The position numbers and the translations under genes were made by a program. DNA of 63,998 nucleotides, filler included, from Sanchytrium tribonematis (lineage: Eukaryota), in NCBI GenBank assembly GCA_018985235.1. It is 16 parts of 16 records of this genome, joined end to end, with 100 filler letters (N's around TTAATTAATTAA, not from the genome) between each part and the next. Parts side by side here need not be neighbours in the genome. Positions count along the whole stretch, not along the records: positions 20,419 to 22,300 come from JADGIG010001181.1; positions 22,401 to 24,281 come from JADGIG010001182.1; positions 24,382 to 26,253 come from JADGIG010001183.1; positions 26,354 to 28,222 come from JADGIG010001184.1; positions 28,323 to 30,189 come from JADGIG010001185.1; positions 30,290 to 32,153 come from JADGIG010001186.1; positions 32,254 to 34,114 come from JADGIG010001187.1; positions 34,215 to 52,499 come from JADGIG010000117.1; 8 more parts are not named here. One strand, written 5' to 3'. Numbering within the stretch: position 1 is the stretch's first letter; each line of letters begins with the position of its first letter. Shown here in pieces: positions 1 to 63,998 of this stretch. The notes under the pieces were generated by a model, which saw only the letters and a list, made by a program, of their open reading frames with translations, was not told the DNA's origin and searched no databases.

Positions 1-1112
1 TCATTGATGAAAATATTTTCTGACTCGGAGGCAAATTCCAACGAGGACTCTATGGCATTGAAAGTAGTTGATTGACTTGTTGGACCAGCAGATACTGAAT
101 TATATCTTGTATTTTGGATATTATTTGCAGTTGGTTGATTTATTTTAATGGGAAAAGTTGTTAACACTTTCACAATTTTAGTAGTTGTTGTTGCTGTATT
201 TGAAGTTTTAATTGTAGTTGTTGCTGTAACAACATTTGATATCTTGGTGGGTGCAGGAAATGTACTGGAATCACTTTGAGATGTTTTGATTTGCCCCAAA
301 ATGGGTAAATCTATCAAACAAATGCCCGATAATACATTATATGTAGCCATATCAAATGGATTACTAGTCAAATTACACGATGATATACTTAGGGCACTTG
401 TATCTGCAATAGTCAAACTCGTAAATCCATTATTTTGTAGAAATAACGAGGTGGGTTTGTTGAAATTCAATGCGCCTGTGAATAAATTATACGCTAAATT
501 GACTGGTATATCTGCATTTGAGTTGACTGGACCAGTTAGGAAATTATTACTAAAATCTAGTGCTCCAACAATGTAAGAAAGTGGTGTCGATGGTAATTTC
601 CCACTTAGTTTGTTATTTTGAGCAGTGAATACATTTAATCCATTCACCCATGGTGGAATACTGCCAGTTAATTGATTATTTTGAACCTGAACATATGCAG
701 ATCCAGGCCAATTCACCATATTTGATCCTAAAGTGCCAATGGTTCCATTAAATTTGTTCATATGCATGGCGTACCACACCATTGAATTACCCATACGTGG
801 CAATCGACCCGTAATTGTGTTAAAACTGAAATCCATCAACGTCAATCCATTTATATTCGGAATTGAAGTATTGGATGAAATAGTTCCATTTAAATCTAAA
901 TATCTCAAATAGATTTGTTGTATTCGATTACTAACACAGCTGATACCATTAACTAGATTGTAATCTGTACTGCAGCAGTTTCCAGTTGTTAATTTGGTAT
1001 ATAAATCAAAATTAATTAGATGCATGTTCAAATCTGTAATCAGAGTTTTTAATGTTGAGCAGTCTATGCTCGTCTGACCACTGTAAATCAATGAAATCAA
1101 TAGAACCAACAT
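1..1112 (-). CDS. Secreted/membrane LRR receptor-like protein (3' end runs off window; missing from the ORF track)
   Basis: Manual translation from ATG 1112 gives MLVLLISLIYSGQTSIDCSTLKTLITDLNMHLINFDLYTKLTTGNCCST...LNGTISSNTSIPNING...NNQLTGSIP, open to base 1 with a Thr-rich stalk. Close paralog of 3101..4399. Confidence 0.9.
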   Translation of the reverse strand, partial: MLVLLISLIYSGQTSIDCSTLKTLITDLNMHLINFDLYTKLTTGNCCSTDYNLVNGISCVSNRIQQIYLRYLDLNGTISSNTSIPNINGLTLMDFSFNTITGRLPRMGNSMVWYAMHMNKFNGTIGTLGSNMVNWPGSAYVQVQNNQLTGSIPPWVNGLNVFTAQNNKLSGKLPSTPLSYIVGALDFSNNFLTGPVNSNADIPVNLAYNLFTGALNFNKPTSLFLQNNGFTSLTIADTSALSISSCNLTSNPFDMATYNVLSGICLIDLPILGQIKTSQSDSSTFPAPTKISNVVTATTTIKTSNTATTTTKIVKVLTTFPIKINQPTANNIQNTRYNSVSAGPTSQSTTFNAIESSLEFASESENIFIN

Positions 1113-1119
1113 TCTAGAG

Positions 1120-1137
1120 ATGGGCTTGAGCGCGTTT
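1120..1137 (-). promoter_or_regulatory. Conserved proximal motif AACGCGC-N5-CCCAT upstream of LRR gene
   Basis: Same bipartite motif with identical 5-nt spacing at 4415-4431 and 5992-6008, 7-15 nt before each ATG. Confidence 0.5.
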
Positions 1138-1530
1138 CAAATATCTAAAATGGCCTTTCATCTTGATTGATGATTGGTCAAGACTAGATTGAAACAGTAA
1201 CAAATCATCAACTGACATTTGGACTATTGAATCGCTTCATTGCATAGAATCTACATATACGTATGAGATTGGCCATGTTTACGACAAAGTTAAACCATTT
1301 GTTTGAAAATAAATCTAAAATAAATTAAATGACGCTTCTCCAATCAATACCTGAAAACTTTTTAATTTTGATTGAATTATTAAAGAGAAATTACAGTAGA
1401 TTTGAGATCAATGACTCGTGTATTAATTTGACAAGAAATGTCATTTTTAGTAAATTCTAATTCTATACCAATCATTTGAACCCATTTCAATGTAAAAAGC
1501 AACAGCGACCCCCGGAGCGCAATCCATCTC

Positions 1531-3066
1531 ATGTTGAATATATCTCTGATTTCTGCAATACTAACAGATTGTCAATATTTAACAGCATTTGCAACAATTT
1601 TGAACATGCCCTCTGTGAATCCAAAAGTAATGAATGAAATCAAAACCCTGTGTTGCAATGGAATTGTTACAGGAGTCGTTTGTTCTTCAGGGGTGATTAC
1701 TCAAATTGATTGGGGAGCATTTGGTTTAAATGGAACTATTTCTAACAATTTCCCACCACAATTGACATACTTAGACTTGAGCAATAATCAAATTAAAAGC
1801 CCATTACCTCCATCAGGGTATCCAGACACCCTTAACTTTATCAATTTGTCAAATAATCAATTTAACGGAACTTTCCCGCAACTAAATGATGGAATTGACA
1901 CAGTTTTTGCCACTTTTAACAAATTCACATTGATGCCAACACTTCCAAAGAACATCACAAGATTTGAGGCTGGACATAATATATTTCAACAGCCATTTCC
2001 GTCAGATTTGCCAAAGAAGTTAAGCATTTTGCAATTGGAAACTTGTCAATTTACTGGAAACGTTACCAACTTACCAGATAGTTTGACTGTTTTTGGTATT
2101 TGTGGAAGTCAATTAACAGGAATTATCCCAAAATTGCCTACAAATATGAATACTTTTTGGGCTTGTCAGAACAAATTAACAGGTGTAACCTATCCATTTC
2201 CTGATACGCTCACAAATATCAATCTTTACGACAATCTGATTAAATCTCCGATCTTCTTCCCTCCAAATATCAACAAATTTCTTGCAAATCGAAATCAATT
2301 TTATGGATCTTTAAGTCCATTTCCCCCATCTTTAAATGAAATAGATTTAAGAGACAATGAATTATCTGGTGATATATCAAATTTCACATATTATCACATG
2401 CAACTAGGTGCTGCTTCTCCATTAAATAAGCTGCAATTGCAAACTAATAAGTTTTCAGGAGAAATACCAAGATTCCCCCTCAATCTGATTATACTGAATC
2501 TTGCTGAACTTTCTGTGAGAGGTTCTATTTCTTTGAATCAACCAACTTATCTCAATATTGCTAATACACGCATTAGCAATATTACTATTCAAGACCCCTC
2601 ATTATTAAATCCCTCGGTTTGTTTGTTTTCAAATACACCTACTTTGAATAATACAAATGTGGAAAAGTTATTTCCGTATTGCACGCATTTGAATTTATAT
2701 TTAGAAGCGCCAATTGCAGTACAAACCACAATTCAAGAAACGACGAGTCTACAAGATGCATCCATAATCACAAGAGTATTTCGATTCACTTCTATTTTAG
2801 CTACCAAATCAATATTGAAAACCAGTTTGTCATTTAAATCAACCAAGACAATTTTGTATTCTCAAACAAATACCATTCAGCATTATGAATTTCATAAGCA
2901 ACCAGTTGAATTTACAATGACTTTATTGATGATTATCAGAATTTCTATTTCTCTCACGGTTTTCATGAATATTTTTAGATTTATTCCATGGAGAAGAGAT
3001 AAAACAAAATTGGCTTCTCAATTCTCAACACGATCTAAAAATACAAATAACTCGCATGCTATATAA
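1531..3066 (+). CDS. LRR receptor-like protein (signal peptide, Cys N-cap, LRRs, S/T stalk, TM, basic tail)
   Basis: DC...CC...C cap, repeated LxxLxLxxNxL/FxG.P motifs, C-terminal hydrophobic segment followed by WRRDK. Confidence 0.85.
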   Translation: MLNISLISAILTDCQYLTAFATILNMPSVNPKVMNEIKTLCCNGIVTGVVCSSGVITQIDWGAFGLNGTISNNFPPQLTYLDLSNNQIKSPLPPSGYPDTLNFINLSNNQFNGTFPQLNDGIDTVFATFNKFTLMPTLPKNITRFEAGHNIFQQPFPSDLPKKLSILQLETCQFTGNVTNLPDSLTVFGICGSQLTGIIPKLPTNMNTFWACQNKLTGVTYPFPDTLTNINLYDNLIKSPIFFPPNINKFLANRNQFYGSLSPFPPSLNEIDLRDNELSGDISNFTYYHMQLGAASPLNKLQLQTNKFSGEIPRFPLNLIILNLAELSVRGSISLNQPTYLNIANTRISNITIQDPSLLNPSVCLFSNTPTLNNTNVEKLFPYCTHLNLYLEAPIAVQTTIQETTSLQDASIITRVFRFTSILATKSILKTSLSFKSTKTILYSQTNTIQHYEFHKQPVEFTMTLLMIIRISISLTVFMNIFRFIPWRRDKTKLASQFSTRSKNTNNSHAI

Positions 3067-3100
3067 ATAAATGATTTATAACTTTATTTATTGATTTGAT

Positions 3101-4399
3101 TTATCGTGATTCTCTTGAGCCGTATGACCAAAAAGAGATGGATTTTCTATTTTTTGATTTTAACTTTCTTGTGTACATCATAACAAATACCGCTGTCAAT
3201 AAGGATATTGCAGGTCTCAATAGTACGTAAATATCCAATCTTATATACAATATCTTATTGGCATTAAAATTGTAGATATTTTTAGTGATGGATTCATTTA
3301 ACGTGGAATTTACAGCCATTAAAGTCGTAGATACATTTAATGATCTGTAGAATAAATGTGTGGCTGTATAAAGTCTTCGTTGAGGTACTGAAATGTCACC
3401 AATTGTTAAAGATGTGGATAAATTTGAGAATGTGGATTCTGATAAAAAGTCACTGGTACTCAATATATCCAATAACAAGACATCAGTTGTGTCATTGGAC
3501 ATAGTTGTGAGATATGTACTGACATTGGTAGTAGCTGAGTTGCTAAAGTCCAAAGAAGATCTGGAAGAACTTCTTGTTTCAAGGGTTGTGGGTGGAAATG
3601 GGGAATCCAAAGGACAGGTTGCTGACAATGCATTATAAGTAGCAATATCAAATGAATTCTGAGTGAAATCACATCTTTCCGCACCTAATGCACTTGTATC
3701 CGCAATTGTCAAACTTGTAAATTTGTTGTTTTGAATAAACAAGGCTGTAGGTCTGTTAAATGACAATGCACCAGTAAATAGGTTATTGGATAAATAAACC
3801 TCTATATCTGCATTGGAATTAATAGTACCACTCAAAAAGTTACCACTTAAATCGATGGCACCAACCACATAAGAAATAGGTGTGACAGGCAATTTTCCAT
3901 GTAATCTGTTGTTACCTGCCAGAAATACATTCAGACCCTTGACTAAACTAGGAATTGTCCCGACTAGTTGATTGTTTTGTACTTGAACATACGCAGAAGC
4001 TGGATAATTCACCATATTTGATCCTAAAGTACCAATTGTCCCATTAAATTGGTTTACATGCATCGCATACCAAATCATCGTGCTACCCATACGTGGCATA
4101 TTTCCATAAATACTATTGTAACTAAAATCCATCAAATTAATTCCATTTATATTCGGAATAGACGTATTTGAAGAAATGGTCCCATTTAAATTCAAATATC
4201 TCAAGTATATTTGAGTTATACGTCCATTTACACAAGTAATACCATTAACTGTGTTGTAATTCGTACTGCAGCAGTCTCCAGTCGTCAATTTTGAATACAA
4301 GTCAGGATTGATGAGGTGCATATTCAGTCCAGTAATTAACGTCTTCAGCACTGGGCAGTCTACGCTGATACTGTAACCTAATCCGACCAAGAGAACCAT
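3101..4399 (-). CDS. LRR receptor-like protein
   Basis: Signal peptide, GDCC cap, NNQLVGTIP-type LRRs, Ser/Thr stalk, TM and basic tail; ATG at 4399. Confidence 0.88.
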   Translation of the reverse strand: MVLLVGLGYSISVDCPVLKTLITGLNMHLINPDLYSKLTTGDCCSTNYNTVNGITCVNGRITQIYLRYLNLNGTISSNTSIPNINGINLMDFSYNSIYGNMPRMGSTMIWYAMHVNQFNGTIGTLGSNMVNYPASAYVQVQNNQLVGTIPSLVKGLNVFLAGNNRLHGKLPVTPISYVVGAIDLSGNFLSGTINSNADIEVYLSNNLFTGALSFNRPTALFIQNNKFTSLTIADTSALGAERCDFTQNSFDIATYNALSATCPLDSPFPPTTLETRSSSRSSLDFSNSATTNVSTYLTTMSNDTTDVLLLDILSTSDFLSESTFSNLSTSLTIGDISVPQRRLYTATHLFYRSLNVSTTLMAVNSTLNESITKNIYNFNANKILYIRLDIYVLLRPAISLLTAVFVMMYTRKLKSKNRKSISFWSYGSRESR

Positions 4400-4414
4400 C
4401 AATTAGTTTCAAAA

Positions 4415-4431
4415 ATGGGTGAGAGCGCGTT
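4415..4431 (-). promoter_or_regulatory. AACGCGC-N5-CCCAT motif
   Basis: Plus strand atggg-tgaga-gcgcgtt, 15 nt upstream of ATG 4399. Confidence 0.5.
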
Positions 4432-4504
4432 TTAAATATAAAACATGGCTTTTAGTTCTCATTTTTAATTGGTGTGGCCTGTTTTGATTTCAAAATCATA
4501 TTTA

Positions 4505-5983
4505 TTAAGAGGAAGCAACATCCATAAATCCAATAGTGCGATGACGATGGTGCTTCTTAGTGGCTGCTCTTCTCATCAAATAAGTCACAACAGTCAAAAA
4601 TGTCATGCAATTTATAAAACATTTTAAAAACACAAAAATGCTCCATTGATAAATCACGATTTCATTTCTAGACACTCTTGGTAAATTTCTACTAGTTTCT
4701 GCTTTAATATTCTCTATTGTACTGGTTAAAACAGAATTAAAAGTGAGTAGATCCAAAGACGATTTTGCTGTTTTATAAAATACACGTTGAGGGACTGTAT
4801 TAATATTGGGTTGAAGATCCGAGTTGAATGGATTCAAAGACTCTTGACTCACTGATTCTGACATATAGCTTGATTTAGCAGAAAGACTCGATAAATTGGA
4901 TGATTCTATTATTATTGCTGAGCTTAGAATATCCATAGCTTTGGAGGATTCTGAAGAGCCAGATAGACTGTTGGGATACGCTGAATGAGTAGAATCTGAT
5001 GTAGTAGTCGGAATATGCTTTGATGACTCTGTAGTGGATGTGAGAGCAGTAATTGGGTTTGTTTTAGCTGATTGGATAAGTAAGACGGATGTCTTGGATG
5101 AGGAAGTGGTTGATGTTGTTGCTTGTATTACGAGTGCCGAAGTAGATTTTGTAGTAGACGATGAAGATGTTTCAAGGGTAGTCGTAGATGGCGCGTCCAA
5201 CAAACATTTTCCTTTAAACGCACTCAAACTCGAGTAGTCAAATGCATTTTGTGTCAAATTACAGTTTGCTGTAGTCAATAAACTGGAATCTGCAATAGTC
5301 AAACTCGTAAATCCATTATTCTGAATCAATAATGATTTTGGCTTATTGAATGTCAATGAACCCGTAAATAAGTTAAATGAGATTGCAAATAGAATATCAG
5401 CAGTGGCTGTTATTGTGCCACTCAACATATTACCAGCAAAATCAATCTCAGAAGCAATATAAGACAGAGGTGTTGGAGGTAAAGGACCACTTAATTTGTT
5501 GTACGAGGCATAAAAGAAATTCAATCCATTTGTCCAACTCGGTATTGAACCATATAGTTGATTGTATCTCACATTAACCCATGCAGAAGCAGGAAAATTG
5601 ACCATATTCGGATTTAAAGGGACCAATGTGCCATTAAAGTTATTTCTCCCCATTTCATACCATGTCATTGATGCGCCCATAGCAGGTAGATTCCCACTGA
5701 TCTTGTTAGTACCAAAATAAATCCCATTCAATCCATCTATATTCGGAACAGATGCATTTGATGAAATCGTCCCATTTAAATTCAAATTTCTAAAATTAAT
5801 TTGGAGTATACGCGCATTTAAACATGTGATACCATTCACAACTACATAATCAGCACCACAGCAGTCCCCAGTAGTTAACTTGTTATATAATACTGGATTC
5901 ACGATATGCATATTCAATTCAATGATAAAATTCTTGAGAGCGGGGCAATCTATACTGATGCTATAAATCAATTGAAACAACAT
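4505..5983 (-). CDS. LRR receptor-like protein
   Basis: Paralog of the neighbouring genes (LTTGDCC, LNGTISSN, NQLYGSIP), long S/T stalk, TM. Confidence 0.88.
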   Translation of the reverse strand: MLFQLIYSISIDCPALKNFIIELNMHIVNPVLYNKLTTGDCCGADYVVVNGITCLNARILQINFRNLNLNGTISSNASVPNIDGLNGIYFGTNKISGNLPAMGASMTWYEMGRNNFNGTLVPLNPNMVNFPASAWVNVRYNQLYGSIPSWTNGLNFFYASYNKLSGPLPPTPLSYIASEIDFAGNMLSGTITATADILFAISFNLFTGSLTFNKPKSLLIQNNGFTSLTIADSSLLTTANCNLTQNAFDYSSLSAFKGKCLLDAPSTTTLETSSSSTTKSTSALVIQATTSTTSSSKTSVLLIQSAKTNPITALTSTTESSKHIPTTTSDSTHSAYPNSLSGSSESSKAMDILSSAIIIESSNLSSLSAKSSYMSESVSQESLNPFNSDLQPNINTVPQRVFYKTAKSSLDLLTFNSVLTSTIENIKAETSRNLPRVSRNEIVIYQWSIFVFLKCFINCMTFLTVVTYLMRRAATKKHHRHRTIGFMDVASS

Positions 5984-5991
5984 TTATTGAA

Positions 5992-6008
5992 ATGGGTAAT
6001 GGCGCGTT
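5992..6008 (-). promoter_or_regulatory. AACGCGC-N5-CCCAT motif
   Basis: Plus strand atggg-taatg-gcgcgtt, 8 nt upstream of ATG 5983. Confidence 0.5.
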
Positions 6009-6195
6009 GGATATTCATTCAAAATGTCAGTAGAATTTTGATGCACGTGACATGCGATGCCTTTTTCAAAACAATGTTTTGTAAAATAGGCCAAATATTT
6101 TTACTTGGTGCTTACTTTCTCACCAGTCCAGTAATTGATTATAAATAAGAAACCAATTAAAATAATATTGGAACGCACATGGAGTAAAAATAAAT

Positions 6196-6471
6196 TTATG
6201 GTAATAGTTGTATATATTTGATAAGCAAAACAATAATCAATATAGCCAGCAATGTCGATAATAACAATTTCATGCCATAATAATATCTTGCGAATTTGCT
6301 GGCACTTTTAACCAATTTTCTCTCTTCTTCCATCAAGCCGTATCGATGATTGAAGTTAATGGTGCGTGTATTCGGATTTTCGATGGATCCATTGATTGTG
6401 CTTTGATATTCACTAATTTGATCAATCAATTTAGGTTTACTCGATTTGTAAGTCGGACTCGTTTTCTCCAT
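6196..6471 (-). CDS. Small tail-anchored membrane protein, hypothetical
   Basis: 91-aa ATG ORF with a C-terminal hydrophobic helix; CCCCCAT just upstream. Confidence 0.5.
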   Translation of the reverse strand: MEKTSPTYKSSKPKLIDQISEYQSTINGSIENPNTRTINFNHRYGLMEEERKLVKSASKFARYYYGMKLLLSTLLAILIIVLLIKYIQLLP

Positions 6472-7639
6472 ATTCTACAGATGGGGGTTTTCGACATTTT
6501 AAATGACCTGCAAGTCAACTAATATAACACAGTCTATCACGTCCAATCAATGCCCAAACTGTTTGTTAAACCGTGCAGCAAGCAAGAATCCGTTAAACTC
6601 GATTTGTTTCGGGTTTTTCTTAAAAATTCAATGACTCACCATTCAAAATCTCATGCGATTCACCACTACAAATGAAATATGCACAATAGTATAAATATCG
6701 CCCTATTCTACCAATAATTAAAATACTTATTCCATAATGAATGTAGTCCAGCATTACTCTCATCATTCATTGAGTCATTGATATTGCGGGACGGATTGTT
6801 TTTTATTATTGAAATAAAAAATGTGGCTTTTTAACAGTAAACTAAGTGTTTTTTATTGGTTTTTGTTATTTAGAAAATTTTGACAAAAATTTCTTATCTT
6901 CTGTTACAGGAATTTGTCGCCAAATCTTAGAAATAAAATTTATTGATCAAGCCACCATTTAGCGGCAAACACTTCTACAATCTAGTTTTGAATTATAAAG
7001 CTAGATTTTCTAGCATATCTGAGTCACTTTACTGGATGGATTCCCATAATTGTAATGTAATGCTTCATTTCATAGTCGCCCCCAAATCTTCTATCGGGTT
7101 CAGTCACAGTAGCAATTGAGCAGAAATTGATCAATTTTCTTGGATGAAATTTCTTCAATCGCCATCCAACAAAGAACTTAAGAGAAATGAGGTAAAAAAA
7201 ATCAAGAGTGATTTAAATCACCCGTTCCCTTCAAAACTTTGACAATGCATCTCATCACACCCATGTTCATCCGTGACTCCATGTGTGGCATTAAGATAAA
7301 AGAATTGCCAATGGATGATGTTTCCGAACTGCTAGAGGATTTATCAAGTATTGAGATCACTCGAGTAAAGAGTGATTCTATTTATGCGATTCTACTTTAT
7401 TTGAAATTGATCTTCGACATTTTTCTTCTAAAATCATGTATGCCATCAAATGGATTGCATCCATGCCTGTCATTATCATTTGGTTAAATTTGATTCCCAT
7501 CGAGGAATCCCGAATCAAATTTGCTGGCAATTCTATACACATTGCCGAACCTATTAATATTGCACAAGATCTGTGTATTTTTTATGGCAGCTCGTGGCCA
7601 TGGAACTGGTAAAGTGCATTTTAATGGCAGTAAAATGAA

Positions 7640-8619
7640 TATGAATGATAGCATCAGGCCCATCAAGAAGCATTTGAATCCATGATAATTCAATTTTCTT
7701 CCAAGTTTCAACTAAATATTTCTCTAAATTCCCCATTAAATTTGACCTATAATTTCCTGCTTTCAATCTACGCTTCAATTCTCTCCAAACTAGCTCAATG
7801 ACATTCAAGTGAGGTGACTTGGCAGGCCAATCCAAATAACCAACACCACTGGAATCCATCTTTTCGAGTCACATTTGGGAGTTGTGAATTGAGGCATTAT
7901 TTTGAACAAACCAAACATCCCCAATATCATCCTCAAATACTTTTACAAATGGCACAATATATCCAATAATCATATTCAAATAATATTGACCATCCATAGC
8001 ACCCTCACAGATCACTGAACTACTTTTATGGTAGTATCCCACAGTTGCCAAAATCATGGTTCCTCTCTTGTCTCTTTTGTCAGCTTACTGGTAATACTTG
8101 AGGTTTTGCATAATTCTTTTATCTGACCAAAAATGTTAAACCTGCTGTCAAAAAGTCGCAGTCGAACCATTCACTCATCAGACCATAAAATGTGTCTAAT
8201 TTGGCCGTCTGTCCATCTCAAAAGATCCCTAACAAAGCTCAAACGTGACCTTTTATGTTGATAAGTTAGTGTTATTTTCTTTAATTTGGGTCGCAACTTC
8301 AATTCCGCCTCTAATAAACGATTTCTCAAAGTTGGTGTGGATTTTGATAAATTCGATGTGGATTTTAGATCTTTTAAATTGACATATCCTCCCTTCTTGG
8401 CAATTTTAATTATATATCGATCATAATCGTAACTCGCTTACGTCCTGTAGTTTTCTTTGTTTTGCATGTTTGCCGATTTTTGGTTGTGTAGAAAATAGAC
8501 TTAGCAACGCTCTCTGACACAAATCTGCCACTTTCTAATACAATAGGAAATGATTTACTACAATACGTAGCGCATATATAGCCTCTTTCACCTTTAGTGT
8601 ACGATTTACCTTTACCCAT
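7640..8619 (-). mobile_element. Degenerate Tc1/mariner (DD34E-type) transposase
   Basis: Fragments MGKGKSYT..TGRKR, HILWSDE, FVQNNASIH (QDNA), WPAKSPHLNVIELVW (SPDLNPIE), broken by stops and frameshifts. Confidence 0.85.
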
Positions 8620-8729
8620 TTTCTCCAGTTGTTAAGAAAAATAATTCTACTTGTAATACATTTATATTTGGCGATATAAAAATAAACAACAGATTAACGA
8701 AAAATGAGATTACAATATTTGATTTGATG

Positions 8730-10550
8730 GCCATGAATGGTCTATTTGAATATGATCTGGGTGATCAGTTCTCATTTATGAAGAATGGTGCATTGAATAT
8801 CCTGATCTGGCTTTCTACAGCTCATACACGAGCTACAGAGTCATCTCTGGTAAATTGATTGATCGATTTGACATTAGCGATCACAAGGCTATCCTGATGG
8901 AATTAGAATTGGACAATGACAATATTCTAGTCTACCCAAAGAGACCTAAATGGAATGTCCTTAGATTTCATGGAAACTGTCACAAAAGAGATTATCATGC
9001 CAATTCTTAAAAGTCGTCAATTTATCAGCTCTCAGAGAAGGAATTAGCCGCCAACAACTCAGCTAATTGCACCTAGAACATCATTTTGATTAGTGGACAA
9101 CCAAATAAATCTGGTGGTAATGACTCTGTTGCCAATGAATTGCTAAAGCACTCTAGTTTGGAGCATTTGGAGTACCTCATGAAATTCTTCAATTTAATTG
9201 GTCGCTCAGGAATCACGCCGGATATGTTCAGATGTAGCCTAATTGTTCCCATACAAAAGGGAAAGTCCAATGAGTATCAGCACCTGGTCGAATACCGTCC
9301 GATTGCTCTTTGCAGCGTATTCATGAAGATGTTTGAAAAATTACTCAAATCTCAAATCATGCCATTCTTGGAAACATCACCAAATCAATTCGGCTGTAAG
9401 CGTGCCACAACTCTCACAGATGCAGCTTGGTACTTGGAAAATCGATTAAGTGAAATGAAATATAATTCAAATGATTTCATTATGATAAAACGGACTTGGC
9501 ATCGGCCTTTGATAAACTGAGTCACCAAACCATGATATCGATATTAAAGGATCTAAGAGTACCGGATAATATATATTCACTGATTGTTAATATATACATA
9601 CGTCAAAGTATCAAATTGAGTGTTGGAGACAAATGCACAAATTTTAGATCAATTCACCAAGGTGTCTTGGAGGGGACTATCCTATCCCCGAATGTGTTTA
9701 CTAAGATGGTTGATGTCGTGATGCGGGTACTCTCTATTATGAATATTTAGTATGCGGATGATTTATTGTTTTGCATAAGAAGATCTGATTATGATGATAT
9801 TCTGGCAGATCTGTCCTCCGAACTAGCTAAAATTGAACTGTATTTAAATATAAGCAAGACATATGAGCTGAATGAGATTTAAGACACTTGGTTGGGCATG
9901 CAGTTGAATTTCAATGGATGTAACACAGAAATGCAATCAAAGCAAATTTAAAGAAAGCTCGTACTAAGATTCGCAACGCCAAGAATCATGGTGTATTCAA
10001 TGGTGCATTTAAATCCGAACATTTACTGAGATATGTGGATAGTTGTATTCTTCCTCTATTGGAAATGGAATTGGCCATCCATGATCCCATTTCCATATTG
10101 GCTAATGATGTCAATGTTTTTCTTAATACAGTTGTGCGTGATTTATTGGGTATTCCTACGTATGCTCCAGTAGCTGATATTTGTTTGTTGGGCCGCTATT
10201 CATTTTTTACGAGAGATGGTTTGGATTAAATTGCAAATTTATAAACAAGATGGAATATCTAGCTGGAATCAAAAATCAGTATGAGTATGCTCCGAAATGC
10301 AAAATGAAGTTTCAAATGAAGTTTCATGTCCATAAGAAACTGAAGAATTACTACAAAAACAATCCCACAATTCTGCAAGTCTTTAAACGCTAGTATCCCA
10401 ATACTGAAAAGGAATGTGATAAATATGGGTCTTCCGATTCATTCGTCAATCAAATCTTAAAGTGTCGCAGTGATCGAGTGAATGTATTTGTTGAAAATCA
10501 TTGCAACGAAATTGGGGGTGAAACACAATTTGAAATTCCCTCAAAATGGA
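8730..10550 (+). mobile_element. Degenerate APE-type non-LTR retrotransposon (LINE) ORF2
   Basis: FDISDHKAI (APE SDH, 8876-8884), KSGGNDSV, YRPIALCS, QFGCK, SAFDKL, QGVLEGTILSP, *YADD (9751-9762), decayed CCHC remnant near 10410-10465. Multiple stops and frameshifts. Confidence 0.85.
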
Positions 10551-10559
10551 CATGCCTGT

Positions 10560-12161
10560 ACGACCAGGGTGTGAATAATATGAAAATAAATTCGAATTAT
10601 CACTCTCTTGTAAATTTTCCTCAAATTTCGACGTTTCATTTTGCCTTACACCAAATCCATTTCGATCTAAAACTGATTGTACGCCACTCATGATACGCTC
10701 ATCTAATCCAGTATAAGTAACTGTATTTAATGTGACTGATCGATTGTCAAATTCTTGAACAACATTGTTTACAATTTTAGTGGAATTTTCTTCAATAGCT
10801 GGCACTATTTTTTCCATAGATTGTTGAACGTGTACTAATTGAAATAAAATATTGGCATATGGTGGAATACCACTTGCAGTTAAAGTATCAGATTTAAAAT
10901 TGGAAACAGATACAAATTGAGACAGTTGCTGGATTCTATTTGAATCTCTAAATAATGGGGTGTGACGAAGTAAATGTGTTGGACTCATCTGAGCATTTAA
11001 GTAGTTATAGTGATGAACAAGTGATGCAAGAAAAAATTTTGCAATTTGAAATTGGGTTGGTGGCAAGTTTGGAAATGCGATTTCAATACTTTCTCTTAAT
11101 AAATTAGCTGGTGTATTTGCACTAAATTCAGGCGGCAGCTAAGCAAATTGATGTGAATTGTATGGCAAACCACTTAAATATCTACCAACATATCGATCCC
11201 CTGCTTCATGATAATCTGTATATGCATCTTGACTTCCACCAAGTGTCCAACCTCCTCTCAATAAAATCGCAGCTGATGATGGACCAATGGTTGTACCACT
11301 ACTACAATAAGTCTTTCCCCCTTTTCTAAATGAATGGGTTCCAATGTTCAAATTTACAAATTCATGATGATCACCTTTTAATTCCTCAATTTCCTTAAGA
11401 AGAATATTGGAAAATCGATTATATTGTGATCTACCATCAACTATTGTGAAACAAGAAAAATAAATTGCTAGTGACAAAATTGGACATAAGGGTGGATTTA
11501 AAGCATTACAATAAATATGTCTGGGATACCTAATTTGTTCACCAGTTTGATCCGTCTTGGAGTGCGCGAAGTATATTGATAAGCAATCATCTTGCCATTG
11601 CAAATGATTGAAACAGAGATGCACAGTATTGCTGCTTCTACACATCAAATTCCAACAAATTGATGCAAACGAGTGGGCAAAAATTGCATCACGGCTTCCT
11701 CTCAAAAACCATTTTTTTAATAAAATTCTATATGCAACATAATCAATCGCATCCTTTCCGCTAATTAGCCTGACACTTGAATTTACTGTGTGTTGAATAT
11801 TCACTCTCTTTAAACCATCGAATAAACTATTTAGTTGGATTTTAAATTCATCTGTTAGGCGAAACTGATAAATATCAAACAAAAATTCAAATGCTGATTT
11901 GTGAGCATCATAGGAGATTGTGCTTAAATACTCAGTTGAATTGTGTTTCCGCAGTTTAGACAACCAATAAACAAAAGCAGTTGGTGCAATTTCTTCCAAA
12001 TCAAGTGGCAGCCCATTTCGCAAATTAGAAATCCACTCTTTAACTTTATTTTTATATCGACGGTTGCTGTTACTATAATCAAAATATGCCTGTTCTCTTT
12101 CTGCATCATTTTCATATTCTACATCGTCAAATTGGTGTAATTCACTATCCAAAATGTCCAA
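10560..12161 (-). mobile_element. Crypton-like tyrosine-recombinase transposon ORF, one in-frame TAG, 3' end truncated
   Basis: WNLMCRSSN (R), HSKTDQ (K), GTHSFRKGG (HxxR), RGGWTLG..DAY (W,Y). ORFs 11139..12161 and 10446..11066 are in the same frame across a single TAG (HQFA*LPPEF). Confidence 0.8.
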
Positions 12162-12267
12162 TAGATCTGGATTGATTAAATTCGGTGATCTAAAGCAAAC
12201 ACGACAAGAAGATTTATTCTTCGGTGGTTAAATGTCAACACAAAGCCCACCAATTTAATCCGGCCGA

Positions 12268-12960
12268 TTAAGAGATGGAAGTGATGTTTTTTAGTAATTT
12301 GAGTAAATCAAATATTTGGGTTTCGGTACCATTTCTAAATATACTATAAATATAATTTTCATCCAATTGTTTATAATTGTTGGTGCATTCACCTTCAAAG
12401 TGAAATAGTGAGTCACATGGTTGCGAACACATTTTGCGATATCCAAGTTTACTGGGAAAGTGTCCCATAAGTATTTTCACACCTAGTTTACGCACGTGAT
12501 GTGTATAATTGTAAAAATACTTTTTCCTTAGTAATAATTGCAACAATGCAGATGAAATTGGCAAATTTGATGCTCTTTTGGCTTCATTGGTGTCCCACAT
12601 TTCCTTCAGTCTTCCTTTCTATTCTCGTGTGCAAGCGGCTCATATTTGTTCATGTTATCTGCAAGGGAAGTGTTATGTTTTAATAAATTTATATAAGAAT
12701 CTGGTGTATCTAAATCCACATTTTGAAGTTGTTTAATGGTATTTAATATCTGATTTTCAGACGAAATACGTGCTTTAGAGTATAGTTCATAAGCATTATG
12801 AAATTTGCGCAATAGTACATGGATTTTTCTTGTATTTGAAAAAATTTGCATTTTTGCGTATTGATTCGAGTTTCTCTAAGTGGTATCTGTCCCAAAGTGT
12901 AATTACGTAGCTGATAATGGATTCAATGACTCCTTTAGTAAAGAGAATTATTGCGTGGAA
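12268..12960 (-). mobile_element. 3' fragment of a LINE ORF2 (same family as 60438..62292)
   Basis: FHAIILFTKGVIESIISYVITLWDRYHLEKL aligns with FHGKPLFVKGVLESVIGYGISLWDHDKIYLLEKL, and YELYSKARIS..HNTS with EEIYHKCRIS..HNTS. C-terminal CSQPCDSLFHFEGEC zinc-knuckle remnant. Confidence 0.75.
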
Positions 12961-13360
12961 CATGTGCTAAATAGTAGCCTGCACAAAACAAACTTGATAA
13001 AGATCCTCAATAATATCCAGAGAAAGTGTATGCCAGCGACTTGATCTGCAGTCTTCATGAGTGAAAACGCAATAAATAATTAACAAAAAAGTCAATTAGT
13101 AAGTTACCATGTTGTTTCATCCAATTACGGGTGTAACGAGCATTATGACAAAACAAGACTAAAAAGAATTTGGCAGTAGGTAAACTGATATAATTTGCGT
13201 CTAACAGTAGTTATAGGTTCTAATCCGAAAAAACTGAAGCATTTGCTAAATTTTGTTCCATATTTAAGGCCTTGTTTTCTCCTAAGGTGCACCATAAAGT
13301 AACCTTAAGAGGCAAACTTCGGGTACCGAAAATATAGTGCACTTTAAAAAATCTGGATCT

Positions 13361-13606
13361 TCAGAAAGAATATGTAGCAGAAATAATACGTAGCATTTGG
13401 GTTGCAAAACATACACGCTGGTCTCTATGTTGCTGTGCAATTACAATGCCATATTTGCGTTGATGTTTATTAAAGTTTTTTCCCTCCATATATCGTTTTA
13501 AAGTCTGGTAACAAAATGGAAATCCGTGTTTTTGCAATTTGCTACAGCGATCACGAAGAGAGTCTTTTGGATGCATTTCCACAGGTTGCTTAATATAAGG
13601 CCCCAT
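13361..13606 (-). pseudogene. Tc1-like transposase N-terminal fragment
   Basis: QTLKRYM..IAQQHRDQRVCFA resembles the Tc1 HTH/linker (TIxRxL...LTxxHKxxRLxFA). No catalytic part seen. Confidence 0.45.
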
Positions 13607-14305
13607 TTTTTAAGACCTGAGCCAAAATACAAGAACTATGCCGCTGCAAATAACGAAAATTAAATTTTTGAAAAGAATTTGTTGGTATTGCCTGATTTGC
13701 AAATTTCCAATTCATTTGTTATTTTAAAATGAGTTTGAATTTTCATGGTTTAAAGCAGTCGCCATGACTGCATTTAATTGTGTTTTTAAAATAGAAGAAA
13801 ATAGTTTACAATATGGTGATATTCGTTATTTTGTTGATAATGGTCGTGAGAAACTAACTGTCAATTATTGATAAAAAATGTTTAAATTATTGTGAAAGTG
13901 AATTTATAATTGGAAGATTTGCGTCAGAAAAAGTATCAGATCCAACTCCTTTTATTTTAAAATTTGGGGGATCTACATGTTTAACTAATGTGTCGCAGAC
14001 TAAACTGTTCAACATGCGAATATAGTTTGAAGTATGGTAATGCTGAAATGGTAATTGACTTAGTGGATGTTTTTGCAAAAAATTTTACACCAGATTCGTT
14101 GTCACTATAAATACAATAGTTTGAATGACGTTTTCCATTATTAACTAGATTATTTATGTAATGTATCCTCTGTCTCACCCTTCTGACACAGACAATGACG
14201 CTTTCTGACTTGCAAAAATCAATGATAAAATCAATGGATGCAAATACTTTGGACTAACTCGTGATCAAGTACGTAGCTTTTTAAAAAGATAAAGAAAAGT
14301 GGAAA

Positions 14306-14533
14306 TGTTCTGTAGTGGCAGACATTCTCAAGGTAAACAGTAAAAGGTATTTATTAATTCTCTTTCTCATTTTTATCTTTGCACGGATCACTTTGGCAAA
14401 TTTGATGATTCCAATCATCAATCCAAGTGATCCACACATCTTTATCTTGCCACTTATTTTCTAAATCGTCATTCTGAGTCATTTCATTTGATAAATTGCA
14501 GTGATTCACTTCCTTCATTTCCAAATCAGAACA
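14306..14533 (-). repeat. 3' LTR (228 bp), termini TGTTCTG...CAGAACA
   Basis: 7-bp terminal inverted repeat, PPT directly upstream on the minus strand, and 14304-14381 identical to 18252-18329. Confidence 0.85.
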
Positions 14534-17500
14534 CTCCCCCTGAATCTCTTCAATTTTAACCAATGAATCAGCGTGTGCGACTCTACTTCTTTCCTCATCA
14601 TCTTCCTGAATTCTAAATTGTTTGTCACGCACCATTTCAATAATTGTTGCCATTGTGGCAATTTCTGTCAATTTTAATTTGGTATTTGGATTGTAATACC
14701 ACACTCGATCACCCACTCCCAATTCCACTTTTCTCAATGACTTGTTCAATTTATCTTGTTGCACTGCTTTACTCACATTTAAATGTTTAATAGTGGATTG
14801 TCTGACATTTTGGTCAATCGGCATTCCACAGTACTTAGAATCCAATACAGTACTAATCATGGTCATTAATTCAATAGGAGTGTATCCTGTGTTGTATTTA
14901 GGGTTGTTATTAATCCACATGTTGGCCATTTGCACCTGGCACTCAAAACTCATTTCTGAATGTTGCAATCTTACTAATCTAATATTCTTCTTCGCAATGG
15001 CAATCGCACTCTCTGCATATCCATTTTCATGACTAATCTTTGATGTAGTGATTTCCCTCAGAATCCCACGAGTACTGCAGAAAGATGTCATAGCCCCTTT
15101 AAACTCGGATCCCCCGTCGTGAATCAATGTACGCATTTCTCCAAAGCATGACACATATTTTAATAGCCCTTGAAGTACATTCTCCGGTGTCTTGGCCATA
15201 ATTGGATGTAATATGGTCATTCCAGTGATAAATTCACGAATCACAACAATGTATTTAAAATCAATTTCTGCCTCGTGTACCTCCATTAGATTAATTCCAC
15301 ATTACTGATTGATAAATCTAGGCTTTCTAAATGTATATTTAGACTGTACTGGCCTAGATTTCATCTTGCAAATCTCACAATTTTTCACCATATTTTCAAT
15401 GTCATTCATTTTAGTATTCCAATGGTATTTCCTCAACAATATCTTCATTCCCTGAATACCTGGATGCGTGTAATGTGCTTTCTGGATTAGAGTCTTCCTG
15501 TGATCTGGATTACTGACTTCTCCAGTTGGCATAATCAAATTTAGACACTTTTTGCACTGAAACACCTCAAATTCCCAGTCCACACATGATTTGTGACTGC
15601 ACAACCCACATCTCGCACACTCCAACGGCAATACAGTAGCAGGGTTCTGACAATGGCAATCCATCTTGATTGGATCAGATTTTGATGTTTCTAGGATTTC
15701 AGGTCTCTCTTTGTTCTCCACTGGCTGGTCTCCCTCTTTCATTTCTAATCGTGCTCTTTTCTTGGAACGGCTCTCTACAGCATTACAATTTAAGTCATAG
15801 TCATCGACTCCATCCACATCTTCTGCATGATCAATTCTGGAAAGCATATCTGCCAATTGATTGGATGCACCAGCAATGTGGAATGCTTCATATTCATACT
15901 TTTGGATGGATTCAATCCATCTAAATATCTTGGGACTCTTCTTTTTTCCCATTCCTTGCAATAAATAGACAGCTGCTTGATTATCTGATTTGATGATTAA
16001 TTGTTGGATCCTAAATACTTGCCAAATTGATCCAATCCTAACTTGATGGCAAACAATTCACGCTCAAATGAATCCCATGAGTCCATGGAACTGTTCAATT
16101 TTCTAGAAAACAACCCAATGACGTTTCCACTTTGAAACAATGCTCCACCCACGCACGCACTCGACGAATCAACAAATAGTTCGCACTGCACTCCATCCAC
16201 AATGGTAGATATTTGTCGACGTGACGCTATTTCAATACATTGTCTCATTGCCAATTCTGCCTGGTCATTCCATTTGAATCTTGAACATTTCAACACGTCT
16301 CTAATTGGTTTTACAATGTCTTCAAAGTGGGAAATATACCCGCGTAACCAAGTAAGCATACCCAACAGCTTGTGAGTCTTTTTCTTGGAATCTGGACTTT
16401 TCAATGTGCTCAATTGAACCAAATATGATGATTTGGCACCAAATCCATCTCTAGATATCTCAAAACCACAGAAATCAATGACAGGCTGGCAGATTTGACT
16501 CTTTGACAATTTCAATACAATATTATACTCATTACATATCATAATCAGGTCCCGTATATCCTGAATATGCTGTATCAAATCATTGCTGTAAAGTAACAAA
16601 TCGTCGATGTATTGCAGCAGATTATCAATTGGGGATAACACGGTAGATATCGAGTGCTGGAAGATCCAGCCTGCCACACGCAGGCCTTGACCAAGTCTCT
16701 GTTGTAGAAACTGGCCAACTGTGGTCACAAAACTTGTAATTTTTGCTATGTCATTTGAAACAAGCAGCTGATGGTACCCATCCTCCAAGTCGAAACTTGA
16801 ATAGAACAGGTAACCAACAGCACGTCGAATCAAATCATCTATGCGGGGAATTGGCAGACCACTTGGTTTAGTGGCTAAATTTATGCGTCGATAATCCACA
16901 ACAAGTCTATACTTGTCTCCTTTCTTAAGTATAAATGCCGGACTGCTGAATCCACTCTCTCCTTTTACAATAAATCCTCTTGTCTGGTATTTCTCTAGTA
17001 TTTCATCCCGTGCCTTTGGAAATGTCTCATTAAATGGTTTTTGTCGCAGATTCTCTGGGTCAAAGCCATCTTTCAATTCAATATTGATCGGTGGTAGATT
17101 GATTGGCTTGCTTTTATCCACGTTATATTCCCTAAATATATTAAAAAAAATTTCCTGGTAAATTGGATCCAAATTGCAAACCAATTTTTTTAATGCTTCC
17201 TCGACATCTAACTCAATTGAAACATTATTCACCACCTTTTCTTTAGAATTAAGCATCAGTGAACAGTCAAAATGCTCAAACAACACATCACGACCAACAA
17301 TGGGTTGACGGGGGTAGCCCCCTTCTAACACAAACATTTTTGATTGAAATGGATCAAATGAATCCAATTCCATTTCCACTTCCACGAATCCCAATATACG
17401 CTTCTCTACACCACCGCAACTCACCTTGCCATGATATTCACTCATTTTCAATCCCAAATTGCCACAATGATTTTCGCTTAAAATGCTGCAGTTTGCACCA

Positions 17501-18273
17501 GTATCAAGCAACGAAGTAGTCAAATGACCATTAATGCGCAATTGGTAATAAATATCACTAATTTTTACTTCATCATTTACCACATTGTTGACTTCTCTTT
17601 TAAAATCACTGGCATCCCTCTTGCAATCCTTTTCCAAATGTCCTTTTCCTTTGCATTTATTACAGACAGTAGCCAATCGCACAGTACACGTCTTGGAAAT
17701 ATGTCCTGGCTGCTTGCAGAAATGACAAAACCCAGAAAATCCATTTGCATCTGATTTAGATTCACTCACCTTTTGATTCAATCTTTTTTCCACATCCAAT
17801 GCTGCTTTGCGAGCAATAGACCAACTCTCAAACTGAATAGAAATCAACACAATTGCAATATCATCTTTCAAACCGGCTTTAAAGTGATCAATCAAATTCA
17901 CTTCACTAATTTTTGCCACTTTTCCAAATTTTTGAATTTTATCAGCATATTCTTGCACAGTCAAATTCTCTTGATTTAACTGATAGAAATCCACTGCTTT
18001 AAAATCCAATATGTAACGAGACCCAAGCACTTTAACAAATTCATCATAACTCACCTTTTCGCCAAGCACGCTCATGGCGTATGCAATATGTTCTTGCTGC
18101 AAATTCTTCATTAACTCACGGAAATACATTCCTTCCGCAACATTTAAAGCAACAGCCAATGATGAAAATCCCTTATGCCAATCAACAAATGCCATTTCAT
18201 TGTGATTAAACTTATATTCCACAATGCATTTACTGGCATGTTCCGAAATAGAATGTTCTGTAGTGGCAGACAT
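14354..18273 (-). pseudogene. gag-pol polyprotein with a 1-nt frameshift (~16005) and an in-frame TAA (15302-15304)
   Basis: GS[K]QLIIKSDNQAAVYLLQG is restored by one base. NQ*CGINLMEV is in frame, and the first catalytic Asp position reads Asn. Start ATG 18273 (MSATTEH). Confidence 0.85.
14534..14551 (-). other. Polypurine tract (GAAGAGATTCAGGGGGAG)
   Basis: Purine-rich run on the minus strand abutting the TG of the 3' LTR. Confidence 0.75.
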
Positions 18274-18329
18274 TCTCAAGGTAAACAGTAAAAGGTATTT
18301 ATTAATTCTCTTTCTCATTTTTATCTTTG
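18254..18329 (-). repeat. Partial 5' LTR
   Basis: Exact copy of 14306-14381, ending at the contig break. Confidence 0.85.
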
Positions 18330-18429
18330 NNNNNNNNNNNNNNNNNNNNNNNNNNNNNNNNNNNNNNNNNNNNTTAATTAATTAANNNNNNNNNNNNNNN
18401 NNNNNNNNNNNNNNNNNNNNNNNNNNNNN
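18330..18429. other. Artificial contig linker N44-TTAATTAATTAA-N44 (first of 15)
   Basis: Identical 100-nt spacers also start at 20319, 22301, 24282, 26254, 28223, 30190, 32154, 34115, 52500, 54461, 56421, 58380, 60338 and 62293. Confidence 0.99.
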
Positions 18430-18748
18430 GTCAAGTTCCGTCATTTTAGAACAAAGGAGAAAATGTATACAAATTAATGGATATATTGCGGACTAGGTAA
18501 GTCGCTAAAAGCGAATCCAAAGATAGAATAGCTTTAATAAGTACATTGCAATTGTTTATTTATAAACCAACGGTCCTACGAAATATTCATACTAGGACAG
18601 AAAATGATTAAAAAATCAATTGACTCTTTTCAATTTTTTCTATATCTAAGTTTCGTCTCTGGATCTTTGAAGAATAATCTAAAAGAATTTTATTGTCAAT
18701 AAAGATTTTCTGCCAAGATAATATCTGTCATTTTACAACTAGGGGAAA

Positions 18749-19492
18749 ATGTACAAAAGTTCGTTAAAAATTATTAAACAGCTCAAAAATAGGAAAATCG
18801 CTAAAGAAAAAAAAGAGAATCACATCAAAAATATAACCAAAAAGGCCACTCTTGTTCATTCAAATCAGAAAAAAGATTATTTTTTGGAAATTATCAAATC
18901 AAGTGAACATATTCTCTTAGTCGGAGAGGGAAATTTTAGTTTTGCAGCATCCATCACTGATATGTATCCTCATAAGCATGTCATAGCTACGGTTTTTGAT
19001 TCAAAGGACATCCTAGCAAAAAAGTATCCAATGGCTAATGTAAACGCTGAAAAACTTAATAATCCTGTACAATATGAGATAGATTGCATCAAGCTTCACA
19101 AGACAAAATCTATAACGCAGGAATATTTTGATCTTATAATATTTAATTTTCCACATGTGGGCCAAGGTATAAAAGATCAATTCCATAATATCAAAGCTAA
19201 CCAAAAATTGCTGCGTGGGTTTTTTATGTCAATTAGAAATTTAAATAGACCAAATCTCATCATTTGCGTTACTCTTAAAGATCGTGAACCGTACACACTT
19301 TGGGATATTAAGCATATAGCAAAAACTTGTCGATTAATATGCAAAAGAACGTGTACTTTTTTCACGTCCACTTTTAGTGGCTACGAGCATCGAAGGACAA
19401 TAGGGTTTCAAGAAGGGCTCAGCAAGTCAAAAAATGAGGAATTAGGACAATGTAAAACTTATATATTTCAAGTTTGCAGCAATGAAGATTAG
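18749..19492 (+). CDS. BMT5: 25S rRNA uridine-N3 methyltransferase (DUF2431)
   Basis: ILLVGEGNFSFA, FDLIIFNFPHVG and GYEHRRT motifs. Confidence 0.88.
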   Translation: MYKSSLKIIKQLKNRKIAKEKKENHIKNITKKATLVHSNQKKDYFLEIIKSSEHILLVGEGNFSFAASITDMYPHKHVIATVFDSKDILAKKYPMANVNAEKLNNPVQYEIDCIKLHKTKSITQEYFDLIIFNFPHVGQGIKDQFHNIKANQKLLRGFFMSIRNLNRPNLIICVTLKDREPYTLWDIKHIAKTCRLICKRTCTFFTSTFSGYEHRRTIGFQEGLSKSKNEELGQCKTYIFQVCSNED

Positions 19493-19503
19493 GCGCAGCA
19501 AAT

Positions 19504-19815
19504 TTATTCAAAATATAGCCAATAAACAGCCAATACAACAAATTCCTCTGATATCCATGAAATTGATGCATACCCATCATAGTTCTTATCTAATAGGTAC
19601 TTGCTCTCAACTTGAACATTGTAGTGATGAAAATCACCTCTACTGACGTGTATAATAGTTTTGTATCCCTCAGGAAATATCTTATGCAATTTTTGAGACA
19701 AATCTGTAAGCACTTCTTTGGTAAGGTCTGCTTTAAAGTATTCACTCAGTAGTTGGTCTACTTTTGACTTAGAGATTTTCCCAACTGGTTCAATAGCAAA
19801 AGGTTTCACTGGCAT
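19504..19815 (-). CDS. Tctex-1 family dynein light chain
   Basis: GYKTIIHV...SKYLLDKNYDGYAS...AVYWLYFE; the C-terminal YFE is typical of TCTEX1D-type chains. Confidence 0.75.
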   Translation of the reverse strand: MPVKPFAIEPVGKISKSKVDQLLSEYFKADLTKEVLTDLSQKLHKIFPEGYKTIIHVSRGDFHHYNVQVESKYLLDKNYDGYASISWISEEFVVLAVYWLYFE

Positions 19816-19942
19816 ATTTCAAACAGTCTTGACCGAAATTTTTTAATAAATTGCATTATGAGAGTTTCTGTTCCTCAAGTTGGACATGGCAAAGAATTTC
19901 GCCACTCTGATTGTTTGTGGAACCAAAATCTCCTTCTAACTA

Positions 19943-20318
19943 ATGTCAGTCGTTGAGGTGATATTTGCAGTCTTGCTGGTATTACTTTCCATCTATTACC
20001 TTGCATTAGTCAAAAAGTATGGACGAGTCATTTATTTCAATTCAATATCATTAGGTTTCTTCCTGGGGTTTGCCTTTTTTAATAAGTGGTCTATCATTGC
20101 GACTATTGCAGCATTTGTTGCCATTTCTGCATTGCTACTGGCTGCTAGTAAAAGATATTCAATTGAAAGTTACATCAGTGCTCTGTTGGGGTCCCTTAGT
20201 TTAGTATTTTGGTTTTTAAGTTGGAGTTATCCTTGCATTTTCCGATTTGTTGGTCGTAGCATTTTGTTTATTATTGTCTACATTTTATTTGTGATATTAT
20301 CAAGGTACAGTCCAAAGA
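19943..20318 (+). CDS. Multi-pass membrane protein, 3' partial
   Basis: Several hydrophobic helices, open to the contig end. Confidence 0.55.
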
Positions 20319-20418
20319 NNNNNNNNNNNNNNNNNNNNNNNNNNNNNNNNNNNNNNNNNNNNTTAATTAATTAANNNNNNNNNNNNNNNNNNNNNNNNNN
20401 NNNNNNNNNNNNNNNNNN

Positions 20419-22300
20419 TAGGTCTAGTTTGACCCAAACGATGAACTCTGTCCATAGCTTGACTTTCTACAGCTCCATTCCACCATGGATCCTATATAAA
20501 CAAAAAATACCAATATAAAAACTTGATTTGCCTCTACCAAATTCAGTGCAACGCCTCCTGCCTTAAGAGATATTAAAAATACATTCACAGAAGGGTCAGT
20601 GCTAAATGTTTCAATTGCTGCGGCTCGCTTTTCTAATGACATACTGCCGTATAATTTTGCACATTTAAATCCTCCACGATTCAACCTCCATTGGCACAAA
20701 TCCAAAAAATTGGTAAATTGAGAGAACACAATGCTCTTTATATTATGATCCTGCTTACGGGAATGAGTCAGTTCTTCCAAAAGTCCCTCAATTTTTGTGC
20801 TACTCCTCCATTTTTTCATATCAATCTTGTTAATGATACTATTTTTTAAATATTCACCGTGTTTTTTCTTTTCTTTTTTATTCGGAGTATCATCTTCCAT
20901 TTCTGGATCCTCCAATGGATCTTGTTCCAAATCAATAGTAAGTTTAACATGGCATTGCGGACATTTTGCATTGGAAAATTCTAAATATTCAATAGCACAA
21001 AGTCTGCAAAATTTGTGTTTACATTTAGCTTGAATACAATCTTCAGCATGTTCAAAACAGACACTGCAAATGTGCTTGTCTTTATTTGTCTTGTGCTTAA
21101 GACTGACCATGTCGGGATGATTAGAAGCAAGCCTTAATCGACTAATCAGCTCAAAAATGTTAGCATAATTGTTAAGTACTGTGTTTTGTTCAACGTAAGT
21201 TTCAAATTGTCTCTTACTCTGTGAGTAAAGACTTTCATAAAAGTCAAGTTCCGCTTCATTGAATCTATCTCTTCTAACAATCACATTTTTTGGTGGAAGC
21301 CCTAAATCGTCGGCATTCGATAATTTAGTTCTTCTCAACATAACCTTGTCTAAAAGAGTTCTTAATCTTTTAAAGGCAATGCCACCATCGCCATTATTTG
21401 TTCCATATTGAGTAATTGGCTTCAAAATTTGAGTGTTCCAAAATGAAAAGTGAGACATCGAGGAATGATTACACTCAGAGCACTTATGAGAACCGATGCA
21501 TTGCCAAGTCAAAGATTTACAGGGACATTTTTGACAAAAATAGTAAGAAAATGGGTCAGCTTTGAGCACTCTAATAAGACCGTAGAGATCTCCTACTCTA
21601 TTTTGCAATGGGGTGCCAGTAAGTGACCATTTGTATTGACCAACAAGATCAAATACACTTTTTGCTGTGTTAGTTTGACGATCTTTAAAGGCATGAGCTT
21701 CGTCCAATATGATTCGATGCCAACTAATTTTGTGTAAAGGCGAAGGTTCTTTTCTTTTTTCCCCATTCCTAACAAATCCGTAATTTTGTCTTCTAAAGTC
21801 AGCTTCCAGCGTATTGTAACTTGTGATAATTAAATTGTAATTTTTAATATCCTTAATTATATTTTTTCGGTTTTGGCCATGATAAATTACAGGCTTTAAA
21901 ACTTCTAAATCTGTTTTGGTGCTTATCTCATTCAGCCACTGCCTCACAGCCACAGCAGGACAGACTACAAGAGTCATTCCAGGATCACTCAGTACTAGAC
22001 TCAGCATAGAGATGGTTTTGCCCATACCCATTTCATCAGCTAGAATACCACCTGAAAAAATAGAGTGCTCTTGTCTTCTCATCCAATTTAAACCTTCCAT
22101 TTGAAATTTTAAAAGACTGATAGTTAAACCGTGTGGTTGTTCACTGAGATTATGTATTTCAGCAGTTTCAAGCTTTGAGAGATTGTTCCAAATTTCCACA
22201 AGTTCCGGGTGTTGCTGCTCTCGTTGAGCTTTGGTATTTTTCCTTCTAGTTTCTTGAGCTTTTTTCTTAGTAGCTTCCCGCCTTTCTTGTCTTGCCTGAT
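20419..22300 (-). CDS. RAD16: SNF2/RING DNA repair ATPase, partial at both ends, one 19-nt intron
   Basis: GGILADEMGMGKT, ILDEAH, LTGTPLQNRVG, PFSYYFC insert, C3HC4 RING, WRSSTKIE, SLKAGGVALNL. After splicing it reads QVFIL|DPWWNGAVESQAMDRVHRLGQ. Confidence 0.92.
20492..20510 (-). other. 19-nt spliceosomal intron GTATTTTTTGTTTATATAG
   Basis: Removal restores the conserved SNF2 motif DPWWN...QAMDRVHRLGQ. Confidence 0.93.
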
Positions 22301-22400
22301 NNNNNNNNNNNNNNNNNNNNNNNNNNNNNNNNNNNNNNNNNNNNTTAATTAATTAANNNNNNNNNNNNNNNNNNNNNNNNNNNNNNNNNNNNNNNNNNNN

Positions 22401-22814
22401 TGCGAGTAGATCCACCAAGCAGAGGCCGTGTAGAGTTCATCGTCTTCGAGCCATCCATTCCAATCGTCATCACGCATCGCATTGAAGCCACGGAGATCCC
22501 CCCTGAAGTTGTCGTCGTAGATGTCCCTGCATTTAATCCTGCCGAACAGGGAGTTGTGATTGGATTTGCAGTCTCTGGAGGGTATTTTATTGTAATGTAG
22601 TATGATTATGATGATTGCAGGTGGATTAATTGCCTGGCTCGTGTATTCCAAAGTGTTATACAAACGATTTGATGCGCAATGGCGAAAGGAATTCTTGAGT
22701 GCAGAAATTAATGAGAATCCACTATATCAATCACTGGCTAAAGAATCATTTAATCCGCTCTATGAGCATGGCAGCAGCGTCGTTGTCTCTACAGCAGAAA
22801 TAAATCGCAAATGA
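22401..22814 (+). CDS. Single-pass membrane protein with a double-NPLY (beta-integrin/Sib-like) tail, 5' partial, one 19-nt intron
   Basis: Spliced translation ...PAEQGVVIGFAVSGG|MIMMIAGGLIAWLVYSKVLYKRFDAQWRKEFLSAEINENPLYQSLAKESFNPLYEHG... Confidence 0.75.
22582..22600 (+). other. 19-nt intron GTATTTTATTGTAATGTAG
   Basis: Joins an open upstream frame to ORF 22602..22814 and completes one TM helix. Matches the intron consensus. Confidence 0.85.
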
Positions 22815-22825
22815 TTTTATTGACT

Positions 22826-23905
22826 TTATGCGGCGGCTGCAACAGCAGACTTTTTATCGGGGGAACTTGATTCAACAAGAGGTGGGGTTTTTTGTCCCGC
22901 AGCAGTTACTTTATCGCCTCCAATATAAAAGGTAAAATGATTTTCCATAATTGGCGGTGAATTCTCTTTAGACTGTGAATTCCCTTTATGTCGCTTTGAT
23001 TGAGGATGAGGATCAACACCATCTTCGCTTTCACTGTCATTGTCACTCTCTTCATCATCACTTTCACTCTTTCTTTTGTTTCCCCCAGAATTCCTTGAAG
23101 CAACCTGTCCAGTAATCTGTCCAAGTGGTGTTCCAGATGTTGCTGTTGCTGGCATGCCACTTGGAATGGGTCTTATTGGTCCACTGGGTCTATTTTCTAC
23201 AAATTTTAATCTTTTTGGGACTTCACCTTCTTTTTGTTCTAATCCTGGTGGCAATTCCAATACAGGATCACTTTCTAGATTAAATCTATCAAATCTTGAT
23301 TTTAAGGAATTTATAACCTTTTCATACTCAAACGCATTCCAATCATTTTCAAACTTCGCTCGTTGTGCAGGATTCATATTCTTAAAAGCTGGAATTGCAG
23401 TGAATACCTTGTATTTAGAAGCCAACAAGCTAAATAAATAGCCCGCTTGTTCTTTAGTCAATTCCCCACCATCTTCAGAACCTGGTAGTTTATTGATAAA
23501 TGGTTCAAAATACATCCATGACAATTTATCTGAATGAAGAATTGCAAATTTATAAGCTTTTGAAGACAAAGATTTGATTCTATCAGTTAAAATATTCCAA
23601 CAATGATGGGAAGATGCTTCTTGACCAGTCATTAATTTGTGAATCAAAAAAATTTGAAAATCAGATTCCGTCATGGGTGGCAATTTAATGTCTTCACCAA
23701 ATCCCCTTCTATTTTCGATGCTTAGATCTACATTTGAAGTTTGGTTTTCTTCATCTTGATTTATAGGGCTACGCCATGTGATTCTTCCAGCGATATCATC
23801 GATGAAATCAGATGGAATGGGAGTCACATTTACATCTAATTGACTTTCGAAATATTTCTCATTATAATACTTGTATAATATTTCACAGTCACCCAGTAAT
23901 GCCAT
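22826..23905 (-). CDS. Hypothetical protein with an acidic/basic low-complexity C-terminus (likely nuclear)
   Basis: Long ORF. The start is probably MALLGD at ~23905, since the track's GTG start overlaps the opposite gene. NKRK and SKRHK NLS-like motifs. Confidence 0.6.
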   Translation of the reverse strand: MALLGDCEILYKYYNEKYFESQLDVNVTPIPSDFIDDIAGRITWRSPINQDEENQTSNVDLSIENRRGFGEDIKLPPMTESDFQIFLIHKLMTGQEASSHHCWNILTDRIKSLSSKAYKFAILHSDKLSWMYFEPFINKLPGSEDGGELTKEQAGYLFSLLASKYKVFTAIPAFKNMNPAQRAKFENDWNAFEYEKVINSLKSRFDRFNLESDPVLELPPGLEQKEGEVPKRLKFVENRPSGPIRPIPSGMPATATSGTPLGQITGQVASRNSGGNKRKSESDDEESDNDSESEDGVDPHPQSKRHKGNSQSKENSPPIMENHFTFYIGGDKVTAAGQKTPPLVESSSPDKKSAVAAAA

Positions 23906-24106
23906 TGCAACAATGAAATTCTTAAACTTATTCCGAAACTTACGGGTAATGTGATTGTTTAAAGATGGGTTGTTATTATTGGTTGCAAAAGTGACAACAA
24001 AGTACAATAAATTACAGAGTATTATGCAGTTATTCATTGAGTTATAAATTCTAAGAATTTCAATTGGAAAGATTAATGCCATTAGAATCAAATTTGAGAA
24101 TGCCCC

Positions 24107-24281
24107 ATGTTTGGTCAAATCACTCGAGTATTTCGAAATGTCTCTAAATCAAAAACAACCACTAATAATGCATTAAATCAGTCCAAATCATCTGCAAATA
24201 TCAATACTACACCTACACATCCATCCAAATCACCAAAAACATCCAAAATGGAAGAAGAATTTAATGGACCTAAAGGACCTG
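24107..24281 (+). CDS. Succinate dehydrogenase assembly factor 4-like (DUF1674), 3' partial
   Basis: Mitochondrial-type basic presequence followed by EEFNGPKGP(E), the start of the GPKGPEPTRYGDW motif. Confidence 0.7.
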
Positions 24282-24381
24282 NNNNNNNNNNNNNNNNNNN
24301 NNNNNNNNNNNNNNNNNNNNNNNNNTTAATTAATTAANNNNNNNNNNNNNNNNNNNNNNNNNNNNNNNNNNNNNNNNNNNN

Positions 24382-25412
24382 CCCTTTATTCTCAAGGTAT
24401 TCAAATTTCTTTGCGAAAAAAAGAAATTGATAAGGCATGGGAGATTCTTAAAGAATTTCGATTGAGCAAAGGATTTCCAGACACTGTTATTTATACTCAA
24501 ATGATTCAAGCAGCAGCAATGCAGAATTCCGCCGAGAAAGCACTTGATTTATACAATGAATTAGTCAATAATGGATTCGAAGTGAACAGTAGGACATACC
24601 AAGCCTTATTGCAAGCTTTGTCTAATCGTGAAGCATTTGCAGATCGTGTGTTTAAAATAATTAATCAAATGGAAGCAAATAACATAAAATTGAATGAATT
24701 TCACGCAATTAATATCATTGGAGCTTGTGGCAAATTGAGAGATTTAAGCACCGCCAAGAAGTACTGGAATGATTTTATAAATGAAGACCATAAAGCCCAC
24801 CAAAGTATGTACCTTAAATTAATGTGGGGCTATTATTTTGTACTCAGCAAAAAACTGAGTCTTGCCAAACTCGAAGATAGAAACAAAATTGCTGAGAATT
24901 TATCCATTTGTGATACAATCGAGGCCAATACTTTTTTGAAATTAGATGAAGAAGACGTTCAAAATCTATACAATGAAGCATTCACCTTAAAAGAAAAGTT
25001 TGGAGTCTGTGATCCATACATCAAATTGATGTGCTTAATAAGTGAGTCGGTGGCATTTGAAAGTTTAGATGTCATGAATGAGTACAGATTAAAAGATTTA
25101 ATTAAATCTTGTTCCTTGTTTGGAAATACAGATTTTGCAATTGAATTATTTACGAAATACAAGTATCCCTCTTTAAAAATCAAATTTGAAGTGATTAATA
25201 TGCTCGCAAAACATAAAAAATTAGCAGAAGCCATGAAATTGGCAATCTCCATACAAAATCCTAGATTTGATGACTTCAGATTATTATTTAAGGCCTGCTC
25301 AAATAACAAAGAACTATTGAGAATCTTCGTAAAATTATTTGAACATCCACTCGATAGACGGCATGTCCTGCGTATTAAAAAAAGAATTGCTGAAGTTTCT
25401 AATGATATGTAA
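24382..25412 (+). CDS. Pentatricopeptide repeat (PPR) protein, 5' partial
   Basis: PDTVIYTQMIQA..AEKALDLYNEL..GFEVNSRTYQALLQA PPR motifs. Confidence 0.8.
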
Positions 25413-25449
25413 ATTTTATGAATAAATTTTTATTTTTGATTTTGGAACC

Positions 25450-26064
25450 ATGACAAAAACCAAAAAAATATTGAGGAAAGAATCCAGTCTGGATTCATTG
25501 ATTTCTTTGGGAGATACTACCTTTAATATACAAGGGCTTCAAAAGTGCGACTATCTCCTTTCAAATGCCTATCCCTTAATTGTAAATCGAAAAAATTCAG
25601 AGGTTATTTTGCATCGTTTACATGAAGAGTATGGTTTTCATATAAAGTGCATTATAGATAATAATAGCCATAGAGCAATTAATCGTAATGACCTGGGCCA
25701 TAATCTAATGTCTTGTCAAAACATTACTTTGGAGAGTCCAGCTTGTAAGCCCAAAGCTATTGAAAACACCGATGTACTAGTTGTTTATGCATTCAAAAAT
25801 ATGAAAAATTATTCCCTTCGAGTAAAAAAGCAGTACAAATTTAATTATCTGATTTATGTGAGTGATTATTACGACTCAAAATTTAATCATTTTCTAAACA
25901 ACATATTTACACCACTTCATGAAGCACCACCAAAAAATATTGACAACAACTATTACAAAAGCATTTATAAATCCCTTCAAGTTAATTTAAGACCGAAGCA
26001 CTACTTTTTTACCTTGAAATGTTTTCGCAGACTTGACAAACCTGTGCACGAAGATAAAATTTAG
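25450..26064 (+). CDS. Hypothetical protein
   Basis: 204-aa ATG ORF filling the intergenic space; no recognised motif. Confidence 0.55.
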   Translation: MTKTKKILRKESSLDSLISLGDTTFNIQGLQKCDYLLSNAYPLIVNRKNSEVILHRLHEEYGFHIKCIIDNNSHRAINRNDLGHNLMSCQNITLESPACKPKAIENTDVLVVYAFKNMKNYSLRVKKQYKFNYLIYVSDYYDSKFNHFLNNIFTPLHEAPPKNIDNNYYKSIYKSLQVNLRPKHYFFTLKCFRRLDKPVHEDKI

Positions 26065-26076
26065 CAAAAAATAAAT

Positions 26077-26253
26077 TTATTTTAGGCTGTATTTAACAAC
26101 AGTTCCTTCCTCAGAGGCGCAAACAGCTATTCCATTTTCAATATTTATACCACGGATCACTTCTAAATGAGCTGTTGTCGCCATTTTAATGGGCAAAAGA
26201 GAATCTTCTTGTATAGCAAAAATTCCTACAAAATATTCTTCATTGAATTCTAA
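26077..26253 (-). CDS. WD40-repeat protein C-terminus, 5' partial
   Basis: Manual translation ...AHLEVIRGINIENGIAVCASEEGTVVKYSLK*. Confidence 0.55.
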   Translation of the reverse strand, partial: LEFNEEYFVGIFAIQEDSLLPIKMATTAHLEVIRGINIENGIAVCASEEGTVVKYSLK

Positions 26254-26920
26254 NNNNNNNNNNNNNNNNNNNNNNNNNNNNNNNNNNNNNNNNNNNNTTA
26301 ATTAATTAANNNNNNNNNNNNNNNNNNNNNNNNNNNNNNNNNNNNNNNNNNNNTCAGATCCGTCTTTAAGAGTCACAAATGCAGCGTTATAGTTATATTC
26401 GAAATCAGAATTTTTCTTGAATTCAATCACTGGTAAAGATTGATTAACTCGCGTGGCAGTAACCTCATAACTTAAGTTCATAAATTTGTTTCGGACGTCA
26501 CTAGATGTAATGCATTTAACTCATGCTTTTTAATCGTAAAAGCCGAATCGATTTATAATTTTTGAGAGCATGTATTTCTAGAGAATAACAGCGTGAAATA
26601 AATTGGTGTCTCAAATAATTTTTAAATTGTTTCAAGAAAGTAGTTAAATTATCAATTGACGCATTAATTGAACTTCATTTTATTTCCATACTTTTTAATT
26701 GTGACAAAATCTTCTGGCAACATCCCAATTTGAACTTATTGCGAGCTTGATTCTGTCCTACTTTTTAGGACTTGTTTGATTGTTGCTTTTAACAACTGGT
26801 CCAGGTTTTACTGCCATAGAAGTGCGCGATAACATGTTTTTGAGAAGACTGACATGTGAAAGGATGATTGGTTCGAAACCAATTTAGCCAATATAAAGGG
26901 AACGAACCTTTTATTCTCCA

Positions 26921-27583
26921 ATGTTTCTGCAAAAACGAGATAGCACGGAAAGTCTTTCTACTGAATTTTCAGACCACGTAGCATTATTTAGCACTTCAGC
27001 GGTATTTTTGATCATTGCTGGAATCCTGTTGGTTGTTCGTGGCTACAAGCTTTACCGAATTGCAATTATGTTGGCCTCAGGTGTTTTTTTGGCCAGTGTC
27101 AGTGTTTCTATTGCATTATCCATTGACCAAAATATCAAAGATACAACTTTGTTGATTATTGGAATAGTCACTGGTGTGCTGGGCGCAATTATTGGGTACA
27201 AATTTTACAGATTTTGTTTGACGATTTTAGGTGCCCTGGCCGGTATCTATTTGGCCAACGTTATTCTTGCATTAAAGCAGCCTATTCTTATTGAAAGCCA
27301 GATTGGTCGAATTATTTTAGTCATCGCTTTGGCAATTGTTGGGGCAGTCTTGATAAACAAAGTTGAGAAAGTTGCTGTTGTTGGAGCGACTTCTATTATT
27401 GGAAGTTATTTCATCATGCTTGCCATTGATTTGTTTGCAAATTGGGGATTCAGAAATGCAGTCATGTTGTGGAAAACTGGAAACTTTGAAGTGTCAGACG
27501 ACAAGGCTTACATTTTGATAGCGGGCTTCATTTTGGTGTCTATCTTCGGCTTCGTCATACAAAGAAGATCTCTCAAGAGTTAA
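26921..27583 (+). CDS. TM7SF3/TMEM198-like (DUF4203) membrane protein
   Basis: GYKLYR..., ATSIIGSYFIMLAIDLF, about 7 TM helices. Confidence 0.75.
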   Translation: MFLQKRDSTESLSTEFSDHVALFSTSAVFLIIAGILLVVRGYKLYRIAIMLASGVFLASVSVSIALSIDQNIKDTTLLIIGIVTGVLGAIIGYKFYRFCLTILGALAGIYLANVILALKQPILIESQIGRIILVIALAIVGAVLINKVEKVAVVGATSIIGSYFIMLAIDLFANWGFRNAVMLWKTGNFEVSDDKAYILIAGFILVSIFGFVIQRRSLKS

Positions 27584-27662
27584 ATCAAGATTCACATATC
27601 TAAAATAAATGATGCATGTGATTTATAATTTTTAATCATTGTTTTTTGAAACAACTTTCGAA

Positions 27663-28222
27663 ATGTCTGCAACTCCCACAGATCCACGAATTCATGCATT
27701 GGCTGGAACATTTGGTGGCTTAACGAGCACCCTAATTACCTACCCCTTGGTCTCGTTGTCTACCAGATTGCAAACCAATTCACAGTCTAAGCATTCCTTG
27801 TACGCTGGGATTGAATCCGCATTGTTTGGAATTAGTATCACCAATTTTATATACTATTTTGTATATGAGAGCTTAGACTTGGCTGCATTATTGAGAAGCT
27901 CAGCAGCCGGAGCAATCACTGCTGTTTCTACAAACCCAATTTGGGTGATAAATGCAAGATTGACCAACAAGAAAATGTCATTTATGGACTGCATTTCAGA
28001 AATTAGCAACGAAGGTTTTCTATCTCTTTTCAAGGGTGTATTACCTAGTCTGATTCTGGTCTCTAATCCAGTCATTCAATATACATTGTATGAAAGATGG
28101 ATTGCCAAAACTAGCAAATCTTACAAAATGGTATTCTTGGTGGCCGCATTAACAAAATTAATCGCTACATTTATTACTTATCCATACCTTGTGATTAAAA
28201 GTAGACAACAGGTGGACAAGGG
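27663..28222 (+). CDS. Mitochondrial carrier family protein, peroxisomal nucleotide carrier-like (PMP34/PMP47 type), 3' partial
   Basis: TYPL..LSTRLQ, TNPIWVINARL, LVSNPVIQYTLYE, TYPYLVIKSRQQ carrier signatures. Confidence 0.8.
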
Positions 28223-28323
28223 NNNNNNNNNNNNNNNNNNNNNNNNNNNNNNNNNNNNNNNNNNNNTTAATTAATTAANNNNNNNNNNNNNNNNNNNNNN
28301 NNNNNNNNNNNNNNNNNNNNNNT

Positions 28324-29295
28324 TCTTACCATGTTCGCTTTCCGTATGGTATTTTCACGACTTATTATGAATGGAGAATCTTTTGGTTTGAGGACAGCGA
28401 CATTCCATCAAAAATGACAGACAAATATGCCTTTGATGAATATTGTGAGAATACCAAAGATAGTCAGTGTGGGATTGAAGGAAATGTTAAAGTATATATG
28501 TCTAGAATCTACAGGTACGACGAATCAGATCTGATAGAATTATTAGTGAGTCTAATGTACAAAGTCAGTCAGACACCAACTTCGATTCCGGATAGACTGG
28601 CACAAATACAATTAAAATGTGTCTGCGTTTCTCCAAACTCACTTGAATTCAAATCACTTCCAACAAATTTAATTGAAAATGAAACCCCATTTTCATATGA
28701 CATGCCAAGTGCACGTTGTACTCAATTTTACATTTTACATTGGAACCATAGGGGTGGAGATGGAACTGTAGCCATTTGCTGCTCACCAAATGGTAATTTG
28801 GGGGTATTAAAGTTTTTTCATAATCTTGAAAATGAGAATGAAATAATTAAAGAAAGAGACCGTTGGAATCTATTGTGGGCCACTAATTGTCGCATTGTCA
28901 AGGCCAATAATAAAACAGCACTTTTGATGCCGTTTGCAATTCATATTAGGACCATTGAAAATCAGCACATATTTTGCGGATTGAATTCTTGGAATAGTCG
29001 ACAAGTTGAAACACTACAATTTTTGGAATCAGAAATGAGCATCAAAATTGGAATGGAACTCTTGAAAAATTATCAGACAGAACCTCTTGCAGTTTTTAAA
29101 TCTGCTTACCAAGAAATGCTAAATGCAAATATTGTTCATGATGACATCAAATGGTCTCATGTTGCACTTTTACCAGTCAAAATCAGTAGCACTTATAAAT
29201 TGAAACCAATTTTGATAGACTTGACACGGACAAGACCTTTGACAGATTCTAAAGAAATTGAAATGGAACGCGCCTTGAAGGAACTTGATCAATAA
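28324..29295 (+). CDS. Crinkler/CR-effector-like REase plus kinase-like protein, 5' partial
   Basis: Frame open from the contig start: PYGIFTTYYEWRIFW, then GGDGTV, GVLKFF, LLMPF, HDDIKWSHV, PILIDL. Confidence 0.55.
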   Translation, partial: SYHVRFPYGIFTTYYEWRIFWFEDSDIPSKMTDKYAFDEYCENTKDSQCGIEGNVKVYMSRIYRYDESDLIELLVSLMYKVSQTPTSIPDRLAQIQLKCVCVSPNSLEFKSLPTNLIENETPFSYDMPSARCTQFYILHWNHRGGDGTVAICCSPNGNLGVLKFFHNLENENEIIKERDRWNLLWATNCRIVKANNKTALLMPFAIHIRTIENQHIFCGLNSWNSRQVETLQFLESEMSIKIGMELLKNYQTEPLAVFKSAYQEMLNANIVHDDIKWSHVALLPVKISSTYKLKPILIDLTRTRPLTDSKEIEMERALKELDQ

Positions 29296-29453
29296 ATTGA
29301 ATGTAGGTAGTTGGCTTAATGCGATAGCTTGTCGTTCAATGTTTTTAATTTAGACACTTTGTTGTTAAATTGAGCCTTGATTTTGATTAAGACGTAAAAT
29401 TTAATCATAAATCTTTGTATCATTGCATTATAATGGGTTGTAGAAGATTTAAG

Positions 29454-29813
29454 TTAAAAGAATTTTCTAATGTTATTCTGTGCAAACTTGATATTCTCTT
29501 CAACCAAGCTCTTAGCGCGAGGTTGTCTAAACTTATATCTTTGAACCTTGATTTGTAGATCTCGTATGATAGCCTTTATTTCCTCTTTCCGCGTCTTTGA
29601 TAATTTCCATGGTCTTGTAGTATCAATCAAAGCTCTTCCATACAGCTCACTTGAAGCTTTACAAATATCTGATATTATTTGTGTTTGTATGTACCTCTCT
29701 TCCATTGTGAATGGATTAGCAACAGCGCATAATTTAAAAGTAACAGCTAAATCATCCAACCACATCCCTTTGTTTTGACTTAAGAAAAATTCGATGTTTA
29801 GCCATCTGGACAA
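29454..29813 (-). CDS. Hypothetical protein or fragment
   Basis: 119-aa ORF with a non-ATG start and no motif. Confidence 0.3.
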   Translation of the reverse strand: MSRWLNIEFFLSQNKGMWLDDLAVTFKLCAVANPFTMEERYIQTQIISDICKASSELYGRALIDTTRPWKLSKTRKEEIKAIIRDLQIKVQRYKFRQPRAKSLVEENIKFAQNNIRKFF

Positions 29814-30430
29814 TCATAATTCTACTTTTTTGAATAGGTATGTATGCTTATATATATTAAAGTCTTTAAATGAAGTATAGAAATTAAAAATTAAACGATT
29901 TTGTAAATTCGCTTTTTTTTCAAATAACTTGTCGTTCATCGTTTCTCAAGTAGGATCACAGTGTAGGACTGTAGTTATTGGATATTTGTCAAGGGAATTC
30001 AAATTTAAAATTGCATTATGGATGTTTTGTGGAAAAATAAATAAAATTTTGAAAAAGGAGTAAACATTGGAGATGGCTGAATTTCCAGCAGTTTTGCCAC
30101 TCAGTGGGTCTATTTGGCAATCACTACTAGAGCAATATAGTGAAGACCACCAATTAATATCACAAATTTTCACTCACGTATTAAAATCANNNNNNNNNNN
30201 NNNNNNNNNNNNNNNNNNNNNNNNNNNNNNNNNTTAATTAATTAANNNNNNNNNNNNNNNNNNNNNNNNNNNNNNNNNNNNNNNNNNNNAAGATAAGTTG
30301 TCTGACGATCAACGAAACATTTACAATGACTTCCTGGATCACTCGAAAGCCCCTGAAGATAAAATTGAATAAATTTAGATGTTAGACAAAATTAAAAGCT
30401 TTAAAACTACTTAGTCTATATTGTATTTAA

Positions 30431-30865
30431 TCAATTTATTATAAAATCAATGCAGGAATCATACCATTCATCAAATTCGCCATTTTGTTCAATGATCAAA
30501 TTTAATCTCAAAATGCATTCTGTGCATAAAATCTTGTCCTTTATCAAGTCAATACGCACTATATCCCCTAATAAACAGTCCTGTTCCATCAAATACATGT
30601 AATTATTCAAATTAGTGCGATCTGCAATCCACCAATTGCATTTGCCACTAAATTGAAATGAGGGATCTATTGGCTTTTTAATGACTTTAAATTCATTCAT
30701 CCCATATTTAAGTGATTGTGGTTCTATAGGAGGTACGCCGAGACATGATTTGGGATATACTTTTAATTTGTTTTTAGAGTAAAATCTATATTTTGGATCA
30801 ATATGAAATTGTTCTCTGGAATCTTGAATGTAGAATATGCTATATAATATGGAGTGTAGTAGCAT
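30431..30865 (-). CDS. Hypothetical protein
   Basis: 144-aa ATG ORF with a hydrophobic N-terminus. Confidence 0.5.
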   Translation of the reverse strand: MLLHSILYSIFYIQDSREQFHIDPKYRFYSKNKLKVYPKSCLGVPPIEPQSLKYGMNEFKVIKKPIDPSFQFSGKCNWWIADRTNLNNYMYLMEQDCLLGDIVRIDLIKDKILCTECILRLNLIIEQNGEFDEWYDSCIDFIIN

Positions 30866-30962
30866 GTAGATTATGAGTCAATAGTAAAAGAAAGGGAGAA
30901 ATTTCTGTTTTGTAAGTGAAAAATGAATTATTTGCCAATCACCAATCAAGCATTTTATTTAC

Positions 30963-32153
30963 TCAAAATAATGAAATCGCTTTGCTTGTAGTACTACTAG
31001 TCATTCTCAAATCTGGACTATTCGATGGTTTTCTCCTAGTTGGCATTTTAGCCACTACAAATCCAAATATAATCAAATCCAATCCTGCTCTTGCAAATTG
31101 TAAAATACTCAATTTTACCTCAAATGCAGTGGCTGATCCACTCCATTCTCCTTTAATGGTGACTTGAATTGTGGATATTTGACTTGGTTCTGTAGTATAT
31201 GTGCTTGTCGAGTCAATTTGTAGTTCAGTTGTGGTACTTTTTGACATTGTCGTTGTCTTTAAAGCAATCACTGGTCCTATATTATTATAAATAACGTGTC
31301 AATATGGTTACTACCTTGCTAATGGCTGTACTTGTCGATTCCGACTTGCTTGTTTGTAATACCACTGAACTAGTTGAACTAGTAGATTCAATGGTTATTA
31401 ATTTACTAGAAGTCATGACTGGATTGCACTGGATCCCAGGATTTGTAAAGAAACCCACTTTACTGCAATATGGTGGTAAATTATCCACTCCCAACAATGG
31501 ATTATTATCCAAAACACAATCATTCAACATTGATTTATCTAAAATACTTACATCTGTGAAATTATTATTTGCAATTTCAATAAATCCAGGTTTCTGTAAT
31601 TTTATTGGTCCTTGAAACTTGTTATTGTACAAATAACACATATCACACGACAATGTCGCATTTAGACACCCACTAAATTGATTATCGTTAATAATCAAAT
31701 ACACAATTTGCTGTAATAATTGTTGTGGAAATGGACCATAAAAATGATTTGAATCTAAATAAATCTTTTGTAATGATTTGGGCCATGTTGTCATTAATAC
31801 ACCACTTAATAGATTATCTGTGAGTGAATAATATTGGATTTGATTTGGGACATGGGTAATATTGCCAGTTAACAAGTTACTTTCCAATGAAACAGAAATT
31901 AATGAATCCGGTAAATAATTCACTTGTCCGTTGAATTGGTTGTTAAATCCTTGTAATTGAGTCAATCCAGATGGCAATGATGGGAAACTACCAGTAAATG
32001 CATTGTAAGATAAATACAATTCTGTCAATCCAGGTGGCAACACAGGAATAGAAGCATTTAGATAATAATTTGCTGTCAAATCTAGAAATGTCAAACTAGT
32101 TGGTAATGTACTTGGAATAGATCCGTATAATCTATTTGAATTCAAATCAAGGA
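30963..32153 (-). CDS. LRR receptor-like protein, 5' partial, one 19-nt intron
   Basis: LPxGLTxLxLxxNxFxG repeats and a CVLDNNPL C-cap. Splicing joins the stalk to the TM-containing ORF 30963..31271. Confidence 0.85.
31277..31295 (-). other. 19-nt intron GTTATTTATAATAATATAG
   Basis: Removes in-frame stops and gives LT-R-PVIALK in frame with the downstream TM exon. Confidence 0.85.
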
Positions 32154-32273
32154 NNNNNNNNNNNNNNNNNNNNNNNNNNNNNNNNNNNNNNNNNNNNTTA
32201 ATTAATTAANNNNNNNNNNNNNNNNNNNNNNNNNNNNNNNNNNNNNNNNNNNNTTAAAGTTCCCAAAGAGGAC

Positions 32274-33567
32274 CAATTTTTTCCTCCACAAATTCTTCAA
32301 TGACATTATCGTTTTCAAACGCCTTTTGGACTATTGACTTTTGCTGCTCCGATATTTCTAACTTACCCATATCATCGACTTTGAAAGACTCTACAACTTT
32401 ATCCGATTCAACATCACAGTCAATCCAAGGATTGTCATTCGCCTCATCTGCGAACGAGACTTCAGATGGTGATTGTGATAAATGAGATTCAGCTTCTATA
32501 GCAATATTTCTTTTTTTTGGCTGAAAAAATTCGTCCTCTTTGGGAACTTTAAATTGAAACTCTGGATTAAGTCGTTTTAATATTTCAGTTGAATTTTTTG
32601 GATTCTCAACTTCCAATTCTTCGATTATTTCAGAATCGGATCCTGAAATGTCCATATCTTTTGGCCGCATAAATTCATAGTCCAATAGATCATTAAGCAA
32701 TCCAGTATCTTCTTGTTCCAAGACTTTTTCGCCTGTGCCGTCAACTCCACTAATTTTTTGTTTTAATTCCTCGTGGATCCGTAACTGCTCGGCTATGGCT
32801 TTTCGAGTGACTGGATCCTTGAGACCGCGTTTTCGTATCAACTTGGACCATTTACCTAAATTTTTATGCCTTAAAGACAGCCTCTCTTCTATCCGTTTTT
32901 CATTCAGTTCATCAAGATTTTCTTGAACTTGGGAATCGTTTAAATCTCTCAATTGTTCCAGGTTTAATTTTTTGACTGATTTTCTCATCTTTTCTTTTGT
33001 CAAAATTTGCCTGTATTTCCTAGATTTTATCTTTTTTTGATGCTTCATTTTAGAATCGTATCTAAAACTAAGTTCTCTTAATCTTCTTAGCTCCCTGATA
33101 TGTTTTCTTACATCTTCTTCGTTAATTTCATTTATCAAAGCTTCTTCGTTTTCAACAATTTGTTTCTCAGTCATTCCTGTTGAATGCTGAAGTTCCATCA
33201 TTTCTCTTTCGAATTCATTCTCTGGCCTCAAATTGAAAGCAAGACTTGCTACAGTAATATTAGCTCCTTTTTCTTTTTGAAATGGAAGATTTAGGATTTT
33301 AGATTTTTGGTTGTAATTCACCAGTGGCTGCCATTTTGAAATTTCTTTTTTCACCTTTTTATAACTGACAACTCTGTCAAGTTTATCTTGCTCGGTCTGG
33401 TGCAAAGGTTTGGGTAAAGCATTTACATGTTTTATATTTTGAGAATCTTCTCCCATGAGGTCTTCTAATGTTAAACTTCTCTTGGCGTTAATATTGAAAT
33501 TTGTTATATTGTTCACATTCGAAGTGTCCGAATCTGAATTAAAATCATTGTACTCGACAAATTCCAT
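32274..33567 (-). CDS. UTP14: U3 snoRNP/SSU processome protein, 3' partial
   Basis: EISKWQPLV, KHQKKIKSRKYR, ERLSLRHKNLGKWSK, KAFENDNVIEEF. Confidence 0.85.
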
Positions 33568-33711
33568 GTGTCAAAAGGAGTTGTATAGGAGAAATTTATT
33601 ATTGTTTGTTGACTTAAAGAATAGGTATAAAAATGTCAGGTTGTACCACGGTGCATAATAATGGAGATGATTACGATAAATAATTTGAATAATAACTCAG
33701 TGCCTTTAATT

Positions 33712-34114
33712 TTATTTTGATATGTTTTCATAACTAGATGCTTTGCTAAGCGCAGCATCAATTAATTCTTTGGCATAATTGACGGACTCTTGGTTTCCCT
33801 TAAGCTCACATTTGTAATTATCAGATTCATTAGCACCTTTTTCTAAAATGATATCACACGCAGAAGTTCTTTTAATTTCTTTGATGGTGACGCCTTTTTT
33901 ACCAATGACGTGTCCGACGATCGAAGCTGGTATTTCAAATGATTGCCGAGTAAATTCTTGAGGTTGCTGAGATTTAAATGTTCTTGGAGGTCGTTGACCA
34001 TATAAATTTTGATGATATCCACTATTTAATGCTGAGAGTAGCATTTCCTTGGCAAATTCGCATTTGGATCTATCGCCAATAATTACAACGACTCTTGAAC
34101 CATTAATTGCTGGT
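33712..34114 (-). CDS. KH-domain RNA-binding protein, 5' partial
   Basis: IPASIVGHVIGKKGVTIKEI (GxxG loop). Confidence 0.8.
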
Positions 34115-34343
34115 NNNNNNNNNNNNNNNNNNNNNNNNNNNNNNNNNNNNNNNNNNNNTTAATTAATTAANNNNNNNNNNNNNNNNNNNNNNNNNNNNNN
34201 NNNNNNNNNNNNNNACAATGCCGTATGCTGCAAAGCTTTTATTCCAAGAGCTGCAAGCCATGAACATAGTCCCTCGGCTACGATTACAAACCAATAAATA
34301 AACTTTTTTAAACAAAGGAGGATTTGCTGTTTTCACGAACTTG

Positions 34344-34805
34344 ATGGAACGACAACTATACAGAAATTCACCGGATATAGAACCAGCATTTACTGAGGGC
34401 ATTTATCTTGAAAAAGCTGAATTAAATGATGCTTTGAAAATTGATGACATAGGACTGACATCAGCTCCTTTAAAATCAATTGCATATCAAATGCATACTC
34501 ATTGTAAAGATTACTGCCAGGATTTTATGAAATGCAGGAAGGAGGATGGCCTTGAAAACTGTCTAAAAGAAGGTCGTAAAGTTACAAGGTGTGGAAAAGA
34601 ATTTATAAAAGAAATGCAACAAACTTGTGACCAAGTTTTTAAAGAGCACTGGAACTGCTTGACTATGAATAATCACAGATTTGAAAAGTGTAGACCGGCT
34701 GAAAGTGCTTTAAATAGTTGCATTTTAAAATCAATGAAAATTGACAAAATAATTCCGGATGCGCCTTACCAAATTCACACCAAAAGCAATCCCGTTTATA
34801 AATAA
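34344..34805 (+). CDS. NDUFA8: Complex I subunit NDUFA8 (CX9C)
   Basis: IGLTSAPLKS...C..FMKC...CLKEGRKVTRC...HWNCL...CR.AE..LNSC. Confidence 0.9.
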   Translation: MERQLYRNSPDIEPAFTEGIYLEKAELNDALKIDDIGLTSAPLKSIAYQMHTHCKDYCQDFMKCRKEDGLENCLKEGRKVTRCGKEFIKEMQQTCDQVFKEHWNCLTMNNHRFEKCRPAESALNSCILKSMKIDKIIPDAPYQIHTKSNPVYK

Positions 34806-34854
34806 AAATTCTGGATTCTATTCTTGACTTTCGAAATTCTACTTTTATTGCGAT

Positions 34855-35718
34855 ATGACACAAGGACTGCTTCCTTTTGTATTCGAAAATTTGCCTCATG
34901 AGAAAGCCATAAAAGCAACATATAATCTAGGCAGAAAGATCACTGATACTCTGGAAGAAAACGCTTTTGATCATTACGAATGGAGCGATACAGAAATTAA
35001 AGACGCTCAAACTATTATTGACAACAAACTGAAAGAGAACAATTTATTGGTAAATGATTCTGCTTTGAGTGCAGAATGGTGTACGTTTTATGAAAAAAAT
35101 AATAGAGCATTTTTTAAGGACAGGAATTGGGTTTTATTAGAATTTCCTCAGCTTATTCCTACCAAAAATGAATTTAGAATACTCGATGTAGGTTGCGGTG
35201 TAGGAAATACTTCCATTCCCATTGTCGAAAAAGTTGGCAAAGAATTTACTTATCACATTTATGCTTGTGATTATTCTAACGTAGCCATTCAACATTTTCC
35301 AGTGAAAGACCAGATCACGCCGTTTGTTCATGATGCTTTGAATCCATTTCCACATTCTGAAATGAATGCAGCTACATTATTTTTTGTCATGTCAGCAATT
35401 AGACCAGAAAATTGGATTAACGTCTTCAGGAATGTATATGATGCTCTTTTACCTGGTGGTTACTTATTATTTCGCGACTATGGATATTATGATTTGACCC
35501 AATTGAGATTTAAGCCGAAGCAATGCATCTCAGATTCATTGTACCAAAGAAGTGATGGAACTCTGACTTATTTTGCTAAAATAGATTGGGTTGCAAAGCT
35601 AGCAAGAGAGGTTGGGTTCTCTGTCAAGCAATGTATACTAGATAGGAGAGTGATTGTAAATAGAAAAACTAAAATTAAGATGAAAAGAGTGTGGATTCAT
35701 GCTTGTTTTCAAAAATAA
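34855..35718 (+). CDS. tRNA m3C32 methyltransferase (Trm140/METTL2/6 family)
   Basis: FFKDRNWVLLEFP, LDVGCGVGNT, GGYLLFRDYG.YDLTQLRF, RSDGTLTYF. Confidence 0.9.
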   Translation: MTQGLLPFVFENLPHEKAIKATYNLGRKITDTLEENAFDHYEWSDTEIKDAQTIIDNKLKENNLLVNDSALSAEWCTFYEKNNRAFFKDRNWVLLEFPQLIPTKNEFRILDVGCGVGNTSIPIVEKVGKEFTYHIYACDYSNVAIQHFPVKDQITPFVHDALNPFPHSEMNAATLFFVMSAIRPENWINVFRNVYDALLPGGYLLFRDYGYYDLTQLRFKPKQCISDSLYQRSDGTLTYFAKIDWVAKLAREVGFSVKQCILDRRVIVNRKTKIKMKRVWIHACFQK

Positions 35719-35721
35719 AAT

Positions 35722-37689
35722 TTATTCTGACTCAGAAGAATAAAGGCATTTAATCTTGGGATATTTTAGTAAATCAATCGTAAATGAATCAGCTTGGCCA
35801 GGCATAGATATATCTGGAAAGTGGACTTCTTCAGATTTCCAGTCTTTAGAGACAGGAATATTGTTTTTTTTGCAATCTTCAGAATCGGTACCTGCTTTCA
35901 TATCTCTTAATCTTATTTCAATATCAATGGAAGAATCGAATCTTTCCTTTACAGGACTTGCAAAGTATTCACCTTCATCGAAAATTTCAGATTCTATTCT
36001 TTCGACTAGCGTTTTTGTTTCAACAGTCTTAAAATTTGTTGAAGAAGCACTGCTTTTCAAATCACATGTATCTACTGTATTTTTAAAAGTTTGTTTTTCG
36101 TTTATAACTGCGCTTGAACTGATCGGGGCCATAGAGAGAAAAGAAATCTCGGGTCCAATTACTTTCTTTTTCGATTTTTTTCTTTTAATGGTATTATTTT
36201 TGTTAAAAGTGGAGACATTGAATGCCTTCCTTTTCCTCGCTAGCTTCTTATAGCGACTCAACGCCTTCATTCCAAGGGTGATTTGTAAATCATTGTCATT
36301 GGTTATCACATAAATGCTCTCAAAATCTCTAGGGATGGGAGTTATATCTAATCTGCAAAACGGGTCTTTCATTCGTAAATCATTAAATTTTTCGCAAGCA
36401 TTTTTAAATTGATCATGGACCTTTTCACACGGCAGCAACCTGTGCAATACAATATCTCTGCAATGACTTCCGCTTTCACCCAGTTTTTCGAAGCATCTGA
36501 TACAATAGTCATACCCATTTTCCTTGACAAGAATATTTTGATGCATCGTATTAAGCCGCGATTTATGTTGGCAATCACAATGAAAACTGAAAAGATAAAT
36601 ATCCCCACAGCAATTATCACATATCAAGTCCAGACCAACATTAATATTGCTGTTTTTTTTATACAAATCTTCGAATTTTATCCCATCTTCAATCTTGATG
36701 TACAATTTAGAAAGTTCTGAATCCATTGCTTTTAAAGCGTCTCTGATTCTTATAAATTGTAAATCATTAATCTCTAATTTATCTTCAAGAAATGCAATTA
36801 TGAAATACATTAGACACGCACAATGTCTATATACCTGGGGCCTCTTTTGCTGTGCATAAATATCCAGCAAAAATGTTATAAAGTAGTCGCAACTACTTGG
36901 GGTGACGATATTCCATGCAATTTTTGCACTTAAACCATAATTTCTGACTTGATGCATGGTCCCATTCGGTATGAAAACAAAAATGCCCTGGGTTTGTTTG
37001 AATTTAAATGCGGACGATTCAAGGTGTTTTTGGTATTTTATCACTTCATCCTTTTTGTTTGTTATTATTATATTTTCGAATTGTTCTAGTGTGATATTTA
37101 TATGATTTTGGTCAAGTTTTGATATTTTACTATCCACACATGAAATGTCACATGGATCTATCATTTTGTTTTCATGTGTAAAATTTTTAAGAGTCTTGGA
37201 AACCAAACCGAAATGTTTTTTTGCAATAAATATCCATTCTGAATAAGAATCCTTGTCCCCAAAGACCATACAGTTATGGCCAGGACTCCCTCCTTGATCT
37301 ATATGAAAAGGAGTTCCACTATCCGAAGCACCTATATAAGTCATACACGAAAGTGCTCTCAAGTTTTCCGGCAAATAATGTTGTAAATCATAAGGCCCAT
37401 CATATTCACAAGTCACTGGCAAATGAGCCTTAAGTCTGTCGTACAAATTTTTAGGAGTGATGAGATCTTTGGCGTATTGGTATTTTCTGCTTCTAAGTTT
37501 TGAAATTCCTTTATCGAATGATGTATGGCACACTGATTTGCTTTTCATGTCTGTCACTTGTAGTTCTGGAAATTCAGATTTTATTTCTTGTAATTCAATT
37601 TTAAAATTTAGATCAATCGCGCAAAGTATGTCCAATTCTATGCATCTTTTAAGAACCTCTATATTTTTAGTAACAAGCAATTCTTTCAT
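35722..37689 (-). CDS. JmjC-domain protein with a Cys-rich zinc finger
   Basis: YIGASDSGTPFHID (HxD), FIPNGTMHQVRN (distal H), KIAWN, then CDNC..FHC..C..YDYCIRC. Confidence 0.8.
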   Translation of the reverse strand: MKELLVTKNIEVLKRCIELDILCAIDLNFKIELQEIKSEFPELQVTDMKSKSVCHTSFDKGISKLRSRKYQYAKDLITPKNLYDRLKAHLPVTCEYDGPYDLQHYLPENLRALSCMTYIGASDSGTPFHIDQGGSPGHNCMVFGDKDSYSEWIFIAKKHFGLVSKTLKNFTHENKMIDPCDISCVDSKISKLDQNHINITLEQFENIIITNKKDEVIKYQKHLESSAFKFKQTQGIFVFIPNGTMHQVRNYGLSAKIAWNIVTPSSCDYFITFLLDIYAQQKRPQVYRHCACLMYFIIAFLEDKLEINDLQFIRIRDALKAMDSELSKLYIKIEDGIKFEDLYKKNSNINVGLDLICDNCCGDIYLFSFHCDCQHKSRLNTMHQNILVKENGYDYCIRCFEKLGESGSHCRDIVLHRLLPCEKVHDQFKNACEKFNDLRMKDPFCRLDITPIPRDFESIYVITNDNDLQITLGMKALSRYKKLARKRKAFNVSTFNKNNTIKRKKSKKKVIGPEISFLSMAPISSSAVINEKQTFKNTVDTCDLKSSASSTNFKTVETKTLVERIESEIFDEGEYFASPVKERFDSSIDIEIRLRDMKAGTDSEDCKKNNIPVSKDWKSEEVHFPDISMPGQADSFTIDLLKYPKIKCLYSSESE

Positions 37690-37804
37690 TTAAATTACAC
37701 GAAACAAAGGAATTATTCTGAAAATTTCTGCATCAATATCCGCGATCTAATTCTGATGATAGATAGGATTTATTTAATACTTTTAGTTTGAAATTTGACC
37801 AACT

Positions 37805-40800
37805 TTACTTGTTTAGTAGGTCTTGAGATGATTTTAATATGTGGCTTTTGGAGTGTTCTTTTTTAAGATTAGTCCCATTTGTTCCACTTTTGGGACTGTA
37901 AAAGCCATCATAATAGGCTAAATACAGACTCTGAAGCGTATCACTTGGTTTGTTCTCTTTCCTCCTAGCCGGGTTACTTCTCATGACTGCTTTAGGTGGG
38001 ACTGGTTTTTGAAGTTTTTCTTCTTTTGGTAGTAATTTCATATGAATATCTAATAGTTTTGCGACATGCTGAAGCATGCTCTGGAAATCTTGCTTGTCTG
38101 TTCTAAATAAGTGATGATTACTCTGTCATATAATCCTGAAGTTCCGCTATATTTTTTTGAACATGTGATTGAATTTCCCTTAATTTGTAAACTATTTTTT
38201 TCCGATGATCAATGTCCAAGTCGTTTCCATCCGCCAAGTCGGGGTCTTTTAAATCCCTATACACGGAATCCATTAGCACATTTAATCTTTGTCGTTTTAG
38301 CTCTCTCAATTTTTCCAAGTAGGCTGCATTGCCAGAATCGCTTGTTTCATTTTGATTATCGGCCTGGGAAACTGCTTTAACAGCTTTTTTTAGCCATTTG
38401 CTGACATCAGTTTGTGATTTAGGGTTATCTTGCTGCATTCTTACTTGTCGATTGAATTTGACTAAATGAACTTTCATCATTATTTTGTCTGATTCCTGCA
38501 GCAAGGATGGTGGATTTCTAATCGTTTGCAATAATTCTTTTTTCAAAGTAATGGGTATGGTTTTATTGCGCCTCAATACGGAATCATCAAGGTCTAAAAA
38601 TTGAGGTAACGGGCAGCTATAAGTCTCTTTTAACAAGAGGCTTTCATCTTCAATAAACTCTGATTTCGCATACTGATTAATTATTTTGGATTTTCCCACT
38701 TTAAGGCTAATAATCTCATCAAAAAATAAAATTTCGTAATCAGTTTCGTCTTTTGAAGTTAAAGTACGATCAATGATAAATTGTGCGAAATGTTGGGTAT
38801 CCATGAGTTTTGATAAAAAAGGTTGATAATTTTTCGAGCATGATAATAGAAATGATTGCTTATCAAAAAATTGATCTACATCAACGTAACTTTCATCGGC
38901 ATCTTTTTTGACATAAGCCTTGTATCCCTTTAGTAAGCCTGCAAAGAAGTTTAAAAAAGTCTTTTCAACTTGTGGTTCATCAAATGATGAAGGAATATAA
39001 CTTTGAACGTCCTTTGAAACTTCTTTTGGCATTCCATGAATTGATTCAATACGTGTTGAAGCAATAGATTTTGAATCATCCTTAAGACTAAGCTTACTGC
39101 CCAGCTCTCTTTCTGGAAGTGAAATCTCCGAAACTTTCTTCATTTTTGCCCAGGCTGTTTTTAGAGATGATTTGACTTCTGATGATGATTTTGATGCAAA
39201 ACCGGGCGAAAATGTTGAAGAGCGTATAAATGTTGAGTGTCGGTTGACTGTATTACTAAAACCTCCTCCAGTGTTCTCTTCATTTATTCCATTCAAAGAG
39301 GTGAAACTAATAGAATTCCTGACGGCATTGTCTTTTGAATTTGGTGATACTGTGTCAATTGTCGAAACACTATCTTCCCTGGTATATAATAATTTTTCTC
39401 CAATTAACGATTTTCCAGAAAATATCATGACATTGCCTTGAGGATAAGTGTCTGTGGTGTACGATGGTGGCTTCGATTTCTCACCTAGCCGAATTGCTGT
39501 AGGAACGTTTTTGTATAACGTCCCTACAAGTTTTCGCTTCCTACCCTCAGATAGACCTAGAAGTTTCTGAGGATTGCGAACTGTATTGTAATCCAGGTCA
39601 ACTACAACCACTTCAAGTTCAGCAAAGTTTAAATTTTTTGGAATAGATTTTCTCTCTAATCCAACTATAAATGGCATTGGTGCTTCCAAATATGCAAGTA
39701 ATCTTTCAGGAAGTATTGGAATTAATGCATGCTGCCACGAAAAAGGATAAATAAATCTTAAAAAACATTCAATTGTGGGACATAATAAATTTAAGGTGTC
39801 TGATACGAAGAGAATTTTGGATTCCAATAATATACACTCAATTACTTCTACTATATTTTCTGGACATAATGTACAGAATAAAGGGTAGTAGGAATAATTT
39901 TTCATGATGGGGATTTTGTTAAGTGGCGGTCTTGAGACGTAAAAGTTGAAGTCGTTTACAGCCAAGTTAATTTCGGTTTTGCCGGGAGGTGGAATCGGAG
40001 TCTCATTAATTAAGCTCACCAAAAATCGTTCCAGAGGAGTATCATTTGGCCAGGACCTTGCCGAGATATCATTATTTAGGTCAGGATGATTTGTCGTATA
40101 ACGTATTACAACAGAGAGCCAGTCCTTCATTAAACTATAAACTGGAAATTTTGCAAGTAATCCGATGGCCTTTGGGGCAAAACAACGCTCTGGCCTTAAA
40201 TATAAATTAGAAAAAAATGGATCCAATGTGCTTATAAGTAACTGAAGTCTTTCTTGTGTGTCTCTAATGTCATCTTGTATTTCGCTTGTAGGGGATATAT
40301 CTCTTGTCTTTTTCAGTCGCTCAAGACTCATTCTGGTCTTCTTTATCTGGTCAAAAATATGGTCCACATACTCGACGTCTGATTGTTGACAATTTCTTGC
40401 ATTCCAAAGGTCAATAGCTTTCTGAATTTTGGCCTTGACATCTCCTTCAATCAACTCCCAAACTATGATTGTGGTTCCGTACAAGCGGGTTCCATTTTCT
40501 AGAGTTACTATAAAAGAGTGATGCGAAGGTTTCGGTTCTTTCCAGGATATTCCTTGTGTTGTAATATCAATCTCAGACCAATTATCCAGCGGGGCACAAT
40601 GAATTGTTGTGTCATCTGGAAAGCAAAACATAGGCACATGAACGGGATAATCTTCATCTTGCTCTGGATATGTGCAAAGTGTAGTAGGTATAAATTTATA
40701 AGAAAGTGGATGTGGATCCTTTGGTCTCTTTTTAATCACTGATTTTACTTCATTCGTCATTTCGTCATTTGGTATTGGTATGTCTAAGCGAGGTGCTGCT

Positions 40801-41048
40801 ACAGGCTCCTCATTCATAACACTCTCTGATTTTTTTATGATTTGACTTCGCCGACGCATTACCAAAGGTTTTTCCTTCTTTTCTTCAGAGGGCGCGTTTG
40901 TAAATGATTTTTTAGATTTGTCATAATCTTTTCGATTTGGCTCTTCCTCGAGCTCCTGTTGAACTGCCTCAAAAATATCGGTACCATTATTCACAGCTAG
41001 TTCTTTTAAACCACAAACAAAAAAATAGGAAATGAGTCGATTGTCCAT
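37805..41048 (-). CDS. DENN-domain Rab GEF, one 19-nt intron
   Basis: RLISYFFVCG, PMFCFPD, HSFIVTLENGTRLYG, ILLESKILF, YPFSWQHALIPILP..LEAPMPFIVG, dDENN TQHFAQFI. Spliced to ORF 37805..38077. Confidence 0.9.
38103..38121 (-). other. 19-nt intron GTAATCATCACTTATTTAG
   Basis: Removes the stop and gives YMTE-TDKQDFQSMLQH in frame. Confidence 0.85.
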
Positions 41049-41137
41049 GAGCGTGTTTTTGTTTTGAAAAGCCACGGACAATGAATTTAGACATTATTAA
41101 TGAAAGTAACACAGAATTCTATTCCAGTTTTGTTCAT

Positions 41138-44100
41138 TTATTTTAATAAAGTTAATGCTAGATGATCAATAAGCTCCTTCAATAAGGTCAAAAAATGAAA
41201 ATTAAGTTCCACTTTTTCAGTACCTGAAAAATAAGTGTAGTTTTGAACGCAATCCACATCAGCGTCATCCACATTTAAGACAGAAATTAAATATTGTGTT
41301 GTCATACGAGCTAATGTTTGAAAATGGACAGTTTGGTATTGTGTTTGTAAATTATTATAAAGAGAATAATTTTCCAATCCTTTAGAATCAGCCCATGATA
41401 CTGCAGTGCAACCAATAAAAATGTTTTTATTCCATCTTCCTTCAATCAATTCGATCTTTGCCAAAAATAATTTTGGTACCAAAGGTAATGAAAAATTTAG
41501 AACCAAATTTAAAACTTTGCATGGTTCAATTTCAACCAGTTGCTGATTTGGTGTTAAAAGCTCTGATTTGCAAATAAATGAAAGTTTGCTACTACTCTTA
41601 TTGTTAAGCATCAGAGGCAAATTCAAGGATGTTCCGCACATTTTCGAACCTAACCATAAATAATGAAAATTGGTGACCAAAATGCCGTCAAAATCTTTTA
41701 TCAGTTCATATCTAAAAGGCTCGGAAACCTGACGAGAATATTTCACGCTAAGCGCGTCTGCAGGTATGCTTTGCAGTGGATAAAATAAGTTTGTAAGCAA
41801 ATTGAAATTAATTTCATACTTTTTGCAACTAATTTCGAGATCTATCTCTAGCTCTTTAAAAATCAACGCGCCTTTAATTGTAACAATTATCTTAAATGAA
41901 AGCGATCCCAATCTAGAAAGGCTGATCGTGTTGCTGCAAATATAATAATTGTCGGAAATTTTGAAAAAATCATATATCAATTCTTTGTCTTTCATCATTT
42001 TAATACTATCTTTTTGTTCTTGATCAAATTGAAATGACTCGAAATACTGGGAACTTAAAATTTCTGAGCCTTGTACTACCTGTGATGATACTATGACTCC
42101 GTTTGGTACAATAATTGGAAATTTGATACCCACCATTTTCCCAATATAGGTATCATCCAACTCAAGTTTTTGGGACTTGATATGCTTCACGCAGGAGAAT
42201 TCATCAATATTTTCATAAGCTGCTTTGCAAACCATAAATATTTCAGAATTCTCAACCGGTATAGACAATTTGTATTCATTGTTGACGTAGACAAATATAC
42301 AATCTTTTGTGCTATATTTTAAGCAAAAGTTAATGGGTAACTCTAAAGATTGAAAAACTTTCAGACTGGTATTATTTGGTACAATCAAAAAGTTTTCTTC
42401 GTTTTTGACTTTAAATCTAACAGATAGATCGATTTCGTTTCTCTTCTTACTTAAAAACTTTAAAAATTGCCCATTCCATTCTACCGAAAAATCGGATCCT
42501 TTTCCATCAAGTAGATAGCTCTCGATTTTACTAATTGGCAAATGATTTTCAAGCAAGCATAAATCGGACTTATTATATACAATCGGAATGCTTTTCAAAT
42601 TTAAACCATGCTTATCGGGATAATACCAGCTAAATTTTCCACAGCTTGAATTAAGGTATTCTTTCTCATTTTCTAACAAATTAGAAATGTCATAAATAGC
42701 TAAATTAAAGTAGAAAAGCTTCCCATTGAGTTCATAGTTAATAGGCACCAATTGGTAGATAGGCTCATGAGATAAAATTGCAAAATTAATCTCAAGGCTG
42801 GAATGACTTCCAATAGTAGCAGAAGAATGTGAAGCAGTTATTTCAAAATTATAACTTTGGATTTTTGAAGGGATTCTACAAAATACATCTGATTCAGAAT
42901 CATTTTTGATAAATGTGATAACCCGACTTGCTAAATACCTTGTTTCAAATTTAATTTCTGTGGAATGGTAAGGACGATATTTAAGAGCTTCAAATGGCAT
43001 TAAATTATTGGACGATATTGCAGAAGCAAAACAGATAAGTCTTTGAAACGAAGTGCCTTGAATCCCAACTATGATAGAAAAATAATAACTTGCAGGAAAA
43101 AGCGGACTGAATTTCACATTGATTGTTCGGTATTCTTTCGGATTCAATTCTACAATTTGAGGTAGCTCAATTTCATTTGTAGGAGCATGGAGCACAGCAT
43201 AGATTGGAAAATCACTGATATTGCGAATTTTAAAAAAGTTATTAATATAGGATTGTTTCTCCATGTCAATGAGAAATACGAGTTCCTCTGTCAAAATTTC
43301 AATTTCCGGAACCGCTGTAGCTATTGAAATAACTTTATCCACTATGACTAAATCATTGACCTTCACCATGCATGACACAAAATAATCATAATTGTTGTAT
43401 ATTGGAGTAATAGGAACTTCTAAGAATGCCGAGGATTTATGGTTAATATATAGTGAAGTATGGACATCCAACTGAATTTCTTTGCAAATAAACCTAGCTT
43501 GTATTTCAAAATCGAAATCTTTCGAATTTTGGAGTTTGAAAACCATCATATTTTTTGTTTTAGGCTTGTAAATTTGCGGAACAATGACACACTCTAACGA
43601 TGGAATAACAGAATAGCCCTTGATTCCAAATATCTGACTACAACCTTCGGAGACAATTTCGATGTTCTCACTGAAGGACCCAGCCTCCTGGATGTTGTAA
43701 CTCAAGTTAAGGTTATTTATACCAGCCTTGAGAATTATCGTTTTTTGTTTGACTACATTACTAATCACATTGCAATCCACATTAGTTGGTTCTGAGTTGA
43801 AAACACATAATGTGAAATGATTATCCCGAAAAGCCAATACTCTTCCAAGATCAATTACTGGATTACATATTTCGAATTTTCTAACTTGAGTTACTGCTTT
43901 TAGTTGCACTTCCTTCATGCCTCCATTTACAGCTTTTATAACCAACGTTTCTGTTATTGTTTGCTTAGTGTCAGATGAAAATACAAGATTGATTTTATGA
44001 GAAAGGCCTGGTGAAAGAAAACAAATTCCGTGATATTTTGCACTAGTTTGAAAAAATTTACCTACAACATAATATATAAATCGAAGACTTGATTTTCCAT

Positions 44101-44182
44101 CATTTCTTATTTTAAGAACCTGCTCATATCTCTCTGATTTATTCCAATCCACAATTTCTAAGGAACTTGCAGAAATTTCCAT
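41138..44182 (-). CDS. ASH/Ig-like repeat ciliary protein (CFAP65/Hydin-like), divergent
   Basis: W..S..YEQVLKIRN...LSPGLSHKINLVF and further ASH-like repeats (KIRNISDFP, LMLNNKS). Confidence 0.5.
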   Translation of the reverse strand: MEISASSLEIVDWNKSERYEQVLKIRNDGKSSLRFIYYVVGKFFQTSAKYHGICFLSPGLSHKINLVFSSDTKQTITETLVIKAVNGGMKEVQLKAVTQVRKFEICNPVIDLGRVLAFRDNHFTLCVFNSEPTNVDCNVISNVVKQKTIILKAGINNLNLSYNIQEAGSFSENIEIVSEGCSQIFGIKGYSVIPSLECVIVPQIYKPKTKNMMVFKLQNSKDFDFEIQARFICKEIQLDVHTSLYINHKSSAFLEVPITPIYNNYDYFVSCMVKVNDLVIVDKVISIATAVPEIEILTEELVFLIDMEKQSYINNFFKIRNISDFPIYAVLHAPTNEIELPQIVELNPKEYRTINVKFSPLFPASYYFSIIVGIQGTSFQRLICFASAISSNNLMPFEALKYRPYHSTEIKFETRYLASRVITFIKNDSESDVFCRIPSKIQSYNFEITASHSSATIGSHSSLEINFAILSHEPIYQLVPINYELNGKLFYFNLAIYDISNLLENEKEYLNSSCGKFSWYYPDKHGLNLKSIPIVYNKSDLCLLENHLPISKIESYLLDGKGSDFSVEWNGQFLKFLSKKRNEIDLSVRFKVKNEENFLIVPNNTSLKVFQSLELPINFCLKYSTKDCIFVYVNNEYKLSIPVENSEIFMVCKAAYENIDEFSCVKHIKSQKLELDDTYIGKMVGIKFPIIVPNGVIVSSQVVQGSEILSSQYFESFQFDQEQKDSIKMMKDKELIYDFFKISDNYYICSNTISLSRLGSLSFKIIVTIKGALIFKELEIDLEISCKKYEINFNLLTNLFYPLQSIPADALSVKYSRQVSEPFRYELIKDFDGILVTNFHYLWLGSKMCGTSLNLPLMLNNKSSSKLSFICKSELLTPNQQLVEIEPCKVLNLVLNFSLPLVPKLFLAKIELIEGRWNKNIFIGCTAVSWADSKGLENYSLYNNLQTQYQTVHFQTLARMTTQYLISVLNVDDADVDCVQNYTYFSGTEKVELNFHFLTLLKELIDHLALTLLK

Positions 44183-44188
44183 AAAAAT

Positions 44189-44650
44189 TTATTTTGTTTT
44201 GACTTTAAAAATCCCAAAGTTTAAGGGAATGGCACTGATTTTACTAACGAGTATGCTAGTACCATAAGTACTGATATTATTCCAGGCCAAATTTAGTAAT
44301 TTCAGATATCCATTCGAGATGGTGTAAACTGAAGAGCCTTGAACAATTTGCACCATAGAAGTACTCATGATGGCTTGACTTTTCTTCTTTTTATCAAATG
44401 TGCTTATATCAATATCATACAATTTTGTAAGCATTTCAGCGTGCGAGTCATCCATTCTGCAACGATTAAGTGCTAAAATTGATATTTTAGAATGGGTCAA
44501 GAACACTATAAGAATTTTTAAATTTTCTTGGCTAATATTCGTACCACAAATTTCCAATTGAATTAAGAGTGAAAAGTTCAAATTTTCAATATATTTTTTT
44601 AATTGAACCTCGTCAAAATGAGATTCATAATTTTTTGAGGTCATATTCAT
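44189..44650 (-). CDS. RNI-type LRR protein
   Basis: LALNRCRMDD and LKLLNLAWNNISTYG; start taken at ATG 44650. Confidence 0.55.
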   Translation of the reverse strand: MNMTSKNYESHFDEVQLKKYIENLNFSLLIQLEICGTNISQENLKILIVFLTHSKISILALNRCRMDDSHAEMLTKLYDIDISTFDKKKKSQAIMSTSMVQIVQGSSVYTISNGYLKLLNLAWNNISTYGTSILVSKISAIPLNFGIFKVKTK

Positions 44651-44687
44651 TTTCAAAAAAAACAAATTGAAGGACGAAACATTTTTG

Positions 44688-46179
44688 ATGTTATTAAGAT
44701 TCTCTAGACTGGCGAGTAAAATAATCAAGGTGCCTTCTATGGGAGACTCTATATCAGAAGGTACACTTAAAGGATATAATAAGAAGATTGGCGACTTTGT
44801 TACTGCTGATGAAGAGATTGCTCAAGTCGAAACAGACAAGGTGGATGTCCCCATTAATTCTCCATTTGCCGGGAAATTAGTGAAATTTTTTGCAGAAGAA
44901 GACACTACCGTTTTGGTAGGTCAAGATCTGTTAGAAATCGACACAGAGGCAAAAAACGACGTGAAAATCGGTTCAGAAGTATCGAAGCAAAAAATAGAAG
45001 AAAAGTCAACGAAGAAAGACGAAAGCCCAGATTTAAAGATTAGCTTTTCCACCAATGCTAAAATTTCAGTCGTTAAGGTTCCATCTTTAGCAGATTCAAT
45101 AAAAGAAGGCACTTTAAAAGAATGGGCAAAAAAGGAAGGCGAATATGTCTCCCAAGATGAATTGCTAGCTTCTGTGGAGACTGATAAGGTCGATGTCCCA
45201 ATTAACTCTCCAACTAGTGGCACTTTAAAAAAAATATTAGTTCAAGAAAATACAAAAGTAACTGTAGGAGAAAATATTGCAGAAATCGATTCCAATGGGC
45301 AGCCAAATGAAAGCGCTTCATTTTCAAAAAAACCCTCAACATCTTCTTTGACAACACCTGCGGAAAAGCCTACAGCTAAAGTTGTTGAGCCAAAACCGGT
45401 AATTAAATCAGATCAATCAAAACCATTGAAAGATAGCAACACAAGCGCCCTTAAATTCTCACGATCCGAAGAAAGAGTCAAAATGACTAGAATGAGGCTA
45501 AAAATCGCAGAAAGATTGAAGGAATCTCAGAATAGCGCGGCGTCTTTAACCACTTTCAATGAAATTGACATGTCCAAATTATCAGATCTTAGAAAGTCTT
45601 ATAAAGACGCAGTCTTGAAGAAGTACGATATAAAGCTTGGATTTATGTCTGCTTTCTTGAAAGCATCTGCGTTGTCAATGAAAGATATACCCGAAATTAA
45701 TGCTGTCATTTCTAAGGATGAAATTGTTTATCGGGATTATGTTGATATTAGTTTCGCGGTCGCAACTCCAAAAGGACTGGTTACACCGGTTATTAGAAAT
45801 TGCGAGTCGAAATCTTTGGTCGATATCGAAAAAGAGGTCGCCCTTCTTGGAGAAAAAGCAAAAAAGAATCAAATAACGTTGGAAGATTTAGCCGGTGGTA
45901 CTTTCACTGTTAGCAATGGTGGTGTTTTTGGAAGTTTGTATGGAACACCTATAATTAATCTTCCACAATCTGCAATTTTAGGTATGCACGCTATAAAGGA
46001 AAGGCCTGTTGCTATTAATGGAGAGGTTTCTTATTTTAATGTAGGTTGTGATTCGCCCGATGATGTATGTTGCGCTAACTTACGACCATAAATTGATCGA
46101 TGGTAGAGAAGCTGTTACATTCCTAGTTACCTTGAAAAACTATATAGAGGATCCTAGCAGGATGTTATTAGAAATTTAA
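44688..46179 (+). CDS. KGD2: 2-oxoglutarate dehydrogenase E2 (dihydrolipoamide succinyltransferase), two lipoyl domains, one 19-nt intron
   Basis: Two [13 protein letters not shown] lipoyl motifs, [31 protein letters not shown]. The spliced end is [24 protein letters not shown]...MLLEI*. Confidence 0.95.
46026..46044 (+). other. 19-nt intron GTTTCTTATTTTAATGTAG
   Basis: Removal restores the catalytic TYDH..IDG motif of E2o. Confidence 0.95.
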
Positions 46180-46245
46180 TAAATTGAAACTACACATATT
46201 TATGATTTTTGTCTGCAATCAGCCACACTTTTTTAATTTTTAAAT

Positions 46246-49200
46246 ATGGGAAACCAACCCAGTCAACCAAATGACGAAACTAGAAGAATAGAGAGAAAGA
46301 TAGATCAAATGGGAAGTGATCACACACTGGATAAATCAAAAAGTGAATCAAGAGATAGTAATAACAGCATTTCGATATCCAGCCCCGAAATATCTCCAAT
46401 AGGACAAAGAAGAATGAGTATGTCGAAAAGAAAGAAGACAGGAATGAAGTCACCTGTTAAGGCTATTGAGGAAGAGCTACCACGTCCGGCTTCTGATGAA
46501 ATTGATAAGTTGTTAGAGGTGGCCATGGATGATTTAAATTTACCGGCTGACAAAAAAGATGAATTTAGGGCTTTCGATGCAGATCGAAAATGGGAGCTTA
46601 TTAAAAGAAATAAAACTGACTCCGACGAAACTGCCAGATTGGAGATTCAAGCCAAATTAAAAGGCCTTAATCCAGATTTCCCATTGGTCGAAGCGAAAGA
46701 TGTGCTTGTTACATTAAGATCAAAACCGATTAGATGGATTCATCTCTTTATAGAAATGGAAGGTTTGTCGGTGATAATGGAATCTTTAAAACGATTCCAA
46801 GAATTAGGAGAACCTTCGAAGGAAGAAGTATGTATAAGGTGTGTAAGAGCATTAATGAATACAAACAAAGGATTTTTATCCATATTGGAATATCCTAATT
46901 CTTTATCAGCATTTTGCAACGGAATTAGTTCAAAATCGTTGAAGGCAAAAATTCAGGCACTAGATATTTTATCCGCCGTTTGTATGGTTCCGGGGCAGCA
47001 CAAAAATGTAATTGATTCTTTGGTATTTACAAAATCTGATTTTGAAGGACGATTTCAACGATTGATTCCATGCTTTATAGATATTAATAGTAAAAATAAC
47101 GGAAATGTTACGACTGCTGAAATCGATTTAATGGTTAGTGGTTTTGCTTTTATTAATTCGGTATTACACTCTGAAAATGTTCCTTCTATGGAGTATCGAA
47201 TGCACCTTCGGAAAGAGTTATTCGATATAGGATTTGGTCAAATTGTGGAAAAATTAACCGGATTTGAACATCCTGAAATTCAGGCTCAAATTGAGATATT
47301 CAGTGATGCAACCGAAGAGGATGAGAAGGAACTGGCGGACAGAATCGACCAACCAAAATTGAAATTAGCACAATCAGAGGAATTATATACCATGATTTTT
47401 AACTCTTATAGAAATTCTAAACTGTGGAAACCGTTTACAAATATATTATTTTCATTATTACTAACTCCGGATAATGTTCACCAGAAAGGTCGGATAATTC
47501 TTGCAATTGATTTTATTCTGAGACAGGTGGTGATTCAAAAAGACGGGGAAGACCCTGACCCTCTGGTGAGATTATTAAAATTTGATGTTAGAACTCTTTA
47601 TGATAATATTAAAGATTTAGAACTATCAGTTGAAAATGACTCAAAAAAAACTGGAACAATCGATTCCCAAAAATTAAAGGATACTTTAAAGGTAATAATC
47701 AAAGATGCTGATATACTCAATCAAATTTGGAACGCCTTCGAAAAAGAAGGATTTGTTGGGCCTGATGAAAACGATCAAGGAAAATCAGTTTTGAGTTTGA
47801 ATGAAGATTTTCAAAAATTGGAACCAAAGAATGGTCTGGATAAAATAACTGAAAATAGTGAAGAAAGAGTTAATAACGCAGCACTGCCAAACTCTGAAGT
47901 TCAATTGCAAAACTCCAGTAAGTCAAGCGTTCCTCCTCCGCCACCATTTGAAGAAGCTTCAAACGGACCACCTCCTCCACCCATGATGGGAGGACCGCCT
48001 CCGCCTCCTCCATTTGGAGACATGTCTTCCGGGCCGCCTCCACCGCCTGGTATGGGTGGTCCACCACCACCTCCAGGAATGGGTGGGCCCCCACCTCCTC
48101 CTGGATCGTTCTTTGGTCAAATTTTTGGAGGCCTCCCTCAGAAAAAGACCAATTTGTCAACAAAGCCAATGAAGCCCTTACAATGGACAAAATTGCCCAA
48201 CCCTAGGATAAAAGGTACGGTATGGAAAGACATTGATGACGAAAAGGTCAGGCCAATACTTAATTGGACAGATTTTGAAGATTTGTTTGAAAATCAGCAA
48301 AAAGACAAGAAACAGAAAGAAGACAAAGATGACAAGCCTAAAGAATTGAAATTGATTGATGCAAAGAAATCTCAGAATCTTAACATTTTACTTAAAAATA
48401 TCAAATTACCCATACAAGACATCAGAAAAGCTATATTTAGTGTTAATACAGCTGTTTTATCTCTCGAAGTTATTAACCAACTCTTAAAGTTTATCCCCAC
48501 AAAAGAAGAATTGGATTTACTGAGGAAAAATTTGGACAAAAAAGATTTATTTGGAGACGCCGAGAGATTTTTTGCGGAAATAATGGATATCAACATGTAT
48601 GAAGACAGACTTAAGTCCATTGCGTTTCGAGAAAATTTTGAGGACCACATGAAAGAAGTGGAAAATCTTATCAAAAAATCTAGAATGGCATGTACCGAAC
48701 TTAAAACCAGCGAGAAGTTCAAAAAAATTCTTCAAGTCACATTGGCTTTGGGAAATCACATGAATAGTGGACAAAAAGCGGGAGCTTATGGTTTTACGAT
48801 ATCTTCACTTTTAAAATTATCAGACACAAAATCCAAGTTGCCATCTCGCCGCTATACTCTCTTGCATTTTCTAGACGATATAATTGAAACAAAGTTCCCG
48901 GAGTGTTCTGATTTTGTGGCTGATATTGGAAGCGTGGAGGAAGCTGTTAAAGTTAAATTTAACGATATTCGGGGTCAATTAGGCAATATTAAGAGTAACG
49001 TGGATGATCTTCGTAAAACTGTAAATGAATTGGCAAAGTCTAGTAGTCATGACAAAAATGATAAATTTTATGGAATATTTGAGGCATTTTTAAAACGAGC
49101 AGACTCTAGAGTTGCAGCTGCTGAAAATGAATTAGTCGAAGCGGAAGCAACTTTTGAGCAGACAGCCGACTTCTTTGCAGAGGACCCGAAATCTACCACA

Positions 49201-49729
49201 CCTGAAGAATTTTTTTCCATATTTCAGACATTCATAACATTATATCAGCAGGCGCATCGAGAAAACCAAGAATACATCGCGCGAATAAAAGAATTAGAAA
49301 AGCGGGAATTGAGAAAAAGGGTAAATTTTAATAATTTAGCAAATGGAAGAAGAAAAACTCAGAAAACTTCAAGGGCCATCCGCTGCTGGAGGGCTTGGTA
49401 AGAAGGAGAAGGGAGAATTTGACGACTTGATTAGTTCCATCAAGTCAGGAAAAGCATTCATGCAAAAAAAACCTGACAAACTTATGAAGAAGAAAAAATC
49501 AAACATCTCAATAACAGAGCCAAAGTCTCTTTCCCAAAAGAGTAGCTCTAGTTTTGTTGCGGAATTAAAAGAAGTTCAGAATGGTGAATCACAATCATTA
49601 AGACAAAAATCAAGCACTGCGCCCTCCACCGCCGCTGATTTGTTTAAAGATAGGGAAATAAAACGGAATCCTAGCGACCGGTTATCTAAAACGGACGAGA
49701 TGATGAAGAAAATGAATCAACGCATGTAA
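46246..49729 (+). CDS. Diaphanous-related formin (GBD/FH3, FH1, FH2, DAD), one 19-nt intron
   Basis: Poly-Pro FH1, MKPLQWTK, LALGNHMNSG..GAYGF..SSL.KL. DAD GEFDDLISSIKSGKAF lies in exon 2. Confidence 0.93.
49321..49339 (+). other. 19-nt intron GTAAATTTTAATAATTTAG
   Basis: Joins ELRKR to QMEEEK in frame, attaching the DAD motif. Confidence 0.9.
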
Positions 49730-49757
49730 AAATAAAATAATACTTTCGAAACCTCCG

Positions 49758-51434
49758 ATGACAAAATTGTCATTAGAAGAATGTGTTGTGGGTAAAATAA
49801 AATCTTGCAACACAAGGTGGATGTCGAATATTAGACTTAATGATAGTGATTTATACCAAAAAAAAGTCCGAAAACCTCTAATGGAAGGGAAGCCGACTAG
49901 GAAACTTCCAACGTACAACATGAGTCTCGAGAAAGGACATTTAAAATTCGGTCGACACATTTTGTCTCCAATAGCTTGCATTCTCAACGATGTAGATTAT
50001 ACATGGGCAACTGGTTTAGTTTGTAATTTCTTCTTGAGTGTAGACCGAAACATTTACTGCAAGGATTCTGATGTTTGCATGACAATGCCAGAGTTTGAGC
50101 ACGCTACTAAAGAATGTCAGAAGAAATGTATTAACTTAATCAGAATTCGATACGATTTCATTTATTTTGAAATTGACTGCCATAATAATTGGTTCAGAGG
50201 GATTGTTTACCAAGCAATTCGGCAATATTGCGCATTAAATAATTTAGATTTAGCAATCATCTGTTTAGATCCGGATATTCAGAAGGAAGATGAGAAGCTT
50301 TTTGTTGAAGAAATTCTCGATTTTGTCACTGATTTCATGCCAGAAGGCCTATTCAAATATTATGTAAGATCTATGGAATTTCACGATTCTTTAATCAAAG
50401 ATGAATGGCAAAATTCTAGTTTCGACAATTTGGGAGATTGCATTTGTACCATTTGTTATTTTCCTTTTTGCAATCATATCCAGCAAGGGCTTGTGCAGCA
50501 ACGATCAACTGTAAATTTTCATCAACCTTCAACACCTTGTAGCTCAAAATGCTTTCTTAATGGAGTCTTATCCTCGGATGTTGAATTTCATTATCAGTAT
50601 ACTGATTTAAATGAAACTGAGCTATTAAGCCTTTTATATAAATGCAATTCTCCATGCCTAGTTGCAAGCGTTGCGGGCATCCCGTGCTATGTTATATATA
50701 CTATAGCTTACAAATCGGGATTCAATTTAATACCCAATAAAGAATTAGCTCAAGTGGATTATGTCGATGTTGAAAATACTGGCAGATTCCACTACACGGT
50801 AACTACACTAATGAAAATCTGTATAAAAGGGAGACAAGATCATCCCAATTTGCTTTGCACATCCAACTGTATTGGACCATACATTAAATTGAGTTCTGGT
50901 TGTGATTGCACAAATGGCTGTGGAATCAATTGCGCTTGTTTCGAACGAAATAAGGAGTGTAATCCTTCTTCCTGCAATTGTTGCCAAACAAAACATAGTG
51001 TACTAGGATCTTGGAATTGCAAAAATATAGGTTTAACCTTGAGTAGAAGGAAAAAAATAGCAGTCCATAAATCAAAGGTTCACAACTACGGATTATTTAC
51101 GAAAGAGAATATTTTAGCGAATGAGCTGATTGGTGAGTATTGCGGTGAATTAATCAGTGAAAAAGAATGTGAAAGAAGAGAACCTATTTATGATTTGTTG
51201 TTTTTAAATTACATGTTTGATTTAACAAAACAGTGGATTATTGATGCTCACTACATTGGCAACGAGCTTCGTTTTGCAAATCATGATGATAGAATACACA
51301 ATTGCCTTCCAAGAGTCATGCTTTTAAGTTCTGGAGAAATTAAAATTGGCCTTTATGCTAATACAAACATTTCTAAGGGAGAAGAGTTGCTCTTTGATTA
51401 CGGAAATAATTACAAGAAACATTTAAAAGTTTAA
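49758..51434 (+). CDS. Enhancer-of-zeste-like (EZH2/KMT6) H3K27 methyltransferase
   Basis: CTIC...C..H and PCSSKCF (MCSS-like), CXC (CACFERNKECNPSSC), SET GEYCGELIS..E.ERR...YD....YMFDL, RFANH, GEELLFDYG. No post-SET domain. Confidence 0.78.
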   Translation: MTKLSLEECVVGKIKSCNTRWMSNIRLNDSDLYQKKVRKPLMEGKPTRKLPTYNMSLEKGHLKFGRHILSPIACILNDVDYTWATGLVCNFFLSVDRNIYCKDSDVCMTMPEFEHATKECQKKCINLIRIRYDFIYFEIDCHNNWFRGIVYQAIRQYCALNNLDLAIICLDPDIQKEDEKLFVEEILDFVTDFMPEGLFKYYVRSMEFHDSLIKDEWQNSSFDNLGDCICTICYFPFCNHIQQGLVQQRSTVNFHQPSTPCSSKCFLNGVLSSDVEFHYQYTDLNETELLSLLYKCNSPCLVASVAGIPCYVIYTIAYKSGFNLIPNKELAQVDYVDVENTGRFHYTVTTLMKICIKGRQDHPNLLCTSNCIGPYIKLSSGCDCTNGCGINCACFERNKECNPSSCNCCQTKHSVLGSWNCKNIGLTLSRRKKIAVHKSKVHNYGLFTKENILANELIGEYCGELISEKECERREPIYDLLFLNYMFDLTKQWIIDAHYIGNELRFANHDDRIHNCLPRVMLLSSGEIKIGLYANTNISKGEELLFDYGNNYKKHLKV

Positions 51435-51437
51435 CAT

Positions 51438-52499
51438 TTATTCGTCAAGTTCTGGATCTTCAACTAGCTTTATGCACACATTTATATGTGGCAAAACTTT
51501 TTCGCCGCATTTATATCGTGTGAGCAAATCATCTAAAAATTGCGCTGGTCCTAATTGTACAATTTGCTGTATAACGCTTTTGTACAGTTGCTGATTTACA
51601 GGGTGTTCCCTGGCCTTTCTGAAGGTATCTTTTTCACTAGTCAGAACAACTATTTTCAATTGAAGAATAATCTTTGAAAGTTGAAATAAAATTTGTTGCC
51701 TAGGCGGAGTTTTGTTTAATTTTGATGAGTATGCTGAAAAACATTTTGCTACAATATAAGGAGAGTTTGGAGGGTAGACGTATGGTACAGCTTTGTTGCT
51801 TCTGACGAACTTAAAAACACGATCTAACATAGTTAAAGCCGACACATACAACTTTTTAATATTTTGCACCACTATTTCCTCGAGCACTCCATGTTTAAAA
51901 CTGCATTTTTTTAAAACCAAAAATGCGAATTGGCTCATTAATTCGATGGTTTCTGCAGTCATTTCACCTTCTTTCTCAGGAAGCCTTTCGTGGTAATTTT
52001 TTGATTCTTTGCTGTACTTCAAGGCAGAGTCTATATCTCCAATATCCCGATAAGATTCGCTTAACCAAAACAGGTTTGATGAAACCAACTGATCAATAGT
52101 GGTCTGATTCAATCGAAACCCGGAATTTGAGCGCAGCATAGATATTGCTTCCTCAAATGAGCAAATTGCTTCCCGAGGTTTTTTTAAAAGCAAACTCAGC
52201 ATGGCGCACTAAATAAGAAAGAATGACCTTTGTGAATTGTTCAGAAGCAATAATCCCAGGCCCAATAAACTTTTTAATCAGTTCTAGTTTTTGATTTTGG
52301 AGTGATTCCACCAATATATAGTCTTGATCACACCGGATAACAGTCTCACTTAATATTTCAAGCAATTTAATAGTAGCTGCACTTGAGTATCCTACATGAC
52401 ATTCAACAATTTGTAATGTAGACTCAACTGTTGAATTTAAATTTTTAACTGGCTCATTTTCTATGATATGAACTAAAGAATTAAAGGCTTGAGCGATTG
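51438..52499 (-). CDS. TPR-like helical protein, 5' partial, one 19-nt intron
   Basis: Frame open from the contig end. AICSFEEAISM and LSESYRDIGDIDSALKY are TPR-like. Two overlapping ORFs are joined by the intron. Confidence 0.7.
52209..52227 (-). other. 19-nt intron GTCATTCTTTCTTATTTAG
   Basis: Joins EQFTK to CAMLSLL in frame; matches the consensus. Confidence 0.82.
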
Positions 52500-52599
52500 N
52501 NNNNNNNNNNNNNNNNNNNNNNNNNNNNNNNNNNNNNNNNNNNTTAATTAATTAANNNNNNNNNNNNNNNNNNNNNNNNNNNNNNNNNNNNNNNNNNNN

Positions 52600-52698
52600 G
52601 CTAGGACCAGATATTCTAGCAGTTGGATGAACAATGCAATTGTTGCCAATGGTAACATTGCTTCCTATTGAAGCGTCTGCTGATATTATTTTTGACAT
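52600..52698 (-). CDS. Dynactin p27 (DCTN6)-like N-terminus, 3' partial
   Basis: MSKIISADASIGSNVTIGNNCIVHPTARISGP, a hexapeptide left-handed beta-helix pattern. Confidence 0.55.
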
Positions 52699-52720
52699 GT
52701 TAGAAAAATTTATTTAGGCC

Positions 52721-54460
52721 TTATAATGACTTTACGAAATCTATAAAATCCGATATTTTCTCAGGAGACTTTACGCCACGCTCTATTTCAACACCACTGC
52801 TAGTGTCAACTCCAATGCAATTCGACGTTTCGATTGCCTCTTTAACATTATCGATATTTAATCCGCCAGCAAGAATGAATGGAATATTTTTGGGTAGGCA
52901 ATCCCATTTTATAGTACAGCCACTACCTGGCGAGACACCGTCAATGAGATACATAATAGGCTTTCTTTTACATGCGGATTCATATCTAGCGATCGACGAA
53001 GGGTCTTTTACCGCTTTTATAACAGGAACGCTAACTAAGTCTACAAAATCAAAGTTTTCTTCTCCATGTAATTGAACTATATCCAAATCACAAAGTTTTA
53101 CAATTTCTTCTATGTGAGCAAGAGTTTGATTCATAAAAACACCCACTTTAAACGGATTTTTTCCCCATAAGCAATCAGATCGCTTCCTTAAATCAATTCT
53201 TCTAGAGTGTTGTAAAATTGAGGTGTTTGAAGCCAGATTAAACGACGCCACGATCGAGGGTTTGACATAGCGCGGCGACGATTCAACAAATACAAATCCA
53301 ATCAAATCAGCACCTGCAGCAGCTTTGACTGACTCAATAGTATTAAGTCCACATATTTTGACTAACGGCAATTTCCGTTTTACTATATTCAGATCCCTGT
53401 GGCCCAAAATAGTACCTAAAAATATACTTGGATTATTTAGCATCAAAGCTTCTCCAATTAATACACCCGAGCAACCTAGCCTTTTGTATTCCAGGGCATC
53501 GTCAGGTTTGTTAATGCCACTCAAAGATATTATCTTAGTACCAACAGGCGCCAATTTCAAAATATTTGAAGAATTTGTGGGATCTACCTCAAAAGTATGC
53601 AAATTTCTATTATTAACTCCAACCAATTTACAACCTAATTCAAATGCTTTTCGAGCTTCTAATTCAGAGTAAACTTCGAGCAATACGTCCATTCCTAATA
53701 AATTGCTGTACGATATCAATGATTCAATTTCCTCCCAAGATACGGTGCCAGCAATTACCAAGATGATATCTGCTCCATATACTTTGGACTGCGCAACTTG
53801 ATATTTTGATACAATGAAATCTTTTCGCAAAACTAATGGTCTGTTTTCGATACTATCCAAAGCAGTCCGAATACGCAAAAGATCATTCAAGCTACCCAAA
53901 AAATAATGTGGCTCTGTAAGAACGCTAATAACCGCCGCACCCGCATTTGCGTATTGCAAAGCTTGGTGTATTACTGAAGTTTGGTTGTTAATAATTCCTT
54001 TGCTTGGACTAGCTCTTTTGATTTCAGCAAATACAGCAAAATCGACGTTGGAGAGCTTCTTAGTTTGGGGTGAATATGGCAAATTATCTAAAAGATCCTC
54101 AAATTTTTCTCCCGAAATATCCATGGTGAATGCCAAATCCTTTCGCGTCTCGGTTATAATTTGTTCTACAATTGAGGGTGTAGATTGTTTTTCATCTTTG
54201 TTAGGCCAATAACCGCCGGAGTATTTCAAAAAATTACTTATCATTTTTTTACCATGTTCGCTCTTGATACTCTCGGGATGAAATTGAACAGACTCAATGG
54301 TGAAAGTCTTGTGTCTAATGCTCATAAGTAATCTATCATTTGTGAAACTGCTTTCTTCAAGCTCATCACAATTTGCAACTCCCAGCAAGGAGTGATATCT
54401 CATGGCAATTAAAGGATTTGGACAATCCTTGAAGAGACCTTTGTTGTCGTGCATAATAAC
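52721..54460 (-). CDS. trpC: Multifunctional tryptophan biosynthesis protein TrpG-TrpC-TrpF (filamentous-fungal trpC/trp-1 type), 5' partial
   Basis: RYHSL and QFHPES (GATase); AEIKRASPSKG, LRKDF, GVNNRNL (IGPS); VKICG, VQLHG, LAGGL, GVDTSSGVE (PRAI). Confidence 0.93.
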   Translation of the reverse strand, partial: VIMHDNKGLFKDCPNPLIAMRYHSLLGVANCDELEESSFTNDRLLMSIRHKTFTIESVQFHPESIKSEHGKKMISNFLKYSGGYWPNKDEKQSTPSIVEQIITETRKDLAFTMDISGEKFEDLLDNLPYSPQTKKLSNVDFAVFAEIKRASPSKGIINNQTSVIHQALQYANAGAAVISVLTEPHYFLGSLNDLLRIRTALDSIENRPLVLRKDFIVSKYQVAQSKVYGADIILVIAGTVSWEEIESLISYSNLLGMDVLLEVYSELEARKAFELGCKLVGVNNRNLHTFEVDPTNSSNILKLAPVGTKIISLSGINKPDDALEYKRLGCSGVLIGEALMLNNPSIFLGTILGHRDLNIVKRKLPLVKICGLNTIESVKAAAGADLIGFVFVESSPRYVKPSIVASFNLASNTSILQHSRRIDLRKRSDCLWGKNPFKVGVFMNQTLAHIEEIVKLCDLDIVQLHGEENFDFVDLVSVPVIKAVKDPSSIARYESACKRKPIMYLIDGVSPGSGCTIKWDCLPKNIPFILAGGLNIDNVKEAIETSNCIGVDTSSGVEIERGVKSPEKISDFIDFVKSL

Positions 54461-54560
54461 NNNNNNNNNNNNNNNNNNNNNNNNNNNNNNNNNNNNNNNN
54501 NNNNTTAATTAATTAANNNNNNNNNNNNNNNNNNNNNNNNNNNNNNNNNNNNNNNNNNNN

Positions 54561-55471
54561 ATATAGCACGACAAGAACTACGAGATTGCTTTGTTCATGC
54601 ATTAAATCCGGATTTAGTGACTATAAAATGGAATAAAGAATTAATTTCATTTATTGAATCTGACCATGTTGACATTACATTTAAAGACAATACGACATAC
54701 CAAGTATCATTATTAGCCGGATGTGATGGGATTTATTCAAAAGTACGCCAATTATTATTACCAAATCAATCACTCAATTTCTTAAAGACTTTTGTGATGC
54801 TTGGAATTGTAAAATATCAAACACAAATGCATCAACGAGTGATTCAAATGTCTAATGGATCTACTAGGATATTCTGTATGCCATTTAACAAGGTAGAAAT
54901 GATGTGGCAACTCTCTTTTCCAATATCTCATGAAAATGAAGTAAGTGGTGATTTGCAGCAAATAGCACTGGATCAATGTAATGGATTTTATCCATCCATT
55001 ATTAATATGATCCGATCTACTCCATTAGACTTGATCACTGGATATCCCGTGTTTGATCGCGATCCTCTTGATTTTACAGATTTAAAATCATCCAAAATCA
55101 CTCTATTGGGTGATGCAGCCCATCCGATGAGCCCATTTAAGGGACAAGGTGCAAATCAAGCCATATTAGATGCTGTCTCATTTGTAAATTGTCTATTAAA
55201 TTCAAAGCAACCCTTTTCAGACTATGCACAAGAAATGACCGATAGAACTAGAAATAAAGTCATACTAAGTCGTGAATCTATTGATATTCTACATGATAAT
55301 CAATTTACCAATACGCATTATCAATTAATAAGACGAGAATATGCAAATATTAATGAACATTTGAAATTGTATGAATATTTAAAATCTAATCAAATGGGTA
55401 TTTGGGACATGAAAAAGATTGATGAATACTTGAAACTACAGTTAAATAGAGTCAATTCAATAAAAAACTAG
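54561..55471 (+). CDS. FAD-dependent monooxygenase, 5' partial
   Basis: LAGCDGIYSKVR and TLLGDAAHPMSPFKGQGANQA. Confidence 0.88.
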
Positions 55472-55522
55472 TCACATTCTCACAATGCAGCACCCTTTTA
55501 CTTTCTTTTTTTAAACAGGGGA

Positions 55523-56420
55523 ATGTTGTTGTTCCTTTTGCCATTTGTATTTGGTGATATATCTGCATCTGACTATGAAGTCAAGGAATGGAATAAGCTT
55601 TATAAGCTCCAATATCCAATTTATAATGTGATCCCGAACTTGGACAATTTAAATATTGCATTTGACAATTTATTAGGAAATGAGACATACATGAGTACCC
55701 TGACTGTTCTACAACGATCAGAATTTATCAGAGTGCATATGGATTGTAATAAGCTATTTAAAATTGAAAAATCCCACGAATATTCAAAATTATCTCAATT
55801 TACCGAATATTTTGCGGGAGACCCACATACTTTAGAGTACTTCTCAAAGAGATGTTCTATTGATAAATGTCTAGATAAAATTAAGGCGAATATTAAATAT
55901 ATGATTGCGTTTGCGCAACGTCGTTTACTCAAAATTATTAGAAAAGTGAAATATTTAAATTTTGAGAAACAATTGATCATGAATTACCAGAATTCAAAGA
56001 ATTTCAATGATATTTATAATGTAATTATCGCTCAGTTTTCTATAGTTGATGGTCTACGTATTGTCCCATTTGGAATTAATGCCTTTTTGTATTTATTCTG
56101 GAACGGAGATTTTGAATCTTCATACTCTGAATTCCAGTACAATGCTATTAAAAAACAAGTTAACTTTCAAAATACTGCATTCGGTGTGACAACTTACGAC
56201 TTTATGGATAGTTACGGATATTATTTGGCAATTGTGGGTAGAATATATTCGAATGAGCACACTTCGATGCTTCAAAATAAGAAAGCATTTTTCAATTTAA
56301 TTCATTCCATTGAGGATGATAAATTGTACATGGATCTGGTCACATTTGGATATCTGTTGAATTACTTTGAAGATTCAAAAGTAGATTTGGGAAAGCGAAA
56401 AAGGATCGAGCCTGAATATA
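55523..56420 (+). CDS. Secreted hypothetical protein, 3' partial
   Basis: Short signal peptide MLLFLLPFVFG; ORF open to the contig end. Confidence 0.6.
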
Positions 56421-56520
56421 NNNNNNNNNNNNNNNNNNNNNNNNNNNNNNNNNNNNNNNNNNNNTTAATTAATTAANNNNNNNNNNNNNNNNNNNNNNNN
56501 NNNNNNNNNNNNNNNNNNNN

Positions 56521-57716
56521 ATTTGTAACCACCTCAATCAGCAATGCGCATGGCAATTTGTACCAATTTGAAATCCAATCAGAAACACCCCTACAATTAA
56601 ATCTCGCATTCACAACCAATGCATTCACATCCATATTTGTATATTTTAATGATCAAGTCTATCAACAACCCATGGATGGCAATCAACCCATTATTGTACA
56701 AGGCACTGGTCAAGTGGATATTGCAATTTCTTCTCAAATTGGAATGGGTCATTTTATACTCAATAGTGTCACTGCATGTCCCATGAATCAATTAAATCCA
56801 CGTACAGATGTATTTAAAGATCATAAATGTGCTACAATCCCAACTACTCAATTTATTTATTATCCCACTGGTCAAACTGCTAAATCCACCATTACAGAAA
56901 CCATTTATCAATTACCATTCACTAATATCCAATTTCCAGCCAATACCATCTTTAAATCAGGTGTATTTAATACTCAAACATCATTTTATGCTTTTAATTC
57001 TGGTAAAACTGAATTATTTGGTCATTTTCAACTATCTATCACCCATAATCCCATTATAGCCTCTATTCTCATCATATCTGTGTTTAATAGACAATCTGAT
57101 GACATTTCAATTTGTACAGATGGGAATATTTTGAATCAATTATTAAATCAATTAAATTCTATAAATTCAGGTGAGAATCTATCTAATTGCAAATCACTCA
57201 CTGCTACACTCGTAGAAATACCATATTTATACAATCCAGTATTATTTAATGGATATTCAGATCAGAAATACCAATTAAATGAATTATTAAACATGTCTTC
57301 TGTATTCTCAATTTCAACCAATATGCCAATGAATTACTATTTAGGAAAAGCATATGCCAATTTATTAGGAGGTTATTCAACTAGAGCAGCTGTATTGGGA
57401 TTTAATAGTATTCAAATGGTGCATTCATTTAATAAAATTCTAGTGAATTCAGATGTGGTCAAATTGGAGAATGTTCAATTGTATTTTGATGAAGATCCTG
57501 GTACTGTGACATATTGTAGTACAAATGATTATAAAATATCATTTATCAAAGTATTATTAACTAATTTAGGAGATAGGGAGTGGGACGACAAGTGATTCAG
57601 GAACTGGGACATCACAGAATAATAAAAGTAAATTTCCAACCAATGTGCCAAAATTACAGAATAGTGGGATGCAATCAAGTGGATTATTCATGATTTTGAT
57701 GATTTTGATGCAATAA
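56521..57716 (+). CDS. Putative GPI-anchored surface protein, 5' partial, one 19-nt intron
   Basis: The spliced C-terminus EIGSGTTSDSGTG...LQNSGMQSSGLFMILMILMQ* resembles a GPI signal. Confidence 0.65.
57551..57569 (+). other. 19-nt intron GTATTATTAACTAATTTAG
   Basis: Phase 0, contains a CTAAT branch-like motif, and removal yields a GPI-like tail. Confidence 0.8.
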
Positions 57717-57728
57717 AAATACATTTTA

Positions 57729-58379
57729 TTACTTTTCAGGCAAATGGACAGAAGAATGGTGTGGTAATTCTCTATTCTTTCTTAATTGTAAATTGACACC
57801 CAACATACCAGAATGACGACTAAAATAGTCATAATCAATGCCAATGGCGCAAGATAATGCTAAAATGCGTTGATTTAAATTTAATGGATGTTTGATATTT
57901 GGATCTTCAAATGTGATTTCATATCTACCTTGATCTGTTAATAATTCTTTAAACATGCCTCTGAAATGTCGATTAATGTAACAAATGGGTTCATTTTTGG
58001 CATTTTTGATGACGAAATCCCATGACCAAAATGGCGCATCAATTCTACCAAATTGATTAAATGATTGAGATGTGGCATGAAACAAGTCATATCTACGACG
58101 AATAGGGTGCCAATGTGAGTTCACTTTACCTATTTCTGATGTATTTTCAGTAATTGTGATTTTTGAATTGATAAATGAAAAGGGTCTTTGCATTTGATAT
58201 TGGGTTTCATTTAATAGATAATTAAGTTGAAAAGGTCTGGTTAATCGTGTGAATTGTCTAAATATGTGTCTGGAAAGTCCATCTTGCTCATAAATTTCAC
58301 CAATAAATTGATTTTCATCAAATAAATGGTAAATATGAGCTTGTTCTACATGTGCTATTAAATTGAATACTTCAAATTG
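57729..58379 (-). CDS. Phospholipid scramblase family (AIM25-like), 5' partial
   Basis: RPFSFINSKI, WHPIRRRYDLF, IDAPFWSWDF, ELLTDQGRY, IDYDYFSRHS. Confidence 0.85.
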   Translation of the reverse strand, partial: QFEVFNLIAHVEQAHIYHLFDENQFIGEIYEQDGLSRHIFRQFTRLTRPFQLNYLLNETQYQMQRPFSFINSKITITENTSEIGKVNSHWHPIRRRYDLFHATSQSFNQFGRIDAPFWSWDFVIKNAKNEPICYINRHFRGMFKELLTDQGRYEITFEDPNIKHPLNLNQRILALSCAIGIDYDYFSRHSGMLGVNLQLRKNRELPHHSSVHLPEK

Positions 58380-58479
58380 NNNNNNNNNNNNNNNNNNNNN
58401 NNNNNNNNNNNNNNNNNNNNNNNTTAATTAATTAANNNNNNNNNNNNNNNNNNNNNNNNNNNNNNNNNNNNNNNNNNNN

Positions 58480-58967
58480 AAACGGGTAACCCAACATTAG
58501 GAGGCTCTAAAGACACTTCTGGTGATACTCTAGAACCGCCGACATTTGAAGGAAGTAATTCTGTATCGGATGGTTTAGCACCTGAAATTCAAGAAGTAAC
58601 TAACGGATTAGAAGATTTGGGTAATAATTTTAAACCCAAGGGTCCAAAAGATCCAACTCGTGATCCAAAAGATCCAAAAGATCCAAATAAGACTGATCCA
58701 AAAAAGAACCCGATTATAGAGTATCGAAAGAAGCAGATTGCATTGGTTGCCATTGCCTTACTAGTTGCCAGTATAGCTGGTCTGCTTGCAGGATTGTTTG
58801 TGACTTTATTCGATAAGAAATCAGTGCCAAGTCTATTCCCAAATGATGACAATATGCCACAAGAAGCCATCCCGCATGCAATAGGAGGCAATTATCCAAT
58901 AGATGGATTTCAAGGGATCCAATGGCCCGTATTACAAAATCAGTGGACCATGCAAACCAGTCAATAA
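58480..58967 (+). CDS. Single-pass membrane protein with PKD repeats, 5' partial
   Basis: PKDPTRDPKDPKDP followed by one TM helix. Confidence 0.5.
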
Positions 58968-58976
58968 ATTTATGAG

Positions 58977-60337
58977 TTATTTATTATTTTTCATATTATT
59001 ACACACATCTACAATCGGATATCCCTTGTAATACATCAAATCAGCCCATTTTTGCAATTCATGTTTGTATTTTGGAACATGCTGCAATTCCCACAGCACA
59101 TATTGTAAAAATGTACCACAAATCACATGGTTTAATTCAGGTTTAAAACAGTATAATATTTCATTGATTGTCTCATAAATTACATCATTGGGTGTCGCAT
59201 CAATAAAATAATGTAATAAAACACCTTTTCTAAACATTGCCGCATCTCCTTTTTCCAAATTCAATGCACGCAAACAATCATCAAACAAGTCAATTTGGTC
59301 ATGATTTGTCACTTAAATCATGATACTCTTCAATCATTTGTTTGAATTGTGGATATTTTAAAGTGAATTGTTGGTCAAATTCACATAAATCACATAAACA
59401 AATGAATTGGTAATGTGCTGTGTCATTTTGTCGATTTATTAATGGTTTATGGGTTAAAATGTACTTGAGGGTCAATGATTCACCCATTTTAATGTCTCTT
59501 AATGCTCTAATGACCATAATATCTCCAATAAAATAATTGAAGCAATTTGGTAAACACGAGTGATTTAACAGGGAAGCAGTTGAGAAGATGGCATGGTATT
59601 CAGGGTGATAAGGGCCTAATGTGAATGCATTACAATCTACCAAATCACTAATAATGGATTTGGATAATGATTCTGTGGGTTCATTGCAAATATACAATTG
59701 TTGAATTTGTGACTTTTTAAAGGGATCATTGGCCATTTCATACACTTTAGACTTTAATTGTGATACTCCAGATTGATTATCACTGTCTTGCGCATATGCA
59801 ATGGCTTTATTGACTAGAATTAAATCACCACATTTAAAATCTTGAGCAGCCACCAATCCCCTTCCTTGATCCATCGTCTCTACAATCTCAACATTGTGGA
59901 CATAATCACTCACATTGACAGTAAATTGATCCTGTGCTTCTTTAAACATGCTCTCAAATTGATAATCACCAAAATCACGCTCTTTTTTACGTTGCATCAA
60001 TATTTCCTTGAATTCATTCATATTTTGATTATATTTACATTCCAAAATACTCAATAATTTATCACATTCATCATAATCCTGCATTTTATAATAAATCATG
60101 AATTTCATCCAAATGCCTTGTAAATCATCAGATTTTACTAACTTCAGTGCATTGATATATTCATGCTTGTCAAGTAATGTTTTCAATGCCGTATGATTAG
60201 TAAAATTCATTCCATTTCCATTTGAATTGACTCCAAACATGGTTTCAATTTTAACAAATATTTTTTCAAACAAATGCCCATTGATTTCCCAACTCCTCCA
60301 GCCATCATTTTCAACGCTAAAAAGAACAAACAATACC
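58977..60337 (-). CDS. SET-domain (SMYD-like) protein, 5' partial, apparent frameshift near 59300
   Basis: QGRGLVAA, ASLLNHSCLPNC, IRALRDIKMGESLTLKY, FICLCDLC. The overlapping ORF 58977..59312 continues in a different frame. Confidence 0.75.
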
Positions 60338-60437
60338 NNNNNNNNNNNNNNNNNNNNNNNNNNNNNNNNNNNNNNNNNNNNTTAATTAATTAANNNNNNN
60401 NNNNNNNNNNNNNNNNNNNNNNNNNNNNNNNNNNNNN

Positions 60438-62292
60438 CAATCATTGTATTTTCATGCCAACTCTTTCTCTGTATATACTAGTGGCTGCATTGTATCTATA
60501 TTTGGATCATGAGAAGTATTGTGAGTCAATACATCCAAATACTCCTGTGGTGTTTCATTGATTTTTAATTGTGCTACAATATTAAATATTTGTTTATCAT
60601 GAGAAATACGGCATTTGTGATATATCTCTTCTGCATTCATGAAATCACACAAGTACTCATGAATAAATCTTGAATTAAATAGTTTATTGATTTTTTGTAT
60701 GCGTAGTTTTTCTAAGAGATAAATTTTGTCATGATCCCAAAGAGAAATTCCATATCCAATTACAGATTCAAGCACTCCTTTTACAAAGAGTGGTTTACCG
60801 TGAAATAGTTTATTGGTTATTGCAGTTGTTAATTTGGATTGAATATGTGCGATATTTCTTTTTCATAATCAATTCCAGATTCATTGAGAAAAACTCCAAG
60901 ATATCTGAGTGAAGTGGAGCAAGTTAAAATTTGTTTGTCAATTATTATTTCAATATCGTCTGTCCCACAAACTTGATATTTGTCGGGATTTGGTAAAAAG
61001 GCGTGGATTTTTAAAAGATCGGTGATTTGTTGTAGAATTTGAGCCAAGTAGTTATTATCATTCGAGATAAGAAAGATATCATCTGCATAAAGGCAGAGTG
61101 ATAATTTTGATGAATCATATTCCAAAGAGTCCAGAACTTTATCAATAATAAAACTAAAAATTAGCGGGGACAGTGTTCCTCCTTGGGGAACTCCCATTTC
61201 CATATTTATTCTCGTTTGTTGCGTATCACGAATTAAGTAGAGATTTTGATTTACAATCAGACTCCGTAATGCATTTTGTTCGGATTTATTTAAGATTGGG
61301 CGGATAAAATTATATATCAAATCCCAGTTTACAGTGTCAAATGCGGAAGAGAGATCAAGGCTAGCCATATAGACAGATCCAAAGAGTTTAAATTTTTTAA
61401 TAAGGTTAGTCACATAGTGTAGTTGGGTGAGTGTGCCACGGCTAGCACAGAATCCGTGTTGTTTGTAGGTTGGAACAAGAATACTTCGCAGTTTGTAGAA
61501 ATATATGAGTTTCTCATACATTTTACGCAGTGGTGGAAGAAGACTTATGGGTCTATAATATTTTGGATCATCTGCAGATCCTTTATTTTTAAACACTTCG
61601 ATAATTCCGGATTTACTCCAATCTTCTGGGATATGTCCAGTGTAATATGAAACAGAAAAGAGATTCTTTATTATAGATATGGAATTTGTTGGTAAATATT
61701 TAAATACCATTGCTGGAATTATACCACCACAGGCTTTTTTGGCATTGATGTGTCTTAATTCAAATTTGATTCTTTTACGAGTAAAAAGTGTCATAATATC
61801 CTGTTTTGTTTGTGATTTTTCTTCTGCGGTCAATTCATGTTGATTCCAATGATGTCTGGTATCTTTAAAGTGATTGGCTTGAAATTCTATCATATCTTTG
61901 AGGTTAGAAAAAATGTTTATTTTATTGGTATTGTTTTTTATTTTACACAGTTTGTGATACGCAGAGTCGGCATTATTTGCAAGATCATCTAATATTTTAA
62001 GTTGTTCCTGATATGTTTCTCTTTCAGCGGAGCTATTGTATTCTGTTCGTAATTGTCGAATTTGTTTCATTAGTAGCTTTTTGCGACGTATGGATTTGCT
62101 TCTTGAATATTTTCTTTGTTTAGTTTTGATGGATTTACTAAGATTTAGGGTTGCGCGAGTAAAATGAGGAGAATGTGGGTTATTATTAATAAAACCAAGA
62201 GTTGTTCTTCCTGCTGTTAAAATGCAGTTGTTAAATGTAGTATTTATTAGATCAGGCTGTGTTTCGTCAAGTAGAAGATGAGAGTGTTTTAT
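60438..62292 (-). mobile_element. Non-LTR retrotransposon (LINE) RT region, frameshifted
   Basis: YRPISLLPPLRKMYEK, QHGF, LDLSSAFD, GVPQGGTLSP, LYADD, YLGV; broken at ~60829. Confidence 0.9.
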
Positions 62293-62705
62293 NNNNNNNN
62301 NNNNNNNNNNNNNNNNNNNNNNNNNNNNNNNNNNNNTTAATTAATTAANNNNNNNNNNNNNNNNNNNNNNNNNNNNNNNNNNNNNNNNNNNNTTTGTGTA
62401 TCAATCGATGGATTGGGGTAAATTTATTCCGTGCACAGGTCTGTGATTAATAACACAGGCAACATTAATTAATTAACAGGTGATTTGAAAGTCTATTTCG
62501 ACTTGGGGGTAAATAATCTGCCAAATTGTATAGTTGCAAGGCAAGAGATTTTCTGAATATTTTGCAACGTCTCCCTGTTTTGAAGTCCATATCGTTTAAA
62601 CTGCAGGTGATTGCGCACATTCACAATCGAGTTATTCTGTAATACTAATCTTCTTAGTATTTAAAACGCACCTTTGTTGTTTGCAATTTGGTTTGAATCA
62701 GATAT

Positions 62706-63077
62706 TTATTGAGTGCAAGGATGTTCATCGGTACATCCAGATGGCTGAGGTTTGACTGGTGCTCTCTCAATTATAGTCGTGCTGTGTTTATATGCACAGT
62801 CTACAACTTTTCGAATTTCACAATCTGCATCAGACTCACCGCTGCAATCTTCATTGTTCTTACTAGTTTCAATACATTGCTTTAAGTCATCCGATTCTTT
62901 TTCATCGACTTGAGGTACTTCAATAACTGTTGTATTTCTTGTAAGGACTTCCCCAACGCAATAAAATAATCCATCCTTTTGACATTTAGATTTATCTGGT
63001 TATTCCTGTTTACAGGCAAGCAAATTACTTCATATAATTCATAGGAGCTGTATGGAAAGAAATAAATAAGGGGTCAT
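62706..63077 (-). pseudogene. Disrupted paralog of the adjacent Cys-rich secreted protein
   Basis: PDKSKCQKDGLFYCVGEVLTRNT...CEIRKVVDCAYKHSTTIIERAPV aligns with 63115..63480, but the N-terminal part has stops and a frameshift. Confidence 0.75.
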
Positions 63078-63114
63078 TTTGTTGGTTCTGCTTTATTAAT
63101 TTGGGAAATGAACG

Positions 63115-63480
63115 CTAAACGATAGGTGCTCTGTCAATGACTGTGGTGCTATGTTTAGTGGCACAATCGATGACTTTTTTGACTTCACAGTCAGAATCTG
63201 AGCAACTCTTTTTACTTTCGTCAATGCAATTTTTTAAATCAGACTTATCAGCATCTGAATCCGCTGGTACTTTGATCTTACTCGTATCTCTGGTTAGACT
63301 ATCTCCAACGCAATAAAATAATCCATCCCTTTGACATTTGGATTCATCTGATTGTGTGCTGCATGAAATAGTTTTTTGAATGACACAGTTTCCAAAATCA
63401 TCCATGGTGGACGGACCCATGACTGCTGGATTTGAATCTGCTGGTGAAGCCAAAATAGTGAATGGGACCAAAAAAATCAT
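63115..63480 (-). CDS. Small secreted cysteine-rich protein
   Basis: Signal peptide and 8 Cys in 121 aa; tandem paralog next door. Confidence 0.75.
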   Translation of the reverse strand: MIFLVPFTILASPADSNPAVMGPSTMDDFGNCVIQKTISCSTQSDESKCQRDGLFYCVGDSLTRDTSKIKVPADSDADKSDLKNCIDESKKSCSDSDCEVKKVIDCATKHSTTVIDRAPIV

Positions 63481-63707
63481 TTGTTGTGAGGGGACTTGGG
63501 TAATCTGACTTTATAACTCGAAGAGCCAATCATGCTATCCAAAAAACAGGCAAGTAATAAGTTTTGAGGCACCTGTCTGGACTCAATTTTAATTAACAGA
63601 AACTTGAATGTAAAAATTTAATTTGCCGAAAAGGGGACTTTGGGAACTATTTTTCAATAATATCGCATCTTGGAAGTCTCAAGTCAATGCAATTATCAAT
63701 CAATCAT

Positions 63708-63998
63708 TTATTCCTTTTTAGTCACAATGGCAGTTGCTGCGCCCCCTCCGTTGCAAATGCTGGCAACTCCAAATCCATTTTTCATTCCGTGTACGAGTGT
63801 AGTGAGAATCCTAGCACCAGAAGCACCTCTTGGATGTCCTAAACTCACTGCTCCGCCTAAAGAATTCACTTCATTCAAATCAATTTTCATTTTTTGGGCA
63901 TTTGCCAAAACCACGCAACTGAATGCCTCATTGATTTCCCAATGATTGACATCATTTACAGAGATATTAGCACGCTTTAATGCAATTGGAGTGGCTAC
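63708..63998 (-). CDS. Acetyl-CoA acetyltransferase (thiolase) C-terminus, 5' partial
   Basis: EINEAF, GGAVSLGHP.GASGARI, GVASICNGGG. Confidence 0.9.
   Translation of the reverse strand, partial: VATPIALKRANISVNDVNHWEINEAFSCVVLANAQKMKIDLNEVNSLGGAVSLGHPRGASGARILTTLVHGMKNGFGVASICNGGGAATAIVTKKE

What the first reader, a model, noticed from the sequence alone, without database searches (positions are those of the whole stretch)
20492..57569. Fixed-length 19-nt spliceosomal introns in a fungus-like genome
Seen in sequence: eight ORF breaks in eight unrelated genes on five contigs are each repaired by removing exactly 19 nt bounded by GT..TAG. The introns are at 20492-20510, 22582-22600, 31277-31295, 38103-38121, 46026-46044, 49321-49339, 52209-52227 and 57551-57569. 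Three restore well-conserved motifs: SNF2 DPWWN/QAMDRVHRLGQ in RAD16, catalytic TYDH..IDG in KGD2, and the formin DAD. I found no intron of any other length, although introns that keep the frame would be harder to see. Established knowledge: introns this short are known from Stentor (15-16 nt) and chlorarachniophyte nucleomorphs (about 18-21 nt), while fungal introns are normally several-fold longer and variable. Inference: this lineage has an independently evolved, ruler-like minimal splicing system, possibly with a reduced spliceosome. Standard gene predictors would miss these introns and truncate the proteins.
Basis: partly seen in the sequence, partly recalled or inferred. Interest (0 to 1): 0.92.

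Follow-up and report, generated by a model that had tools for sequence, protein, structure and literature searches.

The report
19-base introns in a sanchytrid fungus
Eight genes of a fungus related to the algal parasite Amoeboradix are each interrupted by a 19-base insert with intron-type ends and one shared motif; these are likely real spliceosomal introns, would be shorter than the fungal or animal introns in the papers I found, and leave the public protein models of these genes cut short, but no RNA was available to show the splicing.

Summary
Confirmed. All 8 segments are 19-nt GT..TAG inserts at the stated places. In RAD16 and KGD2 removing exactly 19 nt restores the spacing of 112/120 and 113/120 homologues. 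New here: all 8 end in TWATNTAG, putting a likely branch A at -6 (2/200,000 shuffles); none has G at +5; 7/8 lie within 130 codons of the stop. The organism is a sanchytrid: nearest named relative Amoeboradix gromovi. Relatives' unspliced ORFs break at the same codons (KGD2 4/4, formin 3/3, DENN 1/1, RAD16 0/2), which excludes assembly error; their tails decode to 19 nt (4 cases) but also 21 and 30 nt. So 19 is a sharp mode, not a fixed ruler; the fixed part is branch-to-AG. The A. gromovi annotation keeps U1-70K, U2AF, SF1, Prp8, Dbr1 but lists no Slu7 or Prp18. No RNA evidence. No paper on sanchytrid introns found; the scan had tiny introns in Rozella and Neolecta, none in sanchytrids. New variant of a known kind.

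The parts
20492..20510 (-). 19-nt intron, phase 0, in RAD16 (gene 20419-22300, both ends cut by the contig); likely branch A at 20497
   Evidence: absent from the two closest relatives P0001 (A. gromovi) and P0002, which are colinear with the spliced form
22582..22600 (+). 19-nt intron, phase 2, inside the predicted transmembrane helix of a membrane-protein gene (22401-22814); likely branch A at 22595
   Evidence: motif and ORF fusion only, no homologue
31277..31295 (-). 19-nt intron, phase 1, in an LRR/Ser-Thr-stalk gene (30963-32153); likely branch A at 31282
   Evidence: motif and ORF fusion only; a 25-nt alternative to a downstream CAG also keeps frame but lacks the motif
38103..38121 (-). 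19-nt intron, phase 2, in a DENN-domain gene (37805-41048); likely branch A at 38108
   Evidence: relative P0366 (78% identity) stops at the same MTE-stop, which fits a shared intron but also a shared C-terminus
46026..46044 (+). 19-nt intron, phase 0, in KGD2 (44688-46176) upstream of the TYDH catalytic stretch; likely branch A at 46039
   Evidence: same break in 4 of 4 close relatives
49321..49339 (+). 19-nt intron, phase 0, in a diaphanous-type formin (46246-49729) upstream of the DAD-like stretch; likely branch A at 49334
   Evidence: same break in 3 of 3 close relatives
52209..52227 (-). 19-nt intron, phase 0, in a TPR-like gene (51438-52499, 5' end cut); likely branch A at 52214
   Evidence: motif and ORF fusion only
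57551..57569 (+). 19-nt intron, phase 0, in an unknown gene (56521-57716, 5' end cut) whose exon 2 ends in a hydrophobic tail; likely branch A at 57564
   Evidence: motif and ORF fusion only; a 64-nt alternative donor also keeps frame

Best explanation
The eight 19-base GT..TAG inserts are likely U2-type spliceosomal introns of a sanchytrid fungus, predicted to be recognised mainly from their 3' end: a branch motif TWAT whose A sits 5 bases before the end of the intron. Shown: the inserts, their lengths, the invariant TWATNTAG end, the lack of G at +5 and of a pyrimidine tract after the A, and the shared breaks in relatives. Inferred: U2 pairs with the TWAT motif, A14 attacks the 5' G to give a 14-base lariat loop, and the AG five bases on is docked directly. 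The branch-to-AG distance is the fixed part; the 5'-site-to-branch loop has a floor near 14 bases (19-nt introns) and can be longer (16 and 25 bases in the 21- and 30-nt cases inferred for relatives). So short a branch-to-AG distance needs no Slu7/Prp18 in yeast, and Prp18 disfavours it, which would fit their absence from the A. gromovi annotation. Old intron positions likely shrank to this floor under deletion bias in a compact parasite genome; survivors are few (0.18 per coding kb) and cluster near gene 3' ends.
For: Exact-length repair against homologues; invariant T12/A14/T15 not used for selection; inner bases 100/112 A+T against 60% in flanks; same-codon breaks in independently assembled relatives: KGD2 4/4, formin 3/3, DENN 1/1; tails of P0126 and P0242 decode to the expected exon 2 only at 19 nt (scores 61 and 79 against next best 15 and 18), A. 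gromovi's second formin P0298 best at 19 (weaker); the 21- and 30-nt cases end in L-I-stop, the reading of YTWATNTAG (2-3% by chance each); A. gromovi encodes Prp8, SF3B1, U2AF, SF1, Dbr1; branch A at the same -6 place in Stentor (PMC9505925) and Yarrowia (PMC2483917); Slu7/Prp18 dispensable at short distance and Prp18 a minimum-distance ruler (PMC10711555; PMC10158995).
Against: No transcript evidence. Only 3 of 8 introns are anchored by full-length homologues; the DENN break could be a true C-terminus. Relatives' lengths come from protein tails, not DNA: the 21- and 30-nt calls assume the stop is the acceptor TAG, P0125 has only one decodable exon codon and needs a GC donor (24 nt also fits without the motif), P0124 gives no length. 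The spliceosome inventory is of A. gromovi, not this organism, from an eggNOG table of ORFs called without splicing on a 92%-complete assembly, searched with recalled KO/KOG ids, so the Slu7/Prp18 absence is weak. The 3' bias rests on n=8, my own 39 gene models and a cut-off chosen afterwards.
Confidence: 0.9

Rival explanations
1. Strict ruler: the spliceosome of this lineage measures a fixed 19 nt from GT to AG.
For: 8 of 8 in the window are 19 nt; no 18-, 20- or 21-nt motif-bearing intron repairs a gene; 4 inferred 19-nt cases in relatives.
Against: Orthologous introns in A. gromovi and a sister sequence decode to 21 nt and one KGD2 to 30 nt with the 3' motif intact; 0 of 8 allows up to 31% other lengths. 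It may still hold for this one species.
Confidence: 0.25
2. Assembly or amplification errors, or pseudogene frameshifts, that happen to look like introns.
For: The window does hold broken transposon ORFs (Ty3-like 14354-18329, LINE-like 60452-62292, recombinase-like 10446-12227) with plain frameshifts or stops; published sanchytrid assemblies come from whole-genome amplification.
Against: A 1-nt error would leave six extra residues where 113 of 120 and 112 of 120 homologues have none; independent assemblies break at the same codon; errors would not share TWATNTAG. The transposon breaks show no such motif.
Confidence: 0.02
3. Non-spliceosomal removal: Ire1/tRNA-ligase-type cleavage as for the roughly 19-26-nt HAC1/XBP1 introns (lengths recalled), DNA-level excision as for ciliate IESs, or minor (U12) introns.
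For: Similar length to fungal HAC1 introns (recalled).
Against: 0 of 8 have a CNGCNG loop at either junction, fold energies are 0 to -0.6 kcal/mol, none has TA ends or the U12 5' signature (motifs recalled); all have GT..AG and a branch-like A.
Confidence: 0.03
4. The introns are real but mostly unspliced or regulatory: retention tunes C-terminal truncation (for example a formin without its DAD), as with poorly spliced microsporidian introns.
For: 7 of 8 sit near the 3' end; microsporidian short introns are often retained (PMC13644364; PMC6009652); weak 5' sites.
Against: Retention would delete the KGD2 catalytic stretch and the RAD16 helicase end; 18-21-nt nucleomorph introns are spliced efficiently.
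Confidence: 0.12

Closest known systems
15-16-nt introns of Stentor coeruleus and other heterotrich ciliates (PMC9505925, passages read)
   Same: U2-type GT..AG, A/T-rich, branch A six from the 3' end, TAG acceptor, sharp length mode, largely conserved core spliceosome
   Different: Loop 14 nt rather than 10; fungal, parasitic lineage; some orthologous introns inferred at 21 and 30 nt; 3' positional bias
18-21-nt introns of chlorarachniophyte nucleomorphs (PMC6009652, PMC2483917, passages read)
   Same: Same size class, 19 nt, weak 5' site
   Different: Nucleomorph introns have no discernible branch A and are dense (3.1 per gene); here a branch motif is invariant and density is about 0.2 per gene, in a main nucleus
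16-17-nt introns of Mikrocytos mackini (PMC10245619, section 7 read)
   Same: Parasite, few introns, very narrow size range, conserved sequence
   Different: Rhizarian; spliceosome cut to 17-19 proteins and no introns in metabolic genes, whereas A. gromovi lists about 60 spliceosome-tagged proteins and KGD2 carries an intron
Microsporidian introns (about 25 nt) and Rozella introns (about 30 nt) (PMC6349667, PMC2483917, passages read)
   Same: Holomycotan parasites with short introns; E. cuniculi branch TAAYTT close to the AG
   Different: Longer; strong GTAAGT 5' site and extreme 5' bias in ribosomal-protein genes, against no G+5 and 3' bias here; separate lineage
Yarrowia lipolytica, Trichomonas and Giardia introns with fixed branch-to-AG distance (PMC2483917, passages read)
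   Same: Branch point anchored to the AG, no pyrimidine tract; Yarrowia has the same A at -6
   Different: Those have strong branch consensus (ACTAAC) and, in Yarrowia, long introns
Myxobolid and dicyemid introns (median 22-27 bp; PMC13644364, parts 1-2 of 3 read)
   Same: Opisthokont parasites, 5' site reduced to GTa
   Different: Longer medians, broader range, branch A drifts with length rather than staying fixed

Membership tests
U2-type spliceosomal introns | GT (or GC) 5' end and AG 3' end | tested here: met
   8 of 8 GT..TAG
U2-type spliceosomal introns | Branch-point adenosine in a U2-pairing context (WCTRAY-like) | tested here: met
   TWAT with A14 invariant in 8 of 8; 2 of 200,000 shuffles. 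Sequence signature only; branching not shown
U2-type spliceosomal introns | Precise removal restores the conserved reading frame | tested here: met
   KGD2 and RAD16 spacing equal to homologues, formin C-terminal stretch restored; 5 of 8 lack a homologue test
U2-type spliceosomal introns | Removed from mature mRNA through a lariat | not testable with these tools
   No RNA run could be laid on the window
U2-type spliceosomal introns | Major spliceosome encoded by the organism | tested here: inconclusive
   No whole genome held and no snRNA in the window; the relative A. gromovi lists Prp8, SF3B1, U1-70K, U2AF35/65, SF1, Brr2, Dbr1
Tiny fixed-size intron systems (Stentor, Mikrocytos, nucleomorph type) | Nearly all introns within a 1-4-nt size range genome-wide | tested here: inconclusive
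   8 of 8 are 19 nt in the window, but 21 and 30 nt are inferred in relatives and the genome was not available
U12-type introns | RTATCC 5' signature | tested here: not met
   0 of 8 (motif recalled)
Ire1-cleaved HAC1/XBP1-type introns | CNGCNG loop hairpins at both junctions | tested here: not met
   0 of 8, no stable fold (motif recalled)
Sanchytriomycota (placement of the organism) | Groups with Amoeboradix gromovi to the exclusion of other fungi | tested here: met
   Top named hit for RAD16 73%, KGD2 64%, formin FH2 region 83%; formin tree clade of 4 rows, SH-aLRT 100, quick tree, single gene

The most novel reading that the evidence does not exclude
The whole phylum Sanchytriomycota splices overlooked introns with a mode of 19 nt, the shortest yet in any fungus or animal, using a near-complete major spliceosome that lost Slu7 and Prp18 and reads a fused branch/acceptor signal; the surviving introns sit near gene 3' ends, the reverse of the usual fungal pattern, which points to a different rule of intron retention (for example coupling to 3'-end processing), and on the order of a fifth of the genes in the public sanchytrid proteomes are truncated.
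Probability: 0.45. Interest if true: 0.86.

Novelty: new variant of a known kind. Interest (0 to 1): 0.76.

Why it matters
It would add an independent origin of near-minimal spliceosomal introns inside Fungi, below the sizes given for microsporidia (about 25 nt), Rozella (about 30 nt) and myxozoans (median 22 bp) in the papers read. Because orthologous introns seem to differ in length (19, 21, 30) while the branch-to-AG part stays fixed, the group offers a natural test of what sets the lower limit of the lariat loop and of whether Slu7/Prp18 loss goes with ultra-short branch-to-AG distances, in a relative of yeast whose splicing is structurally well known. The 3' clustering runs against the reverse-transcription model of intron loss. 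In practice the published sanchytrid proteomes were called by TransDecoder on genomic contigs, so intron-bearing genes are truncated or split, which can bias gene-loss claims for this phylum.

Tried and rejected
No whole genome was held for the window, so no genome-wide length table or snRNA search was possible. Sequencing-run search: no RNA holder listed; this is no evidence either way. Rfam and tRNA scans of the window: 0 hits. A gap pattern for an insertion at the KGD2 site in JGI metagenomes gave 2 loci, both in-frame protein insertions of 12-15 nt, one bacterial-like, one from a eukaryote with longer introns elsewhere in the gene. GTDB and IMG/VR scans for sanchytrid DNA: nothing, so no relative's intron was seen as DNA. 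Other candidate introns rejected: 10948-10966 (inside an open recombinase-like ORF, GC-rich), 52699-52717 and 6514-6532 (no gene on that strand), 24144-24162 (upstream frame closed), 57781-57799 (AAG end, no motif), 9727-9750 (stop in a decayed RT), 55451-55471 and 25409-25487 (join separate genes). P0364, clustered with the formin by the database, is an unrelated 38-residue peptide and was ignored. ESM Atlas on the 70-residue exon 2 at 22602: nothing above 0.85; a second Atlas query did not complete. The careful formin tree did not finish; the quick tree is reported. Literature searches with no report of sanchytrid introns: (library limited to open PMC and bioRxiv). The main supplementary PDF and one large table of PMC8371127 could not be read and one file has no text; they may mention introns.
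Full report
Observation. The window is 16 contigs joined by spacers. Each removal fuses two open frames. For KGD2, 114 of 120 homologue hits are full length and 113 have 24 residues between GMH and YDH; the spliced window gene has 24. For RAD16, 112 of 120 hits have 11 residues between ALNL and WWN (8 did not match the pattern); the spliced gene has 11. Pfam PF00198 ends at model position 189 in KGD2 exon 1 and resumes at 191 in exon 2. The formin exon 2 supplies the DDLISSIKSGKAF stretch seen in chytrid and animal homologues. The other five genes had no full-length homologue in my searches.

Column counts show T12, A14 and T15 invariant and position 13 A or T, so every intron ends TWATNTAG. 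Shuffling the 14 inner bases of each intron gave three invariant columns in 2 of 200,000 trials; for the five introns without homologue support the chance is about 1e-5. This matches the fungal branch consensus WCTRAY (PMC2483917, passages) with the A five bases before the intron end, the same place as in Stentor (A10 of 15; PMC9505925, passages) and Yarrowia. The 5' site is weak: A at +3 in 5 of 8, G at +5 in 0 of 8; no internal AG; all 8 sequences differ, so they are not copies of one element. Inner bases are 100 of 112 A or T against 60% in flanks.

Other lengths. Scans for any GT/GC..AG of 10-120 nt that repairs an ORF break found no other credible intron in non-transposon genes; rejected candidates are listed under Tried and rejected. 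Of 32 strict motif sites, 10 have GT at 19 nt, 1 at 18, 2 at 20, 0 at 21. RAD16, KGD2 and formin show no window-specific in-frame insertion of 4 or more residues against their close relatives. Density is 8 introns in my 39 gene models, 0.18 per coding kb. With 0 of 8 exceptions the 95% bound on other lengths is still 31%.

Organism. The nearest named relative for RAD16 (73%), KGD2 (64%) and formin (83% over the FH2 region) is Amoeboradix gromovi, with unnamed ENA proteins at similar distance. A quick formin tree of 18 selected rows puts the window, A. gromovi and two ENA rows in one clade (SH-aLRT 100) on a long stem (single gene, careful search unfinished). The window is therefore a sanchytrid other than A. 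gromovi; the species is left open. The paper that founded the phylum called proteins with TransDecoder on genomic contigs and has no occurrence of 'splic' and one of 'intron' (in a reference title) in its main text (PMC8371127; passages and sections 6 and 18). The window's own unspliced KGD2, formin and DENN ORFs are held as whole proteins in the public collection.

Relatives share the sites. Because relatives' proteins were also called without splicing, their C-terminal tails read through the intron. KGD2: 4 of 4 close relatives leave the family sequence at the same codon. Formin: 3 of 3. DENN: the one close relative ends at the same MTE-stop, which fits a shared phase-2 intron or a shared terminus. 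RAD16: 0 of 2; both are intron-free and colinear with the spliced form. Back-translating each tail under GT/GC..AG constraints: P0126 gives [13 protein letters not shown] only at 19 nt (score 61, next 15); P0242 gives QMEEEKMRKMQG only at 19 nt (79, next 18); P0125 fits 19 nt with a GC donor on one codon of evidence; P0243 (A. gromovi) and P0244 fit only 21 nt; P0123 only 30 nt; P0124 stops after two codons and gives no length. The second A. gromovi formin P0298 scores best at 19 nt against three reference helices (weak scores). The 21- and 30-nt tails end L-I-stop, which is how YTWATNTAG reads in frame; that ending has a 2-3% chance in A/T-rich sequence, and the two 21-nt rows are sisters (support 90), so these are two events, not three. 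These lengths are inferred from protein, not seen as DNA; collection scans yielded no sanchytrid DNA.

Mechanism. Shown: the inserts, the motif, the shared breaks. Inferred: U2-type splicing with branching at A14, a 14-nt lariat loop and docking of an AG five bases downstream; fixed branch-to-AG distance and a 5' loop with a floor. In yeast the shortest natural distance is 10 nt, 7-nt sites are used when Prp18 is missing, and Slu7/Prp18 are dispensable at short distances (PMC10711555, passages; PMC10158995, passages). In the A. gromovi eggNOG sheet of PMC8371127 (supplementary file 4; the file is cut within the second species' sheet, the A. gromovi sheet lies before the cut) I found SF3B1, Dbr1, SNRNP40, cactin, Snu13, U1-70K, U2AF35, U2AF65, SF1, Prp8, Brr2, Prp22, Isy1, Yju2, Cwc25 and Prp17, and 63 rows tagged spliceosomal complex (a few from the second sheet); Slu7, Prp18 and U1-C were not found by name or by recalled KO/KOG ids. 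That is a lead, not a proof of loss: the assembly is 92% complete and only about half its proteins are annotated. The spliceosome looks far less reduced than in Mikrocytos (17-19 proteins; PMC10245619, section 7).

Position. Seven of 8 introns lie within 130 codons of the stop; KGD2, formin, DENN and RAD16 have theirs at 0.89-0.91 of the coding length. Against 34% of coding bases that near a 3' end, P is about 0.003, with a cut-off chosen afterwards and n=8. A relaxed scan found no 5' introns of this form. Fungal introns are normally lost from 3' ends and kept near start codons (PMC8476143, passages); microsporidian ones show extreme 5' bias (PMC6349667, passages). The cause is unexplained; coupling to 3'-end processing is my guess.

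Rivals. Assembly error or pseudogenes fail on homologue spacing and shared breaks. Ire1-type, IES-type and U12 introns fail on recalled signatures (0 of 8). A strict 19-nt ruler may hold for this species but not for the clade. Regulated retention is possible but would remove the KGD2 catalytic end; 18-21-nt nucleomorph introns are spliced efficiently (PMC6009652, passages).

Comparison and novelty. Tiny U2 introns are known from heterotrich ciliates (15-16), Mikrocytos (16-17), chlorarachniophyte nucleomorphs (18-21), myxobolids (median 22-27; PMC13644364, parts 1-2), microsporidia (about 25) and Rozella (about 30); Amphiamblys has none (PMC5381614, passages). Searches for sanchytrids with intron or splicing terms and for very short fungal introns (listings only, apart from the papers named) gave no report of this. 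The scan's earlier notes cover 26-30-nt introns in Rozella and short introns in Neolecta, none in sanchytrids; one of them led me to the Prp18 paper. Verdict: real feature, new variant of a known kind; confidence 0.9 that these are spliceosomal introns, interest 0.76. RNA evidence and a genome-wide table are the missing tests.

Noticed in passing
window 20492-57569 (all eight introns): 3' positional bias: 7 of 8 lie within 130 codons of the stop; in the four genes of known length they sit at 0.89-0.91 of the coding sequence (P about 0.003 with a post-hoc cut-off). Fungal introns usually cluster at 5' ends (PMC8476143). A relaxed 19-nt motif scan found no 5' counterpart.
   Followed up: partly
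window 22401-22814 +: The spliced product has a transmembrane helix followed by two NPLY motifs, like an integrin-beta cytoplasmic tail; Pfam Integrin_b_cyt matches only weakly (E 0.27, below cut-off). 5' part of the gene is off the contig.
   Followed up: partly
window 44688-46176 +: KGD2 has two lipoyl domains; the same holds for the sanchytrid relatives and, by length and coverage, for several chytrid and Hanseniaspora hits.
   Followed up: partly
P0209 (Umbelopsis ramanniana KGD2 model): This public model also stops just after the codon where the window's KGD2 intron lies, hinting that the position is old and shared with Mucoromycota; 1 of 115 non-sanchytrid hits.
   Followed up: no
P0125 (unnamed KGD2 relative): Its tail begins with Ala at the donor, which would mean a GC-AG 19-nt intron.
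   Followed up: partly
PMC8371127 supplementary file 4, rows 1135-1136: A. gromovi SF1/BBP appears as two ORFs on one contig, possibly one gene split by a tiny intron.
   Followed up: no
window 3-5983: Tandem array of four secreted LRR-like genes with Ser/Thr stalks; a fifth relative at 30963-32153 carries one of the introns.
   Followed up: no
window 10446-12227 -, 14354-18329 -, 9077-10229 +, 60452-62292 -, 7554-7868 -: Decayed mobile elements: a recombinase-like ORF with an in-frame stop (Crypton-like label recalled, no Pfam hit), a Ty3-like gag-pol with a frameshift and a stop, LINE-type RT pieces and a DDE-like fragment.
   Followed up: no
window 18330-62392 (15 places): The window is 16 contigs joined by a spacer of 44 N, TTAATTAATTAA, 44 N; ORFs listed across the N runs are artefacts.
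   Followed up: yes
window 41138-44188 -: 1016-codon ORF with weak Cep192/Hydin-like Ig-domain matches below Pfam cut-offs, of possible interest in a lineage with a reduced flagellum.
   Followed up: no
L001 1-3310: Metagenome contig of a eukaryote with KGD2 split by several introns of a few tens of bases but none at the window's site, next to an intron-free PheRS-beta-like ORF.
   Followed up: no
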